A stretch of 64,000 bases of DNA. It comes from Ginglymostoma cirratum. Its lineage: Eukaryota. The notes beneath the pieces were generated by a model, which saw only the letters and a program-made list of their open reading frames with translations, searched no databases and had not been told where the DNA came from. Numbering within the stretch: position 1 is the first letter of the stretch; every line of letters begins with the position of its first letter. The stretch is from contig JAHRHZ010000053.1 in assembly GCA_024137785.1 (NCBI GenBank), positions 5,737,806 through 5,801,805 of the forward strand, read 5' to 3'. Made by a program: the position numbers and the translations under genes. Shown here in pieces: positions 1-64,000 of this stretch.

Positions 1-9
1 CAATGTAAT

Positions 10-2055
10 CAAAGAACAAGGAAAATTACAACACAGGAGCAGGCTCTTCGATGCTTTTCTAAACTATAAACCTTTTTCTCTACACAATCCAGTACCCTGT
101 GTTCCCTGCTGATATATATGTCTTTCACGATGCCTCTGAAAGGTTGCTTTTGCATCTGCCTCCATGACCTCCTCTGGCAGGGCATTCCAGGCACTTTCTA
201 ATCTGTGTATAAAAAAACGTTCTTTTCACACTTCCTTTAAACTTACCTCCCTTTACCTTAAACCCATGTCTCCGAGTAATTGACTTTTCTACCCTGGGAG
301 AAAGATGTTGACTGTCCATTCTATCCATGCCTCTCATAACTTTGTAAACTTCTTTCAAGCGGCCCCTCGTTCTTTGATGCTCAACTGAAAACAAATCAAG
401 TTTGTCCAATCCTGAAAGCTAATATCCTCCAAACCAGCTAAAATGTTTCTGTACTTTCTCCAAAGCCTCCTTACCGTTCTGGTAGTTTGGTGACTAGAGC
501 TGTACAAAATATTCCAAATGTAGCCTACGCTCTAAATAGCTGCAATATGCTATTTTTTATACTTTATGCCCTGACAGATGAAGGCAAACATGCCATATGC
601 CTTCTTGACCACCTTATCCACTTGTGTTGCCACTTTCAGGGAAATGCAGACCTGTACATTTAGCTCCCTCTGTTTGTTCATACAGGTTTCTGTCAATTAT
701 TGTGTACTTCCCTCTTGCATTAATGTTGCAAAATATATTGCCTCTCATTTGTTCAGATTAAACTCCATCTGCCATTCCTCACCCAAGTCTCCAACCTGTC
801 TATATCCTGCTATATCCCCCAGCAATCCTCCTCACTATCCACAACTCCTCAATCTTTGTGTCACCTGCAAAGTTACTAATCAGGCCACCTACATTCTCTT
901 CCACTGTGACCTGTGACTAAAAAGGATACACAGATTTTCTCACCTGCCTCCCTCATCATTTTAGAATAGATCCCATCAGGTTCTCAGGACTTGTCTATGT
1001 TAATGCTTTTCAAAACACCCACCATCTCCCTTTTTTGGTATTGACTTGCCTTAGAATATCAACATGACCCTCCCAAGACTCATTAACCACCATGTCTTTC
1101 TCCATTGTGAAGACCAATGCAAAGTGTTCGTTAAGGACTTCAACCACTTCCTCCAGCTCTATGCATAAATTCCCTCCTTTGTCTTTGAGTGGGCCTATCC
1201 TTTCCTGAGCTACCCTCCTGCGCTTTATACATGTATAAAACACCGTGGAAATTTCCTTAGATAACAAGGTGTAGAGCTGGATGAACACAGCAGGCCACTT
1301 TCTGAAGAAGGGTCTAGGCCCGTAACGTCAGCCTTCCTGCTCCTCTGATGCTGCTTGGCCTACTGTGTTCATCCAGCTCTACACCTTGTTATCTCAGATT
1401 CTCCAGCATCTGCAGTTCCTACTAACTCTGGGAATTTCCCTAATCCTGTTCGCCAAGGACATTTTCTGGCCCCTTTTAGCCCTCCTAACTCTTTGTTTGA
1501 GTTCTTTCCTTCTATCTCCTTTTACATTTTGACTAAGCTGTCTTGTCAATTCCTCATGCAAGGTTCCTGAATCTTGCCATCCTCATCCTTTATTTGCATG
1601 GGAACATGCTGGTCCTGAACTCTAATCAACTGGTCTTTAAAAGATTCCCCCAGGCTAGATGTGGTTTTATTTGCAAACAGCCCCCACAATCTATATTCCC
1701 ATTTCCTGCCTAATATGGTGGTAGTAATCTTTCCCTCAGTTTAGTACACTCACTCAAGGATGACTCATATCCTTATCTATAAGTAACTTAAAGCTTACAG
1801 AAATAGGTCACTGCTCCCGAAATGCTCTGCCACTCGATAACCTGCCCTGGCTCATTCCCCAACACCAGGTCTACTATGGCCCTTCTTTATGGGGCTCTTT
1901 ACATATTGTTTCAAAAAGCTGTCCTGGGCACCTAACAACTGCGACACCCACTACCCACACCCCCGCCTCTCCCCCACCCCCGCCCCACAATCCAAGCCCC
2001 CAATCACTAGTGATTCCCACTCAATATAGGGAAAGTTAAAATCAGCATTAGCCAG
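10..2055 (-). mobile_element. CR1-type LINE remnant (ORF2 3' half plus EN-RT linker, internally deleted), interrupted by a hairpin mini-element
   Basis: ORF 125..409 (LDLFSVEHQRTRGRLKEVYKVMRGMDR...RHGFKVKGGKFKGSVKRTFF) is the typical CR1 ORF2 C-terminus. ORF 1010..1288 (IKRRRVAQERIGPLKDKGG...LNEHFALVFT) is the CR1 EN-RT linker. Many stops and frameshifts. Confidence 0.9.
1260..1428. mobile_element. Fold-back PLE-derived mini-element (family A) with decayed hammerhead core
   Basis: Short inverted arm (1260-1297) plus forward copy. CTGAAGA-A-GGGTCTAGGCCC-GTAA-CGTC at 1302-1329 (GAAA mutated). Imperfect TSD tggaaatttcctta (1246-1259) / tgggaatttcccta (1429-1442). Confidence 0.85.
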
Positions 2056-2872
2056 CCCTTTTAAAGCTCTAGGACAAAGTCATCTGAAGCCAGAGACTTG
2101 TTTGTCTGCAGGTACATCAGTTTGCTTAGTAATGTCTGTTTTGTGATTGTAATTACACCAAGTTCTTCTCTCCTTTCCACATTCTAAATTACAACTAATA
2201 CTGGAGTTTCTTTCATCTTCTGTAATGAATGCAAAACCAAAATATTTATCCTTTTCATTCAATATTTGCTTGTTATTTGCTATTTACTGCTGATTCTCTC
2301 TCTCAAGATGACCAACAGACACCACTGAAACTTTACCTTTCTAAACACCTGAAGAAACTCTTGATATTGTCTTTACACTTCTGCCTTGTTTACTCACATA
2401 TTTTATTTTCTTTTTCCTCATTTAATATTTTTGTCATTATCTGCGTTTCTTTATATTCTGTCCAATCACCTGACCAGCCATTCTTCCTTGCACAATTCTA
2501 GGCATATTTCTTGTATTTGATGCATTTGTTAAGTTTTTTAGTTAACCATACATGGTGGATCTTCCCCTTAGAATTTTAGAGGCATGCATTTATTCTGAGC
2601 ATCCTGAAATATGCCTTAAGTATCTTCCACTGCTTCTTTATTTTTATCACCTGCTTAGAATTGCAGTTTGCTTTAGTGAGCTTAGCTTTCACGCCCACAT
2701 AGTTGCCCTTATTTACTGTTAAAAAGCTAGCCTTTGTTTCTAGTTTTCTTCCTTTCAAACTGAATGTAAAATTCAAACATATTTGTGGACACTGCTAAAT
2801 AACTGTGCCTATATTGCGAGATCTTTAATTAATCTTATGACCCTGCATAATACCAAATTGGAATGACCTATT

Positions 2873-3041
2873 GATAACAAGGTATAGAGCTGGATGAACA
2901 CAGCAGGCCAAGCAGCATCAGAGGAGCAGGAAGGCTGACGTTTCGGGCCTAGACCCTTCTTCAGAAATTGGCCTGCTGTGTTCATCCAGCTCTACACCTT
3001 GTTATCTCAGATCGTCCAGCATCTGCGGTTCCTACTATCTC
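2873..3041. mobile_element. Fold-back PLE-derived mini-element (family A)
   Basis: Inverted arms, perfect 14-bp TSD tggaatgacctatt (2859-2872 and 3042-3055), near-identical to copies at 1260, 45005 and 51070. Confidence 0.92.
2937..2964 (-). ncRNA. Minimal type-I hammerhead ribozyme motif (core intact)
   Basis: Minus strand reads CTGAAGA-A-GGGT(CTAG)GCCC-GAAA-CG-TC: full catalytic consensus, 4-bp helix II, palindromic ACGT in place of helix III. Helix I is weak and activity is untested. Confidence 0.7.
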
Positions 3042-3567
3042 TGGAATGACCTATTCTTTGGTTAGCTCCAGAACAGATTGATCTTGGAAATTACCTCAGA
3101 AACAGTTTATAAATGGGTGACCATGACAAATACGGTTTTTTTCATTTTATATGTAGATTATAATCACCAATGCTTATTGCCATTTTGTTATATCAAGCAC
3201 CCAATATTCCTCTTGTATACTCCTTTCTACATTGTGCTTACTGTTTTGGAGCTTCAAGGCCAATCCCCGAGTGTGTTTTTTTACTCTGCTATTCCTCATC
3301 TCTACCCAGTTTGAATCTTTATCCCAATCTCCTCAATCAGGCTCATCTCTAAACATTGCATTCTTAACTAGCAGTGCTCTCCACCTTTATGAGCTTGCTA
3401 TTCTTCCTGAATGTCATCAGCTCACAAGGACCCCTCATACAATCAATCATCAAACAACAGTTTATCGTAATAGTTAAAAAGTCACATTTATTTACTTTAA
3501 TATGCACTCTTAATTAATTTATTTATGAACTCAATGTGCATTCAGATACAGAGCCCTCGGATTGTTA

Positions 3568-3891
3568 ATAGAATCATAGAATCCCCACAGTGTGGAAACA
3601 GGCCTTTTGGTCCAACAAGTCTATACTGACCCTCACAGCATCCCACCCAGATCCATCTCCCTACAAGCCATCTAATCTACACATCCCTGAACACTATGGG
3701 CAATTTAGCATGGCTAATTCACCTAGCCTGTACATCTTTGGACTGTGGGAGGAAACCGGATCACCCGGAGGAAACCTACGCAGATACGAGGAGGAAGTGC
3801 AAACTCCACACAGACAGTCACCTAAGGGTGGAATCGAACCTGAGTTCCTGGCACTGTGAGGCAGCAGACCTGACATCCCAGCCACTGTGCC
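3568..3891 (-). mobile_element. HE1-like tRNA-derived SINE
   Basis: Reverse strand has A-box/B-box head (ggttcgattcc), the conserved 'tgtgtggagtttgcac' core and a CR1-like (ttctatga) tail. Homologous to 25262 and 47038. Confidence 0.9.
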
Positions 3892-5421
3892 GTTATCTTT
3901 GTAAAATTTACTCTTGACTGTTGCTGGATTCTGGGGTTCATTTCCTCTGTCCTTTCTTGCCACTCTCTGATGGTCATTTCTCAGATTATTATTTTGCTGG
4001 TGTGATGCCACATATGGAGGCCATATGTCCCAAAGACTGGTGAAGCATATCAAACAGTATATCCCTTTAGTGGTTTGCTACGAACAAAATATTGACCGCA
4101 TACAACCAGATGGTGCTTGGAAAAAGTGTCCAACATTGGATGCTAGTAATTGAACGTCATGAGTTGGATAGTCTTGAGTTTGCAAAAAATTCTGTTGACA
4201 GCCACTTTAAGATTGTCAGTCAGACTTGCAGTGCAGTGCGCTTGTGTTTACTGGAAGCTGTACAGACAGAAAAAAGCATGTATACGCACTGTGTCTGTTT
4301 CAAATCAACAAAATAAGTGGTTAGTCATTTTCTGGTTCATATCTCACGGTTAAGCTTTAACTGATCAGAGTTAGCCAGCTCGATTTAACATTTAAATGAA
4401 GCCCTGCATTCAACTGTCAGCCATCATTAAATAAATGGTGCATTCTCTATGGCAGCATCTCTTCCAATCAGATTCCAGCATTAATTGGCAATTCTGTGTC
4501 AATTTATAACAGCCTATGGTGACCTTTGTTTCATGAGCATATGCTGTTGATGATCTGTATGTTGGTTTCTTACCTGCAAGAATAGTTGCTACTGCAATTT
4601 AAGAAAACATTAATCTTGTTCATCTGTGCTGCAATGCAATTCTCAGCAGTTTCAGAACTCACTTCCCAAAACATAAAATTTTCAAAACTTCCCATGTTGT
4701 AGCTCTGAGTAAGAATTTTTAACAAGTATGTGTAGCAGAGAAAGAAATGTGAATAATCTAATTCTTGAGTTTCATCACCTGGCAAATCTGCCTTCAGTTA
4801 GATAAAGATAGAGGAACAGAGAATCCTGCTCATAAAGGAGTTTTTGGAGTAGGTCCAGATTTCAGTTTAATGATGATGTATGCATGCAAGATGACAACAA
4901 ATAAGTAACTGGAGCATTGAGCAGGTGTGAATTGATTTTGATTTATATGATGTGTCCATGTAAAGTTGGTGAGGTATATTTACATGCTTGGTCTTTATTA
5001 TGGTGACTGATGTCTGTGCTGTGTACATAACATTTTTCTACCTTTTGCACGCAAAACTTCCGGGATCACTTTTGTCATTATCCACATCCCGGACTAAAGA
5101 TCCTACAAATTTCTCACGGCAAATGTACCTTCAGCTCAACATCAGATACAGAATCCTGTAAACTATTGTTTTTCTTTCTCATGAACACTGGCAGATCCAA
5201 TGAAAACATGAACAGATTTCTACTTAACCAAAGCAAAGAAACATAACCTTACATTCACATTGCAACTTACACAACCTCACACTATCTCTAAGAAATTTAC
5301 ATCCAAAGAGGTACATTTGAAATATAGTCATTGCTGTAATGTTGTTACAACATTGAGTATACAAAGATCCCACAAATAGCAATGAAATAATAACTAGTAA
5401 TGGTAATTCAGTGATGCCTAT

Positions 5422-5645
5422 TCTGGTTTAACTGAGTTGACTGGATAGTTGGTTTGTAATACAGAGTGATGTTAACAGGATGAGTTAATTCCCTCATCTG
5501 CTAGATTTTCATGAAGGATTATCCTTTTTAAATGCTCCCCTTGCCTGAGGCTTAGTGAACCTCAAGTTAAGCCACCATCAGTGAACTCTGTCTAATGAGA
5601 CAGCAGCCCTATGGCCTGGTAAGGCTATGGTGACATTACCCTTTT
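5422..5645 (+). mobile_element. tRNA-derived SINE (old copy)
   Basis: tRNA-like head; alignable by eye to the copy at 63362-63560. Confidence 0.6.
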
Positions 5646-6262
5646 CATTAGCCAAACTGGCAGAAAACAGCAAGTTTCCTTTCCACAGTTGCCTAAGCTA
5701 ACTGGTTGGATTTACACAATACCAGTTATTGTTTCTTTCCACATTTTTTTAAAAACTGAATTCAAGTTCTCAACCTGACATGCTGGGATTTGAGTTCACA
5801 TTCTCTGGATTATAAATTGATGGTTCAGTTGTGTTATGTTGCATGGTCAGAATGTCAGTATACCTTTAAAAGACAAGCTCATGATATCATGCCAGAGGTA
5901 ACCACATTCCTGAATAAAATGTCTGAGGGATTCTTCAACACCACAAGATACACCTCCACGGAATTATGATATGGGAGATACATGACTGCATCATGTATAA
6001 TTCCCTTCTGAAGGCAAAATAACATCAGGCTCTGGATAACAAGGATAACACATCACACAGTAGAGCTACAGTGGTCCAGGGGCTTTTTGGTCCCTGTTTA
6101 AGAATACAAGATTGAAAAGAAGTGTCATTCCATTGCAATGCCCTCTGTCTCATGTTCCACCCAGCAGTCTGTCTACCGATATGCAAATTCAGAATTGGTT
6201 CCAATTCTCTTTGAAGTGTTTTAATGGAGCTAGTATTTACTGCACTGTGTAACAGTCGATTC

Positions 6263-6325
6263 AGTCAGTTTCTCTTTCCACAGATGCTGCGAGACCTGCT
6301 GAGTTTCTGCAGCATTCTTTTTTGT
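6263..6325 (+). mobile_element. Fragment of PLE-derived mini-element family B
   Basis: ccacagatgctgcgagacctgctgagtttctgcagca matches the arms at 8840-8890 and 50470-50505. Confidence 0.7.
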
Positions 6326-6439
6326 GACAACAATTTCAGGCTCGAATAAATATGTAACAGTTTGTGTGCAGTTTGTCGGTGTTATTGCACAACGTGATAT
6401 TACTATAGCAAAAAATTATTGTGGCTGTTACTGATGTCA

Positions 6440-6790
6440 TAGAATGATAGAGTATTACAGCATTGAAAGAAGCCCTCAGCCCATTGTGTCTATTCAGGTG
6501 ATCAAGAATCTATCTACTTTAATCCTATTTACATCACTTGGCCCATTGCCTTGTATACTATGATGCCTCAAGTGTTAATCTAGATACTTTTTTAATTGTT
6601 ATGATGGTTCCCACCTCTACTATCTTTCCAGGCCATACAATCTCTCTTCGTAGCTGATATGCTTCAGCCCTAGCAACTTGCTGGTGAATCTTCTCTGTAT
6701 CCAGAACAATCACATCCTTCCTGTAGTGCACTGACCCTCCCAGAACTGCACAGAGGATTCTATCTAGGGCTTAAGATATTTATATGATGA
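6440..6790 (-). mobile_element. CR1 LINE 3' fragment
   Basis: Starts with reversed CR1 tail (catagaatgatagag...) followed by decayed ORF2 C-terminal sequence. Confidence 0.7.
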
Positions 6791-7190
6791 CCTTTTGTCT
6801 ATGTTTTGAGTTAATAGACAGAAAAATGCTATATAAATACCTTAAACATTTGTTTACTAATATCTCCAATTTCTCTATGCACTGATGCTATTAGAGTTGG
6901 GGCTTGATAATTTCTTCCAAAAGGGAGTTCAGCTAACCATTCCTTCACATCTGGAAAGTGTTTACTTCTGGTTGCCATTTGAGATGAGGATTGAGTTCTG
7001 AGCAATCATATAAATTAGGAATATAGATTGAATTGAATGTTTACTGTTAACACTAAGAAGACAATACATAGCGATAGATTGTGGATTACTTTCTATGCTT
7101 TTCTATTCATGTTTACATTGAAATCACAACACTGCATCATCCCAACAGATGGCAGTATATGAAATGAGAGATCCTAGAATGAGACCTAGC

Positions 7191-7827
7191 TTGTGCGATG
7201 ATATTATGGTTTTAAGAGGTTTATTTTGTCATGTTTTCTTTTCATGAAGAAAAGTTGAGATACAGGTACTGATCAGTCTTCTCAGAGCCAATAAAGTAAA
7301 CAGATTGTGAGACCCAGGGATGTTTCAAAAGATGGAACAATAGAAGCAGCCTGAGTGGGTGGGGTTAAGCTCCCACAGAACCAGGATTTTTTTTAGTTCA
7401 GCTTTCATTAGCAGTTGATAGGGTCTTGAAGCTGGATATGGAAGCTTTAATTCCTCCCTCTGTTACAGATAAAATCTGGGGTTCTCTTCCTTTGGCTAGA
7501 ATTGCATATGAGATGATCTATCTCACTGAACTTATCTTTGCCAAAGGTATGTTTATGGGGTGTTGCTACATTGGAACAGTTACTGCTTAGTAGTTAAATA
7601 ATCTATGATTCTGTTGAGTTTTCCAATAGAGTCAAGTTATTCCAATTCTTTCTTTTGTTGTATTTTAACTATAGTGTATGAATAAAGTGTGTTTTGCTTC
7701 AAGGCTGGTAGTTTGACCAATTGCATTGCATTTGGATTGCAATGTCTGGCACTTGCCTTTAAATTGAGAAAAAGAGTTGAGGCTATCTTCTTAATATATT
7801 TTGAGCGGCTTTAGTCGGGTCCACAAT
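7191..7827 (+). mobile_element. Probable solo LTR
   Basis: ~635-bp block with approximate TG...CA ends, a (GA)-poor/T-rich U3-like part and AATAAA at 7681 followed by a GT-rich stretch. No coding content; TSD not resolved. Confidence 0.5.
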
Positions 7828-8679
7828 GTTTGAAATATCATATGTTTATTGTTTTTGGTTGGTTACCATAGTATTTAGTAAATGACACATATTCACATGA
7901 GGTTGCAGATGTTGGGAACAAAAGTTTATGACACAAAAGCATGAAAAATAAATCAAAGTTAGATTGATAGGAAGGTTAGGTAGATTGTAATACAAATAAT
8001 GAAACAAAGTTTCAAACAATTTCCAACACTATATTGCAGATACTCAATTCTAGCACAGTTTTGCTTCTAAATCAATTCTTTAACATCTAACTTAACAGAC
8101 ACCTCCCACTTTCATCTGCTTCAACGTCAGCATTGTTTTATAATTCCTTTTTGAGTCTGCTGGAATGAACTTTTCACAATTCTGATGGGCCAAACCTTTT
8201 CAGCTCTTCCATCTTGAACATTTCTATCCAAACTTTCTTTGGTTGGAAGCACCATAGAGGATAACATTTTGACTAGCTACGTCTAAATTAAAAATCTGAC
8301 TCCTGTGCTAGGAGAAACCATTTTTTTTTCCCATTTGAACTGAACTTCTGGTTTTCTGAACTGAACTTAAGAGCTAAAACTAATAAACTTCTGGTTTGTT
8401 GCAAACTCAGAACTATAATTATTCCATCCATTAACAAAACAGGGTTCTGCTATTACTTGACTGAAATCACAACAATCTTAAAGTTGATATATCTGGGCCA
8501 CTGTACCAAGTGACTTTCTGACCTGTTTTTAAAAAAAAATTTGCAGAATTGATTCACATCCATTTATCTCTATTTTAAAATCCAAGTCCCAACGTAGAAA
8601 ACATATTTAAATGGCCGTTAACACAGTTATTTAATGTGAAAGTTGAACAAAGGAATAACATGGAAAAATGTTTTTCTTG

Positions 8680-8895
8680 ACAAAAAAAAAGAATTGTGGA
8701 TGCTGGAAATCAGAAACAAGAACAGAAATTGCTGGAAAACCTTGCACGCCTGGCAGCATCTATGGAGAGAAATCAGAGTTAATGTTTTGGGTCTCGTGAC
8801 CTTTCTTCAGAATAGTTCCTGAAATGTTAACTCTGACTTCTCTCCACAGATGCTGCCAGACCTTCTGAGTCTTTGCAGCAATTTCTGTTTTAGTC
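8680..8895. mobile_element. Fold-back PLE-derived mini-element (family B) with CpG-decayed hammerhead
   Basis: Arms ~8720-8790 and ~8818-8890 are inverted. Minus strand near 8782-8810 reads CTGAAGA-A-AGGTC(ACGA)GACCC-AAAA-CA-TT. Confidence 0.85.
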
Positions 8896-10064
8896 TTTGT
8901 GTATTTCCTAAAATGCATAGATAAGAGTATTGATGAAGTTAAAAGCAAATTTGAAATGATTTGTGACATTTTTGACACTTTCAGGGATTGACCAAGTGAC
9001 AAGACTTCACAACAATTGTTTTACTTTTAGGTTTGGCCTTATTGCATAAATTCTATTTTCATCCAAAAGGTTTGAATACAATGTTTTGAACAATTAATGT
9101 GGAAGCTGATCTCTAGTCTTAGATATAAGTGTTATGCTGAAAGGCTGTAACAAATCTTGTTAGTAAGAAGTGTCAGATTTACAAATTGTTTCAAAGATTG
9201 ACTTGTCATTGTGCGGTTGAATAATTAGACCCAGGATACACATTTAACTATAATGGACATGACACATATACCTGCAGGACTCTGCCCTAAATGCTTACCT
9301 GAAATACAAGGGCATCATTGTCCATTGCTGGAACTTTCAGTCTGTTGCTGGCAGCAAAAGAGAACTTGATGTCTTCAATACATAATACTATTTTATAGCT
9401 GCTTTCTTTGATTAGCTGAGTGTTACGATATTGTGATGACCAAATGCCATCCAGTACCTACCCAAGTTATCACAAGATAGAATTGTTCAGCATTGAGATT
9501 AACAGGGTACCATGTCTCGGCTGGACCCACATACACAGTAATGCCTCAGAATTCAGTAGCATATTCAATTTATAAAAGAAAACCTATAATAAATAAAGCA
9601 ATATCATAAAACGCTCCAACATTTACAGCAGAGAAGGTAACCTTTTGATCCATCCTTTCCTGTCTAGCTGTTGGCAAGAGTGAGCCACCAAGTCCTATTC
9701 ATAGCTCCATACTTATTAGATATTTGGTATATTAGATTAACAATATTTGGTTTACCCAAGACTATCTTTCCACTGTTAATTTTATCCCTCAATTTTCCCT
9801 ATTTTATTCTAATGTTGAAGCATTAAAATTCCATATTTGATTAAATATACCAAATTATTTGAATTTAATTTGTTTTGTCTCTCGTTATTTTCAGCCTTAA
9901 TGATGTTGAGAATTATGGATCTTCACACATCAGGTAGGCTTCTGAATTAGGATAAATTTGAAATATTTGTGGAATTTTACCACTTTAGATTGATGGGCAG
10001 GACTCCTGTGTGAAATCAATTTAAACAATTTCAACCTTAGTGACTGCTCAACAGATTATACAAC

Positions 10065-10288
10065 AAAGGTTCTTGAGTTGATTTGTAGCTCAGGATGTGG
10101 ATATATATACTCCACTACAACGGAAAACCGGAAGTGAGGTAACCCAGCTCAATGGACACCAGAGTTTAAATAACAGGCAGGAAAACACAATAACGCTTCA
10201 TTAGAGGCTACACTGATGATGTTACCCAGCAGGGTAACGAAATGTCTGCAGACCAACAAACCAGCTTGGCGAGCCAACCAACCATAAT
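10065..10288 (+). mobile_element. Poseidon-type Penelope 3' end (pseudo-LTR) with inverted terminal piece
   Basis: Aligns with the 3' region of the PLE at 27756-28000 (reverse strand). TSD attatacaac (10055-10064) / attatacgac (10289-10298). Confidence 0.88.
10211..10250 (+). ncRNA. Minimal type-I hammerhead ribozyme motif
   Basis: ca-CTGATGA-T-GTTACCC(AGCA)GGGTAAC-GAAA-TG-TC-tg: perfect 7-bp helix II; palindromic ACGT changed to ATGT (CpG decay). Confidence 0.75.
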
Positions 10289-10939
10289 ATTATACGACTC
10301 TTTCGGTGTCAAAAATTACAGAAATGGCTTTTGTGGGAAAAGGTTTTCATGCACTGAATTTAAAAAAAATTGTCGAATAGTTGAGTATGCTATCTGAGTA
10401 AATGGTCTATTCCAATTTGAGAGGGATTAATCATAAAAGTAGAGGATAAAGTTTTGGAGAAACAAATTAAACTGGCATTGTCTTTTCAAAATAAGATTCT
10501 GTATGCTTGCCAATTCATTCCTTTTTATAAGGTTGGATAGTAGCCAATTTACACTTTCCAAAATCAGAGGTCTATTTTATACTATTGATTCCAGCAAATT
10601 GGTCACTATGATGAAAACTCCACATGCAATTTAAAAATGATGAAATTAACTTGAAGGGAGAAATAAATAATTGCTCAGGCATTGTTTTTTTTGTGATCTC
10701 AGTGTATTTCAAATTCTTTACGTACTTTATTTTTGAAGATGTTTGACAATACAGGACTTGACTATTGTTGAAAGGAAAGACATGATGCTCAAGATTATTA
10801 CCTTGTATTCATCAGGACAAAGGCAAGAATGCCGAATTACAATCAATTCTAACAAATTATACTACAGGAGAAGAGGGGACTGATTAGTTGATTTCATGTT
10901 GGCTCCATTAAGCACCTCAGCCAATCAGAATTGACTTAC

Positions 10940-11340
10940 ATTCAGAGGAATTGAGCACAAAAATAAGGAAGCCACATTAATTATTCAATTCTGGACACAG
11001 GATTTAAGATGAATAAGAGAATGCAGAAGAGAATTATTAGAATGGTACCAAGGATGCAGAACTTCAATTATGTGGAGAAACTGAAAACGCTGTTGCTGTC
11101 CCCTTAAAGCAAAGATGATTGAGGGGTAATTTGACAACAGTGATCCATTTCATGAATGATTTTGCTAGAGTAAATAAGGGACAATTGGTTCCAGAGATGT
11201 AAGTAAATTAGCAAAGGGATCAGAAGTGAGAAGAGGAATCATTGTTTTTAGAATGACTTGCAATAATCTGGAATGTATTGCTTTCAAAGATAGTGGAGGG
11301 TGAGTCAGAAGTAATGAATAACATTCAAGATATGTCAAAA
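10940..11340 (+). mobile_element. Old CR1 LINE 3' fragment
   Basis: Decayed ORF2 C-terminal sequence (gcagaagagaattattagaatggtacc...gatgattgaggggtaatttga). Confidence 0.65.
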
Positions 11341-11379
11341 TCATTTGTGCCATATAAGTGCCAGGAAAAGACCGTTGCT

Positions 11380-12080
11380 AGAAAGAGAGAATCTAACCAG
11401 TTCTCCTCGGCATTCAGTGGCATTTCCACCACTGAATATCCTACTTTCAACAGGCTTACCATTGACCAACAACTGAACTGGACTCATTGCAAATATGTTA
11501 TGACTGCAAGAGCAGATCAGTTGCTAGCAATTCTGCAATGAGAACCTTACCTCCTCACTCTCTAAAGCCTATCTACCATCTATAATGTTCAAGTCAGAAT
11601 TTTGATGGAATATTCTTTATTTGCTTGGAAGAGTGTACCTCCTACAACACTCAAGAATCTTGACAGTACCCAGGATAACACAACCCATTTGATCAGCACC
11701 CAATCCATTCCCTTAAACTCTGACATTCCCCATAATAGATGTACAATTGTAGCAATATATACATCTTCAAGGTCTACTGCAGCAATGTGCCAAGCTTCCT
11801 TCAATATCACCCTTGCAAGCACCTCTCCTGTATCACCTAGAAGGATAGAAAGAGCAGATGCATAGAAGCACCGTCACTTTCATGCCCTCATCCAGGAACC
11901 GTCCATTCTGACTGTGAAGTGCGCAGTTTTGATTCATTGTTGCTGGATTAAAAACTCGAAATATCCTTTCCAGCAGTACTGTAGGTGTACCGACACCATA
12001 CTGGCTGCTCTGATTATCGAAAGCAATTCACAATCACCTTTCAGGATAATTACAAAGGAGCAATAAATGCTTGCCTTGTT
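11380..12080 (+). mobile_element. Second LINE family (CR1/L2 superclade), 3' part
   Basis: Encodes degenerate QVRILMEYSLFAWKSVPPTTLKNLDSTQDNTTHLI and ends in gcaataaatgct. Same family at 12782, 15940, 20530, 33545 and 61410. Confidence 0.8.
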
Positions 12081-12781
12081 AGAAGAATTGAAAAATAGAA
12101 GAAAAGAAGACATATACTTGGAGTAAGCACAGTAACAAGTCAAGGAATGTAACATTACAACAGATTTAGGGGCATAACAGTTTCTGATGGATCTTCATTG
12201 CTTGTGAAGCAATGATCCAAGAGTTTCTGATTGAAAGTTCACTGTCAAAATTCCAAATGTTTCAAACAAATTTCCAAAAGTAATTCTCAACTCCTGAGGC
12301 GGTGAAAGCAGAGCAAATATTTTGACTGAAACTAAAGTGGTATTTGAGATGCTTTCATCAAACAAAATCTTTTCATCTGGCAAGAGAATGTCAGATTCTG
12401 TTTTGTTCTGTTAATGAAAAAAAGGAGTATCAGCCATGGCTTATTGCAACAAGCACTGCCAGTTTAAACAATCTAACACTTCAGTTAGATAGTTCAGAAA
12501 CACGTAAGCTGGAGCATCACATTCTACAAGATCTTTAAAGCTTGTAACATATTAACCCTTTGACTACTGAATTTCATTGCTTATGAACCTCGTAACAATT
12601 ACATAAATCAGAAATAACAACACATTGCTTTCTGATATTTTGTGTCCAGAGTTTTGCTCTGTGTGGAAACAGAGTAAAGCAATGCATTGAAATTGTATGA
12701 GCACATGAGTTGCCTCCTTTGAAATTATTCTCTCTGCTAGAACAGTGGAGTCATTCAACCATTTGAAGGAACTAGCCTCTT

Positions 12782-13378
12782 TTATATTCACTCATTGGAT
12801 GTAAGTGCCACTGACCGGGTCAACATTTATTGCCTTTCACTAATTACACTTGAAAAGGTATTGGTGAGCTGCCTTTTTGAACCACTGCAATCCATTTGCT
12901 GTAAGAAGACCCATGATGCTGTTCAGGTGAGAATTTCAGGTTTTTGACCCGGTGACAGTGAAAGAACAACAATATATTCCTAAGTCAGGACGATGAGCAG
13001 TTTGAAGAGGAACTTGCAGGGCTTTATGTTCCCATGTGTCTGCCGTGCTTATCCTGCTCGATACAAGTGGTCCTGGGATTGGAAGGCATGGTCTAAGGAT
13101 CTTTGCTGCCTGGATGGGTGCATCTCCAGCACTATCCAGGACAAAGCAGTCTGCTTGATTGGCACCTTATTTATGAACATCCATTCCCTTCACCAACTAT
13201 GGATCATACACACCAACAGTACACACCATCTACAAGACGCACAACAGAAATTCATCAAATATCCTCAGACAGCACCTTCCAAAATCATAACCATGTCCAC
13301 CTAGAAGGACAAGGGCAATTAGGGACAAGCAACAAATGCTGGCCAGCCAGCGATGCCCACATCCTATAAATGAATTTA
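12782..13378. mobile_element. Two divergently oriented 3' fragments of the second LINE family joined directly
   Basis: 12782-13103 is the reverse-complemented 3' end. 13104-13378 is forward (STIQDKAVCLIGT) and ends in ccagcgatgcccacatcc...gaattt. Confidence 0.75.
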
Positions 13379-13959
13379 ACAGAAGCCCATTGCTATTTTA
13401 TTGTGATTATTGCCTATTGCATGCCTGAAAATAGGCACAGTATCTATTAGTTTTACTCCTGCTGATCTGACAACATGGAGTCAATGGAGATGTCAAGAGA
13501 TGTGATGGACAAGTACAATATGATGTTTTCAGTTATAATGTGGGAGTTGACACCAACAGTAACATGTAGATGATGAAGAAAAATGAACTAATTATAGATC
13601 ATTGAAGGAGTTGAGAGGTAATGGTCCAATGCTGGAAAGGTAAGACATTGATAGCAACCTTTAACTATGCAAGATTGAAACCAAACAAGAACAATCCGTC
13701 TCAGTTGGAAGGACGTGTCAAATGATCCTGAGTGTGGGATAAGAACAAGAGCATGTTGTTCACCAAGATTGTTACCATTGAGGATATAACTTTGCATATT
13801 GATACTCCAGTATTCTGAGACAGACAAAAACAGTTTGGAGCAATTGTAAGGTAAGAAATTCAGCAACAAAATTGCACACAACTGACACTCACAAGCAAAA
13901 ATACCATAATGTACGGCTAAACTTTTTCAGTGAAATCAGTGCATGACAAATGCTGGTCT

Positions 13960-14185
13960 GGACTCCAGTCTTTGAAATTTATTATGGGATCATTTACATC
14001 CAAGAGTGAGATCCTAGTGTAATCATTTTAGTGTCTCGCCCAAAAGACAAAACCTCCAATGGGCCAACAATCTCCAAGTTCTAAGCTGGAATGTCAACCA
14101 AGATTTTGCACTCAAGTCTCCAGAACTGGACTTGAACTATCACTCTGCAACTTAAATGTGAATGTATTACTGCTGGATTATAGTC
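13960..14185 (-). mobile_element. Deu-domain-type SINE remnant
   Basis: gatttt-gcactcaagtctccagaactggacttgaac resembles the reversed head/Deu region of SacSINE/AmnSINE-like SINEs; similar to 53050-53135. Confidence 0.55.
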
Positions 14186-14859
14186 AAACACAGCATGAAA
14201 AAGATGGACAGAATTTGAAGAGATAGTGTAAGCTAGTACTGTGATTATACAGGGAAATTAGGTCATCAATGATTGAGTAGAATTCAGATCAAAAATTAGT
14301 TGGAAATTTCATTCACGGCATTCTTAATCTGAACTCTATAGTCCTGCCATATCCAATTGTGGATGTTGGTGGACATTAAATAACTCATGGGAGGAGGCTC
14401 CAAATATATCCATACCCTCAGTGACAAGTTCTCCTAGTGCTAAAAGTTATGTGATTGTCCAGATTCACTATATAGCCGTTGTCCAGTTGATCGTCAGGTT
14501 TTCCAAATATTTGCCATCAACATCTTGAAGATCTTATTTTTGTACAGATGGGCACCATTGCTAACTACAATGTAAGATTTGCCTCCAGCAGAATATTTTA
14601 CCAGATTTGGCAATGCTTATGTTATCAAGAGTGATCATAGGCAACAAACCAACAATATCATGCCATGTGGAAATGTGGTTAGTTTAAATAGCTCAAACTC
14701 ATTTAGGTTAAGTTTCTGGTGACATTCACGTAGCCACCCGGCAGGGCTCAATTTCCTAATTGCTAATTACACCATCCAAAAGTAAGGCCCGGGGATATGG
14801 TCGTATCCAGTGAAAGATATTGTTAAGAAACATTCATTTGTCTGGAAAGAGAGCAGTGA

Positions 14860-15000
14860 TGAGACACAGACCTTGAAGGTCTTGCTGGGAATTTTAGCCA
14901 GATGGATCAGGAGAGATGTGCTATGTTGGACAAGTAGATAGAAGAAACCCATTTCCCGAAAAGGAAGGAGTGGATTGAAGTGGCTGAGGAAGTGAGCAGC
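14860..15000 (+). pseudogene. Decayed Myb/SANT-like ORF remnant, probably from a PIF/Harbinger transposon
   Basis: Frameshifted translation LKVLLGILARWIRRDVL...KEWIEVAEEVSS fits the 'L..LL..V..R.DVL...W..VA..VS' Myb/SANT-like pattern. Confidence 0.45.
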
Positions 15001-15944
15001 AAAACCCTTACCCTATCTATCACTTTCAGGTACTGGCTAAACGGCTGCGCACTGCCAGTATTTTCTCTTTGCATTTCCTCCATGTTATGTTTGCCTTTAT
15101 TACCTCAAGGATTGTCATCTCCAAATGCCTGTTTTAATTCTTCTGCTGCATAACATATCCCCTATATACAAATACTTAAGAAAAAGAATGACGGTGTGGA
15201 ATTTTTGGGCTCTGGCCTTACAATAACATTAAATGGTTTTTCATGCTTTTGTCATTGTTCTTTTTTAAATGAGACAGCAATGTTTAATTTGGTCATGAAA
15301 TATGTAAAATAGTAGATGCTCCATTTACCAGTGTAGATGTATTTTTACCATGATGATCGCAAAAATGCTGCTACGTCAAATCTAAATACCAATAGCTGAC
15401 AATTATCCATAAAACTGTCATGAAACAACAGCTAAAATGTAGTTATATTATTCCCAATAGACTCGGTGACCTTCTTTTCTTCAATTATAGACAAAATACT
15501 ACGCAGCATAGATTGTTTTGCACAGGCATTTCGGGATGAAGATCCCCAGAAGTTACTAGTTGCCATCTGTTCAGCCGATTTGTGAAGGCCACATAAAACA
15601 AAATAGATACCAGAAACTGAATCGATTGCCCCAAACTTGGTGATTCATTTGAACAACATTGATATTTCAGTCCAAGCTGCAAGCACGTAAACACTCATAT
15701 TTGTTCCTCAGTGTTAACTTAGTATCTGGAGTCCAAAAGGCTGCATTTTATGTAGGAGACAGCAAAGCTTACACGACACTTTTTTTTTCTTGTATGGACG
15801 TAAGCACAGTCCGTTGTTAGCCTCTATGTCAGTGTAAAGGATTGATCATAACTTTAGTTTTGCTGGCATTAAATATCTTTGTCCTATCACAGATCTTGTT
15901 GAGAATCTCTTTGCAGAAGGAGTCTTGTGATATCTTTTCTTGTC

Positions 15945-16275
15945 TGTTCAGAGGGCATCACTTACCAGAGCAGCACTTATTGCCCATCTCGAATCACCCT
16001 GTCATGTGTGGTGGTGAGCTGCCTTCTTGAACCACTGCATTCCTCGATGTGGAGACATACCCATTGCGCTGATAGGAAGAGAATTCCAGGACTTTAATCC
16101 AATGGCAGTGAAGAAATGGCAAAATAGTTCAAAGTCAGTGTGGTGGTCATGTTGGAGGGAATCTTCTGGCTGGTGATATTCCCATGCATCCGCTGCCTTT
16201 GTACACCTAAATGGTAGAGGTCATGAGGTTGGAAGATGTTGTCAAAAGAACACAACATGCTGCTGCAATGAATTG
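15945..16275 (-). mobile_element. Second LINE family 3' fragment
   Basis: Homologous by eye to 12782-13103 and 61410-61760. Confidence 0.75.
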
Positions 16276-16749
16276 ATGTATTTAAAAGGAAGCTCGATGC
16301 ATATGTCACTAAAAAAATGAACACAGGTATATACAGAAAAGATATTTGAAACTGGTAATTGGTGTGGGAAGAGAGTCATTAAGCATATTCCAGATCAATT
16401 TACTGTGCTTTTCCTCTGCTGTATTTTCAGTGTAATCAAACATAAATATATGTAACAATAAAATAATAAAACAGTGTACATCACCTGCATCTTTCAGGGA
16501 GACAGGGATATGGAATTATTTATCAGATGTCTTGGATATTGTTTAAAGGCAGGTAAAAGTTCTTGCACTCTGGCTTCAGGTAACAAACAAAGGTGTAAAG
16601 TGGCTAGAAGAAAACCAGAGAGAGTGAGGATTTTCCCATCCATTGGAAATCACAAAACTCTAAACCCTCCAGATGATAGCTCTATCATCACTGGGAAGGG
16701 GTCACTGCATCATTTACCTTCTTCTATATTCCTCAAAATGGTTGATCCT

Positions 16750-17240
16750 GCACTAGCCTAGGTGGCAACCTGAGACCAGGCTAACATGATCTAGTATTGT
16801 GGTCTCCTGTGCTGGCTCTGGAGGACATGAACATCCAGCAGTGCATCACGTCGTCCAGCAGGACAAGGTCCCTGTCCTCGACACGGGACATCAAATTTTC
16901 CTTGTGTGCCATGTCTAGAGCAAGTGTTAAGATCTGTGCAGGGCAGCCCTGAACTGACAGTGCTTTTCCAAGGGGCACAACAGCCATGTAAAGATGGGAC
17001 TGGCACCGGGGATGCCAGTCAATTCTGGCATCACCCCGCTGAAGTCATTTGTTCCAGGAAAAGGTATGTGATAAGATAGGGCTAGGTTGACATGTGCAGA
17101 ATGTCATCAGGTCGAGGTAAGTCTGTAATGAGACAAGTTCGGTAAGATACAGTGAGAAATCTCTTTTGGCCTTGTGCTGAAAAGCCTTCCATATACGCAA
17201 CACACCTGCACTTAACCAAAAAATGTAAGCTCCATTCCCA
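16750..17240 (-). pseudogene. Harbinger-like transposon end with decayed Myb/SANT-like ORF
   Basis: Minus-strand translation across a frameshift: MAHKENLMSRVEDRDLVLLDDVM...RRPQY*IMLAWSQVAT*AS. GC-richer than flanks. Confidence 0.5.
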
Positions 17241-17509
17241 CGATTAGAGCAAGCAAGAGATATGGAATTAAGGTGATAGTGGCTAGTGGGTTAAGAGGTG
17301 GTTGGGAGAATGCTGGAAAACAAAAAAATAACAATTAAGAACGTTTTCAAGTAGTCCATAGTTCTATTCAGGTATTATTTCTGCTCACCTGTCTGTTTTA
17401 GTGATTTGTATATACGGCTACGGAGAGTGATGTCTAAACTTCTAGGTTGTACCAATGTCGAAAATAAATAACAACAATTTCTAAAAACCAGAGGAAGCCT
17501 CAAGGGGAT

Positions 17510-18250
17510 ACTGAAATTGATTTTGGAATAGATGAACAAAGTGGCAGATGGGTCTCAAATGCAATAAGTGTGAGGTGCTATATTTTAGCTAAAATAATGC
17601 AGGATTAATTATATTGTGAATGATGCAAAGAGGAAAGGGGTTTGGGAATTAATGCTTACAGGACGTTAAAGAAGTTCCTCAATTGAATTGGGCCACAAAA
17701 ATAATTGATTGCTGAGTTGTTTGGTGAGAAGTATCATTAAAATTGATAGTTAGCTATAAATGTTGTGACTTAATGGTGAATCTGTATACAACCTCAATAA
17801 GATCACACCAGCTAATTGCTGAATAGTGTGTGATTCTAGGGTTCACTCTCAAAGAAGACTACTGTCTGATGAAGAAATACAAAGATAAAGAATGACTTGG
17901 AAAAAGAATTGAGTCTTTCTTTGGGAGAAACATGGGAGAGGTTAGATTAAAAATAGATTTAAAATAAAACTCCACAATTCAGGACAGTGAAGGAGATTGA
18001 TGAGCAACTAGGTCAGGGGGTTTCAAACTATGAATGGATGCAAATTGTAGTTAGAAGCTGGCAGTTTCCTGGGATAAAAGATTCTAGAATGTGGGGACTT
18101 AAATATAGGAGGTTTAGGATAGAGAGCAGAATAAACCTTTGATTATAAAGTTTGGCTGTAAGACTGTAGAATGCATGATCAGAGTCAAACATTGGAACAG
18201 AAATCATGCCAAGATCAGAACTGGTTAAATATATAGTGAAAGGAATGCGA
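17510..18250 (+). mobile_element. Very old CR1-type LINE remnant
   Basis: aaagtggcagatg...aataagtgtgaggtgctatatttt is the degenerate KWQM.FN..KCEV.HF motif. Confidence 0.55.
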
Positions 18251-19979
18251 TGTACTGAGAATTGGAAAAGGAGCCATGTGCCATTAGAAATACCTTATTT
18301 GCGAAAGAGAAACATCAATGCATGCTGATGGGATCAAAAAGCGTGCTTCTGCCTCTTAGTTTTTATGAAGTTTTCTTATTCCAATGATCTGTGTGATTGC
18401 CGCATTACACAATAAAAGTTAGTACTGGTTCGAGTTTATACATTGAGGTGTTTGTGAGAGTTAGATAACAGGCCGTTTCATAATCAATTCCCTTCTTTTA
18501 TTTTTCATAATGATTAAAGTGCTGTGAGCATGGTTCCAGTTGTGAGTCTGGCAGAAGCCTATGTCCTTGTCAAGGCCATTCCAGGGCACAGTCAGAGTAT
18601 TTTTACAAATAATCTGGGCGTACTCCTGGGAGTTTGGGCTGTAAACATCAAGGGGATTTATCAAGATTCCATGCAGTGTAGCGGAATGTAGGAAACTGAA
18701 GTCTGGGGATGGGATGCATTCTATTGTGATTATGAGAGTGAAGGGGATGGGGGAGGCAACTCCAAATATAAGAGGAGCATAGGCGGCTGGGGGATTGTGC
18801 AGCAGAATGAGATTTGCACATGTCATCACTACAAGCAGGCATTGGATTGTAGAATAGGCATTAGGCCAAGGACAGGGGGAGCATTGGGGATATGGACCAT
18901 TAAATAGAAGGGCTGGCTGGGAATGTGGGGAGCATGAAAGGGTTTACAGGAACAGCAACACAAACCAGTAGAAGAAATTTTAGGGGGACATCTTGAATTT
19001 CAGATGGAGGCTAGAACTCACTCACAAGAGCATGATCTGGATAGCTTGCTCAAGTTGCTCAATAAGGAATGAAAAATAGCTGTCAACACACACACAGTGG
19101 ATGGGGTAGTTTCATTTTCTTTTGATTGTGAGGATTGAGGTGTTTATTTTTTTTCCGAGAGGTCCAGATTGATGTTGAGAATGGCACCTTGAGTAGGTGT
19201 GCACTCTCTTTGTCATCACATTGGTAGTATGAACCTTTGCCCCACAGAAATGTGTATTCATAAATGATCATATAGTCACACACACATGTCTCTTGATGAG
19301 CAAAAAGTCTCTAATCTGGCCACTATCTGGGTTCAGGCTAGCTGGGAAGGGGATTGCTGTCTCCTTTGATGATCCACAAGAAAGCCGATGACCCTCTTGT
19401 TCACCATCCTGATCACCAGCATCATCTTTTCCTGAAGCAGGGTGCCAATGTCCTTTCTGCAACTTCTTGTTGCCAAAAATAGTGCAGCAGCAGCAGACTG
19501 TGAGGAACAATTTCAGGTTTGCAGCATCTGAAATGGTGCACAGCTGGGACTTCAACATGGCACCAAAGGAATAAAGTTCCAGCAGCAACGAGCCCTTTGG
19601 TCTCTGCCATCTCATGATTGAACACGACGGGCAATATGCAACTAAATGTACGTGGGATGAGCAACAGAAGATTGTATGAGAAAAGTCACCATGGGCCATG
19701 GCAGGTGGCCTCGGCCTCATTGAAACTCCCAGAAAATAACACTTAACACAAAAAATGGGAAAATTTCAACCCATAGTTTCTGATCTGGTTAGTACGTAGA
19801 TTCATAATAAGACTTCCAAATCTGCTGATTATAGATATGCACCAAACTCTGTTGCTTCATAGTTTGACATTATAGAGATGCGAGGAATATAAATGACAGG
19901 ACGGTCAAAAGGACTAGAATTTGCATCAGTCTATCTGTGCTGCTATCATACAAGGAAGCTTCATACTGGAAAATGTAGT

Positions 19980-20205
19980 CTTTTTTATTGAATTCTATAA
20001 AAAACACTTGGAGTTAAGAGTCTGATGATGACCACAAAGCCATTATTCATTGTTGGAGAAACCCCTCTGGTTCACTAATGTCCTTTAAAAAAGGAAAGAG
20101 CTGACCTTATCTAGTCTGGCTTGCATGTGACTCTAGACCCATAGCATTGTGGTTGACTCCTAACTGCCCTACGAACAATTAGGAATGAGTAATAAATGCT
20201 GTCTC
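19980..20205 (+). mobile_element. SINE fragment sharing its tail with the second LINE family
   Basis: Reverse complement of the element at 31995-32325; ends in aataaatgct. Confidence 0.75.
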
Positions 20206-20529
20206 AGAAAGACAAGAAGCAAATTGATGCTGAGGACAAATGATTGAGATCAAATAGACTAGCCTGAATAATTTTTAAAAGATGGTGGAATATTTAAGAC
20301 GCAAGGAATTTTAAGCAAACCTTAAACCATTTTGTATTGGGATTTCTCCAGCATATGCAATATGCTGCTCTTTTTCTAAATTTCATTGTTCTTTTACCTC
20401 ATTTGTTCCTGCCAAAGATGAAATACTGCGATAATTTCCTGCGTTCTCACTTTGTTGAAATCAAGACTTTTTTATACCCACATTCATCTTCCCAAGAGCC
20501 TCTGTGGAATTCAATGATCACCCTCTCCT

Positions 20530-21562
20530 CAATGGAGGCATTAGATGTAGCAAAGACTATTGGCCCTGACAAAATTCTGACAAGTACTGAAGACTCGTGC
20601 TCCATGTATCAAATCAAACTGACTCATTGTAACTACAACCCCGGATTCTACCTATCAATGGGGAAAATTGCGTGGGTGCTTGCTGTATACATAAAACACA
20701 ACAAGTCTAATCAGGCCAATTACTGTTCATCAGTCTACAGTTAATCACATGGAAGTGATGGAAGGTGTCAACAATAATGCTATCAAGCAGTACTTGCTTT
20801 GCAATAACCTATCTATTGATGCTCAGTTTGGGTTCCTCCAAGTTCTCTCAGCTCCTGACCTCATTACAACCTGGATTCAAACATGGACAACAGAGCTCAG
20901 ATGAGTTTAGAGTGACTGGCCAAGACATCAAGTCTGCACTTGACAGAGTGTGGCTCTGAGGTGGTCTAGCAAAACTGGAGCCTATGAGAGTCAATGGAAA
21001 AACTGTCGACTGGTTGAAGTCATACACAGCACAAGGATTGTGGTTGAGGCTAGTCATTAGTGGTCAGTCATTGAGGTCATTTCTGCAGGAGTTTCTCAGG
21101 GTGGTGTTCTTGGCCAGACCATCTTCAGCTTTTTCATCAATAACCTTGCCTATCTCATAAAGCCAGGTGGCTAGTGACGATTTCACCATGATCAGAACTA
21201 TTCGTAATTTCTCACACAATAAAAAAAGTCGATCTCTAAATAATGGAAGACTTGGGCAATATTCAGATTTAGGCTAACAAGTGATAGGCAGCATTTTCAT
21301 TATACAAATATCAGGAAATGGCCATCTCCAGCGAGAGAGAATTTAACTATTATTCCTTACCATCACCAAATGCCCTACCATCAACATCCTGAGGATTACC
21401 ATTGCCTAGAAACTGAACTGGAATAGCCATATTAATACAGTGGCCATAAGAACAGATCTGAGATTATGAATCCTTCAGTGAGTAACTCACCTCCTGACTC
21501 CCAAAGCTTCTTCACTATCTATAAGGCACAAGTCAGGACTGCGATAAAATACATGCCACTTG
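20530..21562 (+). mobile_element. Second LINE family, RT-domain remnant
   Basis: Degenerate motifs DIKSALDRVW, GVSQGGVLGQTIFSFFIN, IYKAQVR. Confidence 0.85.
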
Positions 21563-21619
21563 GAGTTACAGTTTTAAAATAGGGAACTTCCTATTGATGT
21601 TACATTTGGTCTATTCATT

Positions 21620-22620
21620 TAAGTCATTGTTATAGAATATAAATAGTTGAGAGGTAAGCATTGACTCTGTTTGAACTCCACTTATTACCTCTTGCCAACC
21701 TGAAAATGATCCATTTACTCTCTGTTCCTTGTTAGCTAACCTTATTAGCTCTTAATTTGTGTGGTACATTTTGATTTGGCATCTTATAAAATGCCTTCTG
21801 GAATCCAAATGCAGTACTTCTGCATGCTCCCCTTTATCTACATCATTCGTCACTTCATCAAAGTATTCTGATAAATTAGCGAAACATGATTCATATTTCA
21901 CAATATTAGACTGATCCTGCTCAATTGTTTTGGGATTTCCTAAGTATCCTATAGATTCCGATATCTTTCCGGTAACCAATGTTAAGCTAACTGACCTGCA
22001 GTTCCTACTTTCAACCTCGCTCCTTTCTTGAGCCGAGGAATTTTACTTCCTATATTTCAACCTGACAGGACTTTTCCAGAGTCAAAGAGCAATAAAGCAG
22101 GTGCATCTAATATTCAGCAGTTACCTCTTTTAAGTCTAGGATGAAGTCAATCAAGAACTGGGAACTAGTCAATATTTAATTCTAATTTATTTTTAGTACC
22201 ATTTCCATGGCGATTGTAATTTTTAAAAAAGTTCCTCCCTCCCTATTCTCTCATGATTTACAATTACTTCTGAGATGTTATTTTTAACCTTTACATAGAA
22301 GATGGGGAAAATATCTGTCCAATCCATTCATCATTTCTTATTTTACATTAATTCCACAGACTTGATTTCCAAAGGACCATCATATACTTCAGTTACTATT
22401 TTTCTTTTTAAAAACCGGTTGAAAATACAGTGTATATATTTCTAGCATCTTCTAGCCACGTAATTACTACTGTTTTATCATCTTCAGACTTTCACTGCTA
22501 CTTTTTATATTCCATCCAATCTTCTGACCTGTCACTTACATTTGCAGACTTATATGCTTCTTCCTTCAATTTGACATTATCTTAAATGGCCTTAATTGCC
22601 CACAGATAGTGCATCCTCCT
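21620..22620 (-). mobile_element. CR1 LINE RT remnant
   Basis: ORF 21752..21979: SCFANLSEYFDEVTNDVDKGEHAEVLHLD (CR1 RT motif). Confidence 0.85.
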
Positions 22621-24851
22621 CTTTCATTGCAGTATTTTTGTGAGCAGCCATTGTGGTGAAAGTTTGTGGCTTTCATACCATTCCTAAAAGCGAAGTGTAA
22701 ATCATAACCATTTTGACTTCAGTTCTGAATTTGTTGTTGTACTGTCATATTGTCAGCTTCCTGAAGGAAAATCTAAGAGTTACATTGGGAAGAAATTGGT
22801 GTTACCTATTGAATGCTTGGTTAATTCTACCAATACAATGCCCCAGCATTGAATGGAGGGCAAGTTATATTTGGAGAACTAAGTCTTGTTAAAGACATAT
22901 AGTTCACTCTGTTTTACATGTTGCATATTTATTCATTGTCAGCAAAACTGAAATGTTGTTTCCCCCACCATGAAAGTGATAATTATTTATTCATGTATGT
23001 GAGGATAATAAAGTCACTGACTTGCCATGATTAATTTCTGTTATTTTTCAGAGTACATCAGGGATTACAAAAGTAAATTTGCACCTTCACGACCTATACA
23101 ATCTATCAGACCATCAAATAACCCTTCAGAGGCTCATAGCATGCAACAATCTCCTCTGCCCATTTAATATGCAGATGGTAAGGATAAAAGTCCTTCTATT
23201 TTTTTCCGAGTTTGTTCCTTACAGCATGTTTTTTCTACACATTCGTAGAGCCGTAAACCCATTTTTGACTTCCATAGCCTTATGCAAACAGTAAATCTGC
23301 TGCATCGCTTGTAAGGATTGTGAGAGTATGCGCACAATGATGATTAATGCTACACTGTTCTTCTAGATATAACATACGAATCATAAAAAGGCTTGTTGAA
23401 ACAATAATGTTGGGCTATTCATGTGAAGATAAGGCTATATGTGGATTATATTCATTGGGAGCTGAGTACAATACTTTTAAGTTCTACCGCTGATCCTTTA
23501 GACAGAATGACAAGTGATAGCATTAACAGGTCAAATCCACTCAAGATATCCAATGTTTAGTAGCTTTTTAAGATATGCTTTCCTAAAGCTGTATGCTCCT
23601 CATATTGCAAAACTAATGCCATCTTCACAATAAATCCTTTAATACCACAATTGTTGTCAATTTGTTCACTGTCTATAATACTACACTTTCCCTCCATTCA
23701 TTTTTTCCTCATTTATTTCTTCTATAATGCAAAGAAATGCACCTGGATCTCCAAACGCCTCCACTAAAACAGACTGATAGTACTGACACTGATGGTACTG
23801 GCAGGGAACTGAAAATAATTAGTTATAAAGGCAGGATGCACTACCTCTTGAGAACAACCTTACTACTTGAAACTTCTGTTTTCTCCAGATGTTCCAATCA
23901 CAAAGCAAGAGAAAGAATTAACCCTCAGACCCTGTGGCTGTAGGAACTTGAAAGACAATTCAAGACATATCAGTTACCTGGAGCGTCAATCATGGGCTAT
24001 TCCCTTCAGAGCTCTTGTAACAGTAGGATGCAAAATAAATGTCAGAGCTTTACGCACAGCTCAACACACTGTCATGACAGGAATGCAATGCACCAGGTAA
24101 ACTGTTATAATAGAACTGTAAAACATTGTTTAATTTGGTGTGGCAGATGTTCAAACTACCTTGAAAATTGCAGTGACTCTGGCTTCTGCTGTCTGAGAGA
24201 TTTTTTGAACTACTAAAGTGAAAGAATCTTCCAGAAAGATCCATCCTAATGAGGTTAAGAGTGCTCTGCAGTGTACGTGGGAGAGCAAGCATTTTATTGA
24301 GTTTTTATTCTGGGATGCTTTGTCAAAAACAACTGAGATGTTGGAAATGTATCTTCAATATGCTTACATTATGTTTAGTATCTCTGTGGTATAAGTCTCC
24401 TATTGATTAGAAAATAGGCAATATGCAAATAGCTTTTTTATGCAGTATGAAAAACAAAGAAAATTGCAGGTGCATGTGATTTTAGAACAGGTAATTTGAA
24501 AATGTGATTCCTTTGGTGATTTTAATGAGTGACAACCTATCATAATATATCTGAAATAATGAAACTTTAATATTTCTGGAGAAGTAAATGAAGCATTTAT
24601 CCAGCATAATGTAATTTGGTTTACCTATGCAGCTGTGAGATACTGGGGAGATTTCTTGTTAGAAAATCCCTATTTCAGAGGCTGTGACGAAGAAAAAAAT
24701 TGCATAAATTCAATAATATTTCATCTAATCTCTTTTTGGAGGGATAGCATGAGACACCCAAAATATTCCCTCACTTTTTTTAAAGGTAGAATAAGCCAAA
24801 CTATTTAAATATGGTACAAACTGAAAGACTTTGAAGCTTATAGTACAAATA

Positions 24852-24895
24852 TACAACCTCATCCAAATCCTGAGCTACAAACCTTCTTGAAAACT
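24852..24895 (+). mobile_element. Very short Penelope 3'-terminal remnant
   Basis: tacaacctcatccaaatcctgagctacaaaccttcttgaaaact matches the terminus of the PLE at 27190-27232. Confidence 0.6.
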
Positions 24896-25261
24896 TTAAG
24901 TATAAGAAAAATCCCATTAACTGCAAGCCTTCTTTTCCAGATTCCCAAAAACACAGTCCTCACATCAGAGAAATTCTCTTCCTCTATTGCCTCCATTCAC
25001 TTAAAGTAACTGTGACTTCAATTCCCAGTCTTGATAATCTGATAATGTCTTCCTTGGGTCTTGATACACCTGAGTTTAAATGTTCATAGCTCCAAATAAT
25101 TTCTTAAAGGATTTATGCAAAAACATCCTGCCTGGAAGCATTGCAAAATTCCTACTCAGAACAATCTATTCTCACTACCTTCTCCCTTTCTCAGGACCAA
25201 CCCCTTTACACCTCCTTATGTTCAAGCATTCTACAAAACTACTCCAGGCTGAAAGTGGAAT

Positions 25262-25518
25262 GATATGGTAGCTCAGTGGTTAGTGCTGTTACCTCACAGA
25301 TTCAGTTCTAGCTTTGGGTGATTGTCTGTATGGAGTTTGCACATTCTCCCCACACCTCCACATGTTTCCTGTGGGTGCCCTGGTTTCATCTCACAGTCCA
25401 ATGATGTGCAGGTTAGGTGTATTGGCCATGGAAAATGCCCCTAGTGTGCAGGGTTGGTGGATTCTCTTCCAAGGGTTGGTGTGGACTTGATAGGCTGAAT
25501 GACTGTAGGGCTTCTATG
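25262..25518 (+). mobile_element. HE1-like SINE
   Basis: tggtagctcagtggttag A-box, tggagtttgcacattctcccc core, ttctatg tail. Confidence 0.85.
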
Positions 25519-26458
25519 CAACAAAAATGCTTTTTTCTAGCTTTCTATGTTTCCCTTCAGCTTAATAAATTCAAATCAGAAGCTTCTAACTGAAACTTGT
25601 TTACATTGTTCTGTCATGTTAGTCTTTCAATCTATCGTGGGCCGAAGGGCCTGTAATGTGCTGTACTGTTCTCAACACACACCTGTTAGTCCTTGGAGGC
25701 TAATTGTCTTAAACAGTTATAAAAGAATTACTGTAGCATCAAAAATAACTCATAAGGTAATCATTAAACACTTTCAGGCACTCAGAAAATCTCATATGTC
25801 TCTAGTTCAAAATTACAAATTCAAACAAAAAAAAATTAACATTATACAAATCATGCATCCTACATCACAACATGATTACACTTTATTTGTTCTGGACAGC
25901 TATCAACTAATAATTCACATTGACTTTGCTGACAAAAGATGTTAGGAACATAGAAACACAAAAATAAGACTAAGCCATTCGGCCCATTGGACCTACTCTA
26001 TTGACCCATTAATAACTTAGTAAGTTTAAGTGGGATCACCTTCCTTTCTTATAAACTGCAGACAATACAGCCCAGTTTCTTCAATCTCTCTTCATAGGAC
26101 AGACCCACCATCCCGGCAATCAGTGTAATGAACCTCTGCTGCATTCTATGGCAATTACATCCTTCCTCAGGCAAGGGACCAAAATGGCACACATTAGTCA
26201 AAGTACAATCTCACTGTTGTTCAATGCAATTGAAGCAAAATGGCTTTGCTCCTGTACTCAAATCCTTATGTGATAACACCTAACAGACCACTTGCCTTTT
26301 GAATTGCTTGTTAATACGTGATGCTATCTTTCAGTAACTTATTAACAAAGACATGTTGGACTCTTTGGACATCAACACTTCCACCATTTAAGGAATACTC
26401 TGCACCAGAGTGGATAGTCTCAAACATACCCATCCTCCCCATTTTCTATTGCATTTGT

Positions 26459-27232
26459 TGTTTAGGTTGTAGACATGCTCGCCGTTGTCCGTGTGTAGAC
26501 AAGTGAGAATTGGCCGTGTCTCTTAGTGGCTAGTTGGTGTTCATGTATCCATATTGTCAGTTTTCTTCCAGTGTGGCCTATGCAGTGCTTCTCGCAGTCC
26601 TTGCAAGGTATTTTGTATATTACACCGGTTTCGCTGGTTTTGGGTATGGGATCCATTACGTTTGTCAGGAGCTGTCATAGGGCGATTGTTGGTTTGTGGG
26701 TTAATCTCGTACCCAGGGGTCGGAGTAGTTTTGTAGTCATCTTTGAGATGTCCTTCATGTATGGTAGGGTGATTAGTGAGTCTACAGACTCCACAAGGTA
26801 AACAAATTGGGGGTCCCACTCAGACCCATTGGTTCACTACCAGGCACAACAACATATAGACTTGCTAAAGAACTACACCAGAAACGAGGAACATAAATTT
26901 GATTGGGACAAAACATCTATAATCACACAAGCCAAACAGAGACATGCCAGGGAATTCCTGGAGGCCTGGTATTCCAACCGGAACTCTATCAACAAACACT
27001 TCAAATTAGACCCTGTGTACAAATCAGTGAGAAACAGAACCTGAAGTAATACCAACCACCCCAGCAAACTGAGGCATATAAATAACAAGTGGAACAGATC
27101 ACCGACGCTTCACCGGAGCCGCACTGACGACGTTACCTAGCAGGGTGACAAAACATCTGCAACCAAACACACCGGCTCAGCGAGCAAGTCTACAACCTCA
27201 TCCACAACCCGAGTAGATCTTCTCGAAAACTT
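26459..27232. mobile_element. Rearranged Poseidon-type Penelope insertion (GIY-YIG and RT pieces in both orientations)
   Basis: Minus: GVIYKIPCKDCEKHCIGHTGRKLTIWIHEH (GIY-YIG). Plus: KVNKLGVPLRPIGSLPGTTTYRLAKEL (RT N-term), then EEHKFDWDKTSII...REFLEAWYS...SINK and 3' UTR. 7-bp duplication catttgt at 26452-26458 / 27233-27239. Confidence 0.92.
27121..27160 (+). ncRNA. Decayed minimal hammerhead motif in Penelope 3' UTR
   Basis: gca-CTGACGA-C-GTTACCT(AGCA)GGGTGAC-AAAA-CA-TC-tgc. Helices I and II pair; GAAA and CG are hit by CpG transitions, so it is probably inactive. Confidence 0.65.
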
Positions 27233-27452
27233 CATTTGTCCTGTTTTGCTCACATATTCAGCGTTTCAAAATTTCCTTTAACCCTCTTCATGTCCTTCTC
27301 ACATTCTCACCAAGTTTTGAATTGTCGTCAGACTTGGAAATATTACAAAAGATCCCCACATCCCAGCTTATAAAGCGTTAAAGCCCAAGCACTGATCCTT
27401 GTGGTCACCGGACACAACTGACCAACCTGAGAAAGACCCATTTATTTATTTG

Positions 27453-27725
27453 AGATAGCAAGATGTAGAGCTGGACGAACACAGCAGGCCAGACAGCACC
27501 AGAGGAGCAGGAAAGCTGATGTTTCGGCTCTGGACCCTTCTTCAGAAATTATTCAAAGTACAATCTTACCATTGTTCAATGAAATTGAAGCAAAATGGTT
27601 TTGCTCCTGTACTCAAATCTTGATGTGATAATTTCTGAAAAAGGGTCCAGACCCAAAATGTCAGCTTTCCCTCTCCTCTGATGCAGCCTGGTCTGCTGTG
27701 TTCATCCAAATCTACACCATGTTAG
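27453..27725. mobile_element. Fold-back mini-element (family A variant) with captured ~80-bp spacer
   Basis: Two ~95-bp inverted arms, each ending at CTGAA(G/A)A. TSD cccatttatttatttg (27437-27452) / cccatttctttatttg (27726-27741). Confidence 0.92.
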
Positions 27726-27755
27726 CCCATTTCTTTATTTGTTTTCTGTTTGTTC

Positions 27756-28930
27756 TCAATCTTTAAGGTTTTGGAGTAGCTCAGTAGCTCGGGTTGTGGG
27801 TGTTGAGGTTGGTTGGCTCGCCGAGCTGGTTTGTTGTTCCGCAGACGTTTCATTATTGTGCTTGGTAACATCCTCAGTGCAGCCTCTGATGAAGCATCGG
27901 TGTGTTTTCCTGCCTGGTTTCTGAACTCTAGGGTCCGTTGCGATGGATTGCCTCACTTCCGGGTTTCCTCCGTAGTGGAATGTATATGGGGTCGAATTCA
28001 ATGTGTTTATTAATAGCATGCTTCGTGGAGTGCCATGCTTCCAGGAATTCTCGTGCTTGTCTCTGCCTAGCCTGTCCCAGGATCTTGGTGTTGTCCCAGT
28101 CGAAGTCGTGGTTCTCCTTNNNNNNNNNNNNNNNNNNNNNNNNNNNNNNNNNNNNNNNNNNNNNNNNNNNNNNNNNNNNNNNNNNNNNNNNNNNNNNNNN
28201 NNNNNNNNNNNNNNNNNNNTGTAGTGCTTCTCGCAGTCTCTGCAGGGGATCTTGTAGATGACATTGTCCATGGTGGGGAGTGGGTCTTTAGTTCGGGTGA
28301 GCACTTGCTGTAGGGTTGATGTGGGCTTGTGAGCCACTCTGATGCCCAGCAGTCGTAGAAGTCTTGTGGTGAGTTCTGACGTGTTCCTGAAGTAGGGTAG
28401 TGTGATGAGTGTGTCGGGACATGTAGAATCTTTCTGATGCTGTTCCTGTAGGCATCTCCTGACCCAGTTCTTTGGATATCCATTATCCTTGAACACTTGG
28501 AAGTGGTATTCCTCCTCCTCTTGGCGTAGTCCCATGTTGCTGCAGTGTGTTGTTGCCCTTTTAAGTAGTGTGTGCATGCAGCTTCGTTTGTGTGTGCTGG
28601 GATGGTTACTATTGAAGTTCAGTACCTGGTCTGCATGTGTGGTTTCTCGGTGTACTTTCGTTTGCAGTTCATATTTGTCTTGCGCTCTACCATGACGTCC
28701 AGGAATGGGAGTTGACGGTTCTTCTTCTCCTCTCTGGTGAATTTTATTCCGGTGAGGGTGTTGTTTCTGAGTTTGTGTGTCTCTTCTAATTTGGTCCGTT
28801 TAATGATGACAAAGGTGTCATCTATGTAGCGTATCCATAGTTTAGGTTGGATTTGCAGAAGGGCAGTCCTTTCCAGTCTTTGCATCACTGCTTCTGCTAT
28901 GAGTCTGGAGATAGGCGATCCCATGGGTGT
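27756..28930 (-). mobile_element. 5'-truncated Poseidon-type Penelope element (RT + GIY-YIG, frameshifted)
   Basis: RT motifs TPMGSPIS, WIRYIDDTF, IKFTRE, LPFLDV; thumb LLKRATTHCS...NGYP; GIY-YIG NVIYKIPCRDCEKHY. Frameshift near 28670; contains the 100-N gap. Confidence 0.95.
27841..27880 (-). ncRNA. Minimal type-I hammerhead ribozyme motif (core intact)
   Basis: Minus strand: gca-CTGAGGA-T-GTTA...TAAT-GAAA-CG-TC-tgc. 3-bp helix I (gca/tgc), 4 bp of helix II left, intact ACGT palindrome. Confidence 0.72.
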
Positions 28931-29875
28931 TCTCAATTTACAAATCATGCTTCTATATAACCCCGATTCACACATGCTTTAATTTTGTTTTAAGTCTTGA
29001 AAAAGAAATGAAACTCCCAGCCCATTTATTTCCCTTTTTTTTAAACATATTTTTTCCTTTTGATTTTGTTTACCACTGTTTTACTATGTTTACCTGCTCT
29101 GTCCCTTCCTGTCCCACTCTCGGTATTGTTAGTCAAATAGCTGCCCTGTGATGCTGCTATAACTTTTTGTTTTGTATGTTTAAATTTCTTCTGTCCCAAA
29201 TCCTCCTCCCCCTCATTGGTTTTAAGCCCTTTCTATGGCCCTTGTTATTTGATTCACCAGGTTTCTAGTCCCAGCGCAATTCAAGTGAACCCCATGCTAC
29301 CAGAACACGTTCCTTCTACCCCAGTCCTGCTGCTGGTGTACCACAAACTGAAACCCATTCGTCCCACTCCAATCGTTGAGCCACACGTTTAACTCCTGTA
29401 CTTTATTTACCTTATGCTAGCCTGACTGCAGCTGCAGCAGTAGCCCAAACATTATTACCTTAGAAGTTCTGCCTTGTAATTTAATTCCGAATTGTTCAAA
29501 ATCTTTCAGCAGAACTTCCTTTCTAGTCTGACAATGCTATTGGCACCAACATGGATCCCTCCCCCTCCAAGTTCTTCTCCAGCCCAAAGAGGGTTTTGTT
29601 AACCATGGTGCGGGACAGGCAACACAGTCTTCATAACTTCTGCTCATGGCTAGAGAGCACAGTATCTATTTCCCCAAATTATACTGTCCCTTCCCAGAAC
29701 TGCATTCCAGTTTCCTTCCAGCAACTCAGACTCCAGTTCCTCAACTCAGATCTGAATTTCCTTGAGCTGCGAGCACTTCGAATACTACAAATATGTTCAC
29801 TCTTGATTACATTGACGTCAAGCAGTTTCCACATGTTGCAGCAACAACACATCACTCATCCTGCCACCACCATGT
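28930..29875 (-). mobile_element. CR1 LINE 5' region (ORF1 zinc-finger/esterase remnant and start of ORF2)
   Basis: Minus-strand VMCCCCNMWKLL...HICS near 29850 and VHLNCAGTRNLVNQITRAIERA* near 29290-29222 (SGNH-type ORF1 end). Confidence 0.7.
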
Positions 29876-30339
29876 TATTTCATTTAATTTATAAATTAAT
29901 TACTCAAGTCTTAGCTTGTTATACTTTACTGTAATAATATTTCACTTTTGTAACATTTAAAAGAGAAAATCATAAGTATCAATGTCACATTTAAGAAAAG
30001 AGAGAAGAAAAATGTCGAAAACTTAAACACAAACTGAAGACCTTGCTCTTACTTTAGCAACTTGAAATATTCACCAGTCCTACTCATAAATCAGCTTCTT
30101 TCCCTGCACTGACACTGTATGTGGTTCTCGATATCACTCTGCGACTGGTCTCACTGCATGTCTGCCTCTTGATCCATACCCTTTATCCTTTCCCACTCAC
30201 CTCTCACTCTTGAGAGCTTACTATTTATAGTAAACCATAATTAAAGAACCTCTGTCCCCATTTCATTGAATTTCTACTTTGAACAAAATTTCTAAAAATG
30301 AGTGGGGTATAAGGACAACCAGGTCTTTTTATAAAACAA

Positions 30340-31990
30340 TATTTCCCAATCTAGCATTATTTAAATAACAATCTGCCATTCAGATTTTCTGACTGAAATG
30401 GACAAATTCATCTTTATATACATTATACAGTTTCTGCCACATATTGGCCCACTTGCTCAATTTGTCTCTGTCATCCTGAAGCCTTGTTATGTGCTCTATG
30501 CTTACATTTGAGTTGTCAACAGACTTGAAAATATTGCACAATATTCCCTCATCCAAATCATTGATTAATCTTGTAATAGCTGGCGTCCCATCATTAGTCC
30601 CGGTGGTATCCCATCACCAAATTTCACTCCGTAAATGGCTGTTTATTCCAACCTCTGATTCCTTTCTGCTAAGCAGTTCTCAATGCATCCAATCTATGAC
30701 CTCCAATCATATGTGCAATGGACTCTGATGTGGGACCTTGTCAAAAGAGTTCTGAAAATCCAAATATATCACATCCGATGGTTCTTCCTCATCAATTCTA
30801 TGGATTTCATTTTCAAAGGACTCCAGGCAGTTTGTCGAACAAAATTTAATTTCCATAAATTCATGTTGACTTTGTGCAATGCCATTAGTAATTTCTATAT
30901 GTCAGGTTATGAAATCCATATAGACTGCAGCATTTTCCATAATACTGATGTTAGGCTAATCTATATATAATCATCAGTCACGTAGCACCGGAACAGATTC
31001 TTCGATCCTATTTGTCCGTTCAATTAAGTATCCGAAACTGACCTAGTCCCATTTGCCTGCTTTTGGCCTATATCCCTCTAAACCTTTCCTATTCATGTAC
31101 CTGTCCAAATGTCTTCTAAATGTTGTAATTGTACTCACATCTATCACTTCCTCTGGCAGCTCATTCCATGCATGTATCACCCACGGCATGAAAACGTTGT
31201 CCCCTCAAGACCCACTCATTTTTTTAAACAGTGGAGTTACATTTGTCATCTGCCAATTTGTTCATACTGCTCCAGAGTGTACACAATTTTGGAAAATGTC
31301 AACCAACTCATCCACTATTTCCACAGTCCCGTCCTTCACAGCCATGGAATATAAATGATCATGCCCTATGAATTTATCAGCTATCAGTTCCATTATTTCC
31401 TCAGCACTTTGTTGTTGTTAACATTAATTTCATTTAATTCCTCTTTCCCAAATGACTCTTGCTTTCCTAGCATTTCAAGGAAGTTAGTTGTGTCTCTGTC
31501 TGTGCAAACAGAACAAATGTAGTTGTTTAATTGCTGTACAATTTCCTTGTTCTTCAATGATCAATTCTCCCATTTCATACCGTAAGTGGATTAAATTTGT
31601 CTTTACAAATCTTTTCCTTTCTTTACATACTTAAAAAAGCTTTTATAGTCTGCTTTTATGTTCCTTGCATATTTACACTCATACTCCCTTCTTAATCAAC
31701 TTCTTGGCCCATCTATGCTGCATTCCAAACTGTTCCAAGTGCTCAGCCTTGCTATTTTTTTCCTCCAACTTTATATAACTCCTGTTGGGAACTAATACTA
31801 TTCTTGTTTTTAATTAACAACTTTTCCTGTGTTTTTTTTTCAACTAAAAGGAATCTTCAACTGCTGCAATGCTCACATTCCCTCCTTAAACATTAACCGC
31901 TACCTGCCACTGTCATGGCTTTTAATGAAGTTACCAAGTCTATCACAGCCAACTCAACCCTCATATCTTTGTAGTTTCCTTTATTAAAAT
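30340..31990 (-). mobile_element. CR1 LINE ORF2 remnant with a younger CR1 3' end nested at ~30975-31215
   Basis: Reversed LDFQNSFDKVPH motif near 30730-30765. Nested piece matches 35255-35630. Confidence 0.85.
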
Positions 31991-31994
31991 TTTC

Positions 31995-32325
31995 TTTTTA
32001 TTCGTTCACAGGATGAGACCATCATTTATTGCCCATCCCTAATTGCCCAGAGAGCAGGTAAATGTCAACCACATTGATGTAGGTCTGGAGTCATTACTTG
32101 GTAAGGATGGAAGTTTCCTTCACTAAAGAGCGTTAATGAATCCGATGGGTTTTTCCTGACAATTGACAATGGATTCATACACATCATTAAACTCTTAATT
32201 TCAGATTTTTATTGAATTCAAATTCCACCATCTGACATAGTGGGATTTGAATGCGGGTTCCCAGAACATTACCTAGGTCCCTGGGTTAACAGTCCACCAA
32301 TAATACCACTAGGCCATCGCCCCTC
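31995..32325 (-). mobile_element. tRNA-derived SINE with tail of second LINE family
   Basis: Minus strand starts ggaggggcgatggcctagtggtatta (A box)...gcattcaaatccc (B box) and ends gggcaataaatg...gaataaaa. Other copies at ~54385-54700, ~56960-57210 and ~60280-60620. Confidence 0.88.
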
Positions 32326-33544
32326 CTTAAGGGGCCTTAATATTGTACTTCTGAACTTTGTACTCCTACCACTAACTCCACTCTACTAACTTCATTGTCC
32401 TCCTTGGGCATGGAATACGTTTTTCTCTTTGCGAACTTCCTATTTGACGTGACTCTGAGCTGCTGACTCCACATCTTAGATTAGCCATGCTCTAATTGAA
32501 CAGCAGAGTAGGCTTGATAGACCAGATATTATTATTATTCTATTTCTCGTGTTATTATATCATCTCCATCATCAAGATGGCTTACTTCCACATTCCATAT
32601 ACTTGCACTTCTACTTCAGTTTATCCGCAGGTAAAATTATCATTCAAACATTTTTCACCTCCAGACCTAATCATTTTAATGCTCCCTTAGCTGGTTTTCC
32701 TCCTTCCATCCTGTTTAATTTTTAAGTCTTTCAAAATTTCTAGCAATGTCCTTTCCTTCACCTGCTCACCTCCTCTGTTCTGCCTAAATTCTTGAAGTTT
32801 AGAGTTCTTTACTTCTCCTTTAAGTTGATCCATTTTCTTGCCCCACATTATCTGCATAAACTTCTTCAGGGCTTCACCTTCAGCTTTTGTCCTTATCCTT
32901 TCACACCATCCCTTAGTTTACCATTGGCCACCACATCTTTATTGCGCATGTCCCAAACTCTGAAATTCAATCCTTTGACCCAAAACCTTTCTCTCTCCTT
33001 CTTTTATGATTCTCCTAAGATCCATCTCTTTGATTAAGAACAAAACTGATTCCTTAGATAAAAAAAAAGTCAGACTCATTTCTGTTTTTCCGTAAAACGC
33101 CCAATGCTATACATGAGTGAGCTTTATTAATTGTGGACAGTGACCTCTCTTTATATCTTTTCCATCGGCTCAGTTTACATTTTAAAACCTTTATCCCTGT
33201 GCAGTGTCTTGAGATGTTTGTCACACTGAGTGACTCTATGTATGTACAAGCTCTTGACGTTTTCATTGTGTTTATTAAATTGGAAAACAGATTGTGAAGA
33301 CTGCTCTTTTCACCTGAGGCAATATTTGAATTGCTCCAGCTGTTGGTTGCTCGATATAACTGCATTTCCCCTCGGGAAACAGTGTTGTTGGTTTAATGCT
33401 TCTAATACCTTAAATATTTGTGTCCTGAATATTATCAAGCTGTGTCTAGGGACATTAGTCAAGTAATCCAGTCTGAAGCTCATCATTGCTTTAAACTGAC
33501 AGACATATGACAGACCATAAGTCAGAACAAAATGAAACCATCCT

Positions 33545-34440
33545 GTTACGTCCAGTCATAAATGGTGGTGAAAAATTAAACAATTCACTCGAGGGGTAAT
33601 CTCCAGAAATATTCCCAACATTAATGATGGCAGAGCCAAGCAGATCAGTGGACAAGACAAGTCTGAACTATTTGCATCTAACTCAGCAAGAAGTGTTAAT
33701 TGAATGATCCACGTGGGCTCCTTCCTGATATCTTCAGCATCACAAAAGCCAGTCTTCAGGCAACTCAACTTCTTCCATATGATATCAAGAAATGGTTGAA
33801 GGTACAGGGTACTTCAAAGGCTATGGGCCCTGATAATATTCTGGCAATTGCTTTGAAGACTTGTGGCCAAAACTCGCCACATTCCTAGCCAAGCTGTTCA
33901 AGTATAGCTACAACAGTGGGATTTACCTCACATTGTTGAAAATTGATTAGGTGTGACCTATCTACAAAAGATCTAGAAATCTAGCATAAATAATGATCCC
34001 ATGAAATGTATTCTCGACCATCAGCACAGTGACTGAAAGTTCTGTTGATTGTGTGATCAAGCTGAACTGCTCAGAACTAACCTGCTCAATGAGCCATTCA
34101 GGTTTGAATCATATTGGTCCAAACATGGACAAAATACCAAATTCAAAGGTGAAGTGCGAGTGACGTCAAGACAGTCTTTGATATGAGGCTCACATCAATG
34201 AGTCCAAGCAAATAGATTTTGATGGAAATTACACAAACAACTCTGTTAGTTGGGCCATGTCAAACAGAAAACGTGTTGTTGTTGGAGGTCAATTACCTCA
34301 ATCCCAGGAAATCATTGTACAATTCCTTTAAGTCTGCTTCATTAATTACTTACATCCATCATAATGTCAGAAATGAAGATGTTTGCCAATCATTACACTA
34401 TTTTCTGCACAGCTCACAGCAGAAAGACCTGGCAAATTCA
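33545..34440 (+). mobile_element. Second LINE family, linker/RT remnant
   Basis: ORF 33700..33888: DIKKWLKVQGTSKAMGPDNILAIALKTC. Confidence 0.8.
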
Positions 34441-34447
34441 GGATCAA

Positions 34448-34570
34448 ATTACTGCAGATGCTGGAAACATTTACTGAAAAGAAAAAGTGCTGGAAATCAA
34501 AGTAGGTCAGGCAACATCCATAGAGGGAAAACAAGTTAGTGTTTTGAGTCTAGAAGATTCTTCATCAGAC
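34448..34570 (-). mobile_element. Single-arm PLE-derived mini-element with decayed hammerhead
   Basis: Homologous to 48784-48988. Minus strand reads CTGATGA-A-GAATC(TTCTA)GACTC-AAAA. Confidence 0.75.
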
Positions 34571-35254
34571 AAAGCTTGGGAAGCTGGCACCTGGATGAGT
34601 ATGTGTCATTATGCCGTGCCTCCATGTCAATGATTATATTACTTTATATTCCAATGCTCCAATGGTCAAGAAGAGAATTTGGTGCCTAATTATTGACATT
34701 GAGGATCTGCAGTGGGTCAGTGGTAGTTCCTAGTGGAAATCACAATGTGGCCTACCACCCAGAGGTCCTGCCACATTAATTCAGAGGGAAAATGGCCATT
34801 GGGCCACATTGAATTTTATATGAACGTCCCAACACAAAATCACCCACCTACAGCTAGTTTTCAACCGATACAAACAAACATCTAATGTTGGTGCGCAGCC
34901 AAATTGCTCAGGCTTGACAGAGTCCTTTTAGAGAAAACCAGGCCTCATTTCACTGGCCTGTTAACCAGGTCCATAAAAGGAGCTGAAGAGTTTAGTCATT
35001 AAAAGCCAGCAGGTTCCCTGCCTTATTCCACTCCCCTGCCACTCTACACCAGCAAATTCAAAACCTAAGACTGTCGCAGATGTATCAGGTCACTCTGACA
35101 GCACAATTTTTAAATCGCAACCCTGCCAGCGATTGATGTTCTGGCATATGCATCATCTGGTTGAAGTTCACTCACACCCTTGCTACAATGCTGCTAAACC
35201 CCACGAACCACTCCCGCACCAAACAACTCCATTCAACTTGACATTACATTTTAG

Positions 35255-35632
35255 TACATAGAGTCATAGAATCACAGAGCCGTACATCACAGAAACAGAT
35301 CCTTTGCTTCAACTCATCTGCACCAACAGGCCATCCTAGTCTGACCTAATCCCATTTGTCAGCATTTGGTCCATATCCCTCCAAACCTTTCTTATTTATG
35401 TACCCATCCAGATGCCTTTTAAATGTTGTAATTGTACCTGACTCCACCATTCCCTCCAGCAACTTATTCCATACACTCACCACCCTATGTGTGAAAAAGT
35501 TGCCCCTCAGGTCCTTTTTAAATCTTTCCCCTCTCACCTTAAACCTATGCCCTCTAGTTTTGGAACACCCCCAGCCCCACCCTGGCAAAAAGACGTTAGC
35601 TATTCATTCTATCCATACCCCTCATGATTTTC
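35255..35632 (-). mobile_element. Young CR1 (HER1-like) LINE 3' end
   Basis: ORF 35346..35588 SKTRGHRFKVRGERFKKDLRGNFFTHRVVSVWNKL; reversed catagagtcatagaatc tail. Confidence 0.93.
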
Positions 35633-36699
35633 AAATATGTAAAAGATAAAATACATTAGTAACACAAAGGAAACAGTGTACCCTTAGACTCATTAGGATC
35701 AATGTTGTAGACATTCATTGTTACACATTATAGAGCCAAGCAATGAGTTTAAGACTTCAGTCCCCATTTAGGATTTTGCGAAAAGCAATCATAATCAAAA
35801 CAATTTTGTTAGTCACAGTTTATGACTTTGTCTGATTCATTTGTTTGAATTACCTGTAACTTACTGCCAGCCATCTGGTTTTTCATAATAATTATTGCTT
35901 CAGCAACAACAAAATCCGAACAAATATAATTTTGTTTTTATCACTAAAATCAAACAATCACATTCTTCTATACTATCGGCACACAGTCTGCTTCTAACTT
36001 CCTTTCACTTATACTGAACAGTCTAAGGCAACAGTTCCGTATGAGCCCAACAGTTCGCAATTCTATGTTGCATCAGTATAGATGCCCTAAAAATGGAAGT
36101 AAATCTATCCATGGACTATATTGGTTTATCAATCCAGTTTGCCAATCTACCTTAACAGCTTACCCTCATTCCTGCTATCAGACAAGCTATTAATGTTAAT
36201 GAGGTGGCTCACCACAATGCTTTTGCTGATGTAGAATATGTTTAACCCTAACAGGCACAGAGATAATAGCTGCACTCACATAGAGTGCAAATGTGTTATC
36301 ATCATATTTTCATGGTTTTGTACAATAGAATAGGTTTGTTTGTTATTTAGACAAGCACTCTGTATCAGGAAGATCTCATAAAGGCAGTAGAGACTTAAGT
36401 AGTGACGAGCAACTGAGTTTAAATCTTCAGTTCCAATTCAAGAATTCCAATCGCTAAACTTTATAACCAATGTATGTTTGAATGTCACAGTTTATTAAGT
36501 TCATCTGATGAATTGCATTGAATTAAATTAGATGGTATAAAGGCAATAGATAGAAAGATTCTTAGCTCAGAAAACTGCAGCTCAACCATTTTTTTTCTTG
36601 AGCTCAGACGGGGCAGATAATAATGTTAAGAGCAATACCTAGGGCTGTCTAACAATAGTCGTAATGTCAAGCAGAGTATAAATCAGGAATTTAAGACTA

Positions 36700-38180
36700 A
36701 TACATTAAGGATGTATTACATCAAGGACGAGGTAACTGAACAACTTGAAAATTTTCAGTTAATCAGGGAGAGCCAGCTTGAATTCATGACAGGTATTTCA
36801 CATCTGACAAACCTCATTGAATTTTTTGAAGAGGGGAAGGCATCATAGATGTTTATATGAACATCTTCAAGGCACTTAATAAGGTCCCACATAAGAGATT
36901 GTTCACTCAAGTAGAAGTTCACAGGATAGAGGAAAAATTGCTGACATGGATGGGAAATTAGTTGAGTGACAGGTGATAGAATGTAGATAATGCGTAGGAT
37001 TCAAATTGGCAGGATGTGACTTATGGTGTTGTGGTCTCCATTATTCACATCATTGATTAATGACTTGAATAATGGCAGAGAAAGTCACTTATCTAAATTT
37101 GCTGATGACGTAAAGTTAGGTGATATTGTAGACAGTGCAAATGACAGCATAACATTACAAAGGGACATAAGTAAATGGGCAAAACTGTGGCAGTTGGAGT
37201 TCAATGTAAGCAAATGTGAGATTCTCCATTTTGGGCTGAGAAAAGGAGCAATCAGCGTACTTTCTACATGAAATGAAGTTAAATACAGTGGATGTCCGAA
37301 GAGACTTGGAGGTTCAGGTGCATGCAACTTTAAAATGTCATAAACGGGTGCAGAAAATTACCAATAGAACTAATAAAATGCTGGCCTTTCTCGCTAGATG
37401 CTTGCAGTAGAAGAATACAGAAGTTATACTGCAGTTATAAAATAACTCTGGTTACACCCTACTTGGAATACTGTGGGCAGAACTTGTAGCACACCATAGG
37501 AAGGATATATTGAAGTATGATGCAGGTATACAAGAATGATACTTGGACTACAGGGGTTGTTATGAGGAAACATACAAATTAGGCCTGGCTTCCCAAAAGC
37601 ATAGAATTTTAAGGAATGATTGAAGTCTTCGACAAATTAACGGGAAAAGATATGCAACATAAAAATAAACTGTTTCCACTGTCTGGGGACTTTAGAACTC
37701 ATCTGAGAATTAGACGCAGACTATTCAAGAGAGATGTTAGAAAGCACTTCTATACACAAAGGGTTGTAGATGTTTGGAACTCTCTTCCACAAATGACAGT
37801 GCATTCTAGATATTAATTTTAAGTCTGAGATGGATATATTTATGTTTGGCCACACATCAGCCATAATCTCATTGAATAGCAGAACAGGTTCAAGGGGCTT
37901 CAGGGCATTCTCCCACTCTTACGTAAAAGAAAAAGAAGAGAGATGTGAAAAAAAAACTTTTCACACAAATTCATTGTGGTATGGAATGGACTGCCTGGAA
38001 ATGTGGTGGAGGCAGGTTCAACTGAGGCATTCAGGAGAACATTGGTTGATCATTTGGATAATTATGTTTGTGGAGGAATATGCAGAAAAGGCAGGAGCTT
38101 GGCACTTAGTTATAGATCCAGTGCAGACTTGAAGGGCCAAATGGCCTCCTTCTGTGCTTTAACAATTCTGTGATTATGTT
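36700..38180 (+). mobile_element. CR1 LINE RT and 3' end, followed by a second CR1 3' end (~37935-38180)
   Basis: INDL...SKFADDVKLG...KLWQLEFNVSKCEILHFG; FKRDVRKHFYTQRVVDVWNSLP. Confidence 0.92.
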
Positions 38181-38589
38181 GATGGCTGGACATCTTGAAA
38201 GTGTCGAATGGTCTAATGCTCAAATCTGGAGTGAGTAGCGAACGGTTGAGAGCTGAGTGTTATCTAGAACACAGAACAAACCTTTTACTTGTCTTTGAGT
38301 GGTGTCACTTTTAACACTTACTAGATTTCAGATCGGGGGAATTGTAACTTATTATGAACTAAACAAGAACATATACTTTGTATTGCTTATCGCAAACAGG
38401 GAGAGATCTCAGACCAATGCTGGGGGCTGAAGCTAAATGTGAGCCTGACTTAACAAAATATTCTTAGTGTTACGATAATTGCTACATCTTAAATAATATG
38501 CTATGTATTATAATCTGAACAGGAGGCAATACTCAGTTCAGACAAGACCCATACCCTCTGATGTGTTTGCTATGACCTTCAATCAATCC

Positions 38590-39375
38590 TTCTGTTCGTT
38601 CAGCAAGCTGTTAGTAAGGCTAATGCAAGGTTAGCTTTCATTGCAAGAGGATTTGAGTAAAGGAGTAGTGAAGACTTGTTTTATTTTTAGAACAACATTT
38701 TTAATCAGTACCTGCGGCATTGTGTGTAGGTTTGCCCTTCTTGTCTCAGGAAGGATGTCCTTGCCATGGACAGAGTGTAAGGATCACCAGAGTTGTTCCC
38801 AGGATGGCAGGACTGTCAAATGAAGAGAAATTGGGCAAACAACACCAGTATTCTGCAGCGTTTCAAAGAATGAGAGGTGATGGGATTGAAAACTGCAAAA
38901 TACTTATGGTGTGCCCAGAATAGATGCAGGTAAGACATTTCCCCGTTTAGGGAGTGGAAAACCAGGGGGCGCAATTTAAAAATGAGGGGAATGTCACTTA
39001 AGTCCAGGAGGAATTATTTTACTTAGAAGATTGTGAACCTTTGAAATTCTCTACCACAAAGAACTGTGGAAGCACAGTGATTGAATATGTTAAAGACAGA
39101 GATTAGAGACAAAAAAAACTGCAGATGCTGGAATCCAAGGTAGACAAACAAGAAGAACACAGCAGGCCAAGCGCATCTTATGGAGAGGAGCAGTCAACGT
39201 TTCGGGTATTACCCTTCTTCAGGACAGAGATTGATTGATTTTCTGGTTAACAGTGGTGTAGAGGTAATGGAGATGTGGTGTTTAAAAAGCATTAAGTGTT
39301 CCATCAGCCATAATTGTATTTAATGGTGGGGAAGGCTTGTTGTGCTGAATGGCCTATTTCTATTCCTATATTCCC
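38590..39375 (+). mobile_element. CR1 LINE 3' portion
   Basis: Degenerate ORF2 C-terminus (RMRGDGIENCKIL); interrupted by a mini-element at 39105. Confidence 0.85.
39105..39222 (-). mobile_element. Single-arm PLE-derived mini-element with intact hammerhead core (39196-39222)
   Basis: Perfect 10-bp TSD gacagagatt (39095-39104, 39223-39232). Minus strand CTGAAGA-A-GGGT(AAT)ACCC-GAAA-CG-TT. Confidence 0.88.
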
Positions 39376-40199
39376 ATTAAAATGAGTCATTTTCAATCTG
39401 GAGCTCAGGAATCACTCATTTGTTTCATGATCGACTTTTAATGCAGGCCGGTATCCCAGAAATGTGTTCATTCACTTGGAAAATGTTTGAAAGAAAACAT
39501 TCTTCATAATGGTTTACTGAGTTCATCCAGTAAGCTACCTTAAAATTTATTTCAAAGTGGAGTAGTAATTTAAATTACGAGATTCTCCTCTTTTATACAC
39601 TTAATGGCCTTTATGCTTAAGAAAAGAAATCGGTTCTGATGCCTCTCGCTATGCTCTTGATCAAGAACTGCAAGTGAAATTCTCTTTACCTTTCATTAGC
39701 AAGACTGTTTGTTTCCCTGCAAAAGTTCACACAATTAATAACAGATTGAATTTGAATAGTCCTGCTACTGAGACATAACATGCATCACTTTCAGTTTATT
39801 GAGGTGGCTTCTGACAGGAAGAAGCCACTTGGCACTGCCATTTGAATAATGATCCTGCAAATGAGAGTGTTTAGAGCAACTAAGGAGGTTATTGATCGTC
39901 AATAAATGTAATGGGGTGGGTCACCTTATCTGTAATGTTATACTGAGTTGTCCAGTTCCCCACTGACTATGGATTCAGCAGGTGAATGTTAAAATTGGCA
40001 ATCAACAACGAAGCTCATGAAACATCATTAGGGTGGATTATGGGATGCCAATATTAATTTGAAGAAAATCTTTGTATTGGTATTAGAGAGAGCAATATGA
40101 AGCTGTATGTGATGCTTGAAATGCAGTGCAGAAATGGTTGGATACTGCAGAAAGATTAAAAAGAAGCCGTTCACTATTTCTTCCACATTTTTAAACAAA

Positions 40200-40865
40200 A
40201 CCATGGAATGTTAGAATTGTTATGGCACAGAAGGAATCCCTTCATAGCCATTGTGTCTGCACAAGCTCTCCAGTTGAGCATCATGACTGAGTGCCGTTGT
40301 CTTGCTTTTTGTCCATACTTTTGCAAATTGTTACAATTTATGTAATCATTCAATGCCCTCTTGAACCTGTTTCCTACATATTTCCAGACAGTGCTTTCTG
40401 GACCCACATCATGCACTGTTCTCTCGTTCTTTATACTTTTGTGAACAGGAACTGTTTCTCTCTGTCTAATCTATCCATCCCTTTCATGGTTTTTAGACCT
40501 CAATCAGAAGTCCTCTCAGCCTTTTTCTCTCTAAGAAGAACTGTCCCAAACTCTTCAAAGTATCCACGTAATTGTAGTTTCCCATCCCAGGAAACATTCT
40601 TGTAAACTGATCAATAAATCCCAGGATATTGTAAACCTCATTAACTGCTATCTTCTCCAGACCTGCCAACTTCAATGATCTTTGCACATTTACCTGCACG
40701 TCAATCTCCTCATACACCCCCTTTAGAAATGTGCTCCGTATTTTATATTGTCTGTCAATTTCCTTTTTAAAAAATGCGCACTGCTTCACACTTCTTTGCA
40801 TTGAACATCATTTGCCAGCTGTCCGCCCACTCTACCAACTTTCCTGTGTCCTTTCGAAGCTTCTT
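40200..40865 (-). mobile_element. CR1 LINE 3' remnant
   Basis: ORF 40493..40801 (LKGVYEEIDVQVNVQRSLK...ILGFI) and reversed tail near 40200. Confidence 0.75.
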
Positions 40866-43099
40866 TTAAAGGCTTCAATCACCATTATTGTGGCAATAAG
40901 ATTGCTGGAAAACCTGTAAAACTGATTGCATATAAGTTTTCAGAATACACATTACTATCATGTCATGCATAGCTGCAGAGTAAATGTTTGAAGATAAACT
41001 GTTATAGAGCATGATTGGATGTTAGCCGAGTAACCTAGAAATTGCAGAGCTGGCTTCATACGCAATGAAATTCATTGTGGAGCTCTCTCTGTCACCCAAG
41101 CCCTCCTGACACTGTTAGATACAATTTAAAGGTTTCTTGCCAAGGACAATTGATGTGTGTCCCATGATGATTTGCATTGTTAACTTATATATCTTGGGCA
41201 ATCCTGTTCCTGTTTTAGCTTTGAGTGATAATCCTTCATTTATCATTTCTATCAGTTCAAAGAGCCTAATATTTGCTCGTCTCACTGTCTTCTGATTTGT
41301 TGCTTTTGGCTCTTCCCACAGCATTGTTTTGCCTTCCACTGATTAATTTAGACTTTACCAAATTCTCTCTCCAAAAAATCTCCAAGAGTTTAGTTAGTAG
41401 GGGTATTTTCTAAAAGGGAAAATTAACTTCTGTATAGACAGCTGACAACACATAGGAACTGCATACAGGAGATGCAATGGGAAGTTAAATGGACATGGCC
41501 ACCGCAAAATAGATATCCAGAGGCTACCAGGCCAGTAACCAAGTTGTCTGGATGTGGTAGGTTTTAATTTATTTTGGGTTGACAAATAGGAGAAGTTTGG
41601 GGCAGCAGCAACCGTAGCTTGTTTTTTTGTAGACTACTTCAACAAAGCAATGATCTCACCATTAAAATGGCTTTGTGTTCTTGTCTAGGCAATTAGACTC
41701 TGACAAGGCCAAAGTGGCGTGAGATAATTTTCAAATTTTAACGTTGCAGTTAAAAAGAACTCTTATCCCACATATTAACTGTGACAACAAGAAAGCCCAA
41801 ATTTACCTTTCTGTCTTTATCTGGTTCTATTTCTTCTATTTAATCTGTTCAGTAAATTTGCAGCAAGATCACGACAGAAAGCTGAGTTTGGTGAGCACTT
41901 TTCTCTCTTAGATATATTTACGAGGTAATCTGTGTTTCTTTTTCACAACGGATATTATTTAACATATGAACTGTTGAAATGTTCAAAAATACTGACATAA
42001 GCGAGAATTTGTATGGCCTCACTGATATAACTTGGCCGAGGAGGTTCACTGGCTGAGAAATTCGGTTGATGTGGACTCCCAAAGTCCAACAATGGTAAGG
42101 GAGGAAACTTCTGTATGCAAACCCATGACTTGCTAGATTAAGTAAGGACAAAATAGACAATTTATTCTTCCTCACCTCAAATGAACATCGTGTGATTTGC
42201 ATATGCCAATGAAGCTTGAGGCCCAATAGTCAGGGCTCCTTGTAGCTCACCATTTGTGTTGAGGGTGATTAACCAATAAGTTATGAGTGAGGAGGGGTTC
42301 GAGTAAGGGGATTGGTGGAATTTAAATGTCAATCACAATGTCTCCCGACCATGAAATTAATATTAGCTGTTTTATTCATCATCCATTTTGACAATTTTAG
42401 AGACAGGTTAAACCTTAAAGAATGTAGCTGCAATTACTGATGAGGCTCATTTCCATTCCTTCTGTTAAATCTGACTCTCTAGAAGTTGCATTGTTGACTA
42501 CAAGTTATGTCAAGCAATGAGTTAATTCAACAGGCCAGGATCTGTGATTTAGGGCTGAAGGCAGAAATAGCTAACTCTTCTAGTAGGAAGTTTTGCTTCT
42601 GAATCTCTATTCAAAAACCTGTTGGTGTAAACTTGCATTTAAGAAAACCATTAAGCATATGCTTTAAGCAGAATGAGCTTTTCTAGTTCCTGAAAAAAAA
42701 TTTTCAAGCACTTATTCCACTGAAAACAAAATCATGTCAATATCCTATAAACATTACAGATGATAATGGTAATAAATAATTCAATATGCAGAATGTTTTC
42801 TATGCATCTAAATTAGCTGAAGTATTTTTAAACCAAATTTATACAGCAAAATATTCTTGTCATAGATCTGAATTTTATAGGGATTTAGCACGCTAATTTG
42901 AAATAGATTTTGAGGTGCTTCAGAATTAGTACTCCCTCTGTTTATTCTCTAGAGGTCACACACCTGAGATATATACTAACAGCTGATTCAACTAGCCTGA
43001 CTTTAAATATGAGCTCATACCAAAGCCTGGATTTTCCACTGATGGGAAACAGGAGCTGATTCTATTCTGCGTCAAAACCTCTTATTGCTCAGACCTTTT

Positions 43100-43706
43100 A
43101 ATATAGCAGTTGGGAAGTCATGTTGAGGTTGTACAGAACTTTGCTGAGGCCTGTTCTGGAGTATTGTGTGTAGTTCTAGTCGCCTTGTTACAGGAAGGAT
43201 ATTATTAAATTGGAGAGGGTTCAGAAAAGATTTACCAGGTTGTAGCCGGGAATGGAGGGTTTGAGATATAAAAATAGAAGGGAAAGGCTGGAACTATTTT
43301 TCAGTGGAGCATAGGAGGTTGAAGGGTGATCTTACTGAGGTTTATAAAATTATGAGGGGCATAGATAAGGTGAATAACAAGGGTCTTTTCCCTAGGGTGG
43401 GGGAGTTCAGAACTAAGGGGCAAATATTTAAGTTGAGAGGAGAATCATTTAAAAAGGATATAAGGGACAACTTTTTTACACGGAGAGTGGTTCATGTGTG
43501 GAATAAACTGCCAGAGCAGGTGGTGGATGCAGGTACAGTTACAATATTTAAAAGCCATTTGGAAATTAATAGGAAAGGTTGGGAGGGATATGGGCCAAAC
43601 GCAGGCAGGAGGGACTAGTTTAGTTTGGGAACATGGTCGGTGTGGACTAGTTGGACCGAAGGGTCTGTTTCCATGTTGTGTGAATTTATGACTGTATGGC
43701 TCTATG
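43100..43706 (+). mobile_element. Young CR1 (HER1-like) LINE 3' end
   Basis: ORF 43304..43618 RRLKGDLTEVYKIMRGIDKV...FFTRRVVHVWNKLP; (ctatga)-type tail. Confidence 0.93.
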
Positions 43707-45004
43707 ATGCAAAGCTGATTGATTTGTAGGTCTTTCCTGCAGATGAGTCTTTAATTGATGTGAAGAAATCCATTTAAAGCCAGTCAGGGCAGGAATGGCA
43801 TGCAGACACACAATGTAGCCATCATTCAGGCTGCTGGTTGCTTTGAGGGAGAGAGTTGTATCAAAGTTTGCAACTCCATCACAGAGACCTGAGATGACAC
43901 AGAGGAACAGAAGGTCTGGCTTCAGATGAGAGTACGGGGAAATGACTGAGGGGACGTCACTTTCTTCCCAGAGAATAACATGACAACACATGTTCAACAT
44001 TGTCTCCCTCTGCCTCTAAATTCGTGTCCTGTCTTACATTTTTCCACTCCCATGCCAGGGAAGTGTTGACCTCCAGAACCTACCATCCTTAGGGTCCACA
44101 GTTGTCTGAGAGGCCATGTTATAGAGAGTGTTGCATACCACCTTATTGACTGAGATCCTTGTGGGAGGCACTGCAAGGCACTCACCTGACTGTGTCAGGT
44201 ACCAAAGCCAGTCTCCTAAGTTATGCGCCAATGTGCAGCCAGCTGAGGGAACCACAGACATCTGTGATCATTTGCCTGTAAAACAGCAGAATCCATCACT
44301 ACTGCTTTTCAGTGGACTTCAAATATTTTCAGCTCTACCTGGGGACTCTACCTGTGGCTACAGGTTAGCGTCTACTTCCCATTCATGTCCCTCATACTTG
44401 TCCTCCAATCTCCAATTCCCTCTGACATGCCAATGGAGGCTGCTTATCTTTTTAAATGCTTCCAACTTCCCCGACTTTTCCCAGACATGGGCCTGATATT
44501 CAGACAGTTAACTGTCCCAATCTTTGCCCTCTCTAAAAATCTTCAGAAATTTTCAAGGAGATAGGTTAATAACCCCACAATGTTGATAACTGTTCCCATA
44601 ACCAGTACAGGTCTGACTGGATGTTCACAGTCTCCCCTGCCCTCAGGAAAATTGGAGACGGCAGAAACCAAGCAAACTTTCTTAAGTATCATGGCCATTT
44701 CTCTTTTTGTCAGTCCATCTCTTATCTGGCTGAATTGGGGCTTGAAAAACCCAATCTGAGAAATGAGTTGTGGGTTATTGCATTCTCCCAGAACATATCT
44801 TAAAATTTTAGGATGGATCTCATTTGCAGGAAGTTCCCAGGAGCATGCTAATATGGGTTTCTCCCATGTTCTTTCTGCATCTCCCAAAATCCCCACAAAG
44901 GCCCACTCCTGCCCTTGACTAAATATGTCTCTGCATCCTCACCAGTGAAAATGGGCCGTACAGTTTGTGTCAGGTTTATACCAGCCTATGTGCCTCCCAG
45001 CCCA

Positions 45005-45152
45005 CCGATGAAGGGTCTAGGCCCGAAACGTCAAGCCTTCCTGCTCCTATGATGCTGCTTGGCCTGCTGTGTTCATCCAGCTCCACATCTTGTTATCTCG
45101 GATTCTCCAGCATCTGCAGTACCTATTATCTCTGATACAATTTTAACCCCAC
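45005..45152 (+). mobile_element. Single-arm mini-element (family A) with one core mutation
   Basis: CCGATGA-A-GGGT(CTAG)GCCC-GAAA-CG-TC at 45005-45032; body near-identical to 1300-1428. Confidence 0.88.
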
Positions 45153-47037
45153 TCCACCAAGCTCTGTTTGAGGCAGCCATTGTTTTTATCTGACTATTGA
45201 ATAGGATTAACTTAATTTATTAGGTCGGCTGTTGAAAAGATTTTTGATCTCTAGGACACAATGAGTAAGTAGTCTAGAGGAATTGCAAAGAGAGACATCA
45301 AATTAATCCGGCAATTAAAGTGTTACATCTAAAGTAGAATCTAAGTAGCATCAGAATATGAAATCTGGCCCCAAGAGCAGTTTCTCGGCTGGTATTATGG
45401 ACAGAAGGAGGTTTACCATTGCCTTACTACCCTTGCTAATCTTGCATTGTGAGATGTTTTGCTCTCATTTAGACCTCTTTAAAGAAGGCGTTTTTATGAT
45501 GCTCAAGAATCCTTCATTGCTAAGGATTTAACAATGAATGACAGCCTGATTGGTGATGTTCAATGACAAAGTTCTGAAAGTTAGAATGAAATGCACATGC
45601 AGAATACAGTAGCATATTTTTATTGACTTTTGAGATTTGAGGTCCTTGTACCGGGTTTCTTCTGAACAGTTGAGGCAAAGTCATTTGATTATTTCATCAA
45701 ATCATACTGAACTGTCAGTATAATATTTTTCACACATATTTGTTAAATATTCATTTATTGTCCTTCAGGTGGATTTTAAAAAAATATGTTTAAATTTGAA
45801 ATAGAAGTGTAATTTTATAACCATCTTTAATTAGCATATACTCCAGGCTATAGTAATCATTAAAATAAAGTAATCCAGAATTGATTGTAATGATAAATAT
45901 TCGAAGGCAAGATAAACCACTATTGGCATTGCATGTAACCAAAGAAAAACAGATATACTGGGTGGACTTTCCTCAGGCTTGTTATTGCCACAGGTGGCAA
46001 GGCATAGTTTGGAACAATTTTAGGCTTATTCTTTGAAGGGATCAAGGGTGGGGTGGAAAACAGAGCTGTCGTCTCCAATGGTAGTCTCTGAAAGCCACAT
46101 TTGCTTCACAATGAAAAAGAAGTGGAGAGAAACAAAGATGATTCTGAAATATTGTGGTGTAGATGAGCTCTAAACAACATTTCGAACATTCAGCCATCAT
46201 GAAGACAATGCATATATTGGATGCATATTATTCAAATAATCAGAACAGTCAATGAAACTATAATAGCGCACAATGTGTAAGTGAGCTTTGTTTCGACATT
46301 CAAAAGATAGAATGTAGCAATGGCTTGAGGCAACCATTATCTTCAAAGGATTGTAGAAAACTGTAGTCAACTGAAATTTACCCATAACATGGCAGCAACC
46401 ACACTAAAAAAGAGGTTTTGTCTTCATGGACAAGATGTTGAAAATCTGTAGTACCTTCACAATGCATATATGCAATTTAAAATTGATTAACTGACACAAA
46501 GAATTAAAATTAGCTCAGGGATAAAAGAGGAATATGTTAAGTGATTTTGAACAAAATAAATAGTTGTTTAGTAATACAGATTTTGAGTATCACCAATAGC
46601 AAATATTGCACTTATTAAACAGAAGGATTAATTGATAAAGCCATTCATCTTCCATTTAGCAGAACAAACACAAAAATGTCAAATTTTAGATAATTATAAT
46701 AACTTTCTAGCAGTAGAGAAATATGCTGATTGGTCACAATTTGATTGTCCGAGGAGTAGCCATGGCGAAAATAGTTATAGGCTCCTCAATCATGAAATTT
46801 TAAAAAAAATGCAAAGATTGAACGTATCCCTGTTTGCCAAGAATGGGCCCTGTCTATGAAAACATGTTACTTTCAGCAATGATAAATAAACCATTTCATG
46901 AGTTTGATTAATTATCTCAAATTGCCTATTGGTGTAACTTGGAGCATTTAGGATTGTTCAGGAAATGCCTGCCAGTTTCGGAATCACATATAGACACAGT
47001 AATTTATGTTACATTTTCCAAGGATGCACAGGCTGAT

Positions 47038-47343
47038 GGGGTAGCACTGTGGCTCAGTGGTTAGCATTGCTGCCTCACAGTGCCAGGGACCTGGATTTGA
47101 TTCCACCCTCAGATGACTGTCTGTGTGGAGTTTGCACATTCTGCCCATGTCTGCGTGGGTTTCTTCTCTGTGCTCTAGATTCCTCCCAACGGTTTAAGGA
47201 TGTGCAGGTTAGGCGGATTGGCCAAGGGACTGTAGGGTTACAGGGATACGGTAAGAGGTGGGTATAGGTGGGATGCTCTTCGGACAGTGGTGTGAACTCG
47301 ATGAGCCAAAAGGCCTGCTTCCATTATGTAGCGATTCTATGAA
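47038..47343 (+). mobile_element. HE1-like SINE
   Basis: gtggctcagtggttagc A box, gatttgattcc B box, tgtgtggagtttgcacattc core, gattctatga tail. Confidence 0.9.
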
Positions 47344-47699
47344 TAGGGTCTGCAATCTGAAAATTATGAGCAATAGGCTCTTTAATTCAATTAGATTGTA
47401 ACTTTTATTACACCAGCCATGAAATTCTTGCCTGACTTAGCTCAACTGTGCAGGAGGCAGAATTTTTTTTTTAAGATAATCTGTTGAACTCACAGCATGA
47501 TTTAATGCGGGAGACATTTGCAGATATCTGCAGGATTTTATAACTTTCATCCCAAAATTGCATCACCCAGTTTCCATGACTTCCATAATAATCACTTTAG
47601 AATAGATGAGGCCACTCAATCCAAGGGGGCTGCCAGCTTTACTTCAAGGTCAAGGGAGTAATTGATTGCGCAAATGTGGCAATCATGATGCCATCAAAT

Positions 47700-48210
47700 T
47701 AACCAGACATTTGTATAAATCAGAAAGCCTTCAAATTCCATGGTGTGAAATGAGACCATCCATAAGAAGATGGCATATATCTGCACAAGAGAGACATATC
47801 TGCACAAGGGAGTGCCCACGACACGTTCATTCCTCTCATGTGCTGCAGGTGCTTTGCCGATCAGGTAGCCTCAGCGATTAGCATATCCACTGAAGACCTG
47901 CTCCCAGAAAGGACCCTGACTCTAGAAGCAAAGGAGATATACGACAGAAGCAACATCTCAAGCCTGGGCAACAAAAGAGCAAATCCTGAAAACAGAATTC
48001 AGCGGGATAGGAAGGAAATTAAAAACCAGGACATCAAGAGCAGTAATCTCAGAATTACTTCTATAGCCACATGCTGGAGAGCCTTTGAATATAGGACATA
48101 AGAGGATTGATCGATTAAACTTGTGGCTAAAGAACTGGTATTGGAGGGAGAGTGTCAGATTTCAGAGGCTTGGACCAGGTTGGGGTAAGTGGGACCTGTA
48201 CAAGCTGAAC
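47700..48210 (+). mobile_element. CR1 ORF1 (esterase) remnant
   Basis: RIDRLNLWLKNWYWRESVRF...WGKWDLYK resembles the SGNH domain of CR1 ORF1. Confidence 0.65.
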
Positions 48211-48783
48211 ATAAGTGTCTACAATTTAAAATTTCAATGTACCTTCTCAATATTGCCCATTTTCTTGATATGACATTGATCTTTCAGATTGATTTTTCCT
48301 ATTGGGTGAGCTTTGTTCCCTTGTATATCCTCAATTTAACACCTGACAGCTTTTCAGGTCACCATCTTAAATGAATTCATGCAGGTCTGCAAAGCACACT
48401 GTGCTACAGATAGAACCAGTGCCTATCTGACACTCCATACTCGTTTGATTTTGACCTCTGCAGTCATCATTCCAAGATACGCAAACTAGTTTTTAACTGG
48501 TGACTCGATGCTGTGTTCTCAGGAGGGAAATTTTTTTCAGAACCATCGTCCTACGTTTCTGCAGCAGACATTTTTTATAAGTTTGTTTTACAATCCAGCA
48601 ATGAGTGTCATCACTTGTGAGCAAAGTGATTCTGATTTTTTCAGTTACAGAATTGCCTCCTTTTCTTTCACATTGTGTTCTCTGCAATATTTGCATCCTG
48701 TATCTTGACTTTCTGCTGGCCCTTCTGTAAATATCTCATTTGCCTTTGACTTGCACTTGTAAGGAGTGGACATCTTCTTAGAA

Positions 48784-48988
48784 ACAAAATTGTTAGAAAT
48801 CACAGCAGATCAGGCAGCATCCATGGAGAGAGAGCAAGCTAATGTTTTAAATCTAGATGATAAGGGTCATCTAGACTCGAAGCACTAGCTTGCTCTCTCT
48901 CTTTGGATGCTGCCTGATCCATTGCGATTTCTGGCATTTTTTATTTTCAGGACAGATTCCAGCATCTGCAGTAATTTGCTTCTACAGT
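48784..48988. mobile_element. Fold-back PLE-derived mini-element
   Basis: Inverted arms meeting at tctagatga-taaggg-tcatctaga. TSD ttcttagaa (48775-48783, 48989-48997). Confidence 0.85.
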
Positions 48989-49594
48989 TTCTTAGAATAT
49001 TGCAAAGCCTTTTTGATCTTCCATTAATTCTCCCGGTTGATCATTTAAATCCACAGAACTTTTACAGATGTCATAACTTTTTTGAGTGTGTGTTTCCCTT
49101 CTCTCAGCAGACATGCTGTCACAGAGGGATTGCTCATTTCTAAAGCAGCCATCTCTCTGATCAGATCATCCTTCAGCTGCCCAAGCTCACAAGATTCAGC
49201 TAGACATCTCAGTAAAATCACAAAACTGATCAATATTCACTCTCTGTTCCTGAGCTGACGACTCACATAATGTTAAAGTCCTATTTAAAGTTGCAGACTT
49301 AATTCTGAATTATGCTTTGCTGTTTCTTACAGCAGCTGGCTCTCTTGAAACTATGAAAATACACTCAATATTGGATGCATACTCCTGACAATATGTTCCA
49401 ATGGTGGATCTAATGGCTTCTGCTCTTTCGCCTTAATCGAAAGGATAACTTCAGAGGTGACTTAATTATGGCAAACAGCAGTGTACAAAGATATACTTCC
49501 AAACACAATATTCTCCAATGGTAACATTTCACTGCTATTCCTGTCCCCAGCACTTGCTCCTCCTCACATATGATGCGGTTCAAACTTTGTTTCA

Positions 49595-50145
49595 TCGATA
49601 TCCTCTCTAGAGTTTAGAAGGATGACAGGAGATTTAATTCAGGTATTTAAGATGCTAAAGGGGATTGACAAAGTGTGGACATGGAAAGGGTATTTCGTCA
49701 TGCTGAGCAATATTGAATAAGAGGTCGTAGTTTCATGCTAAGTGTAGTGACTATAATGAGGTCAGACAGGTGGACATCATAGAATATGGTTCTTTGATTG
49801 GGGCTGTTAATCTGGTGAACACCTCTCCATGTGTAAATAAAGGGTGACTTGATGATGAGATGCCAGCCTCTGTGGAGTTATTTTAATTAGGAATAGCAGA
49901 TTTAAAACAGAGATGAGGAGGAATTACTTCTCTCAAAGCATCACAAATCCGGACTAACTCTCTCTCCATGCCAAGACAATGACTAAATTTAAGGTGAAGA
50001 GATATAGGTTTTTAATTAGTAATGGGTTAAAGTGTGATGGAAAGCGGGCAGGAAAGTGGAGTTGAAGCCCAGATAAGATCAGCTATGATTGTACAAATGG
50101 TTTTAGGGACTGGACTGCGTATTACAGCTCTTAGTTCTTATGTAA
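49595..50145 (+). mobile_element. CR1 3' end interrupted by a ~135-bp LTR-like fragment (~49750-49885)
   Basis: Degenerate RRM.GDLIQVFKMLKGIDKV. The insert contains an AATAAA and is unrelated to CR1. Confidence 0.75.
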
Positions 50146-50363
50146 AGATTTGTGAAACTAGATCTTCTGAGGTGTATGTGAATCTGTGCTGGTGAATGAT
50201 GCAAAGGACTCATGTGATGTCCTCAGAGTGCTAATCTCTGAAGGGGTCTTTAGCCTCTTCTCCTACATTCTACATCAAAGATGGCAACAGACTTGCGAAG
50301 GAGGAAAGGCACGAATTAATGCTATAAGAAGATGAATAGTGTATACATTATGATATTTCGTGA

Positions 50364-50645
50364 AACAAGAACAGAAATTGCTGGAGAAACTCAGCACTTC
50401 TGGCAGGACCCGTAGGAAGACAGAAGAGTTACATTTCAAGTTTGGTGACACTTCCTCAGCTGTTCCTCAGACCTGCTGAGTTTCTCCAGCAATTTCTGTT
50501 TTTGTTTCTGAGGAACATCTGAGGAAGTGTCACCAAACTTGAAATGTAACTCTTCTGTCTTCCTACAGGTCCTGCCAGAAGTGCTGAGTTTCTCCAGAAA
50601 TTCCTGTTTTTAATTTCAGATCTCAAGCATATGCAGATCTTCGTC
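50364..50645. mobile_element. Fold-back mini-element (family B) with 91-bp near-perfect arms
   Basis: 50381-50471 vs reverse complement of 50507-50597: 89/91 identical. TSD ttatgatatttcgtga (50348-50363) / ttatgatatttcatga (50646-50661). Confidence 0.92.
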
Positions 50646-51071
50646 TTATGATATTTCATGACTTGGTGATATCAGTTCAACAACAGTAACCTGAGTTTGT
50701 TCTCTCACCTCTCTAGCATTTAACAACAAACTTCTGAATGACACATCTTATGTCACACACATTTCTTTCTCTTTTGTACCATCAATAAAGCTTTAATGTC
50801 ACTGTCCATAATGGATGAGGAAGTACTTGAGATTTTCATAGTTTGAGAGGCGGGTTCCATGTTTTGGTTCCATTTACAGAAGGTTCCTGCTTTTTGGCTG
50901 GAATATACAATGTTGCACTCAATGTTGCTATTGGGAATACCACATGGTTTCCTGCACTGGAAATACTTAAATGCATGTTTAGATATATCACCCTGTCTTC
51001 CTTGATCAGGAGGACTAGAGAAGGGAGGATAATATCATAGTCCTGTGAAAACAAAACATATTGTATGGAGA

Positions 51072-51657
51072 TAACAAGGTGTAGAGCTGGATGAACACAG
51101 CAGGCCAAGCAGCATCATAGGAGCAGGAAAGCTTGACGTTTCAGGCCTAGACCCTTTCTGANNNNNNNNNNNNNNNNNNNNNNNNNNNNNNNNNNNNNNN
51201 NNNNNNNNNNNNNNNNNNNNNNNNNNNNNNNNNNNNNNNNNNNNNNNNNNNNNNNNNNNNNNNNNNNNNNNNNNNNNNNNNNNNNNNNNNNNNNNNNNNN
51301 NNNNNNNNNNNNNNNNNNNNNNNNNNNNNNNNNNNNNNNNNNNNNNNNNNNNNNNNNNNNNNNNNNNNNNNNNNNNNNNNNNNNNNNNNNNNNNNNNNNN
51401 NNNNNNNNNNNNNNNNNNNNNNNNNNNNNNNNNNNNNNNNNNNNNNNNNNNNNNNNNNNNNNNNNNNNNNNNNNNNNNNNNNNNNNNNNNNNNNNNNNNN
51501 NNNNNNNNNNNNNNNNNNNNNNNNNNNNNNNNNNNNNNNNNNNNNNNNNNNNNNNNNNNNNGCTCCTATGATGCTGCTTGGCCTGCTGTGTTCATCCAGC
51601 TCTACACCTTGTTATCTCAGATTCTCCAGCATCTGCGGTTCCTACTATCTCTGAAAC
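51072..51657. mobile_element. Fold-back mini-element (family A) spanning the 400-N gap
   Basis: Inverted arms on both sides of the gap. TSD attgtatggaga (51060-51071, 51658-51669). Confidence 0.88.
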
Positions 51658-52285
51658 ATTGTATGGAGAACTGGGCGCTGGTAAACAGAACAAATGTGCA
51701 AATGTTTCAAGAACTCTATGAAGAAGTCTCTGCCTGAGTGCCACATCAACCTTCACTAGTAGGAAGAACAGACAAAAGATATTATGTTGATGGTGCTGCA
51801 GGAACCTTTGAGACTGAATGAGAAACTGGCACGAAAGATAAAAAGAATAGCTTCAACTGCTGCCAGCAACAGCTACACCTTCACAGTAGGAAAATCTGCC
51901 ATCATGGACTGGTCTGATTAGCCACCAGTGGAGTTACAACCAACAAGTACAAACTTCCTGAAATCTTTCTCCACCAAAGAAGAAGAAAGATGAAATTAAA
52001 GTTGCAGCACCTTCAAAACTCAAGGTATTCCAAAAACTCTTTATAGCCAATAAAATATTCAGAATTGTTTTATCATCATTCTTGTGAGTAGAAGAACAAA
52101 GCAGACAATTTAGAAACAGACCTAGCACTCCAGACAGCATTGAAATAGATTTTTTTTTGTGTGGTTTTCAATAGATTATGATGAGATCCCTTAGAAAGCT
52201 CTCTACTCTTCTTTGAGTGCCATGACACCTATTGGATCCAACAGAAAGCCCAGACAGAAGCTTTTCAGGTTAGATATGAATTACA

Positions 52286-53030
52286 GAATGAATGAATGAA
52301 TGAATGAATGAATTAGGTTTATTGCCGCATGTACTCAATTGAGCACAGAGGAAAGTTTACAGTGCCATCTTAGGTACAAATGTACTTAGGGTCAGCGTCA
52401 TCAGTTACAAGACTGGTTACAGTGGAATAATGTCACCAACACACAGCACCATCTTGGGTACAAAGTACCTAGGTACAATCCTTAGTAACAGAACAGAGAA
52501 ATGAAGGAAAAAAAAAAGTTACATTAAAGCTATACACAGTGTAAACACGGGTCAGATAAACAAGAAGCAAAATTAAAAGACAAACTTCACAGTCTCTCTC
52601 CAAGGGCTGTCTGCAGCAGACCAGTGCAGTGGTCTTCCATGTGATCAGACCACGGCTACCACCAGGTTCCACACCAGGCCACTGCCCTACTCTGTTCTGG
52701 CCCACTTGTCGCTGGTGTCCCCACTCTGGGCCACTCGTCGCTGGTGTCCCCACTCTGGGCCACTGGTCACTAGTGTCTCTGCTTTGGTCCACCGGTGTCC
52801 CCACTCTGGGCAGCTGGCCACTGGTCGCTGGTGTCCCCACTCCGAGCTGCCAATTGCCAAACCTGCTTTGAAGGCTAAGAGTCAGAGGCCAGGCGTCTGA
52901 GGCCGACAGTCCAAGAAGACAGAAGAGGAGAAGAAAACCACAAAAGTGAAGAGAAATGGGAGAAAAAAGAAAAAGACTGCAGGGAGCAGACGTGCTCCAG
53001 CTGGAGTATCCTACTCTGCCGCAGTCTTGC
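52286..53030 (-). mobile_element. Unclassified non-coding retroposon-like insertion with (ATTC)n tail and internal minisatellite, inserted in a Deu-type SINE
   Basis: (GAAT)x~7 at 52286-52313 next to a reversed AATAAA (52318-52323); GC-rich far end. SINE sequence resumes on both sides (51930-52285, 53030-53135). Confidence 0.55.
52697..52846. repeat. GC-rich minisatellite, ~29-bp unit, ~5 imperfect copies
   Basis: Unit gccactcgtcgctggtgtccccactctgg repeated with indels. Confidence 0.88.
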
Positions 53031-54384
53031 CAGTACTTTCGATACTGCCACACTTTCATATTTGAAGGATCATTTTTGATTATGTGCTCAAGCCCCTCGA
53101 ATGTGACATGGCTACATAATGTCCTGATTCTGAGGCCAGAGCCAAACTGGCCGCTTATAAAGCTAATTTCCTATCTTCCTGTTCGGATGGATATCAAAGA
53201 TTCAATGGCACCATTTACACAGGAATTACTCTGAAGATCTGGGCAATGTTCCCATTTTAACCACGATCACCAAACCCATGCTAGTGCAAGTTGCCATAAT
53301 TGTTTATTTTAGCCAGGGAGGCTGTGGCACCTTGCTCTGCTCACAATGGTCATTCAGGATTGGCACTGTCTTTTTATCTTCAGCATGATGGAACGTGGGC
53401 TCGGATAATATTTACTACCTGCAGAGCAAAGGTTAACCAAAATGCTCCACTGAAACCAAACTTGAAAAAAGATGCTTTTTCACCCAGTGAATATGATTTA
53501 CTTTTAATGATGTGAATAAGTTTAGTTCATTACATGAGAGATTCTCTGAAGATTTATTTGCATTTGTGTTTCTTTCACATCATTAATAATGTTTATCCTT
53601 TTCATGCAAAAGAAAGAGAGAGTAGAGAATGCCTTCTAGTGTCAGCCACGGGCAATGTTTCTCACAGGATTCGTTTTCAGTCATTATGTAGGTAAGATTT
53701 ATCAGTGGTTCCGATGTGCAGTCATGTTATATCTGCTTCATTGCCATTAGATGCATCAGACTGGCCGTTGTCATTTATCAGGTGGGAACAGCAATGAAGG
53801 TATTGAGCAAATCTACCCTTAACACATAAGTCATTTTTGATGTAATATTTAAATTTTGATGCCTCTTGCTGATCTTATTTGCCAGCGATTGCCTCTGACC
53901 TGTTCCTTTGTGTAGGAATTTACGTCAGTGGCAGGGATCCACCAACAGTTCTGAATGCAAGGGTTTACCCCACAATGTCTGGCAGTAGAGCTGAAGTCAC
54001 ATCTGATGGTTTCTAGCCATTAAGTGGCTGACATTGACACTGTTGCCCCCCATGAAGGATAGCTGCCTGCTCCCAAACACTGCTCATTAAGAGAGTCAAC
54101 AACGCTATAGCTTCAGCAGTCACACTGAGAGCAGTGGTCACCGTGAGTCTGTATCTGGAAGATGATGCCAATGAAAGATGCCAGATCACATGACCAGCTA
54201 AGTGGAGAATGGTAGATCTGAGGCCAGTTCACACTGGCACAGGTCAGGGAGAAGCTAGTACTATTGCTACAGGAGCTGTAAAAGTAGTCAACAAGTCCTC
54301 TAATAATAGCTATACCTTAGGGCACAGAATAAATCAGGAGATAATGAGCTCATGTCAAAATGGCAGTATGTTAGTCACCTTTTT

Positions 54385-54700
54385 ACGTTCATTCATGGGA
54401 TGTGGGTGTTATTGGCTAGGTCAGCGTTTCTTGTCAGTCCCTAATTTCCCAGAGGACAGTGAAGAGTCAATCACATTGTTGTGGGTCATACACAGGGTAG
54501 ACAATCAGGACATTAGGAAACCAGATAAGTTCTTCCTTACAATCAACAACAGTTTTATTGTCATCATGAGACTTGTAATTCCAGATTTGTTATAGGATTC
54601 AAATTCTACCAACTGCTGTGGTCGGATTTGAACCCAGGTCCCCAGAAATGTACTTCGATCTCTGAATTAATATTCTAGCCTGAATACCACATCGCCTTCC
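54385..54700 (-). mobile_element. tRNA-derived SINE (same family as 31995-32325)
   Basis: Direct similarity, including ggatttgaacccaggtccccag. Confidence 0.85.
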
Positions 54701-54719
54701 CTGGGGTGACATTAAGACA

Positions 54720-55533
54720 AAAATGTACCCAAGTGAGAAAGGAGGATTCCAGGAAGTGAATAACCCAATTATGGTTAACCAAGGCAATTAAAATAGTATT
54801 TAGTTGAAAGGAAAAGTACATAAAATGTTGTAAGTATTCGTGGTAAGCCAGAAGTTTGGAAAAATTTTAAGAACAAAGGATGACCAAAAATCAAACAAAT
54901 GAGAGACAACTAATTTTTAGGATAAACTAGAAAGTTACATAAAAAAAAGTGTACTAAAAACCTTCAAATACGTAAACAGTTACAGAGAGGCCAAATTGAA
55001 AGCATCAGCTTTAGAGAATGAGACTGGGAAATAATAATTGGGAACCAGGAAATGGCAGAGGAATTGAATAAATACTTTTCTTCAATCTTCACAATAGAAG
55101 AGACAAATAGCATTCCAACAATACTAAATAATCAAGGTGCAAAAGATGGAGATGGAAAAAATACAATATCTTTAACTAGAAAAAGGTATTAAGGAATCTA
55201 ATGGGGCTAAGGAACAAAAATTCCCCTAGACCCAATGAGTTGCATCTTAGGATAGTAAAAGAAGTAGCTGCAGAGATAATAGATCCACTGGTAATAATCT
55301 TCCAAGAATCCTTAGAGTCTGGAAGAGCCCCAAAGGATTGTAAAACTGCCAATGTATCAACCTAATTCAAAAAAAACTAGGTAACCAGAGACCAATTAGC
55401 TTAACATCTATCACAGGGAAATTGTTAGAGTCTATTGTCAAGTATGTAATAGTAGAGCATTTAGAAATACATAACATTATCAAGCAGAGTCAATGGCTCT
55501 GTGAAGTGGAAATCATGCCTGTTCAAATTATTA
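54720..55533 (+). mobile_element. CR1 LINE linker/RT remnant
   Basis: GNQEMAEELNKYFSSIFTIE...NQRPISLTSITGKLLESIV. Confidence 0.9.
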
Positions 55534-56035
55534 CAGTGACCCTTCTTCAGAATTGATTGTAGGTAGGAAGAGGTTGGTATCTATGCTGTAAAAGGGATAA
55601 GACAAGGGGGAGGAGTATCTAGTAGGTGAAGATGCATTCCAGAGAGAGAGAGAGAAAAGTAGTTGGACAGACAAAGGACTTAGGAAAGGTTATCCTGGGA
55701 GAATAAATAGCTGCTAATGGAGACCACTTGTGGCTGCCAATGGGTTTTACTTGGTAGCAGCCTGTGTGATAACAAGGCCTGGTGTGTGGGGATTAGGAGG
55801 AGGACATGGGAGAAGGTGCTCAGGCCCTGAAATTATTGAATTCATTGTTGAGTCCAGAAGGCTGCAGGGGTGCGAAGTGGAAAATGAAGTGCTGTTCTTC
55901 TAGATGGCACTGAATGTCACTGGAGCACTTCAGGAAACCTAAGCCGGAGTGCTGGCCAGGGAACATGTTGGTACATTGAAATAGCAGGCAACCGGAACTT
56001 TAAGGTCATTTTTGTGGACAGAAATGGATGGTAAA
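55534..56035 (-). mobile_element. Neptune-type Penelope-like element 3' part (GIY-YIG C-terminus, 3' UTR, truncated hammerhead)
   Basis: Minus-strand LKCSSDIQCHLEEQHFIFHFAPLQPSGLNNEFNNFRA* (stop at 55820-55822), a pyrimidine-rich UTR, then ttCTGAAGAAGGGTCACTG at 55534-55553. Confidence 0.8.
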
Positions 56036-57549
56036 GTAATTTTCATGCCCATGCATTTCTAAGCCTCTTTTAAAAGTATCATCTTCATTCTGTAAGAAAT
56101 CCCAATCATTAACAAGGGTGGTTTCCTAATTATAGTCCTTTAAAAGAAGATTTTTGTTTCCTTTCTTAAAATTTTTTTTTGAAACACATGTTCATCAGAC
56201 ATTAATTGTAGAGGAAAAATTTCCTCAACTAATATCCAGAGTGACTTTGGGGTTCTGGATATTTCCATATAAAGATTTTATTCATCCATCTATTTGCGAA
56301 CCTATTTGTTTTGTTAATAGTTTAAGAACACTGGTAGTCTCTGCGTAAGACTTGTAGAAACCTTGTGTAATACTTCTAAGGTTTGAGTTTGCTGTGTGAG
56401 TATTAATAAGTGAGCTTTTTGGTCAGCAGTCTCTTAGACATGGATACATTGCTCCAATTCTTGTTTGATCTGATTAAGGTCCATTAGTGCTTGCCATTAA
56501 CCATCACTAAGCCATTCTATACTTCCAGCAGTTTTGTAGCTTGATCTTCTATTTGTTGACTGAAAAAAGCCATCAGTGTCTCTATGATGTGTTGATGAGA
56601 TATACTTGTACACCCCATATATAATTTTTATAATAGGTTATGAATTTATGAGCATTGATTGACCTGATCCAGTTTGGATTATTAGATAATTTTATATTTG
56701 CTGCTGTAAATCATTAAGCTATCTATTGGTGGACCGTTTCTGAGGTTTCAATTTTTTCTCTGAATATGTCAATTAATATTGATATTCCCTGTGCATGATT
56801 TTAAAGATATGTTGCACATAGCTGGCTTCTGGCAATACAGTTGGGGTATCCTTGGTGCTGCCTTAAGCTTCAGAGTCTGTGGATCGGCACAGAAGCTCTG
56901 AGATTCTTTCACCCAGGAGTGAAGATCCCTTTCTAACTCCACAATATGGGACATCTCTGGTGGCTGCGCTAGAGCAGTTAAAGATGCCAGATCTCCTTCC
57001 CTTGAGAACATTAGTGAATTGGACAGGTTTTTAGAAGGATCAACATTAATAACATGGTCACTACTAGGCTAAGTTTTTATTCCAGTTTTCATTTTTTTAC
57101 AGTTTCAAATTTCAACACCTGCCGTTTTGGGATTCAAACCCATGTCTCTGGAATATTAGCCTGGCATTCTGGAAAACTTGTCCAGTTAACACTTCAGAAG
57201 CATCTCCACCTGAAGCATCCACTCATCCTAGTAAAACTTGCACACCCACAAGTTCTTCTTAGGCTGTGGAGACCAGGATTGAACTCAATATTCTAACTAA
57301 GGTCTATTTTTTGTTTGTTTAAAGCTTAGAATAGCTTGATTCTAATGCACTAAAAACTAACTTAGATTTATGAAGCCTCTTTCTTAAATTCAAGACAACT
57401 ATAGTGTTTTATAGACAATGAAGTACTTTTTGTTTAAAATACAGTCATCTAGGAAAGACTATTTATTACTAAAGCCAAGGATCCTCATATATTTAAGAAC
57501 CTGCTCAGCTTGTCCTCCCATTTTAATACCCTCTGGATCATCACCTGAG

Positions 57550-58440
57550 ACTCAAGAAATTTGACAGAGAATAAGTAGGATCAGAGGTTTGAATACATGC
57601 GTCAAAGTTTCATGAAGGGAAAATAGGTTCCGATTTCTCGGGCCATATTGTCAAGAATGAGAAAACATGAAATCATACTGATAGGATGATATTCACTTGA
57701 ATTGTGCTGGCGCCACTGTCCTGGCATGCAATGGAATCATTTAGGCCTGAGATAAAGAGAAATATCTTGATTTAAAAGTGCAAAATTTTAAAATTCTCTG
57801 CTCCAAAGGCCATGGATGGACCCTGAATTTATTTATGGATGAGATATTCAGTATTTTAGTCCTTCAGTGTATCAAGGGATATAGAGGCAGGATTGGAAAG
57901 TGGAGTTGAAGCTTGAGATTAGCAAATGACATTGTCAAAGCTGGTGAAGACATGATGGGTGTATGAACTTTTCTTCTTTCTATTTCTTACGTTCACAAAT
58001 GTATGTGGAAACAAAACTGTCTGCCTTGGCATCCCCTTTAAAATTATAGCATTTAGTTTTTGGTGCACCTCTTCAATCTTCCAATCAAAATGTAGAGCTT
58101 CTCATTTCTTTGCATTAAATTTCATCAACATTGTGCATGTCTACTTCGCTAGATCGTTTATGTCCTCCTGAAGTCTGTTGTGATCCTTCTTATTGTTTAA
58201 GACATGTCTGAATTGCATCTCATCTGCAAATTTTGAAATTATGCCCTCTGTACCAGATCATTAATACATATCAAAAAGAGCACTTAGGGAATGCTACTGA
58301 ATACTTCACTCTGGGATGAAGAATAATCATTCACTGTTAATCTTTGTCTCCTTTCCTTTACCCAATTCATATTCACATTGCCCTGTCTATTTAATTCCAA
58401 TGGTCTTTCATTTGGCTAACAGCTAGTTGTGAATTTACTT
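57550..58440. mobile_element. Old CR1 fragments (plus-strand 3' end ~57550-57990; minus-strand RT ~57990-58440)
   Basis: Reversed KFADEMQF (FADDTK-like) motif near 58210-58235; decayed 3' tail on plus strand. Confidence 0.65.
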
Positions 58441-59374
58441 TTAAACCAAAAGTAAAGTTTTATGATCATTTCATTCAAAATCTTTGCAAAGTCAGGTGAA
58501 AATCAAACTTGAGAAATAGCCGGTTCATGTGACAACAGGTAGGTAACAATAGAAGAAATTTATGAGAGATAAAGTACTTTGTGTGCATTCACCTGCATCA
58601 TATGATAAAGACAACATTATAATCTATTTTTGCACATACAGTATTGAGATGCAGTTTACTCCTTTTAGCTGCGCAGATCATGTATATGTGCCAACAAATT
58701 GCAAGCTGCTATTTTGTCACTAATCAATAGTTAATTCATATTTTATAATATAGTGTATCTATCAGCTATCCCAGGATGATATGATTTAATGTATTATTTC
58801 ATTATGAATGGCACTTCAAGTAATTTAAACAAAGATTATCTTGCTGACTTTCACCTTTCAGTTGTTACACAACTACAAGTTCTTGTGACCAAGCACTTGT
58901 GAAGGTATCTAAACGTATACATCTATGAAAAGGGATCATTTTAGATTGTCACCCTAATATTAATCAGTTACTGTACAACAGTTAAACTATGAAATGCAGA
59001 ACTGCCTGTCTTCCAAGTATGATTGAAAAACAAAAATTAGTTGGGTTCTGGAAAATTTGTTGTTATGCATTCAATTATGTGAAAATACAAAGTTGAGGAT
59101 GAAAGAACAATTTGAGCTCAACTCTTAAATGCGATTCCTCACTCAGTCTGCAGCCAATTTTGCTTTGAAATTGTTGAGTCCAGTACTTAAACTGGCAGAT
59201 TACTGACAAAATTTGACATACTATGGATAAAACAGATTTAAAATTGCTTCCATTCTTATTTTTCTAAACTTACTGGCATGATTTATCTTGAAGCAGTTTT
59301 TACCTTCCAGCAATGATTGTTTTGTTGTCCCTCTGGACTGTCTTCAGGTTGTGAAAGGTATGAAATAGTTGCAA

Positions 59375-59454
59375 GCTCTTTAATGACAGGTTGGTGAAGA
59401 TTACTTTATTCCTTGCTCTTTAATGACAGGTTGATGAAGATTACTTTATTCCTT
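59375..59454. repeat. 40-bp tandem duplication
   Basis: gctctttaatgacaggttg(g/a)tgaagattactttattcctt x2, 39/40 identical. Confidence 0.97.
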
Positions 59455-59589
59455 TTAGTTAAGTGCAAACATTAAACCTCAGACTTTGTTATAATTTATT
59501 TCTAAAAAGACAGACAGGACAACCACAGAACTTTAAATGACAAACAATCATAACACAACCTCCCTACTTTTGTATATAATTCCAGCCAT

Positions 59590-61200
59590 GCTAAACAATA
59601 ACATTCAATTAAATTCTTAATTGCTTGCTGTAGCTGCATGCTAGGCTTTTACAATTCATACATTAGGTCACCCAGAAAATTTTCCGTCACTTACATCCTT
59701 GTGAATCTGAAAAAAGAGCTGTATATACTTAGTCTCTCCTTCCTGTTAACCAGCTAATCCTCTATTCATGCCAATCTCCACCATGAACTTCTTTCATTCT
59801 TTGTAATTATCTGTGCGTGTCCCTTCATCTATGCCTTCTCGAAATCTAAGTACATCCAATGTTTCCCTTTAAGCCAAAGGATAGCTTATTGCTTCAAGGA
59901 GCTCCAACAGACTGTCAAATATGACATGATTTCCCTTTCACAAGATTAAGTTGACTCTGCCTGATTATAATGAACTTCTCTAAGTGCCCGGCCTACTTTA
60001 AAAATAGCTCCCAAAATGTTCCCTTCAGCTAACTGGTCTACAGTTTGCTGATTTCTATCTCCCTCTCTTTTTGAATAAAAATGTTATATTTGCTATCTTC
60101 CAATTCAATGGGACTGTCCCCAGCTCAAGGCAATTTTGGAAAATTGAAATTGATGCATCAAGTTCATTCTTTTAAATACTGGGAGAAAGTCAATCAAGAC
60201 CCAAGCATGCATCAGTCTTTAATTTCAGTGAATGGATAGTTTGGACAAATGCTTCCAATTTTGGAATTTCATTCCTTTATCTTAATTCATTGCTAGGTTG
60301 TCTGTATCACTGGCAAGTTGGTGTTTGTTGCCCTTCATAGTTGCTCTGTGAAGCTGATTGAATGTCCTAATTTATCCAAAGCAGTATAGTGCTTTAATGG
60401 ACTTGAGTTGTTATTTCAGAGTCCACATTGCTGGTGTAGAACGAGGGGTGGAGGGGGTCGGGGGTGGGGTATGGTGGTTGCCATGTATTGACGAGACCAA
60501 ATAAAATCACAGGTTATCATCCCTAAATTAAATGGATGGATCAATTTGTTTTTTTATGACCATCAACTTCATATTCAATATTACTATTGCTCATTATTAT
60601 TTTTTTAAATTTCCAAATTGTTAATAACTGATTTAATATAAGAAATAAGAGCTGGCGTAGACCAGTCAGCCCTCTGAAAATGATCCGTCATTTAGTAAAT
60701 TCTTGGTTGATCTTCATAACCTTTGGCACGCTTATAGATCAAAAATTTGCCTCAGTCCTGAATATATTCAATTCCTTGACCTTCCCTGCTTTCTTTCGTA
60801 GAAAATTCTAAAGATAAACACCTCTCTAAGAAGAAATTCTTCTTTATCTCCATCATAAAAGGGAAATCTCTTATTCTGAAACAGTGCTCCTTTTTCTAGA
60901 TTCCTTTGTGAGGGCAAACATCCCTCAATATCCATCCTGTCAAGTCCCCTCAGAATCTTGTATAGTTTTGTAAGATTGCCTCTCATTCTTCTAAGCTTTA
61001 ATGAAAATGGAACCAACCTGCTCAATATCCTCATTGCAGAACCCTTTCATTTCAGAAATTAACTTGGTGAACCATTGCTGAACTGCCTCCAATGCAAGTA
61101 TCCTTTAATAAGGTGACTAAAACTGTATGCAGTATTTTGGTGTGATCTCTTCTAATGCTCTGTACATTTGCAGTGAAAAATCTCCATTTAAGACCATGTT
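59590..61200 (-). mobile_element. CR1 fragments (RT ~59590-60230; 3' end ~60635-61200) with a SINE remnant between
   Basis: ORF 60768..61034 FSLKLRRMRGNLTKLYKILRGLDRMD; reversed YLDFEKA near 59830-59855. Confidence 0.8.
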
Positions 61201-61242
61201 CATATGCATGACTTCTGTAAGGCAATGAATTATTTTCCCTTG

Positions 61243-61373
61243 GAGATAGTAGGAATTGCTGATGCTGGAGTCTGACATAACACACTGTGGAGCTGGATGA
61301 ACACAGCAGGCCAGGGCAGTATCAGAGGAGCAGGAAAGCTGACGTTGCGGGTTGACCCGAAACGTCAGCTTCC
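61243..61373. mobile_element. Family A mini-element folded back at the hammerhead helix II
   Basis: aagctgacgttgcgggt-tg-acccgaaacgtcagctt hairpin. Imperfect TSD attattttcccttg (61229-61242) / attatttgtctttg (61374-61387). Confidence 0.85.
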
Positions 61374-61409
61374 ATTATTTGTCTTTGTTTTGTATAATGC
61401 ACTTATTTT

Positions 61410-62040
61410 AAATTCAGTCATGGCATGTGGGCATTACTGGCTATCCAGAGTTGATTGCCTGTCTCTAGTTACCCTTAGGAAGATGGTGGTAAGCTGCCTT
61501 CTTGAACTGCTGTAGTTCGTTTGGTGTAGGTAGACCCACAATCCCATTTAGAAGGGAGCTCCAGGATGTTGACCCAGACACACTGAAGGAATACGTTTCG
61601 AAGTCTGAATGCTAAGTGGTTTAAGGTAAACTTGGTGGTGTTTTGCTATGTATCCACTACCCTTATCCTTCTAGGTGGTAGGGCACCATGGGTTAGGAAG
61701 GTGCTGTCTTTGGAGATTTGGTTAATTTCTGCTGTGCATCTTGTGAATGGTGCTTTCTGCTGTTTCTATGTGTCAGTGTTGGAGGGACTAAATGTTTGTC
61801 GTTGTGGTGCCATCAAATGAGTGGCTTTATTCTGGAAGATGCCAAATGTCTTGAGTGTTGTTGAAGCTGCAATTATCCAGGAAAATGAGGAATATTGTAT
61901 CACATTCTCGACTTGTTCCTTTTAGATGGTAGATGAGCTTTGAGGGTTCGGGAGGTGAGTTACTTGCTGCATGATTCCAAGCTTCTAGCCTGCTGTTATA
62001 ATCACTCCACATACAACAAGTCCAGTTCAGTTGCTGACTT
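61410..62040 (-). mobile_element. Second LINE family 3' portion
   Basis: Reverse complement of the 11500-12080 type sequence. Confidence 0.8.
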
Positions 62041-62074
62041 TGTGAATCAAATAATTGTATTTTATTTTATTTAC

Positions 62075-62370
62075 TATCATAGAATCACAGAATCGATACA
62101 ATGCAGAAGGATGCCATTAAGCCCATCATGCCTGCACTGGCTGTATTAACTAGTCTGGCCCGATTATTTCGTGCCTATCTCCTGCCTCTTCCTCATATCC
62201 CTGCACACCATTGCTATCCAAAAACCTATCCAGTGCTCTCTTGAGTGCTTCAAGTGAACCAAACCACCCCCACTCCCCCATTACCCACCCCTACAACTTT
62301 ACCACATTTCCAGGTAGTGTATTCCATTCCCTAACTGCTCGCTGTGTGAAAAGAAAGTGTTTTCTGAATG
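62075..62370 (-). mobile_element. CR1 3' end
   Basis: Reversed tail catagaatcacagaatc and reversed FFTQRAVREWNTLP motif. Confidence 0.8.
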
Positions 62371-63361
62371 ATCGAATGTTGTGGAAGATTCCTGTGTACT
62401 AAGTTTGTCTTACAATGCTGGAATGGAACATTGAAGGAAAAGTTGGTACACTGACTGAAGGGTTTGAAAACACGAAAGCAGGGTGGAAAATTTTGTCAAA
62501 GCAGTCAGTAAAGAGTGTAAAGTAATTTTTGAATTATGCTGGAGTGGTGAGAGAACTGTAGCCTCACTGTTTGTGTGCCAATAAAAATGCCTTCTTCACT
62601 CCATCATTGAATATCTTCATAGATATAGGTGATAGAGATAACACCCCAGGACTGTGTGTGTTCATGCATAACCTTGAAATTGGGACCAAGCAAGTACAGC
62701 TTTGAACAAGTGCAACAGTTCAAAAAAGAACAATTGAGTAGACCAAAAACAAGTATTATTGATATGGAACACATCGTAACAATTGTGCGATATAAAAAAA
62801 AGGACTATGAAAACAATCACTGATGCACTGGATAGAGCAGTTTGGTCAACTGTTCTGTGCTTGGAGATCTGTCAATAGATTAATTACCTAAGGCCTGTGT
62901 GGTTCCTCAGCAACCAGTGTCATTGTGAGCTGGTTTTATTATGTAACGGTTTCATAAAGGAGCAGCACATTTGTTGGAACAGTTGTTGCACGTCATTGGT
63001 ACATGAGCCTTTAGATCTATCTCTCCCCGAAGTCCATTTGACAATGGCTGCTAACTGGGGAGATTTTCCTTAATCATTGCTTGGCTATTTGGCGATAGAT
63101 GCTTGACAATCGAATCATAGAATGAGACCGCGTATTGACTGAGAGACATGAGTGATTATCCTAAACACATTTCTTGTAAAGGGATCTCTTTACAGAGATT
63201 GTAGAGGGAAAAGCCTTCTTTCACCACAACAACCCTCATCCTTTTGATCCTCATCATCACTAACATCCATATATATATATATAAGCACAGGGCAATGTAT
63301 CACAATCAAAAAGGCAAAAGAACATTTCCTACCCAAACCATGTCATTTCTCTTTCAAAGTA

Positions 63362-63560
63362 GATGGTTAGCTCAGTTGACTGGATGGTTGGTTTGTAATG
63401 TAGAATGATGCCAACAGCATGGGTTCACTTCCTACACTAACTGAATTTGCCAAGAACTTCCTCAATCTCACTCCTTGCTTGAAGCTGTGGGTGTAGCTGC
63501 CACCAGTCATCTCTCTGACAAGAATTCAATCCTCAGAGACTGTAGTGATTTTACCCTTGC
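63362..63560 (+). mobile_element. tRNA-derived SINE (same family as 5422-5645)
   Basis: tggttagctcagttgactgg A-box-like head and gggttcacttcc B-box-like motif. Confidence 0.6.
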
Positions 63561-63789
63561 TCTTACAGATCCAGATGTGAAAATTTACGGTTTTAAAATC
63601 TCAAAATGCTTTTTAATTTATATTTGTTCCATGAAGCCTATTTAGATATTTCTTTCGACCTTATTATTATTGAGAGTAAAGTCACGATATTAATGGCCGA
63701 CTGCATTTTTACCAAATTCTTTACTTCACTATTTGAAGAGATGAAATTAGTCGGATCAACAGCTACACTTAGCAAATAGGACAACTTTG

Positions 63790-63995
63790 AAACAAAAACA
63801 GAAGTTGCTGGAAAAGCTCAGCAGCTCTGGCAGCATCTATGAAGAGAAATCAGAGTTAACGTTGCGAGGTCCGAAGACCCTTCCGCACTGGACCTGAAAT
63901 GTTAACTCTGATTTCTCTTTACAGATATGAGCAGACCTGCTGATATTTTCAGCAACTTCTGTTTTTGCTTCTAATTTATAGCATCAGCAGCTTTT
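63790..63995. mobile_element. Fold-back mini-element (family B)
   Basis: Inverted arms ~63790-63872 and ~63889-63970, meeting within the hammerhead helix II region. Confidence 0.85.
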
Positions 63996-64000
63996 TTGGT

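Follow-up and report, generated by a model that had tools for sequence, protein, structure and literature searches.

Neptune-clade EN+ Penelope-like elements (PLEs) have been described with hammerhead-bearing pseudo-LTRs (pLTRs), an inverted, 5'-truncated copy joined head-to-head, a tail of 30-40 nt at one end only and target-site duplications (TSDs) of variable length (8-16 bp), as well as with host DNA captured between pLTRs and, in one pLTR, a TATA box plus an initiator (PMC8557442; PMC3846280). Inverted pLTRs, tails and pairs of hammerheads on opposite strands are already described for PLEs; the origin of the tandem and inverted structures and the purpose of the hammerhead are stated as open questions (PMC8557442, PMC3846280, PMC11167929). 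The minimal type-I hammerheads of metazoan PLEs, in the sections of PMC4209133 considered here, have a CUGANGA core, an extra base after A9, a G10.1-C11.1 pair and a palindromic ACGU in place of helix III, and occur also as dispersed single motifs and as opposite-strand pairs 100-700 bp apart; the part of its Fig. S3 considered here holds none from cartilaginous fish. We analysed a single 64-kb stretch of the Ginglymostoma cirratum genome (GCA_024137785.1, JAHRHZ010000053.1:5,737,806-5,801,805, forward strand; hereafter the window, whose positions are used below) carrying short insertions, or minis, and a related PLE copy, which together show these PLE and hammerhead traits. The minis differ in that they stop at one boundary of the hammerhead, whereas truncation is given as variable in the sections of PMC8557442 and PMC3846280 considered, and in having mostly a broken or 2-bp helix I, unlike the hammerheads covered by those sections of PMC4209133. 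The minis are pLTR pieces of PLEs, mostly broken, and not DNA MITEs.

The initial annotation listed 12 related insertions, all of which were present where claimed and homologous to one another; a 13th, at 6257-6352, had been missed. With blastn they fell into family A (1260, 2873, 27453, 39105, 45005, 51072 and 61243) and family B (8680, 34448, 48784, 50364, 63790 and the new locus), which are themselves homologous (cross-family nhmmer E as low as 2e-10, against a best E of 2.2 in the reversed window) and include several coherent subfamilies (Table 1). Weak profile matches (14985, E 0.007; others at E > 0.1) being left out of the copy count, minis occupy 2274 of the 63,500 called bases (3.6%), or ~1 per 5 kb. 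Tandem arrays of the unit were absent from the window, apart from one partial tandem at 50364. The absence of tRNA heads and poly(A) noted earlier was borne out by ARAGORN, which found no tRNA gene in the window (a weak test for decayed heads), and by eye, as no A-rich or repeat tail was seen on the arms; a tRNA-derived SINE was rejected on these grounds. In 91 of the 103 longer ORFs of the window, Pfam detected a single RT fragment and no domain of a host gene, and an Atlas search with 56772-57068 gave no match.

Table 1. Positions of minis and PLE copies in the window (C3, reference position in the hammerhead core).
Feature	Position	Strand	Details
Family A hairpin (1260)	1247..1442	+	antisense arm short, without tail, 1260-1298; sense arm long, 1297-1429, with hammerhead and tail
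1260 hammerhead	C3 at 1302		one core mismatch
1260 TSD	1247-1259 / 1430-1442		13 bp, 2 mismatches
Family A hairpin (2873)	2859..3055	+	long arm without tail 2873-2969; short tailed arm 2968-3041; TSD 14 bp
2873 hammerhead	C3 at 2964	-	core perfect; helix I 2 bp; junction as in 1260
Family B single arm, extra (6257)	6248..6361	+	start near cleavage site
6257 possible TSD	6248-6256 / 6353-6361		9 bp, seen only after widening the search
Family B hairpin (8680)	8681..8894	-	long tailed arm on - strand, C3 8810; shorter arm without tail 8817-8894; no clear TSD
Family A hairpin (27453)	27437..27741	.	two full arms without tail, C3 27545- and 27635+; TSD 16 bp
Captured spacer between 27453 arms	27548-27631		84 nt
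Likely source of 27453 spacer	26193..26276	+	90% identity, same orientation, 1.35 kb distant
Family B single arm (34448)	34445..34570	-	tailed, ending at hammerhead 5' edge; decayed; no TSD
Single arm, distinct subfamily (39105)	39095..39232	-	tailed; TSD 10 bp
Family A single arm (45005)	45005..45134	+	tailed, start at C3; no TSD
Family B hairpin (48784)	48775..48997	+	join inside hammerhead; right arm tailed; TSD 9 bp
Three-part family B insertion (50364)	50348..50661	+	antisense arm 50362-50470; short sense piece 50468-50508; long tailed sense arm to 50645; TSD 16 bp
Family A hairpin, gap-broken (51072)	51060..51669	+	assembly gap 51162-51561; right arm tailed; TSD 12 bp
Family A arm (61243)	61229..61387	-	tailed; folds back at palindromic helix II, recopying ~15 nt
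61243 TSD			7 bp perfect; by eye 14 with 3 mismatches
Family B hairpin (63790)	63789..63995	+	join in helix II; right arm tailed; window end cuts right flank
Candidate Neptune-type GIY-YIG endonuclease, C-terminal end	55820..56058	-	frameshifted; motif E-x3-I-x7-P-x-GLN
3' UTR of candidate Neptune-type element	55534..55819	-	TATA-like box 55578-55585; initiator-like site A+1 at 55554
Family B hammerhead 5' half in this copy	C3 at 55550	-	cut off against LINE RT fragment
Poseidon-type PLE, broken	27768..28950	-	RT, endonuclease, pLTR with complete minimal hammerhead, C3 27877; sequence family differs from minis
Second Poseidon-type 3' end	26498..27230	.	inverted 5' segment
Third Poseidon-type 3' end	10103..10283	+	hammerhead C3 at 10213

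The nine inverted-arm hairpins of the initial annotation were recovered (9/12, or 9/13 with the 6257 locus), that at 51072 being reconstructed across a gap of 400 Ns. For the eight whole hairpins, folding energies range from -48 to -194 kcal/mol, with z of -3.7 to -30 against 30 base shuffles each. Eight of the 12 loci, as claimed, have TSDs above the null expectation from 600 random intervals (p 0.002-0.025); their lengths are 9, 10, 12, 13-14, 14, 16 and 16 bp, with 7 perfect bp at 61243. No clear TSD was found at 8680, 34448 or 45005, and the flank needed to assess 63790 is cut by the window end. Each copy had been said to have a different arm geometry, which holds for seven hairpins but not for 1260 and 2873: the former and the reverse complement of the latter share one junction and differ at 4 of ~135 positions, with tails on opposite arms and different TSDs. 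The view that the hairpin is formed anew at each insertion is nevertheless upheld by the separate TSDs, the tail on either arm and the varied junctions. In 2873 and 63790 the tail sits on the shorter arm, which requires either two primings or a flip. Sister arms were mutual closest relatives in only 8 of 16 comparisons, a measure that does not separate an origin from two RNAs from snap-back. The spacer in 27453 shows microhomology of 2-3 nt at each of its two joins, and the three-part insertion at 50364, judged from its sequence, is probably a head-to-tail jump combined with an inverted copy.

A PLE tail of ~35 nt is found on exactly one arm in seven of the nine hairpins, on both arms in none, and in three of the four single-arm loci; in A and B, both of the arm 3' ends lie ~18-22 nt past a repeated TCCAGC motif. 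Upstream, every arm reaches at most ~11 nt before the hammerhead. Relative to C3, 13 of 22 arm 5' ends fall at -11..+5, the hammerhead 5' edge, and 18 at -11..+20, a distribution with P ~1e-14 under a constant-hazard truncation model for coordinates set by hand. In family A, arm-to-arm blastn alignments end 3-5 nt before C3, and the flanks upstream of this point are unrelated. A further five arms end inside the hammerhead, and three others at one column near +57. The cleavage site is spanned by 18/22 arms and is not the end point in 21/22; only arm 6269, of the 6257 locus, may start there. Single arms fold no better than shuffles (9/9 arms, z -1.1 to 1.35), so a conserved stem at the start site is not demonstrated. 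A conserved ATG frame was considered as an ORF start and is probably not one, as it runs into a stop where the tail ends in 45005 and 51562. A splice-acceptor-like stretch lies ahead of this ATG in part of family B only. We did not find the fixed 5' end, or the run-off reading proposed below, in the literature searched; the PLE architecture itself is already known.

For family B, the window does contain the anticipated link to a PLE ORF (55534-56060), by motif match and with no database match. With up to 3 mismatches, the 19-mer at 55534-55552 matches three other sites of the window, each within a mini, against 0.02 expected. It sits ~270 nt past the stop ending an endonuclease motif that has a single occurrence in the window and turns up in 1 of 200 shuffles; we regard this fragment as a candidate Neptune-type endonuclease. 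It gave no match in the homologue search, Atlas, Pfam or a profile comparison with Poseidon-type proteins, and no RT of this partner was found in the window. In this single decayed copy, an initiator lies at -4 from C3 and a TATA-like box, with 2 mismatches, at -31 from the initiator, a pair found post hoc and seen at 0.2% of window positions. Thirteen of the 14 Neptune-type loci in the window are pLTR-only. For family A, peptide searches for an autonomous partner gave nothing or one whale shark gene model lacking an RT. Two of three Poseidon-type copies have a TATA-like box ~47 nt before C3, yet all three reach beyond it, and no Poseidon mini was found in the window.

All 12 minis first listed cover all or part of the hammerhead motif, as claimed, and the core, the extra base after A9 and the palindromic helix III bear out minimal type-I ancestry. 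At 11/11 core columns, against 77/111 others, A and B have the same majority letter (p 0.02), and 5 of 11 core-spanning arms have no core mismatch. A strict hammerhead descriptor passed only 2 of 12 (2964- and 39222-), besides the ORF-linked Poseidon copy (27877-), with no match in 20 shuffles. In the window, Rfam yielded only sub-threshold microRNA hairpin matches and, at E<=5, no hammerhead family; a degenerate hammerhead pattern had no match in bacterial and archaeal genomes. Within family A the core is no better conserved (61/66) than the rest (773/823), and covariation in helix II among minis was not significant (73-127 of 500 shuffles reach the measures). Helix II is paired in 89% of cells over nine arms, above slid controls, and clear pair swaps appear only in comparison with Poseidon copies. 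Helix I reaches at least 3 bp in one of 10 mini arms examined (39105), most others having 2 bp or a broken helix, while two of three Poseidon copies have three contiguous pairs. 39105 alone combines helix II with a perfect core and a helix I of 3 bp, whose 5' strand overlaps the TSD. The idea of functional ribozyme mini-elements is not supported: core, helix II and 3-bp helix I coexist in at most 1/13 loci, and most arms read through the cleavage site. The mini ribozymes appear, from their sequences, to be mostly dead. Dimeric PLE hammerheads are reportedly the subject of a 2017 paper.

We propose, with a probability of roughly 0.55, that the minis are integrated run-off cDNAs from the 5' leader of Neptune-type Penelope mRNAs. 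We infer that a pLTR promoter would start the mRNA ~4 nt before C3, so that the RNA begins with helix I. As in vitro in another clade, the PLE protein would then nick both DNA strands, and RT would prime at two internal sites flanking the tail, here ~95 and 125 nt from the mRNA 5' end. Judging from the copies, the enzyme would pass the uncleaved hammerhead and run off the RNA 5' end. The short cDNA may then (the order of events is our reconstruction) be joined straight to the target, as in 39105; alternatively, microhomology may join two cDNAs head-to-head, one per start site, leaving a single tailed arm, or the cDNA may snap back on itself (61243, probably 50364) or jump template, to host DNA in 27453 and to another copy of the element in 50364. 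The TSDs of 9-16 bp would result from staggered nicks. The copies, which lack the promoter and any ORF sequence past the tail, should therefore be dead on arrival and decay neutrally. The one-tailed-arm signature supports a PLE origin, as in PMC3846280 and PMC8557442 and with the two start sites of PMC11167929, and the initial attribution to PLEs is further supported by the inverted copies and variable TSDs. The arms spanning the cleavage site support uncleaved RNA as the template, consistent with PMC11167929. Counting against the run-off reading are the Poseidon copies that pass their TATA-like box, the lack of a found partner for family A, the dependence of the promoter on one decayed copy and the absence of database support for Neptune; the D. 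virilis Penelope, whose start precedes the hammerhead by 46 nt and a 75-nt intron, counts against a start at the hammerhead edge.

A fixed 5' end and multiple coherent subfamilies would also be expected if the minis had dedicated non-autonomous masters, i.e., ~130-nt pLTR-derived genes (SINE-like, or retrozyme monomers) transcribed by themselves and mobilised in trans by the Neptune protein. The excess of 13 minis over one ORF-linked Neptune end, the failure to find an ORF partner for family A and earlier reports of short non-autonomous PLEs and retrozyme monomers speak for such masters, which we consider doubtful, as (i) the family B 5' end lies directly behind the candidate endonuclease ORF, (ii) the window has no tandem unit arrays, (iii) the minis lack upstream promoter motifs, and (iv) the protein requires RNA past the tail in vitro. 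A separate class of non-autonomous mini-elements, as first suggested, is not needed as an explanation. Heavy 5' truncation is known for PLEs, and the five arms ending within the hammerhead, together with the three at the column near +57, indicate that hot spots of stalling or joining exist; the minis could be ordinary 5'-truncated Neptune 3' ends piled up where RT is held up by a hammerhead that is structured or has protein bound (possibly two palindrome-paired RNAs) rather than at the RNA end. This is unlikely, as most arms traverse helix II and end beyond it, where single arms fold like shuffles, and the boundary is also where the initiator and TATA-like motifs lie.

The junction shared by 1260 and 2873, which are related by loop inversion relative to the tail, could be taken as inheritance from hairpin masters retrotransposed whole, with the loop sometimes flipped between the inverted arms. 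Against this quite improbable reading, the remaining seven hairpins all differ, four loci are single arms, and the short arm of 50364, from another subfamily, starts at the same column, meaning that a junction can recur independently. DNA transposon MITEs with long terminal inverted repeats are likewise abundant, short and non-coding with inverted arms, but hardly credible here: TSD length is not fixed (9-16 bp), the two arms differ, TSDs also flank single-arm copies, the tail lies outside the inverted repeat, on one side, and the sequence continues a candidate PLE ORF end. Neither symmetric termini nor a fixed TSD was found, in keeping with the earlier view that the minis were retrotransposed, not cut and pasted.

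The shared start point of the minis suggests that they are copies of the RNA front only, and may reveal how PLEs copy themselves. Should they prove to be run-off cDNAs, the reaction would be preserved in a great many snapshots in shark genomes, whose start sites, end point, joins and jumps can be read in the sequence alone, and the PLE mechanism would become testable by counting. The minis are also a source of annotation errors: they are scored as microRNA hairpins, one lies at an assembly gap, and a whale shark gene model takes its first 28 residues from mini sequence.

Poseidon from Anolis (PAc), in the sections of PMC11167929 considered, uses in vitro two internal start sites flanking the tail, nicks both strands and copies uncleaved template RNA, as proposed here; those sections do not discuss run-off products or hairpins. 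PAc belongs to another clade; its start region is AC-rich and its ORF starts in helix II, as in the Poseidon copies of the window, whereas the minis are pyrimidine-rich there. Non-LTR retrozymes, as covered in part of bioRxiv 10.64898/2026.07.22.740005, resemble the minis in being non-coding and pLTR-related, with a type-I hammerhead and dispersed monomers, and are present in one cartilaginous fish. They are defined by arrays of head-to-tail units, each with a hammerhead, whereas the minis form no arrays, end off the cleavage site and are mostly inverted pairs.

It is attractive to speculate, as something possible rather than likely, that Neptune replication follows retroviral first-strand transfer in a target-primed form: the mRNA would start at the hammerhead, RT primed at ~125 nt would run off, and the cDNA would jump to the RNA 3' end to reach the ORF, cleavage by the 3' hammerhead leaving the exact shared terminal repeat that accepts the jump. 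The minis would then be failed jumps. If this is the case, the ribozyme gains a role and the minis are a very large fossil record of intermediates. Retroviral minus-strand strong-stop DNA is likewise primed internally near the RNA 5' end, giving a short run-off cDNA that must jump to continue. The difference is that mini synthesis would be primed from the nicked chromosome, so that products that fail to jump would be integrated.

The short hammerhead-bearing insertions of the window (mini-elements, named by their start positions) are very probably (about 0.9) derived from Penelope-like elements (PLEs). All 12 insertions listed in the initial annotation were present; as it had claimed, nine are inverted-arm hairpins and eight carry target site duplications (TSDs), which exceed a null of 600 random intervals. 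No TSD was found in searches at 8680, 34448 and 45005, and the flank of 63790 is cut off by the window end. Self-blastn grouped the insertions into family A (1260, 2873, 27453, 39105, 45005, 51072 and 61243) and family B (8680, 34448, 48784, 50364 and 63790), and turned up an additional locus near 6269, absent from the initial annotation, with a candidate 9-bp TSD seen only when the search was widened. The A and B profiles match one another (best E = 2e-10, against 2.2 in the reversed window), so A and B belong to a single superfamily divided into several subfamilies. Together, the 13 loci account for 3.6% of called bases. A weak profile match at 14985-15077 (E = 0.007) may stem from a very ancient copy and was left out of the copy count. 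The assembly gap at 51162-51561 lies inside a young hairpin, the arms of which are 100% identical over 57 nt, and its true size is probably ~40 nt.

Structurally, the mini-elements are fragments of PLE pseudo-LTRs. On the hammerhead strand, each arm starts with the hammerhead, followed after ~60 nt by the first of two 3' ends, then by a ~30-35-nt tail and the second 3' end, and by eye a copy of TCCAGC lies ~18-22 nt before each of the two 3' ends in both families. The tail is found on exactly one arm in seven of nine hairpins; 27453 has no tail on either arm, and 61243 consists of a tailed arm and a short fold-back. Two internal start sites flanking the tail, and nicks on both strands, are described in PMC11167929 (here and below, sources are cited for their available portions). 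A DNA-transposon MITE, which the mini-elements had been said to resemble without being one, is indeed contradicted by TSD length, arm asymmetry and single-arm copies.

The claimed hammerhead motif agrees with the minimal form described in PMC4209133, in which dispersed single motifs and opposite-strand pairs were already reported. Most copies are not intact ribozymes, as a strict descriptor passes only 2/12 listed loci. A 3-bp helix I was seen only in 39105 among ten arms examined, and an Rfam scan for hammerheads gave no match. The anticipated helix II covariation is not significant: 89% of cells are paired, yet covariation is no better than in shuffles. The majority letters of the two families coincide at 11/11 core columns versus 77/111 other columns (p = 0.02), meaning that the core was retained in the masters. 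In family A, the core (61/66 conserved) is no better kept than the rest (773/823), and the copies thus decay neutrally; the values for family B, which mixes subfamilies, are 67/76 and 787/976. A long hairpin would bury the motif where the opposite arm covers it.

Other repetitive features of the window (coordinates are window positions)
Feature	Position	Strand	Evidence
Poseidon-type PLE ends, own hammerhead	27768-28950; 26498-27230; 10103-10283		
Endonuclease end piece (fourth PLE piece)	55820-56058	-	motif scan
LINE fragments	55344-55533; 37020-37268		RT match
LINE fragments	43346-43706; 291-343; 3568-3659; 31030-31207; 35257-35631		
Repeat cluster	3674-3890; 25297-25463; 47044-47227		self-blastn
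Repeat cluster	12809-13391; 15959; 19988; 32014; 54381-54690; 61396-61752		self-blastn
Repeat cluster	11423; 21357; 61812		self-blastn
29-bp minisatellite with inverted piece	52696-52842		
40-bp tandem duplication	59375-59454		
(GAAT)7 run	52286-52313		

We take the LINE fragments to be CR1-like, and the three additional repeat clusters are presumably SINE- or LINE-like. The Poseidon-type ends are a sequence family distinct from the mini-elements, and the RT of the nearby PLE has named shark matches in Chiloscyllium, Rhincodon and Hemiscyllium (60-74% identity), pointing to a cartilaginous-fish host that is probably a carpet shark. The fourth piece fits the E-x3-I-x7-P-x-GLN spacing of Neptune/Naiad endonucleases (Fig. 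S2, PMC8557442), a motif occurring once in the window and in 1/200 shuffles. Because the Naiad endonuclease is N-terminal and Naiads lack hammerheads (PMC8557442), the fourth piece is likelier to come from the Neptune clade; database searches gave no confirmation of this putative endonuclease. The 5' half of a family B hammerhead lies ~270 nt past its stop. A 19-mer of that hammerhead, up to 4 nt of which possibly come from the adjoining LINE fragment, has three further matches (<=3 mismatches; 0.02 expected), all in mini-elements, and the family profiles by themselves match this hammerhead weakly (E = 0.44 and 7.4). Our search for an ORF partner of family A found none; when translated, family A sequence matches one gene model of the whale shark, XP_048472946.1, the first 28 residues of which correspond to a translated family A copy.

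Beside the Neptune piece, 56000-57300 holds several short coding-looking frames without a match in Pfam or Atlas. Within one Poseidon insertion, 26498-26788 (-) and 26835-27230 (+) encode successive protein stretches in opposite orientation, with an additional 34-codon piece originating further upstream at the join, an arrangement resembling LINE-1 twin priming. Past another Poseidon hammerhead, 27768-27890 (-) aligns with the N-terminal end of a PLE protein from Chiloscyllium (E = 0.001), and the Poseidon ORF therefore begins in helix II, like that of the anole element. Three PLE insertions fall within 2.5 kb (26498-28950), the 27453 hairpin lying ~40 nt off the end of one Poseidon copy; the assembly gap at 28120-28219 is also within a PLE. 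Part of family B (8822-8852, 63900-63930, 6270-6283) bears a branch-point-like pyrimidine-rich stretch, CAG and then ATG, which resembles a splice acceptor and is absent from family A.

Family A arm alignments end 3-5 nt before the core residue C3, and the flanks beyond are unrelated among copies. Relative to C3, 13 of 22 arm 5' ends lie at -11 to +5, five more by +20, three at +56/+57 and one near +30 (hand-set coordinates; the right arm of 51072, one of the 13, placed from the 7 nt that precede the gap; the short fold-back of 61243 omitted). Such a pile-up has P ~1e-14 under a constant truncation rate. The cleavage site is spanned by 18/22 arms, and 6269 alone may begin there, so the template RNAs were uncleaved; uncleaved RNA is the template in vitro (PMC11167929). 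By blastn, no mini-element arm extends into the 3' UTR that belongs to the Neptune piece (55534-56060, minus strand). Scanned with initiator and TATA consensus words, this piece has an initiator-like A 4 nt before C3 and a TATA-like box (two mismatches) at -31, a pair found at 255/127,000 positions in a post hoc test. Rotifer pseudo-LTRs (pLTRs) carry TATA and initiator (PMC3846280), and the known promoter of the D. virilis pLTR lies further upstream than the boundary seen here (PMC2377424).

The PLE protein requires RNA past the tail in vitro (PMC11167929). An mRNA offers such RNA solely at the junction where its 5' pLTR meets the ORF. If promoter use placed the mRNA start at the hammerhead, priming at that junction would give merely a ~95- or 125-nt cDNA, matching the mini-elements, which we infer to be integrated cDNAs of the 5' leader, reverse transcription having run off at the RNA 5' end. 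Four subsequent fates can be read from the copies: direct joining (39105, the arm joined straight to the target); head-to-head pairing (1260, 2873, 8680, 48784, 51072 and 63790, frequently with 2-5 nt of microhomology); snap-back (61243, turning at the palindromic helix II with ~15 nt recopied); and a template jump (27453, which contains 84 nt 90% identical to DNA 1.35 kb off, and 50364, from one arm's 5' end to another arm's tail-less end). The outer arms of 50364 are 92% identical, closer to each other than to any other arm. The copies directly document the anatomy, the boundary and the read-through, whereas use of the promoter, the RNA ends and the sequence of steps are inferences. The tailed arm is shorter in 2873 and 63790 and longer in some other head-to-head hairpins, favouring two primings; later trimming of palindrome centres could contribute to the asymmetry.

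Sister arms are the closest match in just 8/16 comparisons, and all three Poseidon copies reach past their own TATA-like region, both of which count against this mechanism. It is conceivable, albeit unlikely in our judgement, that Neptune cDNA runs off and then jumps to the RNA 3' end to copy the ORF, the mini-elements being failed jumps. The one junction common to 1260 and 2873 would likewise follow from an inherited hairpin with a flip, but 50364 reuses that junction column. The single 5' boundary renders the mechanistic question testable.

Short non-autonomous PLEs are described in butterflies (10.1101/596502) and Chlamydomonas (PMC8557442), and retrozymes, including those of one cartilaginous fish, have been argued to be pLTR derivatives (bioRxiv 10.64898/2026.07.22.740005). 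The available portions of PMC8969392, PMC12602865 and PMC8455134 hold nothing on these mini-elements, and the openly searchable literature yielded no shark pLTR hairpins, fixed hammerhead 5' end or run-off model; the families may well be curated in Dfam/Repbase already. With an inverted truncated 5' copy, a one-sided tail and TSDs of variable length, as reported for PLEs (PMC3846280; PMC8557442), the mini-elements represent a real, known PLE architecture with mostly dead ribozymes. What is new relative to known PLEs is that almost all copies are pLTR-only and share one common 5' boundary.
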